Part shown: positions 1 through 60,966 of the stretch, piece after piece
Layout: every line of letters starts with the position of its first letter
Numbering within the stretch: the stretch's first letter is position 1
Virus record (IMG/VR): IMGVR_UViG_3300044998_000129
Span: 1-60,966 of that record
Strand: one strand, 5' to 3'
DNA: 60,966 nt
Origin: a virus
Lineage: Duplodnaviria; Caudoviricetes
Translations under genes and position numbers: made by a program
The notes under the pieces: model-generated
The model's input: only the letters and a program-made list of their open reading frames with translations
What the model was told of the DNA's origin: nothing
The model's database searches: none

Positions 1-230
1 CGCCCTAGGCCTGCCCCACGGCCCGCCCTACGGCCCGCCCTACGGCCCGCCCTAGGCCTGCCCCACGGCCCGCCCTACGGCCTGCCCCACGGCCCGCCCT
101 ACGGCCCGCCCTACGGCCCGCCCTAGGCCTGCCCCACGGCCCGCCCTACGGCCTGCCCCACGGCCCGCCCTAGGCCCGCCCCACGGCCCGCCCTCGATCT
201 CGCCCCACGGCCCGCCCTACGGCCCGCCCT
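1..230. repeat. C-rich tandem repeat at the left end, unit GGCC(C/T)GCCC(T/C)AC (12-mers and 11-mers)
   Basis: About 19 degenerate units read directly; the bottom strand is G-run rich. Confidence 0.95.
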
Positions 231-232
231 TG

Positions 233-517
233 ATCTTTTCTAAAATTATTTCTTGCTTCAAATTCTAAATTCCAGCTTCCAACTTTAATTTCCAATTTCA
301 AAATTCAACTTTTAACTTTATCTTTTAAGTTTTAACTTCTAGTTTTACATTCTAGGTTCAAACTTTATTTTCTAACTTTTAGTTTCACTTTCTAGTTTTC
401 GGTTTTATCTTCTAACTTCACTTTTTAGTTTTATCTTTTAATTTCACTTTTTAGTTTCAGTTTTCAGCTTTTACTTTTTAGTTTCATCTTCTAACTTCAC
501 TTTCTGGCTCCAGCTTC
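233..517. repeat. AT-rich, T-skewed low-complexity tract with ~6 nt periodicity (DUE-like)
   Basis: Runs such as ttttaactttta, cttctagtttt, ttttcagtttt; no ORF of 60 aa or more; lies next to iteron-like repeats. Confidence 0.75.
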
Positions 518-539
518 ATTCGCGGCGGCGAACTTTTAT

Positions 540-671
540 TATAAACGGCGAATTTCAATTCCCTTTCGAGATCACGCGTGGTCGGTCGGTCGGTCGGTTA
601 TAAACGGCGAATTTCGGTTCCCCTTTTTGGGATTGCGCCTGATCGGTCGGTCTATTCGAATATAAACGGCG
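540..671. repeat. Degenerate ~60 bp tandem repeat starting TATAAACGGCG, with (GGTC)n
   Basis: TATAAACGGCG at 540, 599 and 661; related ATAAACGGCGAA at 914. Confidence 0.8.
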
Positions 672-1377
672 CGATGGAAGGCTTTTTCGGGTCCGCAAGA
701 TCGTTCCAGCCGTCGAAGTCGAACGGCGGCACGTCGAGCGAAAACCAGCTTGGTCTGTCAAAGTGAGCCATCAACACGTCAAAGGAGCTGTAACCCTGGC
801 CACCGTATGAATAGAAGTCCGCTGGGTGCGCGGCTCCGGCCAATATAAACCGGCCACATTCGCTCCGAATGTTGAGTGAGATTCCAAAGTCGGACGGTCG
901 GTCGAAGTTTCTCATAAACGGCGAAACCTCGCTCATTTTATGGTATAGGCGTTCCAGCCCGATCCGGTTCCATCTTCCGAGGACGGACGGATAATCGAAA
1001 CGAGGATGGTGAATCCCGATGTGGCAGTGAAGCGATTCGACCCAATCGCGATAGGTTGCCAACGGCCACCGTGTCTGCCGGAGCTTCGCCAAGTATGGGT
1101 TCATTAGGTTGTGGACCGATCTGCGAGCCACAACGATGTTAGGTTCATCGCTGTTGCTTAGCAATAGAACTGCGCCTGCGATAAACGCGATGATCGCAAC
1201 GGAAGGCTGCCAATCGGTCGGAAACCGGACCATCCGGCGGACCTCGACCGGATCGTCCGCAAACCGTTTCAAAGGCCGATAATCAGCGTCCAAACGGCCT
1301 GAAACAACCCATAAATCCTCGGGGTTCTTGCGCTTTCGAACCCTCCTTTTTCGCGGTTCAAGGTTCAAAAATTCCAT
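652..1377 (-). CDS. Hypothetical protein with a basic N-terminus, inside the origin-like region
   Basis: 241 aa ORF from ATG at 1377 (MEFLNLEPRKRR) with GGGAGA upstream; no family recognised. Confidence 0.45.
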   Translation of the reverse strand: MEFLNLEPRKRRVRKRKNPEDLWVVSGRLDADYRPLKRFADDPVEVRRMVRFPTDWQPSVAIIAFIAGAVLLLSNSDEPNIVVARRSVHNLMNPYLAKLRQTRWPLATYRDWVESLHCHIGIHHPRFDYPSVLGRWNRIGLERLYHKMSEVSPFMRNFDRPSDFGISLNIRSECGRFILAGAAHPADFYSYGGQGYSSFDVLMAHFDRPSWFSLDVPPFDFDGWNDLADPKKPSIAPFIFE

Positions 1378-1380
1378 TTC

Positions 1381-1711
1381 TCCCACTTTCTCCCACTTTG
1401 CACCCCCTTTTAATCCCACTTTATCTATAAATAAATCAATACTTTATATGTAATTGTATGTAAAGTGGGATAAGTGGGATTGCCGACTTTCGCGTAATTT
1501 TATAGAGGGGCCTAGAACCGCCCCCAGGCCCCCGGAGGGGGATTCTCCCACTTGCCGGGATTTTTCTCCCACTTTGGCCTAACCCATTGATTTCATTAAT
1601 AAAAAAGTGGGAGAAAGTGGGTGAAAGTGGGATAATTTGGCATTGACAGGCAGTCTAACCCATTGATTTTATTACACTTTTGCTTTCTCCCACTTTGATA
1701 ACCCATTGATT
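1381..1711. promoter_or_regulatory. Putative replication origin: TCCCACTT iterons plus IHF-consensus sites
   Basis: 10 exact TCCCACTT/AAGTGGGA copies in both orientations; WATCAANNNNTTR at 1434-1446 (+) and at 1580, 1656, 1699 (-). Confidence 0.6.
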
Positions 1712-1841
1712 TCAAACAATTTTGCCAAAATCCTTGACCAAACGATAAGCCCTACCACAGCCAAATCAGTTCAAAACTCTTAGAACCAAGCAGGTTCTTT
1801 TACACGTCAAGACTCTAAAGCCCATTAAACCCACGGTGGCC

Positions 1842-2075
1842 AAGCCAACTTCTAGCACTATCAGTTAGCACTGTTAGAAGCCAACTTCTAACACTACCAC
1901 CCATATTAGAAGTCAACTTCTAGACTTATTAGAAGCCAACTTCTAGCTTACCTAGAAGCTAGCTTCAGACAGTATCACTTATATTAGAAGCCAGCTTCTA
2001 ACGCTACTAGAAGTTCACTTTAACAGCATTAAGCCAGCTTCTAACGCTACTAGAAGTTCACCAAGTCAGCTTCTA
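1842..2075. repeat. Array of palindromic TAGAAG-N4-CTTCTA sites
   Basis: Exact copies at 1875, 1907, 1930, 1985; degenerate or partial copies at 1842, 1953, 2008, 2031, 2051, 2063. Confidence 0.9.
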
Positions 2076-4532
2076 GCCTTCCCAAGCATCGCCAAAGGTG
2101 TAGAACTTTGTTCTAACTTGACCTGCGAGGACGACTTGATATTGCATCATAATGCTCTCACGAGTAACCTCGGTAAGCACTTCTGCTTTAATTAATTCTT
2201 GCAAAGTCTTTTCGATATGATCTTGCGTTGTCTTGCCTTGCTCGCTCCCTTGGAACGCAGCATTGTTTTTCAAATACCTTAGCAAAAATCCATGCGGGAT
2301 AACATGCTTCAGATCAACAACCGATTTTGGAACTCTATACTGTAGCCTGGTCGTCGGCTTCATCTTTACATATTGCCGAACGGCATCAACCATCGTTGCA
2401 AGTCGAATCATTTCACCGCCGCCGACTTCGCCATCCTCGACCATGTTGATAATGCGCTCGATGATCTTCAAACTAAAGTCACGAGACCAGTTCCAATGTT
2501 CAAGCGTGATCTTCGGGGTGATGTGATTTTCGAAGACAGCGAGATTGCAGGCGACCTTTAGGGCGTTGATCCAGATGCGGCTTAGATACTTTGACAGCAC
2601 GTCATTTTCATTCATGCGCCTTGTCATGAGTTCGTCAAACTCTTTCATAGCCTGCTTTACTTCTGGGGCTACTTCAATATCGACGACCTGATCTGGATTC
2701 ATCCTAAAGGCTTGCCATATGTCAGCTAGCCGGTTAATGATATATTCTGGTATTGGATAATGGATCGAGTTCGTGGGTTTGATGATCCCGTTATATTCGA
2801 TAATCATTATTCGCGCTGCGAGGCCGCTGTCTCTAACATGCCGCTTGCCGAGAAATTCTTTCATGTAGGTCGGCTGCGTGTCGATTATCATTGTGAAGAC
2901 TGGCCGATGGATAGAAGGCGTGCTATCGTCCTTGCTTGCATATTCTTTGGCGGCAATGGAAAAGTTTCTGCCGCCCATGTCGAACAGGCCGAGAAGCAAT
3001 TTCTTGATCTGACCGCCTTGGCCGAGGTCTTCACCAATCAGGCGTAGAAGATCATGGGCGTCTTCTTCGCTCATCGCAACGAGGGGATAAGGTGTTCTTG
3101 TGAATAGCTGCCGGAAGCCTGATCCGGAAGCTGGTATTTGATTGTCGAAGGTCTTCGACAAGTTCGGGTCAAGGGTCTTCACCGTCAAGGCATCCTTGAC
3201 GATTTGTTCCAGCATGACTTTCCTAGCCTGGCCTTTGCCTCGACCTGTTTCAGCCGACAGGAGGAAATATAGCTGAGGGCCAATGCTTCCGCATTGATAG
3301 CGCCTTGCACATAGACCTGAAATTAAATGCAAGGTGTAGGCTATTGCAAACTGACGAATTGGCTTCTTTGACATGTGATACATATACTGAGCCAACTCGC
3401 CTGTAATACCCGGTGGCCAAGGAAAATCCCATTCACCTTGACTTAGCTTGACTTCTTTGGGTAGAACTGATTCGGCGGCTTGGAGGGCCGCCGTTGATAT
3501 TTCGTTTTGAAGGACAGGGCCGATGGGTTCGCCGTTCACGCGCATGTTTGCGTATAGTTTGGCACCGAGTTCTTCATGGGCTTTGATGATAGCTTCGGGG
3601 TCGTCGCCGATTCGCCATCCGTAAGGAATTGCGATTGCACATCGCTGGGCGTAGGGTTCATTGTTCTGACAGTCTAGGCGGCAGAAAATATCGAAGGCGT
3701 CGCCCCATTCACGACCAAGCAATTCCTTGACGGTCGTCGATAGTGTGCTCCAGCCGCCGTCATTCCATACGCGCGTTGCGTATGATCCTGTCGTTTGCGA
3801 TGCATGGTGCCAATCCCGGCCACCGTTGTTCGTTTCAAAGCCGTGGCGGGCCAGCATGTATTCAATCGGGTAAAGGTGATTGAAGTTGCCGCGTTCGCGC
3901 CCTGGCTTTAGGACGGGTCGCTTCTCTTCCTCGGTCGCTAATTTCTCAGCGACAGCTTTAGTTTCATCAGACAAACGGTGGCCTGGTCGAAATAGATACG
4001 GGCTGCCTGGTTCATAATGGTAGGCGTAGTTTCCTCGTGGGTTGGGTAGGTAGCATATTTGATTCGGGCCTTGATTAACGCGATCTATTCCAAACCCGTA
4101 AAGTTCCAGTAAATCATTTAATGCAGTTGCGGCTGCTGAATAATAGATACCTGGAATTGGATTTGCAATAGGAATCAGAACTCTGTATTTGAAATTAGTG
4201 ATGCCATCGTGACTATATGTCGTGTAGATAAGAAACTCTGACTCGGTAATAGCCCGAACGGCTGCGGCTACCTCGTCAATAGTCGGTGGCCCTTTATCAA
4301 TATCTGCCCACAGTATCGGGAAGCTACCCTTTTCGAATTGAACAGATGCAGTTCGGGCGTTGAACTGATTATAGGTGCTAGGAATAATCCAAAAGCCGTC
4401 AGACTTGTCCCCTTGATAGTAAGGGGCCTTTGCAAATTCAACGATGCTTTTGAAATCTGTTGTATGGTATTCGACACCAGAATACAATTTAGTGTCGTGC
4501 TGACCCTTACCAGCGCATACTTGCAGATTCAT
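2073..4532 (-). CDS. Primase-helicase-like replication protein (AEP/Rep-type N-terminus, DUF3987-like C-terminal ATPase)
   Basis: WADID, YTTYSH, YRVLIP and QICYLP primase-like motifs; SAETGRGKG P-loop; probable start ATG 4532. Confidence 0.75.
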   Translation of the reverse strand: MNLQVCAGKGQHDTKLYSGVEYHTTDFKSIVEFAKAPYYQGDKSDGFWIIPSTYNQFNARTASVQFEKGSFPILWADIDKGPPTIDEVAAAVRAITESEFLIYTTYSHDGITNFKYRVLIPIANPIPGIYYSAAATALNDLLELYGFGIDRVNQGPNQICYLPNPRGNYAYHYEPGSPYLFRPGHRLSDETKAVAEKLATEEEKRPVLKPGRERGNFNHLYPIEYMLARHGFETNNGGRDWHHASQTTGSYATRVWNDGGWSTLSTTVKELLGREWGDAFDIFCRLDCQNNEPYAQRCAIAIPYGWRIGDDPEAIIKAHEELGAKLYANMRVNGEPIGPVLQNEISTAALQAAESVLPKEVKLSQGEWDFPWPPGITGELAQYMYHMSKKPIRQFAIAYTLHLISGLCARRYQCGSIGPQLYFLLSAETGRGKGQARKVMLEQIVKDALTVKTLDPNLSKTFDNQIPASGSGFRQLFTRTPYPLVAMSEEDAHDLLRLIGEDLGQGGQIKKLLLGLFDMGGRNFSIAAKEYASKDDSTPSIHRPVFTMIIDTQPTYMKEFLGKRHVRDSGLAARIMIIEYNGIIKPTNSIHYPIPEYIINRLADIWQAFRMNPDQVVDIEVAPEVKQAMKEFDELMTRRMNENDVLSKYLSRIWINALKVACNLAVFENHITPKITLEHWNWSRDFSLKIIERIINMVEDGEVGGGEMIRLATMVDAVRQYVKMKPTTRLQYRVPKSVVDLKHVIPHGFLLRYLKNNAAFQGSEQGKTTQDHIEKTLQELIKAEVLTEVTRESIMMQYQVVLAGQVRTKFYTFGDAWEG

Positions 4533-4673
4533 GAGTTGCCCTTGCCCACAAAGCCCGTTAGACCAGACTGACAGACTGGCACGCAAAACGCAAGCGGAAA
4601 CAAGCCGAACCGCTGGCACTAGACTAATCAGTTTAGTTATTCTAAAAATCTTTGAATATTCGCACACCTGGTC

Positions 4674-4702
4674 TTGACTGGCGACTCCCTATGTGCTAGG
4701 CG
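4674..4702 (+). promoter_or_regulatory. Sigma70/RpoD-type early promoter
   Basis: cTTGACT-N17-TAGGCG upstream of the first early gene. Confidence 0.6.
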
Positions 4703-4738
4703 GATGACGTGGGCAACACAAGGCAAAGGATATTCAGA

Positions 4739-4945
4739 ATGGCCTTCTATGAAGTATCTGTCATCGCGCAGCATCGCTTTGACGCGGTTCTGTATCATAA
4801 CTACTTTCACAACGAAGAAGAAGCGCAGGCCGAGGGTCAGCGCGCTCTGGATGACTGGAAGAAGTGGGAAGGACCGGAGTGGGAACGGTATCTGCGCCTG
4901 GAAATCAAGCGCCGCCGGTATGGTGACAATGATCGGTGTTTCTGA
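4739..4945 (+). CDS. Small early hypothetical protein
   Basis: ATG 4739 with AAGGA RBS; 68 aa. Confidence 0.7.
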   Translation: MAFYEVSVIAQHRFDAVLYHNYFHNEEEAQAEGQRALDDWKKWEGPEWERYLRLEIKRRRYGDNDRCF

Positions 4946-5090
4946 CATCGTTTCCACGGTCGATCTGGATTCGATCAGTCTGGAAAAGATCGACGCGGAT
5001 ATGATCAAGGACTACCTGGTCCTGAACGCAAACGAGGGTTGGGTGGTGGATTTCACCGCCGAGGAAGCAATCGGTTTGTCAGGCATCTGA
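4929..5090 (+). CDS. Small acidic early hypothetical protein
   Basis: 53 aa from ATG 4929; shares an IDAxxIKDYL...EGW motif with 5664..5987. Confidence 0.55.
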   Translation: MIGVSDIVSTVDLDSISLEKIDADMIKDYLVLNANEGWVVDFTAEEAIGLSGI

Positions 5091-5133
5091 AGGTGATGGC
5101 CTACATCTTGCAAGCTAACAAGTGACTCGGTTC

Positions 5134-5151
5134 GCCGCCCTACGGGGCGGC
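5134..5151 (+). terminator. Stable hairpin with a C(UACG)G loop
   Basis: gccgccc-tacg-gggcggc, intergenic, weak U-tract. Confidence 0.5.
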
Positions 5152-5188
5152 ATTCCCGGTCACTTGGACCGTTAACAGGAGGAACAAA

Positions 5189-5404
5189 ATGACACTCGTT
5201 GTTCGCTATGCGACGAAAAAGGACTTGGCTGCTTCCGTGGGCAAGCGCCTTCGCTACATCGAAACGTCGATGTTTGGTCCGGAATACAAGGATGACGGAG
5301 TTCTCACGGTGGCCGGTCGGCCTCACGTTCACGGAATTCCCAAGTCGCGCGAGTTTTTCGCGCAGGTGACGATGGAGAATGGCATCATCAAGAAGGTGAG
5401 GTGA
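5189..5404 (+). CDS. Small early hypothetical protein
   Basis: AGGAGG RBS; 71 aa. Confidence 0.8.
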   Translation: MTLVVRYATKKDLAASVGKRLRYIETSMFGPEYKDDGVLTVAGRPHVHGIPKSREFFAQVTMENGIIKKVR

Positions 5405-5405
5405 T

Positions 5406-5612
5406 ATGTATATCCAAGCCCGAATTCAGACCGGAACCGCGACCATTGAAACTTTCGAGGTGCTTTGCTCCGAGAAGTTTTGCGATGCGGTGCGGGAAGC
5501 TCGTCAGTATATCTACGAGCTGGAAAAGAAGCGCCGGAAAGGCTCCTACCCAATTCGCCTCGTGGAAGTGATGACCCTGGAAGAAGTGATGCGCCGCAAG
5601 CGCGCCCGCTGA
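5406..5612 (+). CDS. Small basic early hypothetical protein
   Basis: GAGGTG RBS, tightly coupled to the upstream gene. Confidence 0.75.
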   Translation: MYIQARIQTGTATIETFEVLCSEKFCDAVREARQYIYELEKKRRKGSYPIRLVEVMTLEEVMRRKRAR

Positions 5613-5618
5613 TTCTCT

Positions 5619-5650
5619 AGCCGCCTTGGAAACAAGGGGGCTTTCTTTTC
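5619..5650 (+). terminator. Rho-independent terminator
   Basis: agccgccttg-gaaa-caagggggct followed by ttcttttc. Confidence 0.75.
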
Positions 5651-5663
5651 TGGAGGATACAAT

Positions 5664-5987
5664 ATGAAAACTTATCTTGTAACTGTAACAACTTCTTGGA
5701 CTTTTGATTGGAGCTTGAGAAGCTGTGAAACGCGCAAGATCATGACTGAAAATGTAACTGACATTTTCAAACTAATTGCTAGTGACTTTGAAAATAACAA
5801 TGATGTTATTGCCAGTAACGTTATGATCGAACCATTTATTCCTCCACTAAAAGAAATTGATGCAGAAAAAATCAAAGACTATCTAATTCGTCAACAAAAA
5901 GAAAACTGGGAAGGCTGGTATCCCGAGCAACAAAATACTCTTAATCGTTTGATCGAAAACATTCGAAAAGAAGCGATCAAAGAATGA
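5664..5987 (+). CDS. Early hypothetical protein
   Basis: GGAGG RBS; 107 aa. Confidence 0.8.
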   Translation: MKTYLVTVTTSWTFDWSLRSCETRKIMTENVTDIFKLIASDFENNNDVIASNVMIEPFIPPLKEIDAEKIKDYLIRQQKENWEGWYPEQQNTLNRLIENIRKEAIKE

Positions 5988-5999
5988 TGGAGTGAAACA

Positions 6000-6224
6000 A
6001 TGGACTTGAAAGAACTTGAAAAAGCTCTCGATGCAGGACATGTCGAGATTGCCATGATAAACGGTCGCTGGTGGAAAGCTCGCCGCAACGGAAAGACACG
6101 GCGGTGGGTTCGTGATCCGATGCGTTTCGAAATCCCGATCAAGTTTGGGCTGAAGAAGTGCGCGACCTTGGATCAGACCTGGCTTTCCAAGGAAGGTATC
6201 TATTTTCGCGTCAATAAGGATTGA
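6000..6224 (+). CDS. Early hypothetical protein
   Basis: GGAG RBS; WKARRNGKTRRW...FEIPIKFGLK segment. Confidence 0.8.
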   Translation: MDLKELEKALDAGHVEIAMINGRWWKARRNGKTRRWVRDPMRFEIPIKFGLKKCATLDQTWLSKEGIYFRVNKD

Positions 6225-6227
6225 TCC

Positions 6228-6455
6228 ATGTGGGAAATCGCCAAACTCTTTGAAATCCGCGCTGATGGTTCGCGTCGGCTTATGAATACTATCGACGGGA
6301 GAAGTCAGTTTTTCGGCACACGCTATAAAAACGGGACTCCGCCATCCAGAATCGCGATGGATCAGGCGAACGGCTGGAAACGTGCGAATCCTAAGTCCAA
6401 CTATCTCGTCCAGGTTTTTATTCGCGACGAGATTCAAAACGAGATCAAATTCTAA
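6228..6455 (+). CDS. Early hypothetical protein
   Basis: AAGGA RBS; 75 aa. Confidence 0.7.
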   Translation: MWEIAKLFEIRADGSRRLMNTIDGRSQFFGTRYKNGTPPSRIAMDQANGWKRANPKSNYLVQVFIRDEIQNEIKF

Positions 6456-6463
6456 CATAAGGC

Positions 6464-6492
6464 TTGACTTCAGGGTAGATTTGGGCTATGCT
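6464..6492 (+). promoter_or_regulatory. RpoD-type promoter
   Basis: cTTGACT-N17-TATGCT. Confidence 0.7.
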
Positions 6493-6523
6493 GTCACTTA
6501 GAATTAAGAAAGGAGGACCAATA

Positions 6524-6715
6524 ATGACAATCTATGAAGGACCTGTTCCGCCTTACAAGGCAATGAAGATCGGATACGGCCCTTTTAGGAACAAGTGGGC
6601 TATTTTCGGCCGTCGGCCGAACGTTTCGGCCGCCGTTTGGGAACGCAAGGCGGACGGTATCTTTCGCACAAAGCGCGAAGCTGAGGATGCAATGCGGGCC
6701 GCTGGGCTGATCTGA
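6524..6715 (+). CDS. Early hypothetical protein
   Basis: AGGAGG RBS before ATG 6524. Confidence 0.75.
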   Translation: MTIYEGPVPPYKAMKIGYGPFRNKWAIFGRRPNVSAAVWERKADGIFRTKREAEDAMRAAGLI

Positions 6716-6733
6716 AATCACAGGAGAACTAAA

Positions 6734-7024
6734 ATGACAATCGAATGCTTGCCAATCGGTGCTTTTCAACCGCTGCTCGATGAAGCAAAACGCATTGCCG
6801 ATCCAATGCCGATTCTGGTGTTAGACGGTCCTATTGGTTCATATGGTTTTCGTTCAGGCTGGTGGACGGTTCAGCGAGGTGACGAGGTAGCGAAGTGTTT
6901 CTCATCTGTATCGCATCATGCTGATCTTGAAACACAGCACGATCATGTTCGTCATTCGGCTGCCGTGGGATTTGCGATTCGTGATTTGCGTCGCGCTGGG
7001 TTTTTGGAAGAAAAACCAAAGTGA
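6734..7024 (+). CDS. Early hypothetical protein
   Basis: AGGAG RBS; 96 aa. Confidence 0.75.
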   Translation: MTIECLPIGAFQPLLDEAKRIADPMPILVLDGPIGSYGFRSGWWTVQRGDEVAKCFSSVSHHADLETQHDHVRHSAAVGFAIRDLRRAGFLEEKPK

Positions 7025-7050
7025 AGACTATACTTGAAGGAAAAACTACA

Positions 7051-7287
7051 ATGAAGATCAAGCCTGGTCTTTACCGCGACGAAGTGGCGTTCACTGACGC
7101 GGTGATTGCAATTCGGACGCGGAACTTGGAAAGGCCGACCTACTATGACAGCTATACGATTGCGCGAGCGAAAAGCATCGCGCTGGCCGAAGCGACTGCC
7201 GAAGCAATCGAAATTGCACGCGAAATCTGGCTTGACTGGTTGGAACGGTGTGAAGACCGTTTTGAACGTGGCTTGTATGATGACTGA
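7051..7287 (+). CDS. Early hypothetical protein
   Basis: AAGGA RBS before ATG 7051. Confidence 0.7.
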   Translation: MKIKPGLYRDEVAFTDAVIAIRTRNLERPTYYDSYTIARAKSIALAEATAEAIEIAREIWLDWLERCEDRFERGLYDD

Positions 7288-7302
7288 CAAAGGAGAGACG
7301 AC

Positions 7303-7977
7303 ATGAACTTGACTGCGCTTTTCGAACGCTGGGCCACCGACGAAGGCAAGCCCTACAAAGGTCTCTTGATCGACTGGGATGCTTACAAAGCTAATCCTAA
7401 AGATGTGGGCTGCATGTGCGCGCAAGGTCAGATTCTTTATGAAGCTGGATGGACGCCCGAGAGGTTGAAAGATTTGCGTCAAGCTGAGGCTGATCTTGCG
7501 GTCGCCAAACTGCTGAACATTAGCCGCACTCATGCAGTTCTCTTGCGGATCGTTAACGATGGGACGGACGGTGCCCCCACTGTCGTTCTGACCGATCCTA
7601 GCAAAGTTCTTGGCGATCAGTGGAGTAAGATTCTCGATTTCTGGTGGCATCTGGATAGCATGACGGCGAGACAATGGGATGTTGCAGAAGCCGCCGCAGA
7701 AGCCGCCGCACTGGACACCACATGGGACTCTGTGCGGAACACCGCACAGGACGCTGTAGGAACTGCCGCACGGGATGCTGCATGGGACGCCGCAGAAGAC
7801 GCTGCACGGGTTGTCGCACGGAATGCCCCATGGGCCACCGCAGGAGCATCAAACGAAGTCCAAGGCGCTGACATTCTGCGGCGGGATGGAAAACCATTTT
7901 TCTTCCTGCCCGCGTTCGGGTTTGCCACTCCCGACAACATTCCGGCTCGTTCTGATAACTATGGTGTAGGAGGATAA
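7303..7977 (+). CDS. Hypothetical protein with AAWD/AARD-type tetrapeptide repeats
   Basis: AAGGAG RBS; 12-nt degenerate repeat at 7680-7840. Confidence 0.8.
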   Translation: MNLTALFERWATDEGKPYKGLLIDWDAYKANPKDVGCMCAQGQILYEAGWTPERLKDLRQAEADLAVAKLLNISRTHAVLLRIVNDGTDGAPTVVLTDPSKVLGDQWSKILDFWWHLDSMTARQWDVAEAAAEAAALDTTWDSVRNTAQDAVGTAARDAAWDAAEDAARVVARNAPWATAGASNEVQGADILRRDGKPFFFLPAFGFATPDNIPARSDNYGVGG

Positions 7978-7981
7978 TCCT

Positions 7982-8278
7982 ATGACTGAACCGCGTTTCT
8001 TCATCAATCCGAACGGTGACAAGCCCTCGGACATCCGGAATGCGTTTAACGACATGTATATCGCTGCGCTTCGTCTCCGCGAAACTTTTATGGATGTTCG
8101 CTCGATTCCTTTGCACGGACGCAATTATCAGACGCTCGGCGAACTTGCTTCGGAGGCCCGTGCTTCTGATATGACCGATCTGGCAAAGTTTGATAATTAT
8201 GTTCAGGAAATGCTGAACTGGTCGGCGGCCGGTTATCATAAGGCGATGGAGAAAAATAATGAAAATTCCACGCTATAA
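7982..8278 (+). CDS. Early hypothetical protein
   Basis: AGGAGG RBS; LHGRNYQ motif. Confidence 0.8.
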   Translation: MTEPRFFINPNGDKPSDIRNAFNDMYIAALRLRETFMDVRSIPLHGRNYQTLGELASEARASDMTDLAKFDNYVQEMLNWSAAGYHKAMEKNNENSTL

Positions 8279-8438
8279 GCATAACTGCATCATTCAGAGC
8301 GGCGACATGGTGGGTAACAAATACCACTACGATGTTCCGTGGTGGGAACTTGATAATACATGTCCTTACTGTAAACAACCACTAATAACTGCAAGTCAAC
8401 TTCTTGAACATATCTATCGAGAATTGACAGAAGACTAA
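8259..8438 (+). CDS. 59 aa putative zinc-binding protein (not in the ORF track)
   Basis: MKIPRYKHNC...TCPYCKQPL; GGAG RBS. Confidence 0.6.
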   Translation: MKIPRYKHNCIIQSGDMVGNKYHYDVPWWELDNTCPYCKQPLITASQLLEHIYRELTED

Positions 8439-8464
8439 AACAACAAACGCAGGAGACTGGTCAA

Positions 8465-8860
8465 ATGAGCCTCGACTTTGATGTTTCCAAAATCAAGGAC
8501 TATGAGAACGTAACCACGTTTGTTAACAGCGAAGGAAAAGCTGTATGGCACCCAGTAACGAACGCCCTCGTTTGGGCTTCAATTCCTTGTGGATATTGGT
8601 GCATCACTGAGAAAAATTATCAGACAGTATACGGTCGCGTGAATGCTTGGCAACGCGCCGTAGGTGGGCTAATCACCAGAGGGAAAATTTGGCTGACCTT
8701 GGATGATGTAGAAATGCACATTGGGCTGCGAACGAACGCGACCGAAAAGACTGATAGCGAGTTCTGGCGATTTATCATGAAAAAGTTTGCCGAAGATAAT
8801 GGCGAGACCAGCGCAATGAACATTATTGGCTGGAGAGGCGTGTCTGGGATTGTCGCCTGA
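8465..8860 (+). CDS. Early hypothetical protein
   Basis: AGGAG RBS; HIGLRTNA motif. Confidence 0.8.
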   Translation: MSLDFDVSKIKDYENVTTFVNSEGKAVWHPVTNALVWASIPCGYWCITEKNYQTVYGRVNAWQRAVGGLITRGKIWLTLDDVEMHIGLRTNATEKTDSEFWRFIMKKFAEDNGETSAMNIIGWRGVSGIVA

Positions 8861-8892
8861 TTAGACTATTCAGTCTAGATGCCTATGTTCTT

Positions 8893-8940
8893 CCGGCTTG
8901 TCAAATTCTAGTTGACAAGCCGGGTCGTCGCTGTCAGACT
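8893..8940 (+). promoter_or_regulatory. Perfect 12 bp inverted repeat overlapping a -35 TTGACA (operator/promoter)
   Basis: ccggcttgtcaa-N7-ttgacaagccgg; -10-like CAGACT at 8935. Confidence 0.55.
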
Positions 8941-8964
8941 AGTAGAACTAACTAGGAGTGCTAT

Positions 8965-9828
8965 ATGTCTGAAGAAATCGCAAAAATACCGAATAGTAGC
9001 GAGGCCGAACTAGATTGCCTCGCTTCTGAAATCCTATACGCTACCGAAACGCTGTTCCGAGCTAAGCTAGAATATATTCGCTACGTTGGCTCTCGTTTGT
9101 CAAGGGCCAGGGCGCTGCTTCCATCTGACAAAGATTTCCATGACTGGCGGTCGCTAAACTTTGGCGACAGTCTCACAAGAGAAAGTGCATATAACTACCG
9201 AATCATTGTCGAACGCCTCGGTCATCTTAGCAATGAAGTTTGGGCTAAGATTGGATTGTCAAACTGCTACTTGCTAATGAGCAAAGATCGAGAGACAATC
9301 GACCGTGTTGTTGAGATAGCGATGGCTTCTGAGGAAAAGTCATTGCCTAACTGGAAGTTTTTGGCGCTACTTGCAGAGCCTGAGCTGCCTCCCGATTTAC
9401 CGCCAGAGCTTCGTCCGCCGCCGCCGGGGTATATTCCGCCGCCTACGGCCACGCCTACGGCCACGCCTACGCCTACGGCCACGCCTACGGCCACGCCTAC
9501 GGCCACGCCTACGGCCACGCCTACGGCCACGGCCACGCCTACGGCCACGCCTACGGCCACGCCTACGGCCACGGCCACGCCTACGGCCACGGATCAGAAC
9601 GGCACCCCAAAGATAAAGAAACTTTGGGCTGGACCTGGACCTGTTCCTTTTTATGTGGAGAATGATGATGTGTGCAAGAGAGCTGGATACATGGCTTTCA
9701 AACTAGATGCTACAAAGGAGGAAATCAAACTTGCAACAGGTCTAACAGATCGAAACTTTGATATTGCACTAGCATTTGCATACGGCTATGAAGAAGGCAG
9801 AAAAGACCCAGACTCGCTCGATGACTAA
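8965..9828 (+). CDS. DUF3102-like protein with a Pro/Thr (PTAT)n linker
   Basis: VGSRLSRARALL..FHDW..NF..RESAYNY pattern; 12-nt repeat at 9442-9591. Confidence 0.7.
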   Translation: MSEEIAKIPNSSEAELDCLASEILYATETLFRAKLEYIRYVGSRLSRARALLPSDKDFHDWRSLNFGDSLTRESAYNYRIIVERLGHLSNEVWAKIGLSNCYLLMSKDRETIDRVVEIAMASEEKSLPNWKFLALLAEPELPPDLPPELRPPPPGYIPPPTATPTATPTPTATPTATPTATPTATPTATATPTATPTATPTATATPTATDQNGTPKIKKLWAGPGPVPFYVENDDVCKRAGYMAFKLDATKEEIKLATGLTDRNFDIALAFAYGYEEGRKDPDSLDD

Positions 9829-9970
9829 ATCCCAAGTTCTTCAGCTACTCGTTAAAGAAGGTGCTTTGCGAGCAGCTCGATCTGAAGAAATCTGGGGTAT
9901 TCAACGGGCAAAAAATCTAGTCAAAGACCCAGAAACTGGGCTTTGGTATGTTCAACAAACTATACACTAG
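9821..9970 (+). CDS. Small hypothetical protein
   Basis: 49 aa from ATG 9821, overlapping the end of the upstream gene. Confidence 0.5.
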   Translation: MTKSQVLQLLVKEGALRAARSEEIWGIQRAKNLVKDPETGLWYVQQTIH

Positions 9971-9981
9971 CGGAGAGCTGG

Positions 9982-10404
9982 ATGAACGAGTTTGAAAAGT
10001 ATGTTGCCGAATGGGATAGCCTAGTCGGCCAGATCGAGCAAATTAAGAAACAGCTAAAACCCCTTACAGACAAAGAAATGGAAATGCGAAAGTCGATCCA
10101 TTCCTCTGTTTGTGCGGCTCTTGGGGACAATCTAAAAGAAGGAACAAACACCTATACAATGCCGAGTGGTCGTAAACTAAAAATTGTCAACAATTTTAAG
10201 CGCGAAATCGAAGTCAGCATGATCCCGACCGCACGCGAAGCATTTTCAAAGCTGAACGACACCAGCGTATCTTTCGATCAACTGCTACGAGTCAAGTATG
10301 AACTTGAAAAGCGCGCTTGGTCTTCACTTAGCGATGCAGCCAAACGGGCAGTTTCCACGATGATTTCGACGCGGCCAGATACTCCGCAAATATCCCTTGA
10401 CTAG
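9982..10404 (+). CDS. Conserved phage protein of the recombination module
   Basis: GGAG RBS; coiled N-terminus, KEGTNT motif, C-terminal TPQISL. Confidence 0.75.
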   Translation: MNEFEKYVAEWDSLVGQIEQIKKQLKPLTDKEMEMRKSIHSSVCAALGDNLKEGTNTYTMPSGRKLKIVNNFKREIEVSMIPTAREAFSKLNDTSVSFDQLLRVKYELEKRAWSSLSDAAKRAVSTMISTRPDTPQISLD

Positions 10405-10425
10405 TGCGACGATATGCACTAGCCT
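10397..10425 (+). promoter_or_regulatory. RpoD-type promoter with an internal palindrome
   Basis: cTTGACT-N17-TAGCCT; ctagtgc-N8-gcactag. Confidence 0.6.
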
Positions 10426-10469
10426 AAGCACTAGTCGCGGGCAGGCGGCTCTAGGAAAAGGACACCCCT

Positions 10470-10895
10470 ATGACAAACAAAAATGAAGACTACGACATCT
10501 TTCACGATGTCGATTTTGTCGTGAAGATCGAGCCCAACGAAGCCGATCTTGACGGCGGCTTGGAGTTTAGTGACATGAAAGCCGCTGGATTTCTGCCGAT
10601 GTTTTTCAGCGAGGACGACGAACGTCCCGCTTACGAACAACTCATCGCCAACTATCCCTACGGCATGGATTTCGATGGATTCAATCTGATGACTAGGGGA
10701 GCAGGCGGCGTTCTCGTTCCACATGTCGGACGTATGATCCTGGTTCCCGATCTTCGGCTTTGCTATCCCGGCGATCCTCCGCTCCGGCCGACTTCTTGGG
10801 CAAAACTCCGCGATGAGTGGCTCGTTTTGTTTCAATGCTCTTGGCTGGCTATCATTCAGCCTGACGGAACTTATCGCGTTCACCGCGTCGATTGA
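10470..10895 (+). CDS. Hypothetical protein
   Basis: AAGGA RBS; YPGDPPLRP motif. Confidence 0.8.
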   Translation: MTNKNEDYDIFHDVDFVVKIEPNEADLDGGLEFSDMKAAGFLPMFFSEDDERPAYEQLIANYPYGMDFDGFNLMTRGAGGVLVPHVGRMILVPDLRLCYPGDPPLRPTSWAKLRDEWLVLFQCSWLAIIQPDGTYRVHRVD

Positions 10896-10946
10896 CATTC
10901 CCACGGTGGCCGGGTTAGTGCCACCATTTCAACAACGGAGCGGATA

Positions 10947-11108
10947 ATGACTGGACTTGATCTTCACAAACTCGATCCTCGTAAATTCTTCTTCAGTGAT
11001 CCTGATGATGTGATGGAAGTAGATTTTTACGACAGCGAATTCGACGACGAAGACTTCGGCGACGAAGATTCTGACGAAGATTTTGACGAAGACTTCGACG
11101 ACGAGTAA
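10947..11108 (+). CDS. 53 aa extremely acidic protein (not in the ORF track)
   Basis: MTGLDLHKLDPRKFFFSDPDDVMEVDFYDSEFDDEDFGDEDSDEDFDEDFDDE; GGAG RBS; downstream hairpin. Confidence 0.75.
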   Translation: MTGLDLHKLDPRKFFFSDPDDVMEVDFYDSEFDDEDFGDEDSDEDFDEDFDDE

Positions 11109-11114
11109 CAAATA

Positions 11115-11143
11115 GGCGCGGCTAAACTAGATTTAGCCGCGCC
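11115..11143 (+). terminator. Perfect hairpin, probable terminator
   Basis: ggcgcggctaaa-ctaga-tttagccgcgcc. Confidence 0.65.
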
Positions 11144-11163
11144 ATCTAAAAACAGGAGGTTTC

Positions 11164-11853
11164 ATGCCGCTTAATTGGAGCACAACAGACGTAGCTGGTT
11201 CTACGCATGGGATTAAAGCCCTTGTTTACGGAGCGGCTGGCTCTGGAAAAACGACGCTCTGCGGAACTGCACCATCACCGCTTATCATCAGCGCAGAAGC
11301 AGGTCTTTTGTCTCTTCGAAACAAGAAAATACCTGTCTTGGAAGTTAAGACAATTCAAGACGTTTGGGATGCGCTGACTTGGTGTCGTAATGAAGCAGCG
11401 AAAAACGGGATTAAAACAATCTGCCTAGATTCCGTTAGCGAAATTGTGGAAACAGTTCTTGCCAACGAAAAGAAGAAAACAAAAGATCCTAGATTGGCTT
11501 ATGGAGAGACGGCAACCCTAAGCATTGATCTAATCAAGTCGTTCCGTGATTTGGCAGGTTTTAACGTTCTAATTACTGCAAAGCAATCAAATACGACAGA
11601 TGCGATCACGGGAGTTTCTCGCGTTGGACCTACGGCTCCAGGTCAGCAAATTGGACCTGCGCTGCCGTATTTGTTCGATCTTGTGATGCACGCGGCCACC
11701 GACAAAGATTCGAACGGCAAGACTTTCCACTACCTACGAACGCACGCTTCGTTTAACGCAGAAGCTAAAGATAGAAGCGGTGCTCTGGACGAAATCGAAT
11801 TCCCTGATTTTACCGCAATCATAAATAAAATTCAGGGAGCATCAGTAAAATGA
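11164..11853 (+). CDS. Sak4-like AAA_24 ATPase (single-strand annealing recombinase)
   Basis: YGAAGSGKTT Walker A, ICLDSVSE Walker B, AKDRSG; adjacent to a DUF669-type SSB. Confidence 0.85.
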   Translation: MPLNWSTTDVAGSTHGIKALVYGAAGSGKTTLCGTAPSPLIISAEAGLLSLRNKKIPVLEVKTIQDVWDALTWCRNEAAKNGIKTICLDSVSEIVETVLANEKKKTKDPRLAYGETATLSIDLIKSFRDLAGFNVLITAKQSNTTDAITGVSRVGPTAPGQQIGPALPYLFDLVMHAATDKDSNGKTFHYLRTHASFNAEAKDRSGALDEIEFPDFTAIINKIQGASVK

Positions 11854-11887
11854 AAGAGTTTCTTTACACCAGAAAGGAGACTAACTT

Positions 11888-12565
11888 ATGGTTCAAATGA
11901 ACTTTAATGCGACACAATATGATCCATACCAAGCGGGTATGGACATATTTGAAACGGGGGAATACACATTTCAGATCATCGGATCGGAAGTGAAACCTAC
12001 GCGGTCAGGAAATGGACAGATGCTTGTTTTCACGCTGTCCTGTCTCGATGAAGGTCTTGTCGGTCGGCGACTGACAATTCGGCTCAACATCGTCAATGCA
12101 AACCCGCAAGCGGTCGATATTGCTTTCCGAGAGCTTTCGGCGATCTCGCATGTTTGCGGTATCTTGAATTGGCAAGACACGCAACAGCTTCATGGTCGGC
12201 CTTTCCGTGTCCGCGTCGAAAAAGTTCCTCGTTCCGACGATCCCACGAAGTTTGGAAACGAGGTCAAAGGCTATTTGGACATAAACGGTCAGCCTCCGGG
12301 CAAGAATGGAGCTTCGGCGTCTGCTGCGCCCGCCGCGCCAACGGCTCCGCCGGTTCCGCCCGCTGCGCCACCGCATTTCGCACCGCCGCAAAACGGGGCT
12401 TCTGCTCCGCCGCCCCCGGTTCCGCCCGCTGCGCCACCGGCTCCGCCGCCCTCGGCTCCGCCCGCTGCGCCCCCGGCTCCGCAACCTTGGGCGACTCCGC
12501 CGTTTGCGCAGCCTTCCGAGGCCCCGACTGCTGGAAATCCGGTTCCACCCTGGCTCCAACAATAA
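11888..12565 (+). CDS. DUF669-type single-stranded DNA-binding protein
   Basis: GEY...SEVKPT..G.G.ML, LNIVN.NPQAV.IA.RELSAI; Pro-rich tail ending PPW. Confidence 0.85.
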   Translation: MVQMNFNATQYDPYQAGMDIFETGEYTFQIIGSEVKPTRSGNGQMLVFTLSCLDEGLVGRRLTIRLNIVNANPQAVDIAFRELSAISHVCGILNWQDTQQLHGRPFRVRVEKVPRSDDPTKFGNEVKGYLDINGQPPGKNGASASAAPAAPTAPPVPPAAPPHFAPPQNGASAPPPPVPPAAPPAPPPSAPPAAPPAPQPWATPPFAQPSEAPTAGNPVPPWLQQ

Positions 12566-12574
12566 TGTCAATGA

Positions 12575-12601
12575 AACGGCCACCGTCACCCCGGTGGCCG
12601 T
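12575..12601 (+). terminator. Hairpin built from two inverted copies of the CGGTGGCC octamer
   Basis: acggccaccg-tcaccc-cggtggccgt followed by cttct. Confidence 0.6.
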
Positions 12602-12619
12602 CTTCTAAACGGTCGTTTA

Positions 12620-13006
12620 ATGTCAATAGAAGAGCTGGAAAAAGAACTTCGATTTTTGCGTTCGATGCGCAGAACTTGTAAAACTTGTAAAGGAAACGAT
12701 CCAGAGTGCAAGGCGATTTTCTGCTCGGCTGTCCGCTGTCTTGAACAATCAATGGCCGAAACAAACAAACTCAACGCTGAACTTCTTAAGGTGCGTATGA
12801 TGATACCTAAGCCGTTTCGGTGTAGGACTCTTCACGACTCTTTGATGAGTTGGCAAAACGCCTATCGGAGTGCCTACTTGATTCTGCGTGCGCTTGATTT
12901 TCCAAGTATTGACTTTTCTAAGTATCGAAACAATGTAACCAAGTTCTATAAAGAAGATATTGACCGGGTTCGCAAGCAGATAGTATATTTTAGGGTTCGT
13001 AAATAG
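12620..13006 (+). CDS. Hypothetical protein with Cys motifs
   Basis: 128 aa; CKTC...ECKAIFC. Confidence 0.6.
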   Translation: MSIEELEKELRFLRSMRRTCKTCKGNDPECKAIFCSAVRCLEQSMAETNKLNAELLKVRMMIPKPFRCRTLHDSLMSWQNAYRSAYLILRALDFPSIDFSKYRNNVTKFYKEDIDRVRKQIVYFRVRK

Positions 13007-13065
13007 TGCTTGCTTTCATAGCTAACGTCGTGTAACGTGGTCTTATATCAAACAGGAGGAAGAAT

Positions 13066-13770
13066 ATGACCATCGCTGAAAAGATCAGAAAGATCATTGC
13101 CAAAGCCGAGAGCACGACCAGCTCTGAAGAAGCAGCAATTTTTATGGAAAAAGCCCATCGTTTGATGGAGGAGCACAGCATCAGCCTTCTCGATCTGGGA
13201 AGACTTGATACTGATGATCCGGTCGGGATTGATCTCTATTCTTATGAGTCAAAGAAATCAACACCATGGCGTGAAACTTTGGCTGGAACGCTTGCACAAT
13301 ACTATGGTTGCCGACTTGTTACAGAAAGCACTTATAAGAACGGCAAGGTCGAAGAAATATGGCATTCCATTGCAGGAAGACAGTCAGCTAGAATTACCTA
13401 TCAACTGATGTGGCCATTTGTTCTCAAGCAAGTAATGAAAATCGCTAACGAAGATTACAAGAATGGCTACTACGACAATCCGCCGCAAGCCTATAGACAA
13501 ACGGCACTTGCTCTAGCAGTTCGAATAAATAAATTAAACAAAGAGCGCCAAAACGAGGCCGATCAGTCTTCAAACAAACTAGCACAAGTCAACGCGCTTG
13601 TTCCGGTCGATGTGATAGAGGACTTGATTGATCTCTACTTTCCAAATTCTAGGATTACCGGAGCTAAAAATGTTTCAATTAACCCTCACGCACTTCAAAG
13701 AGCTAACGAAGTTAGTCTCAATCGACAAACTTCGGGTTCTGCTAGTTCTTTGAGGATTGGGCATGACTGA
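13066..13770 (+). CDS. DUF2786-domain protein
   Basis: EKIRKIIAKAEST.SSEEAA.FMEKA.RLMEEH N-terminus; promoter TTGCTT-N17-TAACGT at 13010. Confidence 0.8.
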   Translation: MTIAEKIRKIIAKAESTTSSEEAAIFMEKAHRLMEEHSISLLDLGRLDTDDPVGIDLYSYESKKSTPWRETLAGTLAQYYGCRLVTESTYKNGKVEEIWHSIAGRQSARITYQLMWPFVLKQVMKIANEDYKNGYYDNPPQAYRQTALALAVRINKLNKERQNEADQSSNKLAQVNALVPVDVIEDLIDLYFPNSRITGAKNVSINPHALQRANEVSLNRQTSGSASSLRIGHD

Positions 13771-14242
13771 AAAAGTAGTTTATGCTACTGTCATTTCTGA
13801 TGCTTCGTTTTATCGAAAAGTGAACAAGAAAGGTCGCACCCGGCGTATTCGCGCCGGGTGGGCCGCTTACATTCGCGTCGATGAAATTCCAAAACCTATC
13901 AAAGTTTTTGGAGAAATAAAAGCTAAAAAACTGACAAGCACTACTTGCGAAATGTATGCTGCCCTAAATGGAGCCTGGGTAGCTAAAAAGCATGGAGCTA
14001 ATAACATTTTAATACGAAGCGACTGTATGACAGTAGTAAACGCTATCGAGCGTAAAAACATTAGTGAAGAGCTTTTAGCTTTTTGGGATCACTGCGTAGA
14101 AGAAGCTGATCTTAAAGATGTCGTAATTAAGGCTTCGCATGTTAAAGGTCACGGAAGTATTAACAGCGCCGCAACTTGGGTAAACAATTGGTGTGATGTT
14201 CATGCACGTCTTGCAATTCAACTAGCGCCTCGGAGAATATAA
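13763..14242 (+). CDS. Ribonuclease H-like protein
   Basis: SDASF, E(M)YA, RSDC, HVKGH, N.WCD..AR RNase HI motifs. Confidence 0.85.
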   Translation: MTEKVVYATVISDASFYRKVNKKGRTRRIRAGWAAYIRVDEIPKPIKVFGEIKAKKLTSTTCEMYAALNGAWVAKKHGANNILIRSDCMTVVNAIERKNISEELLAFWDHCVEEADLKDVVIKASHVKGHGSINSAATWVNNWCDVHARLAIQLAPRRI

Positions 14243-15196
14243 ATGCGGAAAATAGCCGTCGAAGAATTAAAAAAGCGCGTTGAGGCTGCAAGCAAAGAAC
14301 TTCTTGACGGGTTAGACGCTGAAAAGAAACGCGGCCATCTTGGAGCGAGCCAAATCGGCCACCGTTGCGCAAGGCAGGCTTGGTATAGCTTCCGTTGGTT
14401 CTACCGAGGACAGCATACAGCGCGGATGCTTCGTTTGTTTAATCGAGGCCATCAAGAAGAAGAACGAATAATCCGTTGGATGCGCGCGGCTGGATACAAA
14501 GTTCGCGAGCACAGTAAACGACTTGTTTATAGTTCTCAAATAGGCTATAATCTATTGGACTGGGACGACGATCTTGATTCATATGACGATGTATCAGACG
14601 ATCCCGCTCATATACTTATGGCAAAGAAACTAGGTCTTAAACTTCAACAGTTTGGCTTCGTTGCTTGCGATGGTCATTTCTGCGGATCGTGCGACGGAAT
14701 AGTTTCTGGACCGCACTTGCCTGATGGATGGGGACTAATCGAATTCAAAACAATGAACGACAAGGCGTTCAAAGACACGGTGGCCAAAAGCGTTCTATCT
14801 GCAAAGCCGATATATTGGATTCAAATGCAGATATACATGAACATGCTTAGTCTACCGTGGGCGTTATTTATTAGCGTCAATAAGAATGACGATGATCTAT
14901 ACTTCGAGATAGTAAATCATAAGCCAGAAGTTGCCGAACAATATATTAGCCTAGCGAAGTCAATCATCGACTCAAAACAACCACCACAGCGAATAAAGGA
15001 AGATCCTTCGTGGTTTGAATGTAAATATTGTGATTTTAGAGAAATATGTCATTACGACAAGCAACCTGACAAAAACTGTCGAACATGCCAGTATAGCACA
15101 ACAGCACCAGAAAGTAACTTCTATTGCGAGCTTCATAGAAGTAACATACCATATGACTTCCAGCAAACTGGATGCGATAAATGGTTTCCTCACTGA
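14243..15196 (+). CDS. Cas4-like PD-(D/E)XK exonuclease
   Basis: LGASQIGH.C.R, GSCDG, IEFKT, QMQIY, CKYCDF..IC. Confidence 0.85.
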   Translation: MRKIAVEELKKRVEAASKELLDGLDAEKKRGHLGASQIGHRCARQAWYSFRWFYRGQHTARMLRLFNRGHQEEERIIRWMRAAGYKVREHSKRLVYSSQIGYNLLDWDDDLDSYDDVSDDPAHILMAKKLGLKLQQFGFVACDGHFCGSCDGIVSGPHLPDGWGLIEFKTMNDKAFKDTVAKSVLSAKPIYWIQMQIYMNMLSLPWALFISVNKNDDDLYFEIVNHKPEVAEQYISLAKSIIDSKQPPQRIKEDPSWFECKYCDFREICHYDKQPDKNCRTCQYSTTAPESNFYCELHRSNIPYDFQQTGCDKWFPH

Positions 15197-17007
15197 TCCC
15201 GCGTGATTATCAAATTGCGGCTGCACAAGCCCTGTGGAATCAAGTTCATAGTCGGCCAGATCAGAACCCACTTGTCGTTATGGCGACAGGGCTTGGCAAA
15301 TCGTTGAACATTGCTATGTTTGTTCAACAAATGCTGTATGCATATCCGCATGTTAGAATCATGGTCGTTACCCACGTCAAAGAATTGATCGAGGGAAACT
15401 ATCGGGCTTTGATGAACCTATGGCCTGGCGCTCCGGCGGGCATTTATAGCGCAGGTCTAGGTGTGCGCGAAACGCGCGCACAAGTTACTTACGCCGGAAT
15501 TGCCTCGGTGGCCAAACGGCCAGAGACTTTTCAGCGTGTTGATTTTCTTGTGATTGATGAGGCACATCGTATTAGTGATAACGACTCTGCGATGTATGTC
15601 CGATTCATTAATGGGCTCAAGAAAAAGAATCCTCATCTAATTACAATCGGATTTACGGCCACCGCGTTTCGAATGGGAATGGGTATGCTGACCGATGGTG
15701 AACTATTTGATGTTGAATGTTTTAATATCGGCCACGGCGAATCTTTTGTTTGGGCTATTGAAAACGGCTACTTGATGAAGCTAGTTCCTAAGCACCCTGG
15801 CTTTCAACTTGACGATAGTTCTATTGGAATTGTCGCGGGCGACTTTGACAATAAAGCTGCTTCACAAGCCTTTAAGGATCAAGACATTCTTGAACAAGCA
15901 GTTGATACAACTATTGCTTTCGGCGAGGAACAAAATCGTCGATCATGGTTGACTTTCTGTCAATCAATCGAAGATTCTGAATTGATTGCAGATATGTTTC
16001 GGTATAAGGGCTATCCAGTTGAGCCTGTTCATAGTAAACGGGATGATCGCGACGAGGTTCTTAAAGCCTTCAAAGAAGGTAAACTTCGTGGCGTAACGAA
16101 TAAAGATGTGCTTACAACAGGATTCGATCATCCTGGAATTGATCTGATCTCAATGCTGCGACTAACGCGGTCGCCCGGCCTATGGGTTCAGATGCTTGGA
16201 AGGGGAACGCGACCTGTGTTCGCTCCGGGCTATGATATTACGACAAAGGAAGGTCGGCTTAATGCTATTCTAGCAGGTCCAAAGCAGTCTTGTCTAGTGC
16301 TAGACTTTTGCGGCAACAGCGAAAGGCTTGGGCCTATCAATTATCCAACTTTTCCAAAACGGCGAAACTCTTCTGGCTCAGAAGATACGCCTATGCGGTG
16401 CTGCCCGCAATGTGCAACTTTTATTCATATCTCTATCAAAGTTTGCACAGAGTGTGGATATGAGTTTCCAGCGCCTGAAAAAGTCCGTCCAGAACCATCC
16501 GAAGCCGAGCTTGTAAAATCTCGTAACCAAACAATAGATCTAACTAAACAACCAGAACCAAAACAATTTGAAGTGTTTCCGGTTCATAGGATGATCTGTT
16601 CTCATAATATAGGAAAACGTGGCAAGCGAGATACCATGCGTGTTGATTATTTTAGCGGTGTTAGACGATTCAGCACCTGGGTTTGCTTTGAACATGAAAT
16701 TGGTAGCTTTCCTAGGCGCAAAGCTGAAGAATGGTGGCGCGACCATTGTGATTCTAAAAGCCTGGCACCTACTTCCGTTGAAAAAGCTCTTTCGTTTAGT
16801 TTGGACTTTGTTAAACCAAAGTTCATAAAAGTTTGGATAAATACAGAATATCCAGAAATCGTTGGATACGATTTTCGAGGAACTTGCTTTGAACTTCCAC
16901 CGGAAGTCGGAGGGCCTCCTTTGCAAGAGCCTGGTCCTGATCCAACCTTACCGCCACCTGCTCCGTCCTATCAAAACTATTTCGGTGATGACGATATACC
17001 TTTTTGA
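15181..17007 (+). CDS. SF2 helicase (RadD/YejH-like) with zinc ribbon
   Basis: ATGLGKS, DEAH, TAT, QMLGRGTR, CPQC...CTECG; ends GDDDIPF. Confidence 0.9.
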   Translation: MVSSLIPRDYQIAAAQALWNQVHSRPDQNPLVVMATGLGKSLNIAMFVQQMLYAYPHVRIMVVTHVKELIEGNYRALMNLWPGAPAGIYSAGLGVRETRAQVTYAGIASVAKRPETFQRVDFLVIDEAHRISDNDSAMYVRFINGLKKKNPHLITIGFTATAFRMGMGMLTDGELFDVECFNIGHGESFVWAIENGYLMKLVPKHPGFQLDDSSIGIVAGDFDNKAASQAFKDQDILEQAVDTTIAFGEEQNRRSWLTFCQSIEDSELIADMFRYKGYPVEPVHSKRDDRDEVLKAFKEGKLRGVTNKDVLTTGFDHPGIDLISMLRLTRSPGLWVQMLGRGTRPVFAPGYDITTKEGRLNAILAGPKQSCLVLDFCGNSERLGPINYPTFPKRRNSSGSEDTPMRCCPQCATFIHISIKVCTECGYEFPAPEKVRPEPSEAELVKSRNQTIDLTKQPEPKQFEVFPVHRMICSHNIGKRGKRDTMRVDYFSGVRRFSTWVCFEHEIGSFPRRKAEEWWRDHCDSKSLAPTSVEKALSFSLDFVKPKFIKVWINTEYPEIVGYDFRGTCFELPPEVGGPPLQEPGPDPTLPPPAPSYQNYFGDDDIPF

Positions 17008-17064
17008 GCCTTTCTATGATAACATTTAATCGCAAAAATTCTTTAGGTCTTTTGACTTTAACGC

Positions 17065-17093
17065 TTGCAACCTGTCGCAAGGTCTGCTAAGGT
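17065..17093 (+). promoter_or_regulatory. RpoD-type promoter
   Basis: cTTGCAA-N17-TAAGGT. Confidence 0.6.
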
Positions 17094-17138
17094 TAGTCTA
17101 CTTGGACCATTTCAAATGACCAAACCCAGGAGCCAATT

Positions 17139-17789
17139 ATGGCAAAGAAAACGAAAGCGCAGGAGACTGACGACATGACTAACGAAACCGAAGAAATCCC
17201 CGTCGATGATCTGCAAGAGCGGGCGCGGATTGCTGCCGAGAACGCTGAGCGTCAGCGGATCGCGGCTGCAAAACTCGCTGAAGAAATGCAAGCGAAAGCT
17301 GCTGCTGCGGCTGCCGAGCGCAAGCGCAAGCAGGAGGAAGCCGCCGCCCTCAAAGCAGCGAAGGCTGCTGAGCGTGAAGCTGCCAAGGCTGAGCGCGAAG
17401 CTGCTAAGGCTGTGCGAGAAGCACAAAAAGCGGCTGCTCGTGAAGCTCGCGAAGCTGCTCGTGCTGCAAAGGCTGCCGAGCGCGAAGCAGCAAAGGCGAG
17501 CAAAGCAGCAGCGCGTGTGAACCGTGTGAAGCAAAACGGTGTCACGCAACCGCTGCCCGATTCCATCTGCGGTCGTGCATGGGCTATCTTTAACGCTGTT
17601 TCCGCAGCGATGAAGGAACCCGCTCCGATTTCGGCTTGTTGGGAAATGGCCGAGGCCGAAGGCATCAATCCAGCTACGCTGAAAACGCAATACGGGCTGT
17701 GGCGTAAGTTCTACGGCATCCGCACGATTCGCGTTGCCGCCAGTCCTGTTGAAACCGCACAGCCCGAGGAAGCTGTAGCGGCAGAGTAA
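17139..17789 (+). CDS. Ala/Lys/Glu/Arg-rich coiled-coil protein with a C-terminal helical (putative DNA-binding) domain
   Basis: AEREAAKA repeats; QNGV.QP...CGRAWAIF...GINPATLKTQY..WRKFYGI; own promoter and terminator. Confidence 0.75.
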   Translation: MAKKTKAQETDDMTNETEEIPVDDLQERARIAAENAERQRIAAAKLAEEMQAKAAAAAAERKRKQEEAAALKAAKAAEREAAKAEREAAKAVREAQKAAAREAREAARAAKAAEREAAKASKAAARVNRVKQNGVTQPLPDSICGRAWAIFNAVSAAMKEPAPISACWEMAEAEGINPATLKTQYGLWRKFYGIRTIRVAASPVETAQPEEAVAAE

Positions 17790-17808
17790 GCTAGGCACGG
17801 CTTACTCG

Positions 17809-17849
17809 AACGGCCCTGCGTTTTTCCTCCCGGCGCAGGGCCGTTTTCT
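17809..17849 (+). terminator. Rho-independent terminator
   Basis: aacggccctgcg...cgcagggccgtt-ttct. Confidence 0.75.
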
Positions 17850-17865
17850 GGGCAAAGAGGACAAC

Positions 17866-18606
17866 ATGCTAAATAATCAACCGATAGAAAAAGTCATCCG
17901 TGAATTTGATGGCTTTTATCAAGTTCACTCTATCTTTGAAACAATTCAAGGCGAAGGTCCATTTTGCGGAACCCCTTGTGTCTTTCTTCGTTTAGCGGGA
18001 TGTAATCTAAACTGCCCGCTCTGCGATACTGACTATACATCTTCGCGAACGAAGATGAATCTTAGTCAGATCATGCATTGGATGACTGATCTTCAACAAA
18101 AACCTGGCCTTGTTGTTGTTACCGGCGGCGAGCCTTTTCGACAACCTATTGGTCCTCTTCTCGATTCATTAACTGAGCATGGCTACTATGTTCAAGTCGA
18201 GACAAATGGAACACTTCCGCCACCAAAACTGACAGGGCGCAACGCAAACTATCAACGTGACGTTCCAAGCAGGATGACTGATCGAAAAGGCGTCTATGTA
18301 GTTTGTTCTCCAAAAACAGGCTACGTTCATCCCGACACAGTGGCCAGAGCTTGTTGCTTCAAATATGTCGTGTCTTGGTCTGATGTAGACGCTACTGATG
18401 GGCTTCCGACACGGGCGCTTAATCACGTTGCAAATCCTAAACTAGCTCGGCCACCGAAGGGCTGGGATTTGCCGATTTATCTTCAACCCGCCGATCATAA
18501 AGATGATTTTGAAAACGCAAAGAATACTTGCGTCGCTCTTGCATCTTGTGTAAAGTTTGGATATACACTTCAGCTTCAAATCCACAAACTTCTTGGTCTG
18601 CCATAG
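17866..18606 (+). CDS. queE: 7-carboxy-7-deazaguanine synthase (radical SAM)
   Basis: TIQGEG, RLAGCNLNCPLCDT, TGGEP, ETNG, SPK, Q.HK. Confidence 0.95.
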   Translation: MLNNQPIEKVIREFDGFYQVHSIFETIQGEGPFCGTPCVFLRLAGCNLNCPLCDTDYTSSRTKMNLSQIMHWMTDLQQKPGLVVVTGGEPFRQPIGPLLDSLTEHGYYVQVETNGTLPPPKLTGRNANYQRDVPSRMTDRKGVYVVCSPKTGYVHPDTVARACCFKYVVSWSDVDATDGLPTRALNHVANPKLARPPKGWDLPIYLQPADHKDDFENAKNTCVALASCVKFGYTLQLQIHKLLGLP

Positions 18607-18615
18607 GAGCCAGCT

Positions 18616-19380
18616 ATGCTTAACAAAGATCGCGCCGTTGTAGTATTCAGCGGCGGACAAGACTCTACGACTTGCCTCTACTATGCAAAGCAAAACTTCA
18701 AAGAAGTTTTTGCTGTGACATTTAACTACGGCCAACGTCATCAGGCGGAGCTAAAAGCTGCAGAGACGATTGCGAAGATGGCGGGTGTCGATCACGAGAT
18801 CATTAATCTCGGCGAAGGTATTCTTAAAGGCACTAGCCCACTAGTAAACAAAAATGAAGAACTAGATCAATACGAAGATCATCATTCTTTGCCTGGCGGC
18901 TTAGAAAAAACCTTTGTTCCAATGCGCAATCAGCTTTTTCTAACAATCGCTGCAAACAGAGCTTACATCCTAGGTTGCAATAATCTTGTGACTGGTGTAT
19001 GTCAAGAAGACTACGGCGGGTATCCTGATTGTCGCAGAGAGTTTATCGACTCGCTAGAAGATACTTGCAGCTATGGCACTTTTACGGGCGAGCCTGAAAC
19101 GTTGCCAAATCTAAACATCATCACGCCTTTGATGAACTTGACTAAAGCCCAGACTGTAAAACTTGCTCAATCGCTTCCCGGATGTATGGAAGCCTTGGCT
19201 TACAGTCATACGGCATACGACGGAAAGTATCCGCCGACTGGAAAAGATCATGCCTCTCTTTTGAGGGCAAAAGGATTTGAGGAAGCTGATGTCCCTGATC
19301 CGCTAGTTGTTCGTGCTGTAAAAGAGGGTCTTATGGAATGGCCCGATACTCCTAACTACCGCAAAGAACTGAGGAGTTAA
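18616..19380 (+). CDS. queC: 7-cyano-7-deazaguanine synthase (variant lacking the Zn-binding cysteines)
   Basis: SGGQDS, YGQRH, FVPMRN, GYPDCR, TPLM.L.K. Confidence 0.95.
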   Translation: MLNKDRAVVVFSGGQDSTTCLYYAKQNFKEVFAVTFNYGQRHQAELKAAETIAKMAGVDHEIINLGEGILKGTSPLVNKNEELDQYEDHHSLPGGLEKTFVPMRNQLFLTIAANRAYILGCNNLVTGVCQEDYGGYPDCRREFIDSLEDTCSYGTFTGEPETLPNLNIITPLMNLTKAQTVKLAQSLPGCMEALAYSHTAYDGKYPPTGKDHASLLRAKGFEEADVPDPLVVRAVKEGLMEWPDTPNYRKELRS

Positions 19381-19383
19381 CTG

Positions 19384-19830
19384 ATGTTCACCGTTACCAA
19401 AACCTACGGGCACGATCTCGGGCTTTCTTGCTGCTTCCGTCAACCATTGGCACAATCGCACTGTCGTATGCTTCATGGCTACGCGCTTTCTTTTACTATT
19501 GTTTTCATGTCAGATACGCTGAATGAAAATAATTGGGTAATCGACTTCGGATCACTTAAGCCGATCAAAGAATGGCTTACTTACATGTATGACCATACTA
19601 CGGTCATTGCAGAAGACGATCCGATGCTTGATACTTTTGTCGAATTAAACGACAAAGGTATTATAGATTTACGGATTGCAGAAACTGTTGGATGTGAAGC
19701 CTTTGCGCGTAATACTTTTGAGTTTGTAAAAGACTGGCTTGCTTCGCTAGAACTTAAAAACAATGTTTGGGTATCTTCCGTAACTGTTCGCGAACACGGC
19801 GCAAACGCCGCGACCTATGCAGAGGCTTAG
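19384..19830 (+). CDS. queD: 6-carboxytetrahydropterin synthase
   Basis: HCRMLHGY, WVIDFG, DHT, GCEAFA, EHGANAA. Confidence 0.9.
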   Translation: MFTVTKTYGHDLGLSCCFRQPLAQSHCRMLHGYALSFTIVFMSDTLNENNWVIDFGSLKPIKEWLTYMYDHTTVIAEDDPMLDTFVELNDKGIIDLRIAETVGCEAFARNTFEFVKDWLASLELKNNVWVSSVTVREHGANAATYAEA

Positions 19831-19834
19831 CCTG

Positions 19835-20458
19835 ATGACAAAGAAAACGCCGAATTCTTATCAGTCGCATCATTCTTTTGAACAGTTTCAAGCGGCGGCT
19901 ACGCAAATAATCCATGCAGCAGAAGGTTATGATGACTCTAAAGAAAACGGAGTCCGTAGCGGATTGCAAGAAACTTCAACGCGCTTTGCAAAGGCTTGGG
20001 AGTTTTACACCAGCGGGTATAATAAAGACCCAGCCGAAATCTTAAAATCTTTTGAAGATGGAGCTAAAGACTACGAAGAAATGGTGATGGTAAAAGACAT
20101 CCCTTTCTATAGTCATTGCGAGCATCATCTTGCATCGATTTTTGGCAATGCAACGGTGGCCTATATTCCCGATGGCCGTATTGTAGGACTCTCAAAGCTA
20201 TCTCGGCTCGTAGATATTTTTGCCCGCCGTTTGCAAGTTCAAGAACGAATGACAGTTCAGATTGCAGATGCTTTGAATGATAACCTAGAGCCTAAAGGTT
20301 GCGGTGTTGTCGTAAAAGCGCGTCATATGTGTATGGAAGCTCGCGGTATTTGTCAACAAGGTCATTTGACTGTTACTAGTGCCTTTCGAGGTGTTCTTTA
20401 CCACGATCCTAATGCCAGAGCAGAGTTTTATAGGATCGCAAGCAATGAACACTCTTGA
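19835..20458 (+). CDS. folE: GTP cyclohydrolase I
   Basis: SHCEHH, GLSKL.R, RRLQVQER, HMCMEARG. Confidence 0.95.
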   Translation: MTKKTPNSYQSHHSFEQFQAAATQIIHAAEGYDDSKENGVRSGLQETSTRFAKAWEFYTSGYNKDPAEILKSFEDGAKDYEEMVMVKDIPFYSHCEHHLASIFGNATVAYIPDGRIVGLSKLSRLVDIFARRLQVQERMTVQIADALNDNLEPKGCGVVVKARHMCMEARGICQQGHLTVTSAFRGVLYHDPNARAEFYRIASNEHS

Positions 20459-20813
20459 GATCGACCAAGCTAGAATAGGTCTGGATGAATGGCTGGCCGC
20501 TCGACGAAAGGCCACCGTGGGATCGAGCGCATGGCAGGGCGGCGCAGGGCAGGCTGTAGGGCAGGGCGCAGGGCAGGCTGTAGGGCGGGCTGTAGGGCAG
20601 GCAGGGCAGGACGCAGGGCAGGCTGTAGGGCACGCTGTAGGGCAGGGCGCAGGGCAGGACGCAGGGCAGGCTGTAGGGCACGCTGTAGGGCAGGGCGCAG
20701 GGCAGGACGCAGGGCAGGCTGTAGGGCAGGGTGTAGGGCAGGGCGCAGGGCAGGCTGTAGGGCAGGGTGTAGGGCAGGTTGTAGGGAGGCGACGTTGGCT
20801 GAACTTTTGGTGA
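20445..20813 (+). CDS. Low-complexity (GQAV/GQGA)n ORF; G-rich 12-nt tandem repeat between folE and dpdA
   Basis: ATG 20445, 122 aa, fills the gap between the two genes; repeat at 20534-20785. Confidence 0.5.
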   Translation: MNTLEIDQARIGLDEWLAARRKATVGSSAWQGGAGQAVGQGAGQAVGRAVGQAGQDAGQAVGHAVGQGAGQDAGQAVGHAVGQGAGQDAGQAVGQGVGQGAGQAVGQGVGQVVGRRRWLNFW

Positions 20814-20817
20814 TCCT

Positions 20818-21747
20818 ATGAAGATCTATCTTGCGGCAACGTTCTGGTTTGGCTTTGGAGAAGGTCAACGGCAATACGAAAGGTTGACTGATCCTTACTT
20901 AATAGAAATTGCCCGCAACGTTGAGAATCGCCTAGAGTCGTATCATTATCTTTTGCTCAAAAATACCCTAGCCGAACTAAAAGCTACGGGTATAAAGGTC
21001 TTTGTTGACTCAGGAGCTTTCTCGGCCTGGAATCTAGGCGCTACTATTGATTTGAATGAATATTGTAATTTTCTAAAAGAAAACATGGATATTGTTAAGT
21101 GCGAAGACGGGGTATTTATGGCCTCTGTTTTAGACGGCATTGGTGATCCGCTTCTTACTTGGCAGAATCAAATGGCTATGGAAAAACAAGGTATTTATCC
21201 TCTACCTTGTTTTCACTTTGGCGAAGACGAACAATATCTTGATTGGTATTTGAAAAACTACGAATACATTACTATTGGCGGCTGCGTTGGCCGTAGAACA
21301 GAAGAGCTTATTGGCTGGCTTGATATGATCTGGTCAAGACATATCCTAGATAAGAACGGAAAGCCAAAGCGTAAAGTTCACGGATTTGGTATTACTTCGA
21401 TTCCTATTATGGAAAGATACCCTTGGTGGTCAGTTGACTCTACGTCTTGGATTCAAATAGCATCTTTTGGCGCTATTTTAGTTCCTGGCTTTGGGACTTT
21501 GCATGTATCTAATACTTCACCAAATCGACACGAAAAAGGAGCTCATTTTAATAGCCTATCTGAATATGAGCAAAAGCACATTGCAAAAATGATTAAGCAA
21601 GAAGGTTTTGATCTTGATTATTTGAAAGATCATTATCTAGGTCGTGCCGCTTACAATCTTAAAGCGTTTCAAAGTATTCAAAATAATATCAATCGTAAAC
21701 ATCAAGAGCGAACAACAAAAATGCCAATGAGCCAGTATCTGTTTTAG
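20818..21747 (+). CDS. dpdA: DpdA, TGT-like deazaguanine-DNA transglycosylase
   Basis: FVDSGAFSA, LDGIGD, PCFHFGE, IGG, KVHGFG, YPWWSVDSTSW; clustered with que genes. Confidence 0.88.
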   Translation: MKIYLAATFWFGFGEGQRQYERLTDPYLIEIARNVENRLESYHYLLLKNTLAELKATGIKVFVDSGAFSAWNLGATIDLNEYCNFLKENMDIVKCEDGVFMASVLDGIGDPLLTWQNQMAMEKQGIYPLPCFHFGEDEQYLDWYLKNYEYITIGGCVGRRTEELIGWLDMIWSRHILDKNGKPKRKVHGFGITSIPIMERYPWWSVDSTSWIQIASFGAILVPGFGTLHVSNTSPNRHEKGAHFNSLSEYEQKHIAKMIKQEGFDLDYLKDHYLGRAAYNLKAFQSIQNNINRKHQERTTKMPMSQYLF

Positions 21748-21755
21748 GGGCTGAC

Positions 21756-22718
21756 ATGGATGTGCTTGAAACGATGCGGTTTGTTCGGGGAGGTATCTCG
21801 CCAAAGAGCTTACTTCCTGAAATGAAACACTTTTCTATTAAGGAAGGTGTAATAAAGAGCTTTAACGGAATTATTGCACTTTCAAGTCCAATCGACTTTC
21901 ACGTTGAATGTATGCCCCTAGCAATACCGCTTGTGAACGCTATTGCGCGCTGTAACGATGTGATGTCTATTGGAATGACAGATAAAGGTAGATTGCGAGT
22001 AGAGTCTGGACCTTTTAGAACGTTTGTTGAGTGCGCAGATATAGAAATACATAAGATCGAACCCGCAGGAGCAATAGTTCCTATTAACGGGCAAGACCTT
22101 TTAGATGCCGTTAAGAATGTCATGCCATTTATCGGGACCGACGCCGTTCGGCCCTGGTCCAATGGTATGCTTTTGAAAGGCAGTAGTGCTTTTGCTACAA
22201 ATAACGTTTGTCTTGTAGAATATTGGATCGGGACACCTTTTCCGGTGGTCGCCAACATCCCTATTGAAGCCTTGCGAGAACTATTGAGGATTGAAAAGCC
22301 GCCTGTCGCCATTCAGATGGATGAAAATTCAATAACATTTCATTATGAAAATAATAGATGGTTAAGATCGCAGCTTTACACTACAGAGTGGCCTAATGTA
22401 GAGCCAATTTTGAATCAACCTGACAATAACCTAGTGCCTGTGCCGGATAACTTTGTCGAGGCACTAGAGACGATCAAAGTTTTCTTAGAAAAAGACCTTA
22501 CGGTATATTTGCGAGAAGGATATATACATACACAAGAATTTGATGGCTTAGGAGCAAGCTATAAGATAAATAACTTGACGAGCAATGGAATATATAAATA
22601 TGATATGCTTCGCATGGCTATCGAGGCAAGCGAGCAGATAGACCTAAGCGCCTATCCAAACCCCTGTCCTTTTCGTAAAGGAAGACTTCGTGGGGTGGTG
22701 CTCGGAATGCGTCCATGA
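21756..22718 (+). CDS. DNA polymerase III beta-clamp-like protein
   Basis: 320 aa; GTDAVRPWSNG.LL...FATN, L...WPNV resemble clamp domain 2; adjacent to the polymerase. Confidence 0.65.
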   Translation: MDVLETMRFVRGGISPKSLLPEMKHFSIKEGVIKSFNGIIALSSPIDFHVECMPLAIPLVNAIARCNDVMSIGMTDKGRLRVESGPFRTFVECADIEIHKIEPAGAIVPINGQDLLDAVKNVMPFIGTDAVRPWSNGMLLKGSSAFATNNVCLVEYWIGTPFPVVANIPIEALRELLRIEKPPVAIQMDENSITFHYENNRWLRSQLYTTEWPNVEPILNQPDNNLVPVPDNFVEALETIKVFLEKDLTVYLREGYIHTQEFDGLGASYKINNLTSNGIYKYDMLRMAIEASEQIDLSAYPNPCPFRKGRLRGVVLGMRP

Positions 22719-24742
22719 GAACAGATTCAGTTGGTCTTTTCTGGCAAGATTTGCCCAAAGGTAAAACAGGCTATAAGAAGCAGCTTAGGCCATGCCCTCC
22801 GATTCCCGACACTGGATGGAAGCCTGTTACAGAATGGCCTAACCTCTCGTCGGCCAACGTAATCGGTTTCGACATAGAAGCTAAAGACCCGGAACTGACT
22901 GTCGCGGGGCCGGGATGGGCGCGAAATCGCGGCAATCTGATAGGCTTTTCATGCGCCGTCGAAGATGGCTCTAGCTGGTATTTTCCAGTAGCGCACGAGA
23001 CACAACCTGAAATGAATATGGACCTAGACGCTGTTCTCGGTTTTATGAAATACTGGCTAGAGAAACCTACGGCTAAAGTTGGAGCAAATCTGATCTATGA
23101 TGTCGGTTGGTGCAAACAGTATGGAATCAACGTTGGCGGCAAGCTATATGACATACAGTTTGCAGAAGCGTTACTTGACTCTGAGTCTCCAGATGTGTCT
23201 CTTGAAGCCCTTGGTCAGAAATATCTCGGGATGGGCAAAGAAAGTAGTATTCTTTACGATTGGCTGGCTAGTTGGCTTGGTGGATTGCCAACAGAAAAGC
23301 AGCGCAAGAATCTTTATTTAGCGCCGCCATCGCTTGTTGGTCCTTACGCTGAGACCGACGCGGCGCTTCCGCTTGCGATAATAAAACATCAATGGGAAGC
23401 AATGCATCGTCGCGGTGTTCTTGAAGTCTTTGATTTAGAATGCCGATTAATCCGACTTCTTGTTGACATGCGATTTAGAGGCGCTCCTGTTGATCTAGTT
23501 TATGCAAACAAACTTTACGATGAACTCGGGGCTGATCTTGATAAAGCTGAAAAAACCTTAAAGGAAATTGCAGGTCAACCCGTCAACCCGAATTCATCCG
23601 AATCGGTGGCCAGCGCCTTTAAGCGGAATGGACTAGATCTTCCAAAACTAGTTGATCGTAAAACCGGCAAAGAGCGCGTAAGTTTTTCTGTTGATACGCT
23701 TGAAGCTATGGATCATCCTATTGCGGACGCGATCCTAGAATATCGTCGAATCGAAAAAGTTCGTAATACCTTTGTCAAGTCATATATTCTCGATAAGAAT
23801 ATTAATGGTAGGCTACATTGTAGTTTTCATCCGTTAAAAGGATCAGAGCGCGGGGCTAGGTCAGGACGATTTGCTTCGTCTGATCCTAACTTGCAAAATA
23901 TTCCTGTTCGAACTGATATTGGTAAGAAAGTTCGCAAGGCTTTTACGAATAAAAAGCTATGGATTAAGGGCGACTACAATCAAATTGAATACAGAATGCT
24001 CGCACATCATGCAGTCGGTCCTGGTGCTGATGATCTGCGAATGAACTATAACACTAACCCTGATCTAGACTATCATGTCTTTACTCAAGAGCTTATTCGG
24101 ACAAAAACTTCTATTGAGCTCGAGCGACGCCCTGTGAAGAATATTAACTTTGGACTTATCTATGGAATGGGTAAAGCAAAGCTCATTTCCGATTTGATTA
24201 AGTTTAGCAAAGGTGCAAAACTAAATCGTAAAGACGGGGAGCTAATGTATAGCAGTTATCACGAAGCTCTGCCATTTGCAAAGGCTACAATGGAAGCTGC
24301 CGCCGAAGAGGTTAATCGACATGGCTATGTGGAAACTATTTTGGGTAGAAAGTCTGACTTTAACGGATGGACAGCGAAAGAGTTTGACGATAAAGGAACG
24401 GTTCTTAGCTATGAGGCAGCGTGTCAAAAGTATGGACCTTTCAATATCCAACGCGCCTTTACCCATAAGGCTTTGAACAGAAAACTTCAAGGCGGTGCCG
24501 CAGATGTAATGAAAGCTGCGATGGTGAAAGCCTATGAAGCTGGACTTTTCGCAGATGACGCTTGCGGTATGCCGTGCCTAACGGTTCACGACGAACTAGA
24601 TTTTGATTATGAAAACGGTAATGATCTATCGGCACCGTGCTGGAAGGAGTTCAAGCATGTCATGGAAACAGCGGTGCCACAAATTCTTGTGCCTGTTCGA
24701 TTTGACATTAGCTTCGGGCCATCCTGGGGAGATATAGACTAG
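22715..24742 (+). CDS. Family A DNA polymerase with 3'-5' exonuclease
   Basis: FDIE ExoI, SGRFASSDPNLQNIP, DYNQIEYR, KNINFGLIYG, TVHDEL. Confidence 0.95.
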   Translation: MRTDSVGLFWQDLPKGKTGYKKQLRPCPPIPDTGWKPVTEWPNLSSANVIGFDIEAKDPELTVAGPGWARNRGNLIGFSCAVEDGSSWYFPVAHETQPEMNMDLDAVLGFMKYWLEKPTAKVGANLIYDVGWCKQYGINVGGKLYDIQFAEALLDSESPDVSLEALGQKYLGMGKESSILYDWLASWLGGLPTEKQRKNLYLAPPSLVGPYAETDAALPLAIIKHQWEAMHRRGVLEVFDLECRLIRLLVDMRFRGAPVDLVYANKLYDELGADLDKAEKTLKEIAGQPVNPNSSESVASAFKRNGLDLPKLVDRKTGKERVSFSVDTLEAMDHPIADAILEYRRIEKVRNTFVKSYILDKNINGRLHCSFHPLKGSERGARSGRFASSDPNLQNIPVRTDIGKKVRKAFTNKKLWIKGDYNQIEYRMLAHHAVGPGADDLRMNYNTNPDLDYHVFTQELIRTKTSIELERRPVKNINFGLIYGMGKAKLISDLIKFSKGAKLNRKDGELMYSSYHEALPFAKATMEAAAEEVNRHGYVETILGRKSDFNGWTAKEFDDKGTVLSYEAACQKYGPFNIQRAFTHKALNRKLQGGAADVMKAAMVKAYEAGLFADDACGMPCLTVHDELDFDYENGNDLSAPCWKEFKHVMETAVPQILVPVRFDISFGPSWGDID

Positions 24743-24745
24743 TGC

Positions 24746-24774
24746 TTGACTTCTGGCCTACTATCTGCTAGGCT
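24746..24774 (+). promoter_or_regulatory. RpoD-type promoter
   Basis: cTTGACT-N17-TAGGCT. Confidence 0.65.
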
Positions 24775-24841
24775 TGGAGAATAGGGCAAACAGGGCATGA
24801 ATACAAGGCCCTTAAGAAACCGTAGCACAAGGAGAATACCT

Positions 24842-25195
24842 ATGTTTCGCAAAGCAATCCTCGCCACCGCTTTCGCATCGGTGGCCAACGTTTCTGTCGC
24901 CATGCCTTCGCTTGGTGAAATTGTTCGTCTAATGGGCGGTGTTGCAGCTATCGCTGATATTTGCGACAAAGACGTTAGTTCTGACTTTACCGATCTAGTT
25001 GCGCTCTTTGGTAAAGAAATTAACGACGCCTATACTGACGAAGAACTTGCTTTGATTTTGGCCTTGTCAATGTATGCAATAGAAACTGAGGTAATGCAGG
25101 CCAACGAAAAAGGTGTAAGCACTGAAGACTACTGTCTTTTTGCAATTAAAGAATTGCACGCGGCTTCTGGAATTCAAGTTTTTCTCGAGCGTTAA
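24842..25195 (+). CDS. Protein with a Sec-type signal peptide
   Basis: AAGGAG RBS; MFRKAILATAFASVANVSVA; two Cys. Confidence 0.7.
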   Translation: MFRKAILATAFASVANVSVAMPSLGEIVRLMGGVAAIADICDKDVSSDFTDLVALFGKEINDAYTDEELALILALSMYAIETEVMQANEKGVSTEDYCLFAIKELHAASGIQVFLER

Positions 25196-25196
25196 A

Positions 25197-25355
25197 ATGA
25201 GTTGGTTCTGGTGGTCAGTATATCTAATCTTCCTAATAGGATTAAGTCATGGACTGGTTCTGGCCTTTCTTAATGTGGCCGCAAATTCAGGAGCAGTTTG
25301 TCCCGGAAAACCGGACGGATGGGAAGGATGGTGCTATGAAAGCAATGACCGCTAA
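25197..25355 (+). CDS. Small membrane protein
   Basis: 52 aa with a hydrophobic N-terminus and a C..C pair. Confidence 0.5.
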   Translation: MSWFWWSVYLIFLIGLSHGLVLAFLNVAANSGAVCPGKPDGWEGWCYESNDR

Positions 25356-25635
25356 GAATCGCGCAAGTTTTGCTCGCGTTATTCACGATGGTATCGAAAA
25401 AGCTATCGCTGCTGCGGAAACTTTTCCGCAGCCAAACTACACGCTAACTAAGTTTGCAGAAGAAGCCGGTGAACTAGTCAGGGCTGGAGTTCATGCGTCG
25501 GAAGGTCGAGACTCTGTTGTTCACGTTCGTCAAGAAATGGTCGATGTCGTCGCAGCAATGTTCAGACTTTGGTGCGAAGGTGATGAGATACATGGACTAC
25601 CTTCGGTGGCAGAGTCGGATAACGACGAGTTCTAA
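25336..25635 (+). CDS. MazG-like nucleotide pyrophosphohydrolase
   Basis: KFAEEAGEL...QEMVDV. Confidence 0.7.
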   Translation: MKAMTAKNRASFARVIHDGIEKAIAAAETFPQPNYTLTKFAEEAGELVRAGVHASEGRDSVVHVRQEMVDVVAAMFRLWCEGDEIHGLPSVAESDNDEF

Positions 25636-25703
25636 TCAGACTGGATACGAAATATTCACGGCGATTGCTGCTCAGGTCGCGGACAATCTAAAGAGGAAGT
25701 TAC

Positions 25704-26642
25704 ATGAAACCGATGCTGGCTACAGACTGGGAACCAAACAAGCTAAAGTTCCCGGTAATGGCTCAACCCAAGATTGACGGAGTTCGGGCGCTAAATCTTA
25801 GCGGGGTTTTCACGGGTCGAAGCCTAAAGACCTTTGGTAATCGCTATATTACAGAATATTTCAGTCAAGAAATATTCCGCGGCTTTGATGGTGAACTTGC
25901 CGCCGAGCGGCGAACACATCCTGATCTGTGCCGATTGACAACGAGCGCGGTTTCTTCACATGAAGGGCAACCCTGGCTGCTCTGGCACATTTTTGACTAT
26001 GTGACGCCAGAAACACAGCATCTTCCATATGCGCGGCGATTTGAACAAGCCTATGGTCGTATTCTTCAAATCAATCGCGATTATCCCGAGCACGGAAAAC
26101 ATCTTTCAATAGTTCCAACTACAGACGAAATTAACGATCTGGCCACCGTTGAAAGGTTGGATGATCGCTGGCTTGCCGAAGGCTATGAAGGAACTATTCT
26201 TCGCGATCCGAAAGGGCACTACAAGTATGGACGCTGCACCGTCCGAGAAGGTTTGATGCTGCGAATTAAACGGTTTGCTGACGCCGAGGGCGTTGTCGAA
26301 TCGGTGGCCGAGGGACAGCACAACGCTAACGAGGCGACGACAAATCCGCTCGGTTACACGGAGCGAAGCACGCATCAAGAGAATATGATTCCAAACGGGA
26401 TGATCGGGACTATGGATGTTCGCTTGTTGCAATCAATCAAGATAGGCGACAAAACAATTTCAGAAGGTTCCATTGTAACGATCAGCGCCGGTCGCATGAC
26501 TGCTGATCTTCGTAAATACTATCTTGAAAATCAAGATCAAATCATTGGGAAGGTCGCTAAGTTTCAATACTTTCCAAAAGGTGTCAAAGACAAACTTAGG
26601 TTTCCAACCTTTCAATCATTCCGAGCACCGGAGGATATGTAA
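25704..26642 (+). CDS. ATP-dependent DNA ligase
   Basis: KPMLA, QPKIDGVR, FDGEL, YEGTILR, RFPTF. Confidence 0.95.
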   Translation: MKPMLATDWEPNKLKFPVMAQPKIDGVRALNLSGVFTGRSLKTFGNRYITEYFSQEIFRGFDGELAAERRTHPDLCRLTTSAVSSHEGQPWLLWHIFDYVTPETQHLPYARRFEQAYGRILQINRDYPEHGKHLSIVPTTDEINDLATVERLDDRWLAEGYEGTILRDPKGHYKYGRCTVREGLMLRIKRFADAEGVVESVAEGQHNANEATTNPLGYTERSTHQENMIPNGMIGTMDVRLLQSIKIGDKTISEGSIVTISAGRMTADLRKYYLENQDQIIGKVAKFQYFPKGVKDKLRFPTFQSFRAPEDM

Positions 26643-26980
26643 TGGCAATAGACCTACGGCTTCTCTGCCCCATTCCAGACGACTGCTATCCAACCGAGGA
26701 AGATGTTCGCAACCTTGCCTACGAACTTCGCTATGAAAACATAGACTTTAACGAGTCTTCAGTATTGCACATAGCGACGTTATTGGAAAAGATGGCGGAT
26801 CTAATCAACGAACTTGTCATCTTGTCAGAGAAAAAACGAGAGCCGTTGCAGCTCTATATGGAAGTAAAAACTGACGACAAAGGAACGTATCCTGTCTTTA
26901 ATTACAAAGGTCGCGGAGAAGAAACTGATCTAGAAATGGTTAACCGCGCTCTTCAATATTTCAGGAATCAAACAGCGTAA
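26642..26980 (+). CDS. Hypothetical protein
   Basis: TAATG coupling; GGAGG RBS. Confidence 0.7.
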   Translation: MAIDLRLLCPIPDDCYPTEEDVRNLAYELRYENIDFNESSVLHIATLLEKMADLINELVILSEKKREPLQLYMEVKTDDKGTYPVFNYKGRGEETDLEMVNRALQYFRNQTA

Positions 26981-26994
26981 AGTGGAGGAGACTT

Positions 26995-27243
26995 ATGAGA
27001 GACCCATATGAAGAATATGATCGCTTAACCGCCTTGGAGGTCGAGCGACAGCTTGGTGAAAATCCACCGATTCCTAGCTGCTATCTTTTCTACGGCAAAA
27101 CAACTAAAGAGGCCGTAGAAGAACTTCGGGCCTGGTGGAACAGACCCGAAAATGAAAACCTGTTTGGAACCGTTCACGTCGAACGATTGCCTACGGGTAT
27201 GGTAGAAGTAGCATTTCGCGTTAAAGGTAGATGCGAAAACTAG
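26995..27243 (+). CDS. Hypothetical protein (last + strand gene before the convergence point)
   Basis: GGAGGAG RBS; stop overlaps the endolysin stop. Confidence 0.75.
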   Translation: MRDPYEEYDRLTALEVERQLGENPPIPSCYLFYGKTTKEAVEELRAWWNRPENENLFGTVHVERLPTGMVEVAFRVKGRCEN

Positions 27244-27977
27244 GCTTCGTTGGTGCTAATGACGCCACCTGACATCTGAACTCTTCGGCCGGTTGGTTTT
27301 GGAACTTTGGGGCCGACCGGCCACCGCGATGAAACAAGTCGTCGCTTAGAAATCGGCACGATTGAAACTTGGTCGTTTTGATTTGCTCCAAGAGCATAGT
27401 AATTATTTTTAGACTCCCCGGCATAGAATGCAAGATGCCCTTTCCAGCTTGTAGGCGATTCGCGCCAAAAGCGGAGAATTGATCCTCGCTGTGGCGGAAC
27501 TGCTGTCCCCCAACGATCCCAATTAGCAGATAGGAAAGGATTGTCCGGCATATCCATTTCTGGATAGACCCGGAGCAATGCTGTCTGCACAAAGTCAGCG
27601 CACCAAGGAACTTCGGCCGGATCACCTACAGTTGATCCGTCACTTTTAAGCCACAGCGACAACTCTCGATTATGTTTCTTTTCATGCTTACCGATCATCG
27701 CCAAGGCTTCTTTATACCACGGCGGATCAGCACCTGGCTCGTGCAAGATTGCAGTCTTAATCCCAGATGTATCACCTGTTAGTTTTGCCCATGTAACAGG
27801 TCCAACATTATCGTTAGGGGAAAGACCAACTGATCTTTTGAATGCGATTACAGCGGTGCTGGTGTTGAGACCAAAAATTCCATCTTCTTTCAAAGGCTTT
27901 CCGTTGTAGCCTTTGAATTCGCGCTTGTTTAGTTCAGCTTGTAGCCGCAGAACTTGTTCTGTTGTCAAAGCTGTCAT
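27240..27977 (-). CDS. Endolysin: peptidoglycan-binding domain plus TIGR02594/CHAP-like peptidase
   Basis: DGIFG.NT..AV..FK...GL...VGP.TW; PWCADFV, KGHLAFY, LGANQ; start ATG 27977. Confidence 0.88.
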   Translation of the reverse strand: MTALTTEQVLRLQAELNKREFKGYNGKPLKEDGIFGLNTSTAVIAFKRSVGLSPNDNVGPVTWAKLTGDTSGIKTAILHEPGADPPWYKEALAMIGKHEKKHNRELSLWLKSDGSTVGDPAEVPWCADFVQTALLRVYPEMDMPDNPFLSANWDRWGTAVPPQRGSILRFWRESPTSWKGHLAFYAGESKNNYYALGANQNDQVSIVPISKRRLVSSRWPVGPKVPKPTGRRVQMSGGVISTNEA

Positions 27978-28279
27978 GGCTGGCCTCCGTGGGGCGGATA
28001 GGCGTTGACGCGATGGAAAACAACCTTCTTCTTTCCGAAGATGCGTTCTAGGTAAGCCCAAATGCCAAAGATCGCCGTAATCATCGGGCCGATTGCTTCA
28101 AAAAACGGCATCAAGGTCGAGACAAACTCATCTGCGTTTGGAATCAAACCAAACAGCTCCAACACGGTGGCCAGAGGAATAAGAAAGTTTGCATTCTGGG
28201 TTTGGGCAAGACCTGTCAAGCCAGCAAGCAGCGCAGCCCAAAACGAGCGCGTTTCAAGAAAATAGATCTCTTCTTTCAT
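27974..28279 (-). CDS. Putative holin
   Basis: 2-3 hydrophobic helices, basic C-terminus, directly upstream of the endolysin. Confidence 0.65.
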   Translation of the reverse strand: MKEEIYFLETRSFWAALLAGLTGLAQTQNANFLIPLATVLELFGLIPNADEFVSTLMPFFEAIGPMITAIFGIWAYLERIFGKKKVVFHRVNAYPPHGGQP

Positions 28280-28280
28280 A

Positions 28281-28565
28281 TCAAGCCTCCACGAAAGATT
28301 GATTGAACAGTTCATCTGAGTAAACAGTGATTAATTCACTGTCAAGCTGAACAATCCAGTCTCCGTTAGAGAACGGATAGGATATGACAGTATCGTGGTT
28401 TTCGTGATCTTGGGAGCAGCGGGTGTGTTTAATATAGACTTTGTTCTCTTCAAAAGAAAGTCTACCCGCATTGATGTGATCTTTAAGCCAGTTTGGCGGT
28501 TCTTTTCGAACAGCATTATTGACTTTAACAGCTTCGTATACTGTTGGTTTCTGGATATAAGGCAT
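28281..28565 (-). CDS. Conserved phage protein (KP.V.EAV...GDWIV...F...F family)
   Basis: GGAG RBS, ATG 28565. Confidence 0.75.
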   Translation of the reverse strand: MPYIQKPTVYEAVKVNNAVRKEPPNWLKDHINAGRLSFEENKVYIKHTRCSQDHENHDTVISYPFSNGDWIVQLDSELITVYSDELFNQSFVEA

Positions 28566-28579
28566 CTTTAAGACTCCTA

Positions 28580-29878
28580 CTACGGGATTAGACCAACTCC
28601 GTGCCACGAAACATTAAGATTATTGTCAATAATGTTCGTGTTTGGGTTAACCGGCGGATTGATACCGAGAAATGCACGATAAGAGTGCTGAATCGTTACG
28701 TTGCCGAGTGCAGGAAGAAGAACAAACTGCCTGAGTATCAAGTCAGTTGTATCGACAATTATTCTTGCACCGTTTGGACCTGATGCTAAAGCATGAGCGA
28801 GAGGCCCACCGCCACCGTTAACAGATATTTGGCCTTCAAAACGAATAGTATCGTTATCGGCAGCCTGCATCTGTATGTGGTATCGGTATAGCATATCGAG
28901 AACGATTGGAACTGGATGCGGGTTATTAATAGTGATGATGCCTGGGCCTGGAGTAAACGCAGGCGGAACAATGGGTATCGCGTTAATGTCAGGGAATGGC
29001 AAGTTGCCCTGACCTTGAACGCTTACCAAGTTTGGAATAACCGCGTCAATATCCAAACGCCGAACCTGACCGTTTCGACAAATTAGAACATAGTCGTTCG
29101 GATCAGAAGTATTAACGATTGGTTCGGTGCATGGCGTGAACGCAGGGCCGGGTGGGCCGGGCGGGCCAGCGGGGCCGGGGTCGCCTTGCGGGCCTTGGGG
29201 GCCAGCGGGGCCGGGGTCGCCTTGGGGGCCTTGCGGGCCAGCGGGGCCTTGGGGACCGGGCGGCCCAGCGGGGCCGGGGTCGCCTTGGGGGCCTTGGGGG
29301 CCTTGCGGGCCAGCGGGGCCGGGGTCGCCTTGGGGGCCTTGGGGACCGGGCGGCCCAGCGGGTCCGGGCGGGCCGGGCGGCCCAGCGGGTCCGGGCGGGC
29401 CGGGCGGCCCAGCGGGTCCGGGCGGTCCGGGCGGGCCGTTACCGCCAATCGGCCCCCTAATAATGTTTCCGTTTCCATCACAAAGAATTGCTGTAGAGAG
29501 TGGAAAGTTTGTTGCTGGATCAGGGTCGAAAGGTCGATTGCAGAGATGTGTCTGAATCCAATCAAGCAGCGAATCTTCATAGCTGCCAGCGAGCCATTGC
29601 TGGAACATTTGGGAAAGGTTGCACACCGCTCCGCAGTTCCAGTTACCATTAGGATTAAGCGTTTCAGCAAGGCAGAGGAGTTCTGCCTCGATTGCGTTAA
29701 TCTGTGCGGCTGTAATTCTAGCTGAACATCCTTCTGGAAGATAATAGATCGCGCACGACGAAGTGAAATTCGGCGATGGGCAATAGTAGTTTTGAACGTT
29801 GAGTGGATTGAGGCAGTTACCTAGCGGATCGCGAGTTTGAACTGCCCCCGAGCTGGGCTCAGGAATAATGCCGGGCAT
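28580..29878 (-). CDS. Collagen-like tail fibre
   Basis: Cys-rich N-terminus, about 33 G-X-Y triplets (29145-29445), beta-rich C-terminus. Confidence 0.85.
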
Positions 29879-29890
29879 ATCTAGCTCCTA

Positions 29891-30751
29891 TTAAACAAGT
29901 TCCAGACCGACACCATACCAAGACGCTTGGAGAGCTGCAAATTGCATTGCGGACAGAGGATCGACAGGTGCGCCTGCTTGAACAAAAACGCGATAGCTAT
30001 GTGTAATAGTTCGAGAACCGAGCGCAGGGACATTAATAAACTGTCGCAAGTTCATCTGAAAGAAATCATGTAGACTTTCGGGACGAAGCGGACCCGTAGT
30101 TGTTGCATTCATCACACCAGATGGAACGCCATCAATGAAAATATTTGCTTCAAATCTGACGCCATCATTTCCGCCCGCCGTAAGCTGCATAATGTATTTC
30201 ATTTCTAGATCAACAACAATCGGAATATTAAATGGATTGTTGATGACAATAGAACCAGGACCAGGCTGAAACGGAGCGATCAGCGGAAGCGGCTGCACGT
30301 CGGCCATGTTCAAACTACCTTGACCGCTAAGCCGCCGAAGAACAGGTGTAAGGGCTGCCGGAGCGGTGCGAAATGCACCGCATCCGTTTGAATCGACTTC
30401 GTAAACAACTTGAAGAGCGTCATCTGGATTAGACGCCGCTGTAGGAACATAGTGTCCGCCGACGATCATTCGACGAGCAATTTCAACAACAGCCCGACGA
30501 GCGTTGTCAAGCCGGGAACAGTCATAGTCAAGACCAGAGCCAGAAACGCACGGGTCAGACGGATCATCTCCCGCAACAAGATTAAGGATTTCCGACATAA
30601 TCGCATTTGCGGCTGCCGGGTCAAATCGAGGTTGACAACGTGAGGTAGAATGGAATAGTTCTCCATTCGGTCCGCAGTTAACGGTATCGACATTCACAGT
30701 GTTCAGTGCATCCGAAGCAGGAACACCGCTGTTTGGAAAAATTCCGGACAT
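29891..30751 (-). CDS. Short tail fibre/spike, paralogue of 28580..29878
   Basis: Shared N-terminal NAI..E.L.L and C-terminal PGPG.I.INNP...SW.GVGL. Confidence 0.75.
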   Translation of the reverse strand: MSGIFPNSGVPASDALNTVNVDTVNCGPNGELFHSTSRCQPRFDPAAANAIMSEILNLVAGDDPSDPCVSGSGLDYDCSRLDNARRAVVEIARRMIVGGHYVPTAASNPDDALQVVYEVDSNGCGAFRTAPAALTPVLRRLSGQGSLNMADVQPLPLIAPFQPGPGSIVINNPFNIPIVVDLEMKYIMQLTAGGNDGVRFEANIFIDGVPSGVMNATTTGPLRPESLHDFFQMNLRQFINVPALGSRTITHSYRVFVQAGAPVDPLSAMQFAALQASWYGVGLELV

Positions 30752-30760
30752 TTCGCTCTC

Positions 30761-31684
30761 CTAGGTTCCGCAGCGATAGAGAATGTTAGGGCACTGTTTC
30801 TTCAGCAACGAACGGGCAATACATTCGGCTGCAAGGACAGCCGGATACACAACGATAACAGGATCACCTTGCTCGCATTGATAGTTCTGAGCCATAGCAA
30901 CATCAGGGCTTCGCTCTTGGCAAGCGTCCAAGGGAGGACAGCCGGGGAGCCATTCGCTTGTTTGACATATCTCAAACTCGACTTCATCACAAAAGCATGG
31001 GTATTCGTCAGCATCACAGTTACCTTGCAGATAGTCGAGCACTTCTTGCGGGTATGGAATTCTTGGTCTTACGGAAGCCCGAAGTGGCTCCAATACCCAA
31101 TTAATTCCGTCAAGAGTCTTTATGACTCCTCGTCTAGCCCTAGCTAGTGACATGAGGATTGCATGTTTAAGCGCACAATTGAACTCGTCGCTAAACGTTG
31201 GCTCGCAATAGATCGGTCCGCAATCACCTGGACGTTCAAAAGGCGATAATCCAAAAGAGGCCAAAGTCCTACAATGTGTCCTGTAGCAATCTTCCCAACC
31301 AAATCGTTCTAGCCAATCGTCTATAGTTGTAACGGCAGTTGCTGGATTAGCTTCGCGAATTGCAGGCCAAAGGATCGTCCTTGTCATTTCATTTAGGACT
31401 AGGCCACCGTAGACGCCATACCAAACCATCGAAAGGCATTCTGGCTCGAAGGGGCCTTCGCAATTAGGTGCGGTTTGTTGAATTATTTGACGAGCTTCCA
31501 GTTTTGCAAAATCCCACATCGGACCTGAAGGAAGCAGATCAATAAAAGAACATATTGTGTCACAAAGCGGAACGCAAAGGGGGTCGGGACAGCAGAAGTC
31601 GCCAGCTATACGACCGACAGGCGCCGCTCCCTCTGAGGTTAACCTTAATCCGCTTATTCCATAGTATAGCGCCGCCGTTGACAT
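30761..31684 (-). CDS. Baseplate wedge protein (Mu gp48-like), very Cys-rich
   Basis: LLPSGPMW, READP-like EANPATA..TIDDWLERFG; follows baseplate J. Confidence 0.75.
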   Translation of the reverse strand: MSTAALYYGISGLRLTSEGAAPVGRIAGDFCCPDPLCVPLCDTICSFIDLLPSGPMWDFAKLEARQIIQQTAPNCEGPFEPECLSMVWYGVYGGLVLNEMTRTILWPAIREANPATAVTTIDDWLERFGWEDCYRTHCRTLASFGLSPFERPGDCGPIYCEPTFSDEFNCALKHAILMSLARARRGVIKTLDGINWVLEPLRASVRPRIPYPQEVLDYLQGNCDADEYPCFCDEVEFEICQTSEWLPGCPPLDACQERSPDVAMAQNYQCEQGDPVIVVYPAVLAAECIARSLLKKQCPNILYRCGT

Positions 31685-32895
31685 TAGCAGAACCCTACAT
31701 CCTCCGGGCGAACGATTGTCAATTCGTTAAGGCATGGAAGATAGTCGCAGTCTGGCTCGATTCCACATCCATCAACGTAAGCGTTCTCTCGGTCAGAGTC
31801 GTTGACTAGCTCAAAACGAACTGCAAAGTTAGTCTGTGCGCCAAGAGCCTGAACAAGAAGCGCGTCTAGTGTTCGAGTCCACAGCGGCTGCGACGGCTCG
31901 ATAGTCGTAAAGAATTCGCGAATCAAGGAATCAACGGCTTTGAGCTGAGATGTTGATACGCAGTCCGAAATGTCGAGAAAAACGTTGATCGGTATTGGAC
32001 GAACCGGAACGATAGCGCCGCAAATACCGACCTCAACTTGACCGAGCCCGTATCCCTGCGGCGAGCCGAACATCCAGAGATTAATCTCGTCGATCACCGA
32101 CTGCGGAGCAATCCCGCATGGAAAAGTGTTATCAAACATTACATAAAATTCAAGTTTTCCACCGCAGTCTCGACAACCGCACTCACCAGCCGGTTCGCAG
32201 TCAGAACACTTGCAGCAAGAACCCGCGCGTTGAAGAGCCCGCGTTGCACAAGGCCATTCCAACAGCTTATCCCTTATCCACGCATTTGTAGCACGCGGTT
32301 GATAGCGAAGTCGTCTCAAATAACGTGCGCGAAAAGCCTCACAAGACTCGGCGGGAGCACCATTGCAAAACGAAGCACCACAAACTTCGACAGGTTTATT
32401 GACACCCGGAAGATTTTGATTTAACGTTCCAGTTTGCAATGCCTGATTACCAATTTCACCAGCGGTCAAAGATCGAACCCTAATTACAGCGGTTCCATCT
32501 GGGCCTATTTGATTCGGTTGCTGAGAAGGCGCTGCGGTAACGTAGGTTAGCGAACCGACAATGAATTCAAGCGGGGCTGGCAAAGCGGCTCCCGGAGTTC
32601 CTGTAACTTTGATGAAACCTTGCGCGAACGAAGCAGGTAGCGGATAAACTCCATCCGCCGCCGCAAGAGCGATGAGATTCTCGCAGCACGCGGTTCTGGG
32701 GTCACGTTCCTTCCATGCTTGTTCGGAAATCGCATAAAACTCCTCAGCAATAGCGTAGTTTACAGAAGCTGCATACCATTCGTTACTTTCTGGAATAATT
32801 GTAGCACCGCCGAGGACGGTGTTTGAAAATAGTTCCAAGTAACGGTTAAAAAGCGTCTGCGGGTCTGGCCGTTCAATCTTGCAACAGGTCGTCAT
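31684..32895 (-). CDS. Baseplate J-like wedge protein (Mu gp47)
   Basis: AQGFIKVTG.PG, AGEIGN, GA.AES.EAFRARYL. Confidence 0.9.
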   Translation of the reverse strand: MTTCCKIERPDPQTLFNRYLELFSNTVLGGATIIPESNEWYAASVNYAIAEEFYAISEQAWKERDPRTACCENLIALAAADGVYPLPASFAQGFIKVTGTPGAALPAPLEFIVGSLTYVTAAPSQQPNQIGPDGTAVIRVRSLTAGEIGNQALQTGTLNQNLPGVNKPVEVCGASFCNGAPAESCEAFRARYLRRLRYQPRATNAWIRDKLLEWPCATRALQRAGSCCKCSDCEPAGECGCRDCGGKLEFYVMFDNTFPCGIAPQSVIDEINLWMFGSPQGYGLGQVEVGICGAIVPVRPIPINVFLDISDCVSTSQLKAVDSLIREFFTTIEPSQPLWTRTLDALLVQALGAQTNFAVRFELVNDSDRENAYVDGCGIEPDCDYLPCLNELTIVRPEDVGFC

Positions 32896-33485
32896 TGCCA
32901 AACCCATCCGTTCGAGAGACGAGCGCCAGCTATACCGACGCGTGCGGTTACATTTTGCCTTCCGACAACAGTAATGTCAAGCTGCATCCGACTTCCGCCA
33001 ATATAAGAACCTTTGACATCAACAGAAACAGCAACGCCTCGCTCGATCAAACGCTCAACGGTGGCCTGAGCATAAGCAACAATTAAATTGATGTTTTCCT
33101 GAATTCGTCCAGTTGCTGGAATTGTTCTAAGCAGCGTTCCGATTGCTGTGGGACCACTGGTGATATAGCTCTCTGACCAATGCCCGCCTTGCGAACCCGG
33201 ACGATAACCGCAAGGTGTATCGGGGTTTCGACCGTCTGTCATCAGCATATTAATTATAATACCGCGAAGCCAATTTGTTGTTGAAATATTACTTTCATTT
33301 TCATTTGGAGACGGACAACCTTCAGGTATTGTAATATTACAACCCAAGTCGTCGCATGTATTGCGAATTGAAAGACCAGGCTTGCCGCATTCATATCCAC
33401 AAACTTCGTTCGATCCGCAAGCATCTGGCTGAGTTGCCCAGAATAAGCGGCGTCGATCTGGAACAGGCGATACGCACTTTATCAT
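32892..33485 (-). CDS. Baseplate wedge protein (Mu gp46-like)
   Basis: LMTDGR, GGHWSESY, IGTLL, LIERGVA..VDV. Confidence 0.8.
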   Translation of the reverse strand: MIKCVSPVPDRRRLFWATQPDACGSNEVCGYECGKPGLSIRNTCDDLGCNITIPEGCPSPNENESNISTTNWLRGIIINMLMTDGRNPDTPCGYRPGSQGGHWSESYITSGPTAIGTLLRTIPATGRIQENINLIVAYAQATVERLIERGVAVSVDVKGSYIGGSRMQLDITVVGRQNVTARVGIAGARLSNGWVWQ

Positions 33486-34078
33486 TGCGGGCCTCCGGTG
33501 TTACCAGTGCCGACTTGAACACCGCTATGGGTATGATTGTCACCAACGTTTGTTCCGTTGTGAGTAAGCGTTGTAGACTGAATATCAACAGACGGCGCTT
33601 GAATTGTCATAGGGCCGGAAGATTGAAAGACAATGTTTCCAGATAGCTGTATAGAAATATTGCCACCAGAAACGCTTATGAGAATCTCACTGTTTGGGCC
33701 GATTGCAAAGTTACCATCAGTAAGATGAGTAACCTGCTGATTGAATTCTAAGCGACGAGAAGGATCGGTCGGGTGCTGAACACCGCCGGTTCCCTCGGCC
33801 CACGGATGCTGAAGATTGCGAGGAATCGAAGCCAGCACCATTTTGTCGTTAACATCGCTGTTAAGAGACAACATAATCATTTCAGCATTGGCATCAGCCG
33901 GAAGATTAAAGCCGTAGCCAATGTTAAAGAGCGGAACTTCTTGGTCAAGTGTTCCGGTGCCGCGAACAGTCATGCTCGCACCAGCACCTGGAATATATTC
34001 AAGCGATCCCCAAATCCCGCGTTCAACAAGGTCTTGAATATCTCGACTTCTTGAACGGGGTCGCGTGAAGCTAGTCAT
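33482..34078 (-). CDS. Baseplate central spike (Mu gp45-like)
   Basis: YGF..P, C-terminal HTHSGV..G...TG.P metal-binding tip. Confidence 0.85.
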   Translation of the reverse strand: MTSFTRPRSRSRDIQDLVERGIWGSLEYIPGAGASMTVRGTGTLDQEVPLFNIGYGFNLPADANAEMIMLSLNSDVNDKMVLASIPRNLQHPWAEGTGGVQHPTDPSRRLEFNQQVTHLTDGNFAIGPNSEILISVSGGNISIQLSGNIVFQSSGPMTIQAPSVDIQSTTLTHNGTNVGDNHTHSGVQVGTGNTGGPQ

Positions 34079-35418
34079 TGAGCACCCGTAAACCCTGGGT
34101 CTAATACTAGTGGCGGGTTGCTGTTTTGTCCATCTATTTCTGACAAGAAACGGTTGCCTCGACCTGGACCAACGGAGTTAACAGGTTCGCCTAGCGAGGC
34201 TAAAGGTTCTAGATCAGGACCATACCAATACCAGTCTTGCGTTCCTTGCGGAGGTCTATCCCGCTCGCTATTTTCAGGAACATCAGAGAGAAAGTCAGAA
34301 CCAGAGTTTGAAAAAGCTGATTCAATCCTCGCCGGTTGGTTAGCCAGAGTTAGTGTCGTAAACACATTATCTGGCGAGCAAACGTATTCAAGAGAGATCA
34401 CTTCAAACTCTCCATATATTCCCGCTGGTGGAATTTCAACGTAGTGCTTAACACCAATGTCCCAAAAAGAGCCACTAGGCTGTTGAAGATAAAACACCTG
34501 AAGCTGGATTTGTTTTTCTTCGCCAGCACGCATATTAGCTTCGTATTCAGCTCTCTTTTGCAAAAGCTGGTCTGTTCCATCGCCATAAAGATGAACAGTT
34601 GTAGGTATAAATGCCGCAACCGCTTTATTAGCAACACTTTGGAGCGTCGGGAGAACAGCAGGAATACCCCACTGTCCTCTCTCGATGCGCTGCCCCTTAA
34701 CAGTAATCAAACTAGCTGAAGCGTCTAGTGCTTGTTCAGCTTGAAATTGAGTAATGTTAACTCCCAAAACAAGAGGATCGCCGGTAGTGGCCACCGAGCG
34801 GGAATCGGTCACGCGAAGCCGTCCGTCTCTCGTTTCGTAAGTGTAAAGGCTTGACATTTCACTAATACGTTGAAGCTCGTCGCTGACTGCTGCACCATCA
34901 CGAAGGCGAACTTTATCGAGACCAATTGTTTCTGCCTGCCAATCAAGTTCAACACGCCAAGGTGCGATAAGACGCTCAAAAACTTCACGGTTAGTGACGC
35001 GCAAAAACGTTCCAGTTTCGTCTTGGTGAGAGCTATCAATTAAATACTTTGTTTTCCCTCGACAAGTAAACGACACCCGATAGCTATTAGGGCCTGCATT
35101 AATTCCGACCGCTCCTTCGGCTATCGAAAGAGCATTGCTATTGAACTGACCGTCTGGATCGCGACCTTGCAAAGTTACCCTGTCTGTTTCATCTGTTCGA
35201 CGATCAAGATAGCCTGTGAACGCTAAATGGCCGCCGATATAGATTAAAACTTCACGACCAGTCTGCGCGTCATAAAGAACGGGTTCAGTTGGTATCCAGC
35301 CCATGAATATTTCAATAGTTGCCGAACCCGTCAGTTCGGCTTTATCTCGTCGTAGCCGAAGCGAAGTCCAACCGATTAGTTGCTTACGCTCAATGAATAT
35401 GACAACAGGCGGGATCAA
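34075..35418 (-). CDS. Baseplate hub (Mu gp44/P-like)
   Basis: GW.S....., FTGYLD, GKT..LIDSS, W.IG; TTG start after GGAGG. Confidence 0.85.
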   Translation of the reverse strand: MIPPVVIFIERKQLIGWTSLRLRRDKAELTGSATIEIFMGWIPTEPVLYDAQTGREVLIYIGGHLAFTGYLDRRTDETDRVTLQGRDPDGQFNSNALSIAEGAVGINAGPNSYRVSFTCRGKTKYLIDSSHQDETGTFLRVTNREVFERLIAPWRVELDWQAETIGLDKVRLRDGAAVSDELQRISEMSSLYTYETRDGRLRVTDSRSVATTGDPLVLGVNITQFQAEQALDASASLITVKGQRIERGQWGIPAVLPTLQSVANKAVAAFIPTTVHLYGDGTDQLLQKRAEYEANMRAGEEKQIQLQVFYLQQPSGSFWDIGVKHYVEIPPAGIYGEFEVISLEYVCSPDNVFTTLTLANQPARIESAFSNSGSDFLSDVPENSERDRPPQGTQDWYWYGPDLEPLASLGEPVNSVGPGRGNRFLSEIDGQNSNPPLVLDPGFTGAQ

Positions 35419-36615
35419 TTAGATTCCTCCAATCGCAGCGGCTACTTGAGGACCAATTCGACCATTATTTGCGATCAGGTTGAAGACTTCGAGCTGTCGA
35501 TGCTTCTTTCCGTCAGCGTAGATTGAATACGCTGCGACGAGCGGATGGACTGGCCCGTTGAAATTATATTGGATAAGAGTAGGCGCATTGTATGCTTTGC
35601 GATGAAGCTGCGTGGCAACATCATTCCGGAACTTCGTAAGTTCAAGGAAGAGGCAGTTGTTGCAATTTTCTCGGGCAATGGAAATCTCCTGGCTTAGCAG
35701 AGTATCAATCACATCAAGATACTCAAAGATAGTATCTAGACGAACGTCTTGCGCTTCAAACGCGCCTTGCGCCATATAGGCAGCAGCTATGATACGAACA
35801 TTTGAATATACTACATCCTCCATGCTTTTAGCGGGGTTTAGAAAAGTCGAAGTCTTTGCAGCCCCGTTAGCTAAAGCACGGAATACTTCAAATTGACGCT
35901 GCCCGCTAATGTTTAGCGCCACGGCGTTCATACCAAGCGCGATCCCTTTATCCATTATCTGCGTATCAGAAGCCATTATGTCGTCGTTAGCCAACATTTC
36001 CAAATCATACAAAATGCGATTTCTCGCAGTTTGATCTGCAACGGTGGCCGTTACTTCGGCATATGCCGAAGCGATAGCGACTATTTGATCTTGGGCCGCG
36101 TTAATTACAGCTTCTTTTCGAAATGGTTGTGCATTTGTGGGAGCATATGTTGCACTAAAGTTTGTTCGGCTGGTCGCAATTATTGGCGAAATAGCCAAAC
36201 CCAGAAGTTGACTGACGAGGCTTAGACCGTTCGGCCAGTTATTCGCCTCGACAAACTCCATATCAACGTATGTAACACCGCCTTCATCTTCAATGCGGTC
36301 GGAAACTTTAAGACTTACACAAGCAGCCGAAGCAATAACGCCGCGTGTAGGATGAACTAAAACACCCGGTCCTGGAAACTCGACAGCCGCGATAAGCGCC
36401 GCCGCTTCAAGGACATGATTATTGCTATCAAATCTTGCACGAATAGTATAGCGCCTAAGTTTTCGACCAAGGTCTGCATACGCCGTATTTTCACCAAAAG
36501 GAAATTCGCCCTCGGCCCCACGGCGTCCGTGTTGAGATTCAACGCTGATTGCCTTAAAGGGCACCAGCTTGTAACTTGCCGGGAGATAAGGTTCACGATA
36601 ACAGGCTTCAGCCAT
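35419..36615 (-). CDS. DNA circularisation protein-like tail tube initiator (Mu gp43-like)
   Basis: ASYK.VPF, GRR....EFP, DLGR, GPG.LVHP.RG, FVEA. Confidence 0.88.
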   Translation of the reverse strand: MAEACYREPYLPASYKLVPFKAISVESQHGRRGAEGEFPFGENTAYADLGRKLRRYTIRARFDSNNHVLEAAALIAAVEFPGPGVLVHPTRGVIASAACVSLKVSDRIEDEGGVTYVDMEFVEANNWPNGLSLVSQLLGLAISPIIATSRTNFSATYAPTNAQPFRKEAVINAAQDQIVAIASAYAEVTATVADQTARNRILYDLEMLANDDIMASDTQIMDKGIALGMNAVALNISGQRQFEVFRALANGAAKTSTFLNPAKSMEDVVYSNVRIIAAAYMAQGAFEAQDVRLDTIFEYLDVIDTLLSQEISIARENCNNCLFLELTKFRNDVATQLHRKAYNAPTLIQYNFNGPVHPLVAAYSIYADGKKHRQLEVFNLIANNGRIGPQVAAAIGGI

Positions 36616-39600
36616 TTCCTCTACCCCTTCCGGGTCCGCCAGTATCAATCATTCGCGGAGCTTGTTGAGAGCTTACTGTTGCGCGTAGGTTTACATTAGC
36701 GCGTTGAATTTGTTCTGCGGCTGCCAATCCGATTGCATTTCCAATCTCTGGCGCTACAGCAAGAAGTCCATCGGCCACCGCAGGGCCGAAAACTTCGGCC
36801 GCCGTTTCAATAGACGTTCCCATTGTAGTCGCACTAGTTGAAAAAGTTTCACGCAGCATATCGACGTTCGTATTAAGAACGTCTTCGAGTCGAGCAGTTG
36901 CATTAGAGCCGCCCATCAACGAATCAAGGCCAGGTGTCGAACCAAACCACCGCCGCCACCAAGATTCATCAGGAGGACTGGGCAACTCAATATTTGGCGG
37001 TGTAAAGTTTTCCATCATCAACGCAGGATTTGCCGCGATACGTTCCATATCAGTTTGAAACCTGATGATAGAAGCGGCAAGATCGAGACTAGCCTGAATC
37101 ACAGCTTGAGGAAGTTCAGGTGGAAACAGGGCTTGTTGCTCCCTTGCTAATCTTTCAGCAAGAATGCTAAATTCATCTGTAGGTTCATTTAGCATTCCTC
37201 CGTAAAAAGAAGTGTTTCCAAATCCAAATTGATTGTATTCAATACTAGCTTGAACTTGATCTTTTAGGTTATCCCAGATAGTGTTGAAAAACTTGGCTAC
37301 ATCAAACCCTGTATCAGACAAAGTTTGTTCAAGGGGCAATGGAACACGGGGTGGACCGACGACGGGGATCGGGCCAAATAGATACTCGTAAGTATTTGTT
37401 ACAAGTTCACGAGCAAAGTAGTTAGCTACACGATCTAGACCGTTTAGCTGTTCTTGCGCCACTACAGCCGGGTCTTTCATTCCAATGGCTAGACCAGAGT
37501 ATGGCGGAATTTGCTCCATTGGACGAGAAAAGAGTAGCTGCCAAAAAGCCCGCATACTTTTTAAGCCATAAGGATCATCAATTGAAACCGCACCAAGCTC
37601 AGTGCTAACTACTCGCGTTTTTGTTAGTTCGTTTGCAGCACTCTCTCTAATCCGATCCAGCAAGCTAGCGAACGGATTTTGAACATTATTATTTAGAAGG
37701 TCTTGGATAAAATATCCAATACCTAGTCCTGATTTCAAAAGTTGATCCCGCACCCAATCGCCTGCATCCATAACAGAGCGAGTTAGTGAGTCAAACTGCG
37801 GATATTGTGTAGAGGAACGCGGTGCATCAATTTGGGCTTGCATTCTTTCAGCAGCAGTAGAAAGCTCGCTAGATAGTCTGTTCCAATGCCCACGCCAAGC
37901 TGCTATTAGTTCCTCTTGAGTCCTTAGATCTTTGTTAAGAGCATCTTCGACTTCTTGCTGCGGAAAGAAAGACAGCCGTATATTACCGAAGTCAGACGGC
38001 CAAGCTATTTCGCCGCTTGACGGTGGCCTAGCTTGAATAGACGGACTAAACGAGAGCTGTCCAGAAGCAGGAAAATCGCCCATAGGCGTAAAAAGAGAAT
38101 ATCCTTCTGCATTTGGATTTATTACGGGAGGATTGAAAAGCCCATGCAACCCACTGTAGAGCGATTGCCCTTTCTTATAAAGATTATCAAAAATATCAGC
38201 AAGAACACCGCCGATAGTTTCTTCTGTCGAAAGCTCTGGATTTTCTAACCGCCTACGAAAATACTCTTGATAGGCAGAAAAACCTACAGTTCCTACGACT
38301 AATGGACCAGAAATTGTTTTTAGAAAATTAGCAATCCGCGAAAGTCGCCCGCCCTGAGAAACATTAGGAGTCGCTTGATTGAGAATCCTATTTGCACCAA
38401 CGCCCGCACCAGCAAGACCAAGTGCAGCAAGCGCCTTGCCTACCCAAGATTGGCGTCTATTATTTCGGCCACCGAAGCTATCGTCGGCAAACTCGCCAAC
38501 TGCTTGAGCCGCTGCGGCGCGCGTAAGAGCTGCGGCGGCCCCGGTCAGAGCACCCGCCGATCCCGTAAGAGCACTTGCGCTTCCAGTAAGCGCCGTTGCG
38601 GGTCCAAGTAGACCAAGAGCTCGGGCTCCTCCTTCAAGAGCCTTAAACGTAGCGTAGATAGCCCCTGCGATAATACCAACGGTATCAAAAGCACTTAGTC
38701 CTTCAGCAGCAACGGCAAGTTGTTTTGTAAAATCTGCCAGTCCGTTAAGAATTGGCGCCATCGCTTCAAACAAGGGCGTCAAAACATTAGTAGTAAACGT
38801 GTTCATTTGTGCGGCAAAGTTTCTAAACGCCGCAGCCAAGTTCTTATCGGTGGCCTGTTTTGGAGTAGCTGTTACACCTAGAACTTCTTTATATTTGTTT
38901 GCTGCTTCTGTAATACCAGAAATAATGTTAGCAAGCGTTCTTGACTCTCTCGAAATAAATCCAAGTCCTTCGAGAGCCGCTTTCACAGCTATGTTATCAT
39001 TAAGATCAACGCCCTGCTCACGCAAAAGCGGAACAATAACGCTTTCGGCCCATAGACCTGGATTTTCAAATAGTAGCTCGCGCTGCCGGAAGCCACCGTC
39101 TTCTTCGGTAATACCGGCTTCTGCAAGCATTTCAAGTTGTGACTTAGAAACGCCGGGAACGTTAAGTCCTCGTGACAAAGCAATTAGTCGGTTAATATCA
39201 CCACCGATAGGGCGACGCAGATCGTCAAAAGCTGCTGCGAGACGGAAAAGACCCTCGCCGTCAATCGTGGTAGCAAGACCAGATTGAATAAGAGCAGACA
39301 AGAAAGCATTAGAATTAAATTCTGGGCCAGCTACTCGTAGGGCATTTAGGAAGCCCTGTGCTAGATCTTCACCGCGCGCTGGATCATTAGAGATTTGAGC
39401 AGATTCAATAATACCAACAAGAGCATCAGCGTCTTGTTCAGCAAATCGAGGCCGAATTAGTTTAGCCTCGGCCAACGCGGAAGTAATCGAGAAAGCAATT
39501 CTTTCAAAGTTAGGTGAGTCAGCAGGAATAGCTCCAGCAAGGTCCGTCATGATTTGACGGACCTCTGTCTGAGACATCGACCTAACTTCTGTTCCTCTTA

Positions 39601-41191
39601 GAAAATCTCTGGCTACCTGATTAATGATAGCGATGTTACCCGGAGTTCGGGTAAGCATTTGAGTTGTTGTTAGGTCTTGACCTTCAAGCGTTACTTGAGC
39701 AGCGTGAATAACTGCATATTGTAGACCGAACGATATTTCGCCCAACACCATATAGGTGAGCAGCGTTCCTACGCGCATACCGAGGCGACCGGGGTTTGTA
39801 AAGTTCTCGTCAAACCCTTCTTCAAAAGTTGACAAGTAACCGGAGCCCTTATTGTAACGCCAGTTATTCGAAGAAGGGGGAGCATAATGTCTCCCGCTAA
39901 GATCGGGAACAAAATAGCTGCTGCGCATTCCCCGAAAATCGGGAAATTGACTAAACAACCTAGCAGATTGATTTTGTAGCAGTCGAAGTCGCAGTTGAAG
40001 AGATCGTGCTCTATTAAGTGCCGTCAGAAGATCTTGACTATTAAGATTAATTTTGAAAGTTTTAAGATTTAGAAAATTCAGTGTAGAAGACAGCAGATTA
40101 GTATTGTTAAGAGCATTAACAATTTGCGAAGAGTTAACAGTTGCCGTAATCGAAGCACTACGACTTGCTGCCAAACGGTCAAGATCGGCTCTTGCTTTTG
40201 CAAGACCGATAAGTTTAACAACAATTTCTGCGTTACGCTGAGTTTCAACTTGCTTAAGTTGAGCTAAAGCATCTGTAATATTACTAACACCAACATCAAC
40301 GTAAACTTTTCGCTGACGCTCTAGATTTTTAAGCCTAGCTTCAGCATCAGTAATACCAGTCAGGGCAACGTTTATATAGACAGTTCGTTGCCGTTCTAAA
40401 TACTTAAGCCTAGCTTCAGCATCGCTAATTCCAGTAAGAGCAACATCAACATAAAGATCACGCTGCTGCTCTAGCCGACGAAGTTGTCCTTCGGCTAGGG
40501 TAGCTCCATGAACAATAGCCGTAATATTAACATGACGGGCGCGCGTCAAACGCTCTAGCGTAACTTCAATTTCAGCAGCACCAGTCAAAGAAGCGTTAAT
40601 ACGAACATTACGATTTCGCTCAAGACGCTGAAGTTGTCCCTCCGCTAAAGTAGCGCCATTAAGAATAGTCGTGATATTAACATGACGAGCGCGAGTTAGA
40701 CGTTCTACAGCCGCTTCTACTTCAGCAGCTCCAAAAAGATCTGCATTTACACGAACGCTACGCTGACGCTCTAAAGCCTTAAGTCTGGCTTCTGCATCAC
40801 TAACGCCAGTCAGACCAACGTCGATATAAGAATCGCGTTGACGCGCTAAATGTTCTAGTCTAGCGGTAACTTCTGTTACGCCAAGTAGATCAAGATCAAT
40901 TTCAGCTTTACGAAGCCGCGTAATAGCTTGCAGCTTTTCAGCTACTGCTTCTTCACCGACAAGACCGACCGCCATGTTAATTCGGCGGTCGTTGAAGTTT
41001 GCTAGTCTTTTAAGAGTATCAGAGACAGTATCGCCGCCAATTAGGGCAACCCGAAAACGGATTTGCTTATAATTGATCGAATCAATAGTTGCCCTAAGTT
41101 TTTGAAGAGCCGCGTTGACAGCAGAAATCCGGGCTCGGCTATTGCCGGTCGTTACGTTTAAGACTGCTTGTTCAACGAAACTAATCGGCAT
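36608..41191 (-). CDS. Tape measure protein
   Basis: 1527 aa, Ala/Leu-rich and helical, N-terminal ~25 aa repeats, located after the chaperone genes. Confidence 0.85.
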   Translation of the reverse strand: MPISFVEQAVLNVTTGNSRARISAVNAALQKLRATIDSINYKQIRFRVALIGGDTVSDTLKRLANFNDRRINMAVGLVGEEAVAEKLQAITRLRKAEIDLDLLGVTEVTARLEHLARQRDSYIDVGLTGVSDAEARLKALERQRSVRVNADLFGAAEVEAAVERLTRARHVNITTILNGATLAEGQLQRLERNRNVRINASLTGAAEIEVTLERLTRARHVNITAIVHGATLAEGQLRRLEQQRDLYVDVALTGISDAEARLKYLERQRTVYINVALTGITDAEARLKNLERQRKVYVDVGVSNITDALAQLKQVETQRNAEIVVKLIGLAKARADLDRLAASRSASITATVNSSQIVNALNNTNLLSSTLNFLNLKTFKINLNSQDLLTALNRARSLQLRLRLLQNQSARLFSQFPDFRGMRSSYFVPDLSGRHYAPPSSNNWRYNKGSGYLSTFEEGFDENFTNPGRLGMRVGTLLTYMVLGEISFGLQYAVIHAAQVTLEGQDLTTTQMLTRTPGNIAIINQVARDFLRGTEVRSMSQTEVRQIMTDLAGAIPADSPNFERIAFSITSALAEAKLIRPRFAEQDADALVGIIESAQISNDPARGEDLAQGFLNALRVAGPEFNSNAFLSALIQSGLATTIDGEGLFRLAAAFDDLRRPIGGDINRLIALSRGLNVPGVSKSQLEMLAEAGITEEDGGFRQRELLFENPGLWAESVIVPLLREQGVDLNDNIAVKAALEGLGFISRESRTLANIISGITEAANKYKEVLGVTATPKQATDKNLAAAFRNFAAQMNTFTTNVLTPLFEAMAPILNGLADFTKQLAVAAEGLSAFDTVGIIAGAIYATFKALEGGARALGLLGPATALTGSASALTGSAGALTGAAAALTRAAAAQAVGEFADDSFGGRNNRRQSWVGKALAALGLAGAGVGANRILNQATPNVSQGGRLSRIANFLKTISGPLVVGTVGFSAYQEYFRRRLENPELSTEETIGGVLADIFDNLYKKGQSLYSGLHGLFNPPVINPNAEGYSLFTPMGDFPASGQLSFSPSIQARPPSSGEIAWPSDFGNIRLSFFPQQEVEDALNKDLRTQEELIAAWRGHWNRLSSELSTAAERMQAQIDAPRSSTQYPQFDSLTRSVMDAGDWVRDQLLKSGLGIGYFIQDLLNNNVQNPFASLLDRIRESAANELTKTRVVSTELGAVSIDDPYGLKSMRAFWQLLFSRPMEQIPPYSGLAIGMKDPAVVAQEQLNGLDRVANYFARELVTNTYEYLFGPIPVVGPPRVPLPLEQTLSDTGFDVAKFFNTIWDNLKDQVQASIEYNQFGFGNTSFYGGMLNEPTDEFSILAERLAREQQALFPPELPQAVIQASLDLAASIIRFQTDMERIAANPALMMENFTPPNIELPSPPDESWWRRWFGSTPGLDSLMGGSNATARLEDVLNTNVDMLRETFSTSATTMGTSIETAAEVFGPAVADGLLAVAPEIGNAIGLAAAEQIQRANVNLRATVSSQQAPRMIDTGGPGRGRGNG

Positions 41192-41385
41192 CAGCGATAC
41201 TTCCTTCGTCCCTTAGCTCCTTGCGACCCGCCTATAGCCGCCTTGCTCGCCTGCTTATGAACCTTGTGGAACGCAGCAATTCGTAGGGCTAATTGTGACA
41301 GGCGAAGCGGTCTAACGTCACCGATGCTTCCTGAGAAATAACGATATTCTTCAACGCGGTCGATGACGCTAGAGGCGCTTTTCAA
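41191..41385 (-). CDS. Tail assembly chaperone C-terminal extension (GT-like), probably produced by -1 frameshift
   Basis: TTG start without an obvious RBS overlaps the upstream stop in CGTTTTTGA. Confidence 0.55.
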   Translation of the reverse strand: MKSASSVIDRVEEYRYFSGSIGDVRPLRLSQLALRIAAFHKVHKQASKAAIGGSQGAKGRRKYR

Positions 41386-41975
41386 AAACGGGGCAGAACT
41401 TTCAGCATGATCGTAACGCCGTCGGCCACCGTTAGCTTGTCAACCGCCCATGCTGGAAGCTGGGTCAGCTTTGAGCCGACAGGTCTTGCAAGACGGCGGA
41501 TCAGTTCAAGAGTTCGCTGCATGTCATTATCGGCGGCCAAAATATCTTCAACCTCGCCGTATGTCGAAGCCTGAAATTCTAGGCTTTTAATGGTCTGATC
41601 TTCGCCTTTGGAAGTTTTCATACCAATAGGCGTTCCAAGATCATAGATAACAGACGATGTTACGCCGTCGCCATCGTTAGCGACAGTCCCGGCGGTTCCT
41701 TGTCCAATGTCCAAAGCGGCGATGATGCTTTTCGCCACAGGGATCGGGAGGCGGGCTAGGCTTGTGTCGTCGATCTGGATTCGCTTTCCACCAGATTCAA
41801 AATGCGTTTGATACGCAATGCGGGCTCTTTGGAGAGCCGTTTGTGGCTTGAGTTTGCTACTGACCGCCGTCATCCACAAGTCGCACATTTCGACGAAAGT
41901 CAGCGGATGAACAGTAATAGTGTCGATGACAGTTTCGCCGATCTTCACTTCATGTTCAAATTCGATCTTTTCCAT
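41382..41975 (-). CDS. Tail assembly chaperone
   Basis: Between tube and tape measure; two-domain repeat ending L...D. Confidence 0.75.
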   Translation of the reverse strand: MEKIEFEHEVKIGETVIDTITVHPLTFVEMCDLWMTAVSSKLKPQTALQRARIAYQTHFESGGKRIQIDDTSLARLPIPVAKSIIAALDIGQGTAGTVANDGDGVTSSVIYDLGTPIGMKTSKGEDQTIKSLEFQASTYGEVEDILAADNDMQRTLELIRRLARPVGSKLTQLPAWAVDKLTVADGVTIMLKVLPRF

Positions 41976-42011
41976 ATTAGATTCCTACGCTACCTGCGCT
42001 TCAAAGGGCGC

Positions 42012-42073
42012 CGCCCTCTCCCGCGCAGGTAAGGAGAGGGCGACTATTCCTACCGATAGGAGCCAGCTATCGG
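42012..42073 (-). terminator. Two hairpins after the tail tube gene
   Basis: cgccctctcc-N11-ggagagggcg and ccgatag-N7-ctatcgg. Confidence 0.5.
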
Positions 42074-42084
42074 AAGGCGTTTCG

Positions 42085-42486
42085 TTACGCCGCAGCAGGC
42101 AGAAGTTCGTCAATCTCGCGGAAGGTTGCGGTGATTGTAACTTCGTGTCCATCGCTGGAAGCATCCCCGGTCGAAGTGCCAGAAATGCCGGTATAGACAA
42201 GCCCATTGTAGTGTTCAATGGTGATGTCAAGAGCGCCACAACCCTGATAGAGGGCCAGGGGAACACCAAGATTACGAATGACAGTCAACTCGATCTGATT
42301 GTTCATACGAGCGCGGCGAACGTAACCACCAGGCAACGGCTCGTTATTAAACTCGCAGAGACGATATTGAGGTTGCTGGTCGTTCGCAAGTTCGTGCGAA
42401 AAAGGACCGTAAACGTCGCCCGTATCACAGTCACGAAACGTGATAAGGATGTTCCGAACGCCTACTTGATTGCCGCAGTCTGCCAT
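42085..42486 (-). CDS. Tail tube protein
   Basis: 133 aa directly after the sheath gene; AAGGAG RBS; Cys-containing. Confidence 0.8.
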   Translation of the reverse strand: MADCGNQVGVRNILITFRDCDTGDVYGPFSHELANDQQPQYRLCEFNNEPLPGGYVRRARMNNQIELTVIRNLGVPLALYQGCGALDITIEHYNGLVYTGISGTSTGDASSDGHEVTITATFREIDELLPAAA

Positions 42487-42516
42487 AGCAGTTCTCCTTC
42501 AATAGCGGTGATGGAA

Positions 42517-42540
42517 GATAAGCCGCCTAAGCGGCTTATC
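42517..42540 (-). terminator. Perfect hairpin between sheath and tube genes
   Basis: gataagccgc-ctaa-gcggcttatc. Confidence 0.55.
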
Positions 42541-42543
42541 AAA

Positions 42544-44052
42544 TTAGCAGTTCGTAAGAAGTTGCGGAGTTGCATTGACCACGATCTGACGAATCCGAAC
42601 AGGCGGACGATAGATCATGTTCAAATACAGCTTGCCGGGGACACCATTGCATCGAGGCGAGACAGCAAAGTCATCTGTAACTTCGATGTCTTTGTTGATG
42701 TCCTCAAACTCGCTAAAGAGCGTTCCAACCTTCGACTTGGCCCAAGCGCGCGTCGAGCCAAGGATAGCCCGACGATTCGTCCCGCGAGCACCCTCACGAA
42801 TGTTCGTAGCATCGCTGTAGTAGCCGAGACCATTGAATTGCTGAAGATGTTTTGCAAGCTCCGTAGCAGTCACCGTAGCGAGACGACGAGAAGCAACCGA
42901 CTGGAAAGTCAAGTTTTCTCGACCTTCTGCATCGTAGCGATTGTTCGTAATATCAGCCACGATCTGAGGCGAAGTCAGCGAGCCTTGGCCACCGGAAACG
43001 GGGACCGTAGGAACAAAGCCAGCTTCAACAAGCTGCTGCATTTCGTCGAAGGTGAAGCAGGACGAGCAGGTTTCCGGGAACGACAGGCAGTCAAGAACAC
43101 CGAATTGCGGTCCTTGAATGCTAAGTTCCGGATTATCAACTGTCAAGCAGCAAGATTTCGCCGCATAAGCAGCAACTTTCAGCCACGGGAAGTTCGGATC
43201 GGTGAGGCAATGTGCCATGCGCGAGACAACAGCCGAGTTTGTATCTTGGGCAAGAATCTGCCCAAGCGCACCCGCATTGTAAGTGTAGCCGTGTCCGAAA
43301 CACTGAGGCTTATCGCAAGACCAAGCATCTTCAAGATAGTTGATCGCACCATTTTGCCAAGCTACATTTCCGTAGAGCATGGCAAAGCAGCAAACGCAGC
43401 AATCGCCGAACACCGTATTGTAGTTCAGCGGAGCTGGATCGTTTGCACCGACCACCGTTTGAGTTGTTGTGATCGTCACACCCGTGGGGAAGTAATTATT
43501 CAATCCATGCCAGTTGACATTCGGATTGAGGAAGTTTCCAACAGTCCCCGCGTTGCGAGCCGTGAGCGTGACAACGCCGAGGGCTGCAACTGCCGTATAG
43601 GGAAAGTCAGGCGGAACAGCGGCAGCAATCGCGGCAGCAATTGCGGTGGCCGTATCACCCGTTGAAACAGGAACGCTGATATTCCAGCGACCGTCGCCCC
43701 AATAGATGTCAATACGACCGTCAGAAGTTGCCGGACCTGTAACCGTCAAAGTGTAGACAGCAGCAACGCCAGTCGGAGCGTCTTGACGCGGAAGAGCAAA
43801 AATCTCGATCCGTCGATCACCGCAGCAATTAATTGCGGTTTTAAGAGATTCGGCGAGAACCGAACCAGCACCAAACTGAGAGTCGATGTCTTTGATAGAA
43901 GTAACCTTTGTCAAGACATTAGGAACAATCGTGCTGGAGCCAGGATCGTAATACTGACCTTCCAGAACAACACGGCAAACTTCGCCGAGAATATTCTTGC
44001 TCGGATCGAAGCAAAGACGGATAAAACCGTCACGAAGCGAGTCGATTGCCAT
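42544..44052 (-). CDS. Tail sheath protein (Mu gpL-like), Cys-rich
   Basis: FGAGSVLA, GDTATAIAAAIAAA, VTLTARNAG..GN; about 18 Cys. Confidence 0.9.
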   Translation of the reverse strand: MAIDSLRDGFIRLCFDPSKNILGEVCRVVLEGQYYDPGSSTIVPNVLTKVTSIKDIDSQFGAGSVLAESLKTAINCCGDRRIEIFALPRQDAPTGVAAVYTLTVTGPATSDGRIDIYWGDGRWNISVPVSTGDTATAIAAAIAAAVPPDFPYTAVAALGVVTLTARNAGTVGNFLNPNVNWHGLNNYFPTGVTITTTQTVVGANDPAPLNYNTVFGDCCVCCFAMLYGNVAWQNGAINYLEDAWSCDKPQCFGHGYTYNAGALGQILAQDTNSAVVSRMAHCLTDPNFPWLKVAAYAAKSCCLTVDNPELSIQGPQFGVLDCLSFPETCSSCFTFDEMQQLVEAGFVPTVPVSGGQGSLTSPQIVADITNNRYDAEGRENLTFQSVASRRLATVTATELAKHLQQFNGLGYYSDATNIREGARGTNRRAILGSTRAWAKSKVGTLFSEFEDINKDIEVTDDFAVSPRCNGVPGKLYLNMIYRPPVRIRQIVVNATPQLLTNC

Positions 44053-44058
44053 ATTCAA

Positions 44059-44280
44059 TTACTCCTTGGCAGAGGGGGCAGGGGCTACCTTCGGGGCAGC
44101 TTGGCGGGCGGTGTCCGGTTCCACGATCAAATCGTTATGAACTTCAATCAAGCGCATGATATAGGGCGTGCGCTGAACGGTTACAAAGCGGTCTTCAGGG
44201 ATCATATCGCCGCGAGGCGAGGTCCGTGCGACCCGACCGGGAGCGGCTTTGACCCGGATATTTCGAGAGTCCATTGCCAT
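44059..44280 (-). CDS. Small pre-sheath protein (Mu gp38/DUF2635-like)
   Basis: VKAAPGRV..P.G..IP....V....Y..RLI...DL. Confidence 0.7.
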   Translation of the reverse strand: MAMDSRNIRVKAAPGRVARTSPRGDMIPEDRFVTVQRTPYIMRLIEVHNDLIVEPDTARQAAPKVAPAPSAKE

Positions 44281-44291
44281 GACAGTTCCTT

Positions 44292-44882
44292 TCAAATTCT
44301 TGCAAAATCGCAAGGGTCAGGTTCGACGCATTCCTCACAAGGATCGCACGGGCGATTAGACCTTGCTCGAAGCACACGTCCGATGATCTGTATTTCAAAC
44401 GGTTCCTTCGCCAGATCATCACACGAAGGATCGTCGGGTTCGCGACACCAGACTTCGGAGGCGCGAAATCGAAAGGTGATGACGACAGCAAACTCATTGC
44501 TCTCGACATCGAGAGATAGATAAGATACTCCGCCGTTGTTTGGAGTTCTATAGCTATGCATGAACGTCAACAAACGATTGCGGAGGCTTTCGTAGTTATA
44601 GAAAGCGTAGAAAGGAGTAACAGTTCCATCGGCCCTATTGTATTTAACAGGCTCATACATAAACTGTATAATGAAATCGCTTGTAATTGTAATTTTTCCG
44701 CCACCGTTAGTAGGTTGAGCTCCAGTTTCGCTTATTAGAGCTGTAAACGCAAGCGGCAAAGTTGGAATATTTGTTTTGTTATCAAAAGGATCAACTTCGC
44801 TAACAGCAATAGAACGACCACCAAGGTCTGGAAACCAGACCCCAATTTTCTCAGCTACATCGAGAATTAGAGGGATCGCCAT
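44292..44882 (-). CDS. Tail terminator
   Basis: Position in the neck module; Cys-rich C-terminal arm CDPCEEC..PC. Confidence 0.65.
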   Translation of the reverse strand: MAIPLILDVAEKIGVWFPDLGGRSIAVSEVDPFDNKTNIPTLPLAFTALISETGAQPTNGGGKITITSDFIIQFMYEPVKYNRADGTVTPFYAFYNYESLRNRLLTFMHSYRTPNNGGVSYLSLDVESNEFAVVITFRFRASEVWCREPDDPSCDDLAKEPFEIQIIGRVLRARSNRPCDPCEECVEPDPCDFARI

Positions 44883-45304
44883 TTCACATAACCCGTCAAA
44901 GGTCTACCGCGTTCAAGACTTTCTCGCAACGCAGTATCAGACATTTTTCGACGTTCCATATAGCGGGTGCCTTGCCGAAGGTATTTTGCGTAGGAAGTAT
45001 TTGTTCCAATTATTCCGCTAAAGCGAGCCGGGGTAAATCGAATACCGATGCTTTTAACTAGCTTGCCAGTGTCGATCGCAGGATATTCTTCTTCAGGAAC
45101 ATTTACTGAGCGGCGAAACCAAACCTTACTAATTTTGCGACGAGCAAGAACTCCGGTGTGTGGTCCTTTTAACATACCTCTATAGAGGATTATATCAGCT
45201 CGTCGAATAACCCCTTCAACCCAAAGACGAATTGCCGATTCGTCTAAAACCGCTTCAAAAGCACCTGATCGACTTGTGTTAAAATCTATAACTACGTCAG
45301 TCAT
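44867..45304 (-). CDS. HK97 gp10-like neck protein
   Basis: YPAIDTGKL..SI, GTN..YA.YL..GTR.M..R. Confidence 0.8.
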   Translation of the reverse strand: MTDVVIDFNTSRSGAFEAVLDESAIRLWVEGVIRRADIILYRGMLKGPHTGVLARRKISKVWFRRSVNVPEEEYPAIDTGKLVKSIGIRFTPARFSGIIGTNTSYAKYLRQGTRYMERRKMSDTALRESLERGRPLTGYVKWRSL

Positions 45305-45720
45305 AGGTGCACACCTTTCGGCAGAGAAGCGACCACCGTTGGAGTTTCGGGCTTTTGCGCCTCATCGCTTCGTTCGACAAGACGGCACCCGAATTCGTAG
45401 CAGGGGGAACAGCCGTCTTCCGTTTGATCCACTGTCAAAATCTTAAACCAGCGCGGCGGGGAGATTCTGCGCTCCTCATATATCCACGCATAGCTTGAAA
45501 CTTCAAGGTCTGGACGATACCGAATCTTTATGATGTGAGTTCTTTCGTTTCGGTTGTCCATCATAGCTTGCCCATTCGGGCTAAACATACTCCCTCGTTT
45601 AGCTTCAATAGAAGCCCAAGTAGCCATGACTTCTTTGCGAACAAGCGTCAAACTACCATGAGACGTGATAACGTCTTTCTGGCTACAAAGAACGACGCGA
45701 TGCCGCAAAGCAGAAATCAT
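45301..45720 (-). CDS. Head closure/stopper (SPP1 gp16-like)
   Basis: LRHRV, TWASIE, THIIKIRYRPD. Confidence 0.85.
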   Translation of the reverse strand: MISALRHRVVLCSQKDVITSHGSLTLVRKEVMATWASIEAKRGSMFSPNGQAMMDNRNERTHIIKIRYRPDLEVSSYAWIYEERRISPPRWFKILTVDQTEDGCSPCYEFGCRLVERSDEAQKPETPTVVASLPKGVHL

Positions 45721-46388
45721 ACGGCATTATCCTTCAACGTTCGCCATATGTCAATCGCCCCCGATGCTAGAGCCGGATTATTGGCGTCCAAATTCAATGC
45801 CAAGGCTTGAGTAGAATTAGAACGACGAATAGCGTCACCGGGATTTTCGATCAAATGAGCAATATATTTAAGTGCACCTATTGCCAGTCCGGCTGGAAGA
45901 TCACTTTCCGTGCTATATCCAGCAACATATTGAATCTGAAGTTGTGCTTTGTCGCGGCACGGATTACAGCAACCAATTCCCATATCGCCGGGATGATATG
46001 CAATTCGGGCTTCGTTAGTTCCGACAACAACTGGAAGTCGTTCAATAGCCCGCGATGGATCGCCAAACAAATAGGCAAATGGCTCTGCAAATGGAAATCG
46101 TGTTTTATGAGTAAAATACCTTCCAGGCATCTCCCAGAACGAAAATGGTTGCTTTACAGGTTCAACAAGAACACGTTGGCCACCGAAGAACAAGCCGGTA
46201 TATTTCTCGGCTGCTTGAATGGCGGCTGCCCGGTAAAGCGAGAGTTGTTCATCTGTCACCGTAATGACATCTTCGGTTTTAGTATGCGTTCGAATGAGAC
46301 TTAGCGGCAATATCTTCTCAAAGTCGAAGCAACGACCTTTCATCGACGCCATATCATTCGTATCGGTGCGAGTGATTTCTCTAAGCAT
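45717..46388 (-). CDS. Head-tail adaptor (HK97 gp6-like)
   Basis: H.K, AAIQAAEKYTG, YVAGY, LKYIAHLIENP. Confidence 0.85.
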   Translation of the reverse strand: MLREITRTDTNDMASMKGRCFDFEKILPLSLIRTHTKTEDVITVTDEQLSLYRAAAIQAAEKYTGLFFGGQRVLVEPVKQPFSFWEMPGRYFTHKTRFPFAEPFAYLFGDPSRAIERLPVVVGTNEARIAYHPGDMGIGCCNPCRDKAQLQIQYVAGYSTESDLPAGLAIGALKYIAHLIENPGDAIRRSNSTQALALNLDANNPALASGAIDIWRTLKDNAV

Positions 46389-47131
46389 CAGCTACAATCC
46401 CGGCACCGAATATCGAAGCACGATATGTGAAAATATCTATTCCGATCACAGTCGTTTGCAGGTTGCTTAATAGTAAGTCGATACTCGTCGCAAGGACGAC
46501 ACGACATTGGCATTGTAATCGGAAAACGAACTGTTTGCATTCGTTGATCCGTAATGACCTTTCCTAGGTCAATAAAAGGAACAAGCGACGTGTATTCGCG
46601 AGGAGGCAAACCGATAGTAGTGCCTACGCTCCAAACAATCGAACGAACAATCCAACGGCCTTGAGCATCAGTGATCTTAACCCAAGTTACATCCCATCCT
46701 TCAAATCCATTATTTGGAAAATATTGAACAGAAGGATTGTATTGACCACCGGGTTGCGTTACTACTCCATGATAAGGACCAGAAAGCGGCAAAATCTCAA
46801 ACTTGAAACTGTTTCCAGACGGTGTCAAGTTAACACCGATGTTAACACCAGAGCTAGTATTAACTGGAGTATTTGGAGCCTGATAGTTCGTATTCTGCGG
46901 TGGAGGAAAGCCATCAATATCGCCAGATGGACAATTCTCTTCGTTAGCGACAATATCAAAGTCAAACGTCGGAACAATTCCGGGGCTGCCAATCGGGAGA
47001 GACCATGGCGCGTAATTGATCTGCATGAGATTCGTCTCGCCCGGTCGAAGGCTAACTGGCAAGCAACAGCACGCATCGCAAACAGCACCGGAAGGGCCAC
47101 CGTCGCGAGGATCAACAGAGAAGTAGAGCAT
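46388..47131 (-). CDS. Collar protein (Milano-like), Cys-rich
   Basis: YFSVDPR..CCC..SLRPGE...YAPWS, recalled from the Milano collar protein; upstream of the adaptor. Confidence 0.65.
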   Translation of the reverse strand: MLYFSVDPRDGGPSGAVCDACCCLPVSLRPGETNLMQINYAPWSLPIGSPGIVPTFDFDIVANEENCPSGDIDGFPPPQNTNYQAPNTPVNTSSGVNIGVNLTPSGNSFKFEILPLSGPYHGVVTQPGGQYNPSVQYFPNNGFEGWDVTWVKITDAQGRWIVRSIVWSVGTTIGLPPREYTSLVPFIDLGKVITDQRMQTVRFPITMPMSCRPCDEYRLTIKQPANDCDRNRYFHISCFDIRCRDCS

Positions 47132-47185
47132 GACTAATTCCTTCCGGTTAGAGTAGGCGGCCCTTTGTGAGGACCGCCTGAATGT

Positions 47186-47275
47186 TTACTGCTCGCGGCA
47201 GACGAAGCACGGAGCGGAAACCCGGACGACCGGCGGATTGACCGGACAGGCGGGAACGCAGTTGAGACGACCCAT
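47186..47275 (-). CDS. 29 aa Cys-rich capsid linking peptide (not in the ORF track)
   Basis: MGRLNCVPACPVNPPVVRVSAPCFVCREQ; GAGGAG RBS. Confidence 0.7.
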   Translation of the reverse strand: MGRLNCVPACPVNPPVVRVSAPCFVCREQ

Positions 47276-47333
47276 CGGTTTATTCTCCTCTTTCAGTTAC
47301 ATCTGATCGGATGAATCAGACGATGACTTAACG

Positions 47334-47762
47334 TCATTTCTTTGTCGAACTTGAATCAGCCCAAGGCGGCACAACCGGCGCATCAGGGGCAGCGTCAGGG
47401 GCAGCGTCAGCGGGCGCGTCAGGGGCAGCGTCAGCACCCACGGGCGGATCAGCGGGCGCGTCAGGGGCAGCGTCAGCGGGCGCGTTATAGCGGTCCATCG
47501 CCCATTCTAGCGCAGCATCATCCGGGACGGTTGCATAGTTCAAGTTCAGCAACAATGTCCCAATACTCGATTCAAAAAGGCAAAGTTTGTCATCTTGATT
47601 CCATTCTACCTTAATCGAATCGGCTGTGACGTAAGGACGAAATGTAAAATACTTTCTACCCTCGAGAGTCATCCCCGTAAAATACTTCATTGTGACGCCG
47701 ATGTCGCCGTCCAAAGATTCGACGTATCCATCTGCACGCCTGTAGATATAGGGCATTTCCAT
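47334..47762 (-). CDS. Hypothetical head-region protein with an (APDA)n tail
   Basis: ATG 47762; 12-nt repeat at 47381-47484; ends VPPW. Confidence 0.65.
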   Translation of the reverse strand: MEMPYIYRRADGYVESLDGDIGVTMKYFTGMTLEGRKYFTFRPYVTADSIKVEWNQDDKLCLFESSIGTLLLNLNYATVPDDAALEWAMDRYNAPADAAPDAPADPPVGADAAPDAPADAAPDAAPDAPVVPPWADSSSTKK

Positions 47763-48087
47763 GGGCTCTGATCCTTGCTTTAACAAGCGGAGCATTCCGC
47801 ATGTCTAAGTCCTGCATGATGTAAAGCTGACAATCTTCTTCGACATCAAGCGTTATTGTTCGCTTCGGCATCGCTTGTGACAAACGAATTGTTGTTGGAG
47901 TTAGTAACTGCGGTTCATCCTGTTTAAGCATCAATTTTGAAGGCGGGATGTAAGGTGAAGGCTCGTAGTCACCAACCGATGAAAATACTTCGCAAAAAGC
48001 TGATTTCATACCTTTGCGAAGTGAAACAGTGAGTCGCGCAGTCTGGCCTCTGCGGACTCGATAAGGCCCTGCTACCTTTTGCCTCAT
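47656..48087 (-). CDS. Hypothetical head-region protein
   Basis: ATGA-coupled to the upstream gene; overlaps the downstream gene by ~107 nt. Confidence 0.5.
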   Translation of the reverse strand: MRQKVAGPYRVRRGQTARLTVSLRKGMKSAFCEVFSSVGDYEPSPYIPPSKLMLKQDEPQLLTPTTIRLSQAMPKRTITLDVEEDCQLYIMQDLDMRNAPLVKARIRAHGNALYLQACRWIRRIFGRRHRRHNEVFYGDDSRG

Positions 48088-48503
48088 GGCATCTTCGGAC
48101 CTTGCCGAAGCATTACGGCTCGAATACTTGAGGTAGAGCCCGAAATCGGAACAATCCGAACGAACGCATTCGGCCGACAGGGGATCGTGCCACCGCAAAT
48201 CGTGCGAACCGCAGTCCCGGCAGGAATTGTCACGCGAGCAGGTTCTGACGGTGCATTTGTAAAAGCCGGTTGAGAGCAAAGAGCGATTTCGGCTACCGGA
48301 GAAAACTGACCCGGAACGCAAGGGTCTTGCGTAGAAGGCGGAGCCGCTTCAAAACCGAACACAGCATTAACTGTAATCGGCCCGACGACTTCGAAAGACC
48401 ACGCAAACCGCGTGAACTTTCGGATGTCAAAAGAAAAGCTCTGCGCACCATCCCACGCAAGAGTTCCGACATTTTGAATGGCGATATTGGAGTTAACAGG
48501 CAT
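48084..48503 (-). CDS. Minor capsid/decoration protein
   Basis: Directly after the major capsid gene; AAGGAG RBS; DPCVPG.F..V.E...C. Confidence 0.7.
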   Translation of the reverse strand: MPVNSNIAIQNVGTLAWDGAQSFSFDIRKFTRFAWSFEVVGPITVNAVFGFEAAPPSTQDPCVPGQFSPVAEIALCSQPAFTNAPSEPARVTIPAGTAVRTICGGTIPCRPNAFVRIVPISGSTSSIRAVMLRQGPKMP

Positions 48504-48610
48504 CGAAGGTATCTCCTTCAGGGGTTGCGGAAACTAGTGCTTTGATCTAGTCGGTCAATCTTGCGTGAAAGACCTGATTCCGTAGTTCTCTACTCGATTT
48601 TTGACCTCAG

Positions 48611-48634
48611 AACGGTGGCCCGAAGGCCACCGTC
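48611..48634 (-). terminator. C(UUCG)G hairpin after the capsid gene, built from two octamers
   Basis: Minus strand gacggtggcc-ttcg-ggccaccgtt. Confidence 0.65.
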
Positions 48635-48641
48635 AATCTTA

Positions 48642-50096
48642 TCAGTTCGCGCCAGCGACGAGAATTCGGGCAGCAGGGCAGCACATGACAAACCCGCCGT
48701 CTTTCGCCCCGAATTGATACTTGACGCACCAAGCTGTCGAACCGCCTTCATACTGTTCCATGAACATCGGGCGATGGTCAACAGCCGCAAAAGCCATGTT
48801 CCAAACGCCAGCCGCCATGATGAAGGAACCTGCCGCGAAAGGTTGAGCGGTAGAACCGAGCGTGCCACCTTCGGTCGGGTCAGGCAAGCAGTTCGAAATA
48901 CGAATCCGCTCACGAACGTCATCCGGCGAGAACGACATCAGACCGTCGCCAAACAGGAAGCGTCCGTCATTGTCCACCATCGAAGCGAAGTAGGCAAACA
49001 CGTTTTGGTGCATCACCGCGATGACGGGACCACCGTATTCAACAGGATGCGAAGCCCAGAATTGGCGCAAATCTTGATGAGTCGGGTTTTGCGCAGGCGT
49101 AGCAACCTTTGTGAAGCAGTCTTGCGTGAGCCAGCCCATCGGTTCGTTGATACCATCGCCGGTAATCAGAGCCTGGTTGCGGTTAATCCGATAGGACCGA
49201 GCCGCCGCCCGCATCATGAAGCCAAGCAGGTCGTAGTTTGCTTCGCGCAGGGTATCACGTTGGAAGCAGAACACGCCGCGATAGTCATAGGTGTGGCCGT
49301 TCTTCCAAGTGATGTTGCCTTCGGGACCATATTCAGCGTCGCATTTCGCATCGCAATCATACTTCCCAATGTCGCCGTAGCTTTGAACATGCGGAAACAT
49401 GAATGTCGAGCGAGACACCGACACTTGAGCGTAAAGGTCAAGCATCGAAGCACATTCGATCTCGCAGTCGATCTCAATTCCGAGCATTTCGGGCGAGAAG
49501 AACGCAGCGTCGAGAGAAGCCGCATCAAACGCTTTACGTTCTGCTTCCGTAAAATCACGAATGATCTTGGCTTTTGATTCCAAACCAACGCGCATCAGCT
49601 TGCGAACCGCGGAGCGGTAATCCGAAGGCGTAACAAGATCATCAAGATTTTCACGAAAATCTTCGTGCGAGCCACCCTTGTAGATATGAACCCGACGCTG
49701 AAGTTCGATTGCCGCACGGCGGTCAGAATCTTCAAGGTCTTTGCCACCCCGATAGAGCGGACTGTCCATTTCCTTCTTGATAGTATTGACAGCTTCCTCG
49801 CAAGCCTGAAGTTTTGCCATTGCGTCAGCGACGGCATCAGACATTTTCGACAGCTTGTCGCGGGTTTCACCGTCGGCCCTGGAAATGTCGCCAATGGACT
49901 TTTTCAGATTCGACAGCTCTGTTGCATTGGATTCGAAATCGCCCTTAAACTTCTTGACCAAGGACACAGCATCGCTAAGTTCTTTGGTAAGAACTTCAAG
50001 CCCTTCGTCACGCAGCTTGTGATCCGCAGGGGCATCTTTCTTGATAAATGCTCCGCGAAGCGGCGTCAACGCAGTTGAATTCTTAGTATCGTGCAT
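48642..50096 (-). CDS. HK97-fold major capsid protein with N-terminal delta domain
   Basis: Coiled-coil N-terminus, LITGDG.NEP.G, VDNDGRFLF; about 11 Cys; ATG 50096. Confidence 0.92.
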   Translation of the reverse strand: MHDTKNSTALTPLRGAFIKKDAPADHKLRDEGLEVLTKELSDAVSLVKKFKGDFESNATELSNLKKSIGDISRADGETRDKLSKMSDAVADAMAKLQACEEAVNTIKKEMDSPLYRGGKDLEDSDRRAAIELQRRVHIYKGGSHEDFRENLDDLVTPSDYRSAVRKLMRVGLESKAKIIRDFTEAERKAFDAASLDAAFFSPEMLGIEIDCEIECASMLDLYAQVSVSRSTFMFPHVQSYGDIGKYDCDAKCDAEYGPEGNITWKNGHTYDYRGVFCFQRDTLREANYDLLGFMMRAAARSYRINRNQALITGDGINEPMGWLTQDCFTKVATPAQNPTHQDLRQFWASHPVEYGGPVIAVMHQNVFAYFASMVDNDGRFLFGDGLMSFSPDDVRERIRISNCLPDPTEGGTLGSTAQPFAAGSFIMAAGVWNMAFAAVDHRPMFMEQYEGGSTAWCVKYQFGAKDGGFVMCCPAARILVAGAN

Positions 50097-50119
50097 ATCT
50101 ATTCTCCGCAACGATGGTT

Positions 50120-50893
50120 TCAGAAAAGCCCTTTTAGTTCACCAATCAAGGTGTTAAGAGCGTTTATTTTCTCCTTCGCCACCTGGGCGGGTTGAGGCGT
50201 TTCCGCCGAAGCCGGTTTGAACAGCTCTAGGTTCTTCTTAACTACCTGAGTCAAGCGTGCTGCAACATTCCGACTTTTGACAAGCCCTTCGCGAACCAGC
50301 GCCTTTTCGAGCTCGGCAATAGAGGCAAACACCATATCTTCGTCATCGGTGTTTGATTCTTTTAGATAGGTCATTATTGCTTCCGGATTTCCAGGAAACA
50401 CGACCAACGAGATTTCTTCGAGTTCTCCTTTGTTGATCTGAAGATACTCGGTCTTATCAGGCGTTTGTTTGAATTCGTATTCTTCTAGATAGAAACCAAC
50501 CGAAAAGCTAAAGCCACCAACCATTTTAGCGGCTTCGTAAGCATCCCGAACATAGCTAATATTCAAATTCAATTGGGCTTCGATCCAAAGACGCTCGCCG
50601 CGCGTTTCCAAAATGCGAATAGCTCCGGCAGGCTTGTCTCGATCATGTCCGATGAGCAACTTAATTCCCTTTGGACCATTCAAGCCTTTACGCGCAATAG
50701 ACTCAGCAAAAGCGTTAACCATGACCACATGATTATAATAGTCAAGATCAGGCGTCGAAGCCCATCCCGCTATATAGCCGTCCGGCTTTTCGCCAAGCTC
50801 TTTCAGTTCAAAATCGGTGGCCGGAACATATTTCAGGTCCAGCCATTGCCGCCGAGCAGGGGCTTCCTTCTCAATTTGCCGTTTGCTGGTCAT
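50120..50893 (-). CDS. HK97-type prohead protease
   Basis: GWAST, LLIGHD, FSVGF, LEEISLVVFPGNPEA. Confidence 0.92.
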   Translation of the reverse strand: MTSKRQIEKEAPARRQWLDLKYVPATDFELKELGEKPDGYIAGWASTPDLDYYNHVVMVNAFAESIARKGLNGPKGIKLLIGHDRDKPAGAIRILETRGERLWIEAQLNLNISYVRDAYEAAKMVGGFSFSVGFYLEEYEFKQTPDKTEYLQINKGELEEISLVVFPGNPEAIMTYLKESNTDDEDMVFASIAELEKALVREGLVKSRNVAARLTQVVKKNLELFKPASAETPQPAQVAKEKINALNTLIGELKGLF

Positions 50894-52214
50894 GCTGGTT
50901 CTCCTGATTTGGAGCGCCGTTTTCATCCGTAGCTCCAGCTTCTGCTCCTTCTGCCGCACCTACCTTAAACGGGGTGGCCGGAAGTTCCGTTGTGGCAGGC
51001 CATCCGAACATAGCCCGTTTCTCGTTAGTTGTCAAGAAAGACACAAATGACATGGCGCGCATTGCTTCAGTCCGGGCTTCTACCATAGTCGGGATCGACT
51101 CCATGTCAGGGAAGATACGAACGCCCGGAGGGCACAAAGCCCGAGTTAATCCTTCAAACAAAGGTTCGATATACGAAGGCAAGAGCGTATCTTGCCAAAA
51201 CGAAAGTCGGCTATCTTTGAAATTACCCGTAAACTTCGCAGCATCAGCCGCCCCGAGGCCGCTAATTGCTAGCGGGATACCGAAAGCCCCAAAAATGAGC
51301 CGGGCCATGTCGTCGCTCGGTAGCTTGCTGTGAATGTCAGACAGGTCGTTATCCAATTTGTGGATTTCAATTTCGCCTGCATTTTGTAGAACAGGGACTG
51401 TCCCCGATCCAGCACCACCGGAGGCTGATTCTTGCCCAAGATGCTCTTTTAGTGCTTCAAGCTGAGGAACAGTAAGTGTTTTAGAGCAAGTCACCATATA
51501 ACGAACATTCGGATGGCCCGAAGCAGCTTTAACAGCACGCTTCAAAAGCTCGGTGATAACTTGCGCCGGAAGACCGATTGCTTGAAGCGGATTATTAATG
51601 TCCTCTCGATTTTGGTATCCCTTGAGACCAGGACGCCAGATTTGTGTCACAAAGCCTTTCGAGTCACGACCATTTCGTTCCCAAGAATACTTTGACTGAA
51701 AAGTTTGCTTAGGCGATGTCCCATAGACATACTCAACCACAATACCACGCTCGTTCAAAACAGCTTGGACGTGGCGAGTTTCCAATGGATAAATTCCGTT
51801 TGGTCTTTCACGATCAGTCGCCATATAGGAAATTCGCAACGGAACTCGACCGTAGCCCGCGAAATTCAGTGTCATCCAATAGCGAAGCTGAGCCGGAGTC
51901 ATATCTGGATTCGGGTAATCCAGCAAAGCCTGAATATTCTTAACCACCGATGCCTTGTTCTGCTGATCGGCTTTTGGTGCTCGCGAATCAACATCAGCAA
52001 TCCAACGAACTTGCTGAACAGATTCTGAAATCTTAACAAGGGCTCGGTAAACGATGGGATGTCGAAGTGCCATCTCTAGAGAGATGTAATCCGACATTTT
52101 AATGACAGCAACACCAATACCAGAATTCAAATAGAAAACTTGCGGTTGAAGCGGTGCATCAACCGGGCTTTGAGGTGGAGCAGCTTTAGGTGCAAATAAC
52201 CTCGGAAGCCTCAT
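50871..52214 (-). CDS. HK97-family portal protein
   Basis: P.VYRA...ISES, LLDYPNP.MT, AFGIP, LTTNEKR. Confidence 0.92.
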   Translation of the reverse strand: MRLPRLFAPKAAPPQSPVDAPLQPQVFYLNSGIGVAVIKMSDYISLEMALRHPIVYRALVKISESVQQVRWIADVDSRAPKADQQNKASVVKNIQALLDYPNPDMTPAQLRYWMTLNFAGYGRVPLRISYMATDRERPNGIYPLETRHVQAVLNERGIVVEYVYGTSPKQTFQSKYSWERNGRDSKGFVTQIWRPGLKGYQNREDINNPLQAIGLPAQVITELLKRAVKAASGHPNVRYMVTCSKTLTVPQLEALKEHLGQESASGGAGSGTVPVLQNAGEIEIHKLDNDLSDIHSKLPSDDMARLIFGAFGIPLAISGLGAADAAKFTGNFKDSRLSFWQDTLLPSYIEPLFEGLTRALCPPGVRIFPDMESIPTMVEARTEAMRAMSFVSFLTTNEKRAMFGWPATTELPATPFKVGAAEGAEAGATDENGAPNQENQHDQQTAN

Positions 52215-52223
52215 AGCAGACCC

Positions 52224-53447
52224 TTAGATATACAAGACATCGGCGGCCTGTTCACCAGAGTAGGAAATTGTCAAATCTTCAACCGCATATCTTATGGCAT
52301 CAATACAATGATCGTTCTGATTAGGAGCCGGAAGAGGCAGCGGTTTTCCGTTAGGGTCTGTATGCCATTTATAGTCTCGGATTTCATCAGCTGTCACCGG
52401 ACAATCGGGCGAAATAACAAGCTCAAAACCTTGCAACCAGTTAATTCCATTTTTGACTGAACCAGCACCTTTTCTTGCACTGTGAATACTGAATCCCTTG
52501 GATTGTAGGTATTCAATTGTTTCAGGTCTTGCACTATCTGCGGTAATCGGCCAGTCACGAATTTCAGTAATGGTGTCCATCAGCGCGGGCAGGTCGCGGT
52601 TAGAAACTTTATAGCCTACAGCTTCTTCCGCAATATAGACAATACCCTCGTCTTCAAGCACATAGAGTTTAATGATGACGTTTGGGTCCGAGCCGTATCC
52701 AAAATCTTCACCAAAGCGAGGACGAATCTTTGGAGGAACATCAATTCGACCGACACGCCAGTTATCGAAGATCGCGACATCGGGATTTTCGTCGTAACCA
52801 CCTTCCCAGATATGAACATGCCGTTTTGGATTCTTCAGCGACCGGCGATATTCCGAGGGCATCCGGGTCTGCATGAAGTAGGGGTTATCTCGCCAGCTTA
52901 CTTTTCGGATATACGACCGTTCCGGAATATTAGCTCCACGAAAAAGATTATCAACTGGGTCTGTGCGATAGCGCGGATTCCACGACCAAATCATTCGCGA
53001 CCCTAGCGTCCGAACAGTCGGGATAATAATTTCAACCGACTTAGCCGTAAACATATGCGCTTCTTCGCCCCAGAAGATAGTGCAACCTTCCAAAGACTTT
53101 GCACTGTCGGGGTTACGATCCATACCAATGAAAGAGAATCTTGATCCAGTCGAAACGTTAACAAGTTCTCTTTCTGTTTCAGTAAAGAACGCTGACATAT
53201 TCATTTTCTTGATTTTAATTTGCAGCAGTTCTTTCACTGAGTCTTTGATCGAGTTTTGAAACTGACGACCGCAGACAATCCGCTCCTCTTTCTTACACGA
53301 AGCACCAATGATCGCTTCCCCAATACTATGTGACTTTGCGCCTCCACGGCCACCGTAGAAGGCGTAGTGCTCGATAGGTTCTTGGGTATCTGGAAACTTA
53401 CCAGTCCAAAGCGGTAGGTAAACTTCCGGAACGATCAAGTTATCCAT
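52224..53447 (-). CDS. terL: Terminase large subunit (PBSX family)
   Basis: YGGRGGAKS, GEEA, SWNP, DFGY..DP, ADSARPE, NDHCIDAIRYA. Confidence 0.95.
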   Translation of the reverse strand: MDNLIVPEVYLPLWTGKFPDTQEPIEHYAFYGGRGGAKSHSIGEAIIGASCKKEERIVCGRQFQNSIKDSVKELLQIKIKKMNMSAFFTETERELVNVSTGSRFSFIGMDRNPDSAKSLEGCTIFWGEEAHMFTAKSVEIIIPTVRTLGSRMIWSWNPRYRTDPVDNLFRGANIPERSYIRKVSWRDNPYFMQTRMPSEYRRSLKNPKRHVHIWEGGYDENPDVAIFDNWRVGRIDVPPKIRPRFGEDFGYGSDPNVIIKLYVLEDEGIVYIAEEAVGYKVSNRDLPALMDTITEIRDWPITADSARPETIEYLQSKGFSIHSARKGAGSVKNGINWLQGFELVISPDCPVTADEIRDYKWHTDPNGKPLPLPAPNQNDHCIDAIRYAVEDLTISYSGEQAADVLYI

Positions 53448-53448
53448 G

Positions 53449-53625
53449 TCACACAGTTCGGCGAACTATTGGCGTTCGGGGCGCTCGCGTGATAGTCGCA
53501 CTTTGGTATGTTTTGGCGACTTGAGCTTGACTGTTGCTTGATTGAATATTTGGATTAACGACTACCGATGCTTGTCGGTTTCCGCTTTGACGACTGATTT
53601 TCTTACCACCGCATCCGCAACCCAT
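53449..53625 (-). CDS. 58 aa basic protein starting MGCGCGG (not in the ORF track)
   Basis: AAGGAG RBS; fills the gap and ends 1 nt before the terL start. Confidence 0.7.
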   Translation of the reverse strand: MGCGCGGKKISRQSGNRQASVVVNPNIQSSNSQAQVAKTYQSATITRAPRTPIVRRTV

Positions 53626-53635
53626 ATTTGGCTCC

Positions 53636-53920
53636 TTAGAAGATCGAGTTGATAATACCCATGAAAGCGAGGGCCAACGTGGCTCCGATCACAATTCCGC
53701 GGAACAACAAGCAGCAGCCGCAGGAAGTCCAAAAGTAGTTAGAAAACTTTGAAGTCCAATGTGACGGAGTAGCGCACCAAGTCGGCATAAGTTTCTGGCT
53801 TACCCAAGCCATAGCATTTGAAATCCAATTATCTTCCCACTCGACTTCATCATTAACAACGCCGTAGTCAAGTTCGGAAGGATAATTTGTCTTAGGTCGA
53901 AAGAAAAAAGGGTTTGTCAT
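53636..53920 (-). CDS. Membrane protein with a CGCC motif
   Basis: 94 aa with a C-terminal hydrophobic helix. Confidence 0.7.
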   Translation of the reverse strand: MTNPFFFRPKTNYPSELDYGVVNDEVEWEDNWISNAMAWVSQKLMPTWCATPSHWTSKFSNYFWTSCGCCLLFRGIVIGATLALAFMGIINSIF

Positions 53921-54162
53921 AGTTCCGGCGGCTCCTCAACCGACATCATGACCGGGGGATGACTTGTCCCTAAAATTGACAAACGAACAGAGCCGCCACG
54001 AAGCAATACAGAGAGTTCAGCGGGCGTAGGTTCCCATGCCGAAGTCATCACGTTGATAGGGCAACCGTCAAGAACCATAACTTCATCGCGAATCGCAAGC
54101 GGTCGATGCTCTTTACCGCCTGATAGAACTCTGGTTGTATCCTTGACTCGAAGCGGTAGCAT
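53917..54162 (-). CDS. Conserved hypothetical phage protein
   Basis: MTSAWEPTPAEL..L..GG.V.L.ILG..HPPV. Confidence 0.75.
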   Translation of the reverse strand: MLPLRVKDTTRVLSGGKEHRPLAIRDEVMVLDGCPINVMTSAWEPTPAELSVLLRGGSVRLSILGTSHPPVMMSVEEPPEL

Positions 54163-54383
54163 TACTTTTGCCCTGTCATTTCAACAAGTTGGCGAAGAAG
54201 TGGAAATGTCTGAATAAAAATCATGACACCAGAGACCATCCAGATAATTCGCTCTAAAATGGTCAATCTTTGTGTATGAGAATCAAGACGTTCAGCATGT
54301 GATTTTGTAATTTGCTGTAACATCTTAACTTCTCCTTCCAAAAGACCATCCTCGTAAGTCTTTGGCGCCATCATATTCTCCAT
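54162..54383 (-). CDS. Small coiled-coil plus transmembrane protein (XhlA-like topology)
   Basis: HAERLDSH..RL..LER followed by a hydrophobic segment. Confidence 0.65.
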   Translation of the reverse strand: MENMMAPKTYEDGLLEGEVKMLQQITKSHAERLDSHTQRLTILERIIWMVSGVMIFIQTFPLLRQLVEMTGQK

Positions 54384-54413
54384 GGTCTTTCGAAGTAGTC
54401 CAGCAGGGAGGCT

Positions 54414-54486
54414 CTAAGAACACATGCTCTCCGCGCACGGAGACCCTAAGAACACATGCTCTCCGCGCACGGAGACCCTAAGAACA
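54414..54486. repeat. Exact 32 bp tandem duplication, each unit containing a hairpin
   Basis: ctaagaacacatgctctccgcgcacggagacc twice plus a partial copy. Confidence 0.9.
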
Positions 54487-54509
54487 AAGAACCTCCCAGC
54501 AAGGCCACC

Positions 54510-55310
54510 TCACCTTCCTCGCACAAATTGAAAATACAAGTAATCTCCGTCTCCAACGATTTGCGGCTGGTTATTATTTCCATAGCTAATAGGAAACGAA
54601 TTACTTGCTGTTTTAGCAGTAGCTTTGATAATTTTTGACAAAGGACCTACAATTCTGTCTCCAGGATGTGAAGCATTTGGATCTTTTACAGAAAAGGCAA
54701 AGGCAAAGTAAGTGTTTTCATATCCATGATATTTAGGAACTTTTGAAAGCGGATTAAAAATGCTAAGCGAAAAAGATTGAGCATATCGTCGATCTTCGAG
54801 AAACGTAGGACGAAGCATTTTTATAAAAGTATGGTTAAGAGAAAAACTAAAAACTCTAATAAGACCACGCCGAAAATAATGCTCTAGTTGTATCCGGCCG
54901 CCAGTCGCAAATTCGCCATCAACAGGCGTAATTGCCCATTTGGAGCGGCGAATTGCCGTGCCGTCTGGATTGTTTTGAGTGCCGTTGCCGATACCACCAC
55001 CTGTCTTTAATACAGGATCATCAGGAAATGACCATCTTCTAGTATGTCGCTCTCGCGTGTTTGGGCGACCTAGCGGGTCTTTTCGAGTATGTCGGCACCA
55101 AGCAAGCTCCAGCCAAGGGTCTTCGGCAGCCTTAAAACTCTCCGGAACGGTTTGAAATCTAACGTAGACTTCATGAAACCAATTAACCGGATCGTTAGAA
55201 AAGTTCGAAATACCAGAGCCGCTGCGCTTAACAAGAACAACGTTTGGAACTGGAATGTCAATCCCAGCGTTTTTAGCTTGACGAACGTTATAGGTGTTGA
55301 CGCCGATCAT
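54510..55310 (-). CDS. Hypothetical late protein
   Basis: 266 aa, TAATG-coupled. Confidence 0.7.
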   Translation of the reverse strand: MIGVNTYNVRQAKNAGIDIPVPNVVLVKRSGSGISNFSNDPVNWFHEVYVRFQTVPESFKAAEDPWLELAWCRHTRKDPLGRPNTRERHTRRWSFPDDPVLKTGGGIGNGTQNNPDGTAIRRSKWAITPVDGEFATGGRIQLEHYFRRGLIRVFSFSLNHTFIKMLRPTFLEDRRYAQSFSLSIFNPLSKVPKYHGYENTYFAFAFSVKDPNASHPGDRIVGPLSKIIKATAKTASNSFPISYGNNNQPQIVGDGDYLYFQFVRGR

Positions 55311-56737
55311 TACACTCGCCTCAGCAAGGTTATCCGAACACCAACGCTCGGACCAATGACAACAACCTGAAGACTATCATTTAGAACAGCTTTTTCCTCA
55401 TTAACGCCACCCGAAGACATCGTTTCGTTTCCGTCCATCAGGAAGTTGACACCGTTAACAGTTAGCGCCGCAGAACCATCATTTGGGTCTCGATTTCGAA
55501 CTGTCCAAGAAACAAGGCCAGGAGTCGAAGAGATATTGATCTGAGCAGGTCCAGGGCCAAGCAGATCAATTACTTCGGTGCGAAAAGCAGGTGTCCTATT
55601 TTGCGTAGGATTGACAAAACTATCGCACGGACCGACTTCCGAATCTTCCGGTAGGGTAATAGCGTCGCCTGTGACGTAATCATGATCTTGAATAGTCACA
55701 AAGTCGCTGTTGAAGTCCTTGTGGAAGTAACGCCGAAACTTTGTTGGCCCTTGGAAAACACTACGAAGCAGTTCAAAGTTATTCTGGCCAACGAAGCCGC
55801 CGTAGGTTCCAATCGGAGTGATCGTTTGCGGCAAGCCCGGATTGATTACATAGGTCTCAATCGTGTTGGTGCCGTAGTTAGCAATGTGCAGAACGTCATT
55901 TTCGTCAAACGACATTCCAGCCCGGTTATTCCAGAAATTAGCCGGAAGCGTGATCGTGTCGAGCACATTACCGCTATTCGGATCACACTCGACAATCGTA
56001 TTAGAAGTGACTTCATCACGCATATAGAGGCGACCTTGGCTATTGAAAGCGGCACCGCCACCGCCAAGGTTCATATTAAACGAGCTAACCCAACGCAGCG
56101 TCAAGAAGCCAGTTGTCGGATTAAGCGTGTAAGCCTCAATCGTGAAGCCTGGACCTAGCGAACCAAAAGCCCAGATTTCGCCAGTCACAGGATTGAATGC
56201 AGAAGCCCGCCAAAATGTCGGGAAAGGAAGGCCACCGGAGAGCGGCAGAACCGATACGACCGCTGGCACACTCGGATCAACAACGGTGGCCTGCGATTGC
56301 GGAACCGTCTCTAGAAAATAGACAAGACCTGTGTCGTAGTCTTGAACGGCCGAATTAAGAGCTGAATCAAGTGTCGGTAAAACACCGGCCGTAAAGAATA
56401 CGTTGCCGCTGCTATCTCGAAGAGTTTCGCCAGTTACATAGCCATACACGCGGGCAGGAACTATGTATTCAAGGCATTGCACATCCGTGAAGTCGCCATC
56501 GCAGCTTCCCGGAGTCCAGACCCCGCCACCCGGAACAAGGGTGGCGAGGTCAATAGTGAACACAGCCGGCCGAACTCCATCCAGCGTGTAGCCAAGAAGA
56601 TAATCTTCGACTCCAACTTGGACTAGATAGTGGGCATACAGCGTTTGAGAAGGCAAAAGAATGTTATTGGGCGTGTAACACCCAAGAACAACTTTTTCCT
56701 CGCCTCTATCAGAACGCTGACCTGACGTAATACCCAT
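55310..56737 (-). CDS. Putative head fibre/adhesin with a beta-propeller-like domain
   Basis: Repeated AFN/SFD..G.LY blades; Cys in flanking linkers. Confidence 0.55.
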   Translation of the reverse strand: MGITSGQRSDRGEEKVVLGCYTPNNILLPSQTLYAHYLVQVGVEDYLLGYTLDGVRPAVFTIDLATLVPGGGVWTPGSCDGDFTDVQCLEYIVPARVYGYVTGETLRDSSGNVFFTAGVLPTLDSALNSAVQDYDTGLVYFLETVPQSQATVVDPSVPAVVSVLPLSGGLPFPTFWRASAFNPVTGEIWAFGSLGPGFTIEAYTLNPTTGFLTLRWVSSFNMNLGGGGAAFNSQGRLYMRDEVTSNTIVECDPNSGNVLDTITLPANFWNNRAGMSFDENDVLHIANYGTNTIETYVINPGLPQTITPIGTYGGFVGQNNFELLRSVFQGPTKFRRYFHKDFNSDFVTIQDHDYVTGDAITLPEDSEVGPCDSFVNPTQNRTPAFRTEVIDLLGPGPAQINISSTPGLVSWTVRNRDPNDGSAALTVNGVNFLMDGNETMSSGGVNEEKAVLNDSLQVVVIGPSVGVRITLLRRV

Positions 56738-56778
56738 AGCCTAAGTCCTTGCTGATTTGGAATTCGACCATCAGCCGA

Positions 56779-57213
56779 TTAGTCGGAGGCAAAGTTCACA
56801 TAAAGGTAGCCGGGCTGAACAGCAGAACCGGGCGCGGCTGGCAAAGTAGACGTTTCTTGGAATGTCGGACCTGCCGGTTGACTCACAACTTCAAACTGAA
56901 GTGCGGCAATAGCTGCGTAATCACCTGTGTCATCATCAGAAAGATCAACCGAGAAGACACCACCTGCGGGAATCAAGAACGCTTGAGTCGGCGGAGGACC
57001 GTTGAAAACAGTGCCCGCAACATAAACCATCGTGGCACGAACCAAATTGCCCGAGACGTTATAGACTGTCACGCCTTGCTGAGGGTTAGCCGAGCCAAGA
57101 ATATAGGTCTGCGAGTAAGGCGAACCTGCGACGATCTCCGACGAAGCCGAGTGCAGACCTTTGATCCGGTCTGCAATCAGGCTAGAATTAAACATACCGT
57201 TTGTGAGCGACAT
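56779..57213 (-). CDS. Beta-rich virion protein (putative head fibre subunit)
   Basis: AAGGAG RBS; 144 aa. Confidence 0.55.
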   Translation of the reverse strand: MSLTNGMFNSSLIADRIKGLHSASSEIVAGSPYSQTYILGSANPQQGVTVYNVSGNLVRATMVYVAGTVFNGPPPTQAFLIPAGGVFSVDLSDDDTGDYAAIAALQFEVVSQPAGPTFQETSTLPAAPGSAVQPGYLYVNFASD

Positions 57214-57227
57214 CTTAGTCTCCTTGT

Positions 57228-58013
57228 TTACGAACGTTCAGTCCAATGGACATAGAACGATCCAGTGCTCGTGATGTTGGTCGGGAGGTTTGTAATCTCT
57301 TGGCCTTGCTCTGCGCTCCAAGTCCAAGAACCGGGCGGGGTTACAACCCCATCAATCGAGCCAAAATCATTGATGAAGCTAACTGTGAAGCTAACAACAT
57401 CAGTAGTCCCTGCGGCAAGGGCTAGATTGAATACGTTATTTGCTGGAAGAACGCCGGAAGCCCGCCACTGATTAGTTCGAACAACTGGGCAAACCCCGCG
57501 CACCAGATTAGGACCAGACGGCGGCGGAATAACAATTCCGTTTGCATCAGTCCAGTAAACAGTTCCGTTAGGTTGACCGTTTGACTTTACGATCCATTGC
57601 GTAACGTTCTGACCGTTATCGCACCAAGGAAGCGGATCACTTTCTAGATCAGCGTCAGGACATTGAACTAGATCGCTAAGCAGGCCACCGTAGGGCGAAC
57701 CGTCCAGATTGTAGGCCGTAGCCGTTGGAACACCCGCTGTCGAGTATGAAACGACGACAATGATACTATCGCCGGTGTTAGGATCGCAGCGGATGAACGA
57801 ATCAAACTCGTCAGTGCCTGGATCGCAGGGTCGCGTGCGAACGATCATGCCTTCCGGCCAAAGGACTTCAACAGTTTGGGTTGCCTGCCGAACCTGCGGG
57901 CCGTCGCACTCTTCGATAGTTACATTGAACGGAGTAGTGCCGCCTGTCGGACGAACCGGGAGCGAATTCGGGTCATTTGGTCCGCAAGGAGGATTGCAGG
58001 TGAGGTCAGACAT
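57228..58013 (-). CDS. Cys/Pro-rich virion protein (putative head fibre base)
   Basis: TCNPPCGP N-terminus; several Cys-bounded beta modules. Confidence 0.55.
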   Translation of the reverse strand: MSDLTCNPPCGPNDPNSLPVRPTGGTTPFNVTIEECDGPQVRQATQTVEVLWPEGMIVRTRPCDPGTDEFDSFIRCDPNTGDSIIVVVSYSTAGVPTATAYNLDGSPYGGLLSDLVQCPDADLESDPLPWCDNGQNVTQWIVKSNGQPNGTVYWTDANGIVIPPPSGPNLVRGVCPVVRTNQWRASGVLPANNVFNLALAAGTTDVVSFTVSFINDFGSIDGVVTPPGSWTWSAEQGQEITNLPTNITSTGSFYVHWTERS

Positions 58014-58387
58014 TACATCCCCACGCTTTTGTCGGAATAGATGTAAAGGAGCCCCGCTTCTCCTTCGCCCAATGAAAGTGAGTCCGGGTAAGCGATGTAG
58101 CCTTCCGGAACAGTAACTTCAATCAAGTCAGCACCGCTGGTCCAAGTGAACATGACCTGAATTGTCAAACCATTGTGAGTTAGCTCGAAAGTGCCGTTAT
58201 CGCACATATAGTTGACCGAGCGGTTATCATATTGAAGCTCAGCAACAGCGCCCGGCTTTGTGGTATCAGTTAGCGTCAAAGACGTTAGCGTTATTTCGCC
58301 TATGCCGACCTTACAGCCAAAAGAAACCGTGTTCTCAGCGAACACGGTCGTTGGCATGAGCATCAATGCAAGCAACAATCGTCTCAT
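58013..58387 (-). CDS. Protein with a Sec-type signal peptide
   Basis: GAGGAG RBS; MRRLLLALMLMPTTVFA. Confidence 0.7.
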   Translation of the reverse strand: MRRLLLALMLMPTTVFAENTVSFGCKVGIGEITLTSLTLTDTTKPGAVAELQYDNRSVNYMCDNGTFELTHNGLTIQVMFTWTSGADLIEVTVPEGYIAYPDSLSLGEGEAGLLYIYSDKSVGM

Positions 58388-58486
58388 CGCTAACTCCTCT
58401 TGAAAGGAGCGAGGGACCGGGCGGGAAAACCGTGGGCAGCGGCAACCCGGCCCCTCTGAGCGCCGGAGACGCACAACCTCAAGGAC

Positions 58487-58969
58487 TCAGGTGGCGTCTG
58501 CTTCCGGGGCTTTTTCTTCGACAGGTTCCACAAAAGTCCCTGCCTTAATCGGGGTAATGTTGAATGCGACAGGCGGCGCATCAACAATTCCACCAAGCTC
58601 TTGCTTTTCAGCAAGGCCAAGATCACGAGCAATGATCGTCGAGTTCAACAATCCAGCCGCAGCGTTTTCGAACTTTTGCGTGTAGATCGCCTGCTCGACG
58701 AGTTCAACAGCTTCCGCCCAATCCTCACCACGTTCCCGATACTTTTCAAGCCGCGAAACCGGAATCGAGAGATATTGGGCTAGACCCGTTTTCGTGAAAG
58801 GACGAACTTTTGCACGATAGCCGCGAACGATGCTCCCTTTGTATTGAAAGATGTTTTCTTCTTCCAGGGGCGTATCAACGCACCACTGAAAGTAAGAAAC
58901 GCAGGCTTCCAAAAACTCTTGCGCAGTCAGAAAGATTCGTTTTTCTTTTAGCGTCAGATGGGAAAACAT
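58487..58969 (-). CDS. terS: Terminase small subunit (P22 gp3-like)
   Basis: YF.WC...PL, RPFT..GL..YL, IYTQKFE.AAAGLLN..IIARDLGL. Confidence 0.9.
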   Translation of the reverse strand: MFSHLTLKEKRIFLTAQEFLEACVSYFQWCVDTPLEEENIFQYKGSIVRGYRAKVRPFTKTGLAQYLSIPVSRLEKYRERGEDWAEAVELVEQAIYTQKFENAAAGLLNSTIIARDLGLAEKQELGGIVDAPPVAFNITPIKAGTFVEPVEEKAPEADAT

Positions 58970-59053
58970 CGTTGCCTCATTGCGTAGCACTTAGCGTCCC
59001 GCAAGACGCTTTGAAAAGCCTAGATTGAGGGCAACCCAATCCATCGACAGCAA

Positions 59054-59081
59054 CATATAGCGATTCGGAATTATGTGTCAA
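59054..59081 (-). promoter_or_regulatory. RpoD-type promoter at the head of the late region
   Basis: Minus strand cTTGACA-N16-TATATG. Confidence 0.55.
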
Positions 59082-59083
59082 GC

Positions 59084-59509
59084 CTAAAGTTGACGTAAAA
59101 GCTGGATCGGCAGGTTGATATAGTGATTTCCTAGCAAAACGCGGGCTTCGCCATCGCGTATTTTAACAATTCGCCCCAAAAGTTGCCGATACGGACCTGC
59201 TAAAACTTCGATAAAATCACCAATTTTGAACTGATTTTCGTCTCTAGATTCGTTAAGTAATATCTGAAGTTGTGAAAGCTCTTCACTACTAACAGTCTTT
59301 GGTTTATAGTCAGAACTGTATTCAAGAACTCGAGCCATAAAGCGCGAAGGACAAACCCTTCGCAATGATGGCCACCGTTGTGGCGGGATGAAAGCGTAGC
59401 CGGGCATCGCGGCTGCGCCGTCTTTTAGAGGAATCCATAGTTTATGATCGTCACGACCCCATATAAAGAAGTCGTATGTCATTCGACATCGAAGAACAGC
59501 GTAATCCAT
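59084..59509 (-). CDS. NusG/RfaH-family transcription elongation (antitermination) factor
   Basis: NGN-like MPGYAFI; KOW FKIGDFIEVLAGPY..LLG.I. Confidence 0.8.
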   Translation of the reverse strand: MDYAVLRCRMTYDFFIWGRDDHKLWIPLKDGAAAMPGYAFIPPQRWPSLRRVCPSRFMARVLEYSSDYKPKTVSSEELSQLQILLNESRDENQFKIGDFIEVLAGPYRQLLGRIVKIRDGEARVLLGNHYINLPIQLLRQL

Positions 59510-59829
59510 CAAGTTTCCCAAGGTGGCTTAATAACAGAATCTCCCGCAACCAGAACCGTTTTGACCGGAGCCTTAGCGGGAGCCGGAGCTCTTACAGGAG
59601 CTCTTACAGGAGCCTTAGTAGGAGCCAACCGGGGCGTCAACCGCCGCCCTGTAACAGGATCGCGCACTTCAAAACGGTCACCGTATTCCGTCAAATCGTA
59701 GAATTTTGGGAAGATGACGACACACCAGCCATTACCCGGTTCTAATTCAACCTTGGTATGCGCAATTCGTGTGTCGTCTAGCGCATCGGCCACCGTTTGT
59801 GCTTCTTGGCGTGTCTTGTAGAAGGTCAA
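59509..59829 (-). CDS. Hypothetical protein with a (RAPV/KAPA)n tail
   Basis: 106 aa; TTG start overlaps the upstream stop; ends PPW. Confidence 0.65.
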   Translation of the reverse strand: MTFYKTRQEAQTVADALDDTRIAHTKVELEPGNGWCVVIFPKFYDLTEYGDRFEVRDPVTGRRLTPRLAPTKAPVRAPVRAPAPAKAPVKTVLVAGDSVIKPPWET

Positions 59830-60155
59830 TGCATGTGTCTCGAAACGATTTCACCAGCCTTGCGACCGACCAGCCAAGGCATGACGAAAGCCAGCCAGAG
59901 AATGAAGTATAGCCATGTGAAGATCACAAAGACCGCAACAAGCAGGCTGTCTGGAAAGTTGTCAGCCAAAAAGATGCCAAAAATAAGAAGAATCCAAGGT
60001 TGGTGATTCAACCGCCAAGCGCGTTCTTTTTTGAGGATAGCCTGCTCGCGATCGTAGGCTTCCAAAGCGGCTAAAAAGTTAGCACGAGCCTCAGGCGTTG
60101 CGGTGTGCCAGTGCTTCCGCGCGATGCGGATGTGTTTCTCTCTGAATTTGTCCAT
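59826..60155 (-). CDS. Membrane protein with two hydrophobic helices
   Basis: GGAG RBS, ATG 60155. Confidence 0.7.
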   Translation of the reverse strand: MDKFREKHIRIARKHWHTATPEARANFLAALEAYDREQAILKKERAWRLNHQPWILLIFGIFLADNFPDSLLVAVFVIFTWLYFILWLAFVMPWLVGRKAGEIVSRHMH

Positions 60156-60183
60156 GATAGTTCTCCGTTGCCCACTATTGCCT

Positions 60184-60225
60184 AAGATAGCAAGGCTTGC
60201 GCCCCGTGTCAAGCCGTGTTAAAAT
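60184..60225. promoter_or_regulatory. Overlapping divergent RpoD-type promoters
   Basis: Plus: TTGCGC(60197)-N17-TAAAAT; minus: TTGACA(60212)-N17-TATCTT. Confidence 0.65.
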
Positions 60226-60250
60226 GCGCTATTGGCAGCGGAGTTGGAAC

Positions 60251-60673
60251 ATGGTCTTAAATTCAAAAGTAAAAGGCGCTAACGGCGAACGCGAGCTCGC
60301 ACAACTTCTTACAAGTTGGGCTCGAGAAATCGGGATTGAACTTGATCTGATTAGAAACCTCGAACAGGTTCGCTCCGGTGGCCACGATTTACTTGGTGTT
60401 CCGGGGCTGGCCACCGAGTGTAAGCGCGTTGAAGCCCTTGCCGTGAGCACTTGGTGGGGTCAAGCTCAGCGCCAAGCTAGAGAAGTAGGACTTCAGCCGC
60501 TATTGGCTTATCGACAAAATCGCAAGAAATGGCAATTTATCACTGAAACTTGGGTCTGGCCTTGCAAAACACGTCCGATTGTGATTTATATGGACGAAGA
60601 AGAAGCTAGAATTTGGTTTCACGGCCATTTAGTGCATCATTTTACTTTGCAGCAACAACCTAGCCGAGAGTAA
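60251..60673 (+). CDS. PD-(D/E)XK nuclease, Holliday junction resolvase-like
   Basis: NSKVKGANGERE, GGHDL, ECKRVE, WW.QA..QA, YRQNRK.W. Confidence 0.85.
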   Translation: MVLNSKVKGANGERELAQLLTSWAREIGIELDLIRNLEQVRSGGHDLLGVPGLATECKRVEALAVSTWWGQAQRQAREVGLQPLLAYRQNRKKWQFITETWVWPCKTRPIVIYMDEEEARIWFHGHLVHHFTLQQQPSRE

Positions 60674-60857
60674 AAGAAAGTTTTGGCAAAAATATCGGCG
60701 CCGCTAAAAGCGACCTAGCACTAGAGCTTCAGACGATATTTTGGAAAATTACGTCTGACTAACTGCAGAGCTTCAGGAGATATTTTGAAAAATTATCGCT
60801 GGCTGGAGAGATGGTGCGTCCGTCCTTGTGCCTAGGTCGCGCCATAGATTAGCGCCG

Positions 60858-60966
60858 AGGGGTCGATCTGGGGCTGGGCTGGGGCTGGGTCGAGGGCTGG
60901 GGCTGGGGCTGGGGCTGGGGCTGGGGTGGGGCGGGGGGGGGGGGTGGGGTGGGTCGGGGGGTGGGG
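60858..60966 (+). repeat. G-rich (GGGGCT)n tract at the right end
   Basis: Read directly; the last ~40 nt may be low-quality poly-G. Confidence 0.8.

Follow-up and report, generated by a model that had tools for sequence, protein, structure and literature searches.

The closest described systems are short words written many times through a genome. The uptake sequences of Neisseria and Haemophilus occur about once per kb, in both orientations and all reading frames, with even spacing and with inverted pairs that form hairpins after genes; KOPS are polar octamers that guide DNA translocases; and the GTG requirement of the pRN1 prim-pol, the ssiA/ssiB sites of RSF1010 RepB' and the octamer iterons of phage P4 alpha are priming or initiation signals. 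Sequence-specific priming signals are also described for the T7 primase. Phage P1 is rich in Chi. So are the E. coli phage LLS and the Pseudomonas phage MD8, where the Chi octamer is the commonest octamer or nearly so, occurs about once per 1–2 kb and runs through genes, the 32 copies of the Pseudomonas "Chi" being the commonest octamer of the MD8 genome (PMC12315714). In these two phages 20 of 23 and 32 of 32 copies point one way and cluster near one end, and recombination genes are lacking (PMC12315714).

Here we analyse an octamer, CGGTGGCC, that recurs throughout the 60,966 nucleotides of IMG/VR virus record IMGVR_UViG_3300044998_000129 (this whole stretch is called the window below). The evidence points to a previously undescribed signal that replication or recombination machinery of the phage itself would read. 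In the literature that we searched on over-represented octamers, on phage motifs at even or regular intervals, on DUF2786, on Kleczkowskavirus and on the cultured relatives, the phenomenon is not described, and searches on CGGTGGCC itself returned nothing relevant; the supplementary octamer lists of PMC8022716 might hold such bacterial words.

An over-represented octamer in the window

An exact search finds 51 copies of CGGTGGCC in the window, 23 on the + strand and 28 on the - strand (Table 1). The sequence-only reading had listed 50 of them, every one at the right position, and had missed the copy in the QueE gene; Markov models of order 0 to 3 give 1.3–2.6 expected copies. The octamer is the most frequent 8-mer of the window genome. 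Dinucleotide-preserving shuffles (n = 100) give a mean of 1.26 copies and a maximum of 5, and codon permutations (n = 300) a mean of 8.7 and a maximum of 14. Synonymous-codon shuffles within genes (n = 300) give a mean of 10.5 and a maximum of 16, totals that include the seven non-coding copies, which were held fixed, so that about 3.5 copies are expected in genes, where 44 are seen. The enrichment survives every one of these Markov, dinucleotide- and codon-preserving null models, which the earlier reading had proposed as checks, and its argument that protein coding fails to explain the word holds; CGGTGGCC is a signal at the level of DNA.

All eight positions of the word are sharp. C stands directly 5' of GGTGGCC in 51 of 53 cases, each one-mismatch variant of the octamer occurs 0–9 times, GTGGC alone is present at merely 1.0–1.5 times expectation, and GGCC outside the word is neither avoided nor enriched (257 vs. 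263 expected). A or T directly precedes 41 of the 51 copies (A 27, T 14; the earlier reading gave 40 of 50), and C is found at position -3 in 26 of the 51. By the gene calls made in this analysis the copies divide into 24 sense, 20 antisense and 7 non-coding ones, and all six reading frames are represented. Both strands of the octamer are G-rich. Other 8-mers abundant in the window, AGGGCAGG among them, were considered as dispersed signals and rejected, as they sit in tandem arrays. No near-identical DNA was found for the window among GenBank phages, a tRNA search of it found none, and a protein atlas search with the capsid protein gave no host clue. A search of sequencing runs places the phage in hot-spring and microbial-mat metagenomes, and the five runs that match best may themselves be the source.

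Table 1. Positions of the octamer copies and of the genes discussed in the text (copy, one exact CGGTGGCC)
Feature	Position	Strand	Context
copy	798..805	-	sense in ORF 652-1419(-)
copy	1064..1071	-	sense in ORF 652-1419(-)
copy	1834..1841	+	non-coding; adjoins 22-nt repeats 1842-2073 next to primase gene
primase-helicase (AEP-fold N-domain, residues 46-345, + DUF3987 helicase)	2073..4667	-	second candidate reader
copy	3411..3418	+	antisense in primase-helicase gene
copy	3818..3825	-	sense in primase-helicase gene
copy	3976..3983	+	antisense in primase-helicase gene
copy	4284..4291	+	antisense in primase-helicase gene
copy	5307..5314	+	antisense in ORF 5012-5332(-)
copy	7332..7339	-	antisense in ORF 7303-7977(+)
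copy	7833..7840	-	antisense in ORF 7303-7977(+)
copy	10904..10911	+	non-coding
replication/recombination/7-deazaguanine module	11164..24742	+	signal travels with it
copy	11694..11701	-	antisense in Sak4-like (AAA_24) gene
hairpin of two inverted copies (12578-, 12592+)	12578..12599		3' of DUF669 gene
DUF2786/DUF7168 protein gene (234 aa)	13066..13770	+	candidate reader
copy	14357..14364	-	antisense in Cas4-like exonuclease gene; position shared with G002
copy	14778..14785	+	sense in Cas4-like exonuclease gene
copy	15506..15513	+	sense in helicase gene
copy	15657..15664	-	antisense in helicase gene
copy	18449..18456	-	antisense in QueE gene
copy	20154..20161	+	sense in GTP cyclohydrolase I gene; position shared with G002
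copy	20510..20517	-	antisense in ORF 20489-20821(+)
copy	23604..23611	+	sense in DNA polymerase A gene
copy	24879..24886	+	sense in ORF 24797-25195(+)
copy	26141..26148	-	antisense in ligase-like gene
copy	26302..26309	+	sense in ligase-like gene
copy	27319..27326	-	sense in ORF 27240-28061(-); position shared with G002
copy	28165..28172	+	non-coding
copy	31402..31409	-	sense in ORF 30761-31684(-)
copy	33059..33066	+	antisense in ORF 32892-33485(-)
copy	34789..34796	-	sense in ORF 34075-35418(-)
copy	36042..36049	+	antisense in ORF 35419-36648(-)
copy	36773..36780	-	sense in ORF 36608-41191(-)
copy	38021..38028	+	antisense in ORF 36608-41191(-)
copy	38467..38474	-	sense in ORF 36608-41191(-)
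copy	38848..38855	+	antisense in ORF 36608-41191(-)
copy	41424..41431	-	sense in ORF 41382-41975(-)
copy	42987..42994	-	sense in ORF 42544-44058(-)
copy	43644..43651	+	antisense in ORF 42544-44058(-)
copy	46178..46185	-	sense in ORF 45717-46388(-)
copy	47095..47102	-	sense in ORF 46388-47131(-)
hairpin of two inverted copies (48613+, 48625-)	48613..48632		directly downstream of major capsid gene
copy	50815..50822	+	antisense in ORF 50120-50959(-)
copy	53348..53355	-	sense in large terminase gene
copy	56230..56237	-	sense in ORF 55310-56737(-)
copy	56284..56291	+	antisense in ORF 55310-56737(-)
copy	57683..57690	-	sense in ORF 57228-58013(-)
P22 gp3-type small terminase gene	58487-58990		
NusG/Spt5-like gene	59084-59521		
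copy	59370..59377	-	sense in NusG/Spt5-like gene; position shared with G002
copy	59788..59795	-	sense in ORF 59509-59829(-)
copy	60376..60383	+	antisense in ORF 60229-60450(-)
copy	60409..60416	-	sense in ORF 60229-60450(-); position shared with G002

Sister words, orientation and spacing

At least ten related metagenomic phage records show the same enrichment, alternation and even spacing, the word there being CGGDGGCC, and the word differs by one or two letters between lineages. Sister words of cultured relatives on other host phyla behave like that of the window: the Synechococcus phage Yong-L2-223 has 38 CTGTGGCA (3.05 expected; runs P = 0.003, CV 0.56) and the Rhizobium phage RHph_Y17 has 23 CCTGTGG (3.9 expected; CV 0.50). 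The sister words have a GTGG core in common, and the phages that carry them infect a cyanobacterium and alphaproteobacteria. Copies at the same aligned position as in the window number 6 of 33 in G002, 2 of 22 in G001, 2 of 21 in G003 and 1 of 16 in G004, and many sites not shared between relatives coincide with amino-acid differences. Since site positions are mostly unconserved, it is density and spacing that are maintained, not places. A hairpin-pattern scan of IMG/VR gave, among the matches listed, mostly GC-rich chance ones and no unrelated phage with the signal; candidates from it were G414 (12 vs. 10 in the control) and G415 (22 vs. 8), and L194 was rejected as a tandem 7-mer array.

The earlier statement that the copies show no strand polarity is right as a global count, but it overlooks that orientations alternate. 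There are 37 orientation runs in the window against 26.3 expected (P = 0.0007), and the spacing is more even than random (largest gap 3237 bp, P = 0.008). Orientation changes are in excess in Yong-L2-223 as well and, for CGGDGGCC, in G001 (P = 0.002), G003 (P = 0.005), G695 (P = 0.0002) and G696 (P = 0.0003); alternation is weaker or absent in G002 (P = 0.10), G004, G693 and G694. Gaps between copies on the same strand are also more even than random, with CVs of 0.29–0.66 overall (P < 0.01 for most): 0.61/0.66 in the window (P 0.01/0.009), 0.35/0.46 in G001, 0.37/0.35 in G695, 0.54/0.49 in G003 and 0.29 on the + strand of Yong-L2-223. Successive copies on one strand lie on average 1.6–3 kb apart in the CGGDGGCC records; for Yong-L2-223 the mean is 2.9/4.1 kb. 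Such counting per strand fits a strand- or direction-dependent reader of the word. In the pooled data "+ then -" neighbours are nearer than "- then +" neighbours (median 527 vs. 1108 bp, P = 0.0005), a trend that is reversed in the window and G694. Chi-like pointing toward an open DNA end is not what the 23 + and 28 - copies with their excess alternation show, and in place of the strong skew over long stretches that KOPS-type words have, orientation changes are in excess.

Our preferred reading, which we hold tentatively, is that the octamer belongs to the phage itself and not to its host, and that it is read in one orientation by the replication/recombination module, perhaps for lagging-strand re-start. 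The word would be read on one strand, or by a machine moving one way along the DNA; selection would keep about one readable copy per 2–3 kb on each strand; the reader would be a member of the replication and recombination module; and the copies would most likely mark re-start points of the phage replisome on the template of the lagging strand, where a primer is made or a helicase or primosome is loaded. Because chance supplies an 8-letter word far too seldom, copies on both strands have to be written into the phage's own genes. That the reader is a phage protein, its identity and the event at the site are inferences.

Host DNA, the replication module and candidate readers

One option raised by the sequence-only reading was mimicry of a host Chi. 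Among 401 alphaproteobacterial and 301 Pseudomonadota genomes (samples that overlap in part, the phylum sampled being Pseudomonadota) the highest density is 0.52 copies/kb against 0.84 in the 48% GC phage; none lies much above its reversed-word control. The enrichment in candidate alphaproteobacterial hosts that the earlier reading wished to see checked was not found above control in the 401. In G685, the densest, 2165 copies stand against 1786 of the control. Over 400 kb of G064 the word is not skewed (53 vs. 37, rank 1400 of 4396); an apparent replication skew, from runs of "+" matches at the starts of complete genomes, proved to be an artefact of listing order; and two host outliers dissolved, G209 (52 copies in 357 kb vs. 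46 expected, Markov-3) and G265 (about one per 20 kb, partly inside a repeated unit). As for the sister words, the PCC 7002 plasmid pAQ7 has 14 CTGTGGCA in 186 kb (control 5), or 0.075/kb vs. 0.58/kb in Yong-L2-223, and 121 genomes of the order of Bradyrhizobium G006 have at most 0.054 CCTGTGGT/kb vs. 0.24/kb in RHph_Y17. The roughly one copy per kb that an uptake sequence has in its host genome was found in none of the Pseudomonadota genomes searched.

A word mimicking a host signal (a RecBCD/AddAB Chi or one of uptake type), which would protect or favour the phage DNA, is therefore unlikely, as sampled host-side DNA nowhere reaches phage-like density. Chi-rich phages do exist, LLS with 23 Chi and MD8 with 32 Pseudomonas "Chi", but they are one-sided and without a recombination module (PMC12315714), whereas the present copies alternate and accompany one. 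The word has GGTGG in common with E. coli Chi, its T/A choice at position 4 resembles the GGTGG/GGAGG forms of H. influenzae (PMC8022716), and its hairpins of inverted pairs after genes resemble those of uptake sequences; on the other hand, words with a GTGG core occur in cyanobacterial and alphaproteobacterial phages, whose hosts differ in their end-processing enzymes.

The window's replication module holds Sak4-like, DUF669, DUF2786, RNase H-like, Cas4-like exonuclease and helicase genes, and also QueE/C/D, FolE, DpdA, clamp and PolA. The signal-positive G695 has window-like genes from primase to PolA and for TerS and the NusG-like protein, but with the window it shares no gene for capsid, portal, terminase or tail, and the signal-negative G409, G412 and G413 have only structural genes in common with it. 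By this comparison of gene content the signal goes with the replication module and not with that for capsid and tail. The Cas4-like nuclease, helicase, Sak4-like, DUF669, DpdA and basic proteins are all present in G410 and G411, which are signal-free, so none of the readers first suggested (Cas4-like nuclease, helicase, Sak4, DpdA, or the basic protein at 17139) is sufficient. TerS, the NusG-like protein, a 73-aa protein, DUF7173, the RNase H-like protein and PolA were rejected as readers, each being in a signal-free record or missing from a positive one.

The P22 gp3 type of the small terminase implies headful packaging and permuted ends, and an orientation-dependent reader, whichever end of a permuted genome it enters, would require regular active copies on both strands, as seen. 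The word might then be a Chi of the phage's own, at which the Cas4-like nuclease and the helicase, possibly together with the DUF2786 protein, would be switched or stopped, phage DNA being spared or sent to Sak4 recombination and wordless host DNA degraded. The genes for the exonuclease, helicase, Sak4-like ATPase and DUF669 protein do adjoin DUF2786 in the module, but the same four are present in the wordless G410 and G411, and we know of no phage-encoded Chi system; we consider this unlikely.

Two further readings start from other genes that accompany the signal, and both are very improbable. A binding or pause site for the NusG/Spt5-like factor on transcribing RNA polymerase, or a mark by which the P22 gp3-type TerS chooses DNA for packaging, would agree with the presence of both genes in G001–G003, G695 and G694 and with the adjacent annotated NusG and small terminase genes of Yong-L2-223, and RfaH, a NusG relative, reads a short word on the non-template strand. 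However, with antisense copies (20) about as frequent as sense ones (24), half would be of no use to a factor acting on transcription; L269 encodes a NusG-like protein (30%) and TerS (59%) yet has one copy in 7.5 kb; L276, L277 and L278 have TerS at 52–56% without enrichment, while G003, with TerS at 38%, is enriched; and G693 is enriched with no detectable NusG-like gene. The other reading makes the word either a target of the phage's DpdA or a site excluded from its action, with modified copies as marks. All signal genomes whose module is covered carry the QueC/D/E-FolE-DpdA set, the fragments L001 and L002 (helicase and PolA at 55–58% identity, with no Que/DpdA genes between) hold two copies each, and G-richness on both strands would suit such a target; but the word does not follow DpdA, the enzyme of signal-free G410/G411 being 48–49% identical to the window's and those of the positives G001 and G695 50% and 40%, and modification gives no reason for even per-strand spacing. 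The known DpdA motifs have two or three letters (GA; and GA, GGC, GGT; PMC10484667), and the octamer exceeds them.

By its distribution among genomes the DUF2786/DUF7168 protein is the best candidate for the reader in our preferred reading, with the AEP primase-helicase second. Its gene is the only one whose presence tracks the signal in these comparisons, a correlation inside one module family, since the loci found with it carry the whole module too. It is found in every signal-bearing genome whose region is covered (G001, G002, G003, G695, G694, L353, L354, L356, L358 and L361, and phages Yong-L2-223, RHph_Y17 and M39) and is absent from G409–G413 and G697, including its syntenic place in G410 and G697. 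A sequence search of the PDB gave only a chance-level match, the structure model (mediocre, pLDDT 68) has no Foldseek match to a solved fold at E <= 0.001, and the protein atlas returned only DUF2786/DUF7168 clusters.

The primase N-domain is predicted to have an AEP fold (model pLDDT 93; Foldseek 6zp9, E = 1.6e-4, and also RepB' and D5/E5). The earlier suggestion of a priming signal remains viable in that strand-specific copies at Okazaki-fragment distances, in both fork directions, fit the per-strand spacing, but the word does not co-occur with one primase type. By tblastn the window's AEP domain has no match in Yong-L2-223, and in RHph_Y17 and M39 the primase-helicase matches only from residue ~408 on, outside that domain; the AEP domain is present at 25–32% in the motif-poor G697, so primase type does not track the word. 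To our knowledge no primase or loader requires eight letters. Origin iterons of the P4 alpha type were rejected, the copies being dispersed (no gap above 3237 bp) and not clustered at an origin; separate tandem repeats adjoin the primase gene.

Comparison with known genome-wide words

Possible, though we would not count on it, is a phage family spread across host phyla, each lineage with a private 8-letter word with a GTGG core every 2–3 kb per strand, maintained by selection strong enough to alter proteins, and which would be read by the DUF2786/DUF7168 protein and would start or control DNA synthesis or end-processing. If true, this would be a so far undescribed, sequence-addressed mode of replication or self-recognition in phages. 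Should the reader be a phage protein, the widespread DUF2786/DUF7168 domain would gain a function and the virus a way to address its own DNA. The word would then also be a sequence signature by which the replication module can be recognised in metagenomes, and direct testing is possible because cultured relatives (hosts Synechococcus sp. PCC 7002 and Rhizobium) carry sister words.

The window resembles the Chi-rich phages in having a non-palindromic octamer as its commonest 8-mer (in those phages commonest or nearly so), about once per 1–2 kb and through genes; theirs, however, is the host's Chi and points one way, whereas the window's copies alternate, are evenly spread and accompany a recombination module, with no enrichment found on the host side. 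With uptake sequences the word has density, both orientations, all frames, even spacing and post-gene hairpins in common, but those are a host-chromosome trait driven by uptake bias, and here the word is dense only in phages among the DNA examined. It is like priming signals in being strand-specific, in the AEP primase fused to a D5/P4-type helicase and in the GTG(G) common to the sister words; known primase words, however, have 3–5 letters and need no enrichment, and ssi signals and P4 iterons sit at origins, whereas the window's copies recur every 2–3 kb through genes. KOPS, too, are 8-letter words with a single free position that a moving machine reads in one orientation, but they are skewed one way along each chromosome arm, while in the phage neighbouring copies alternate. 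Chi, uptake sequences and KOPS were each a genome-wide word that revealed a machine reading DNA one way.

The octamer in the window genome

An exact search of the window finds 51 copies of the octamer CGGTGGCC, its most frequent 8-mer, with 23 on the + strand and 28 on the - strand; all 50 positions listed in the sequence-only reading are correct, and one copy, at 18449(-), had been overlooked there. The excess claimed in that reading persists under every null model used: dinucleotide shuffles give a mean of 1.26 copies (maximum 5), Markov chains of order 0-3 give 1.3-2.6, and synonymous-codon shuffles within genes give about 3.5 genic copies, where 44 are observed (codon permutations have a mean of 8.7, including the seven fixed non-coding copies, or about 1.7 in genes). 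C precedes GGTGGCC in 51 of 53 cases and the single-letter variants of the octamer occur 0-9 times each, which means that all eight positions are kept intact, with no surrounding cloud of degenerate copies. Flanking preferences are weaker (C at -3, A or T at -1, purine at +1). By our own gene calls every one of the six frames is used; 24 copies are sense, 20 are antisense and seven are non-coding, and four of the last group make up two hairpins (table).

The octamer orientations alternate along the genome beyond chance. The window has 37 orientation runs where 26.3 are expected (P=0.0007), and in related phage records, where the word has the form CGGDGGCC, alternation is found in G001 (P=0.002), G003 (P=0.005), G695 (P=0.0002) and G696 (P=0.0003), with G002 at P=0.10 and no significance in G004, G694 and G693; the IMG/VR locus L354 has 18 orientation changes among 19 copies. 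The spacing is even as well, most clearly when each strand is counted alone, with same-strand gap CVs of 0.35/0.46 in G001, 0.37/0.35 in G695, 0.54/0.49 in G003 and 0.61/0.66 in the window (P 0.01 and 0.009), and with average same-strand gaps of 1.6-3 kb. Pooled over seven genomes, the median distance from a + copy to a - copy is 527 bp versus 1108 bp in the reverse order (P=0.0005), although the window and G694 have the opposite trend. Eight overlapping palindromes, CGGDGGCCHCCG, are present in the window's relatives. A separate count of the word for each strand implies that its reader either recognises a single strand or travels along the DNA in only one direction.

The window is an entire virus record, one contig of 60,966 bp, 96% complete (CheckV), and its virus is a tailed phage. 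The major capsid, portal and large terminase genes lie together on one arm, and the other arm carries replication, recombination and modification genes: a predicted AEP-fold primase fused to a DUF3987 helicase, a Sak4-like AAA_24 ATPase, a DUF669 protein, a DUF2786 protein, an RNase H-like protein, a Cas4-like exonuclease, a superfamily-2 helicase, QueE, QueC, QueD, GTP cyclohydrolase I, DpdA, a sliding clamp, a family A polymerase and a ligase-like protein. GenBank phages include no close relative at the DNA level, and the top matches of the polymerase are 44-48% identical. Window DNA is present in sequencing runs whose labels are hot-spring and microbial-mat metagenome; the best-matching of these runs may be the source itself.

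Several tandem arrays also mark this genome (table). Those at its ends may reflect an assembly broken inside one repeat array, or real end structures, and the internal 12-nt-period arrays account for the frequent 8-mers AGGGCAGG and CCTACGGC. The repeat-filled stretch beside the primase-helicase gene looks like an origin region. The collagen-like protein is probably a tail fibre.

Positions of features in the window
Feature	Position (strand)	Remarks
AEP-fold domain (predicted) of primase-helicase	3633-4532 (-)	residues 46-345
DUF2786/DUF7168 gene	13066-13770 (+)	
NusG/Spt5-like gene	59084-59521 (-)	145 aa; likeness over KOW part; adjoins small terminase gene
Collagen-like protein gene	28580-29878 (-)	triple-helix repeats, encoded by 9-nt tandem array 29109-29450
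Octamer hairpins	12578-12599; 48613-48632	inverted pairs after genes
Left-end array	1-254	11-12-nt units, C-rich (CCGCCCTACGGCCCGCCCTA type)
Right-end array	60859-60963	11-12-nt units, G-rich (GGGGCTGGGGCTG), finishing in G runs
Internal 12-nt-period array	9398-9613	within ORF 8965-9828
Internal 12-nt-period array	20508-20822	GTAGGGCAGGCT type; between GTP cyclohydrolase and DpdA genes; resembles reverse complement of left-end array
Internal 12-nt-period array	47362-47497	within ORF 47334-47795
Repeat-filled, largely non-coding stretch	242-506; 1378-1707; 1842-2073	AT-rich 13/20-nt-period array; two dispersed direct-repeat sets (TTCTCCCACTT; 22-nt unit x5); octamer copy at 1834 adjoins the 22-nt repeats (1842-2073)

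Relatives with and without the word

A scan of IMG/VR with the capsid protein gave 61 loci, and only in the closer relatives among them is the word the top or a near-top 8-mer, with T, A or G as its fourth letter. The A/C/G/T counts at position 4 of CGGNGGCC are 3/8/1/51 in the window, 12/0/10/30 in G001, 23/7/8/47 in G002 and 11/7/26/23 in G003. G001 (63 kb, 55.6% GC) is the IMG/VR record behind locus L007; with T, A and G forms numbering 30, 12 and 10, it has no copy of CGGCGGCC, which is usually common in GC-rich coding DNA, and selection in its lineage may disfavour C at position 4. Individual sites turn over: only 6/33, 2/22, 2/21 and 1/16 lie at the same aligned place in pairwise comparisons of the window with four relatives, and many fall at amino-acid differences between them. 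Since the positions are mostly not shared, selection or a drive keeps the number and spacing of the sites and not their positions.

The signal goes with the replication module and not with the structural genes. G695 (complete, 54 kb) has the signal, with 39 copies that use A, G and T equally, and has in common with the window the whole replication/modification arm and the small terminase, NusG-like and 73-aa genes, and none of the capsid, portal, large terminase and tail genes. In G409-G413, five complete relatives whose capsid proteins are 53-59% identical to that of the window, CGGDGGCC occurs 2-19 times, about as often as the reversed-word control. G409, G412 and G413 have nothing but structural genes in common with the window. 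G410 and G411, whose most enriched words are weak and unevenly spaced, share with it the Sak4-like, DUF669 and 17139 proteins, the Cas4-like nuclease, the helicase, QueE/C/D, FolE, DpdA, the clamp and the primase's helicase core. A tie of the word to the phage's modification enzyme DpdA is improbable: these signal-free relatives also have DpdA, and the motifs on record for it (PMC10484667) are only 2-3 letters long. The motif-poor relative G697 has just six copies in 31.8 kb and shares with the window the primase N-part and the DUF7173, Sak4-like, DUF669, RNase H-like, Cas4-like, small terminase and 73-aa genes. Fragments L001 and L002 have a helicase and polymerase of 55-58% identity, no Que/DpdA genes and two copies each, and non-enriched loci also hold small terminase and NusG-like homologues. 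L001 (IMG/VR, 10.4 kb; helicase and polymerase present, Que/DpdA absent) contains GACCAGC 11 times and may carry a different dispersed word.

The one gene that fits the signal's distribution encodes the DUF2786/DUF7168 protein. G001, G002, G003, G695 and G694 have it, and neither G409-G413 nor G697 does; where synteny would place it, G697 has its DUF669 and RNase H ORFs directly adjoining, and G410 has 376 bp with no ORF. All five new loci recovered with a DUF2786 alignment are word-enriched, L358 weakly so (6 versus 2.8). By this distribution alone the protein is a candidate reader of the word; a model search and the protein atlas gave no functional clue from its fold. Among GenBank phages, full-length homologues (about 30% identity) occur only in phages of Synechococcus (Yong-L2-223, Ssp-JY38), Sulfitobacter (M39) and Rhizobium (six RHph-series records).

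Sister words and host DNA

Cultured phages of this group carry words of their own. Yong-L2-223, whose gene architecture is that of the window, has 38 copies of CTGTGGCA where 3.05 are expected, and these alternate (P=0.003) and are even (CV 0.56; + strand alone 0.29); RHph_Y17 has 23 copies of CCTGTGG versus 3.9 expected in 50 kb (CV 0.50), and M39 has 27 of TGTGGMCA with weaker regularity. These words match that of the window at six of eight positions or in a GTGG core, and their phages infect a cyanobacterium and alphaproteobacteria. The window and these phages have in common the DUF2786 protein, the Cas4-like nuclease, the helicase, Que/FolE/DpdA, the clamp and, for the 17139 protein, its C-part. 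The NusG annotated beside the small terminase in Yong-L2-223 has the same position as the window's NusG/Spt5-like gene, whose matches are weak (E 8e-4 to 0.05).

Neither the word nor its sister words reach phage-like density in the host-side DNA covered, which comprised Pseudomonadota genomes and one plasmid of Synechococcus sp. PCC 7002, the host of Yong-L2-223. Bradyrhizobium genomes with distant prophage relatives have the word at control level, and across 401 alphaproteobacterial and 301 Pseudomonadota genomes (partly overlapping samples; for G248 and G048, two unpublished members of the 401, only count rows were used) density peaks at 0.52 per kb, in one that is GC-rich and has a nearly equal control, versus 0.84 per kb in the phage at 48% GC. 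Two outliers, G209 and G265, proved on inspection not to be enriched, the bacterial genome G064 has no strand skew of the word, and CCTGTGGT stays at or below 0.054 per kb in 121 genomes of the order of Bradyrhizobium genome G006. Plasmid pAQ7 of PCC 7002 has 14 CTGTGGCA in 186 kb.

The window wholly lacks several 6-bp palindromes (AAGCTT, 28 expected; AGCGCT, 16; GATATC, 14; CCCGGG, 11; ACCGGT, 9.8; GCATGC, 9.6; GACGTC, 6), and its relatives avoid other, partly overlapping ones (for example, GCCGGC 0/30 in G001 and GGCGCC 0/41 in G003), which suggests hosts with many restriction systems, even though the phages carry 7-deazaguanine genes.

A proposed phage-owned reader and known signals

Sister words in phages of distant hosts, the tie to a replication module and the absence of enrichment in the sampled host DNA together imply a reader that belongs to the phage itself. 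Among functions for such a reader, the one we favour is that DNA synthesis is re-started on the lagging-strand template. The spacing is that of Okazaki fragments, and both strands are served. The copies would be sites of priming or of helicase/primosome loading, and a requirement for eight letters would force the phage to write them into its own genes. The main alternative is a phage-owned Chi-like word that would control the Cas4-like nuclease and helicase; both are also present in signal-free G410 and G411.

After the DUF2786 protein, the primase-helicase is the second candidate reader. Its N-domain, modelled with pLDDT 93, is confidently predicted to have an AEP fold, with cyanophage S-2L PrimPol as its closest match and RepB' and poxvirus D5/E5 also matched, and translation probably begins at residue 46. 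The domain has 852 homologues (E<=0.001, 50%-identity library), a large family without a Pfam model, whose partner is usually a DUF3987 helicase and once a herpes-type origin-binding helicase. The distribution of this primase does not track the word, and the AEP domain is not shared with the cultured relatives.

The word of the window is a genome-wide oligonucleotide signal. In our literature search, no phage octamer turned up that is evenly spaced, alternates between strands and is specific to a lineage, and the mechanism behind the word has a fair chance of being new. The nearest described cases are Chi-rich phages (PMC12315714), uptake sequences, primase/ssi signals and polar octamers; each is like the window's word in some features but differs from it in one that was tested.
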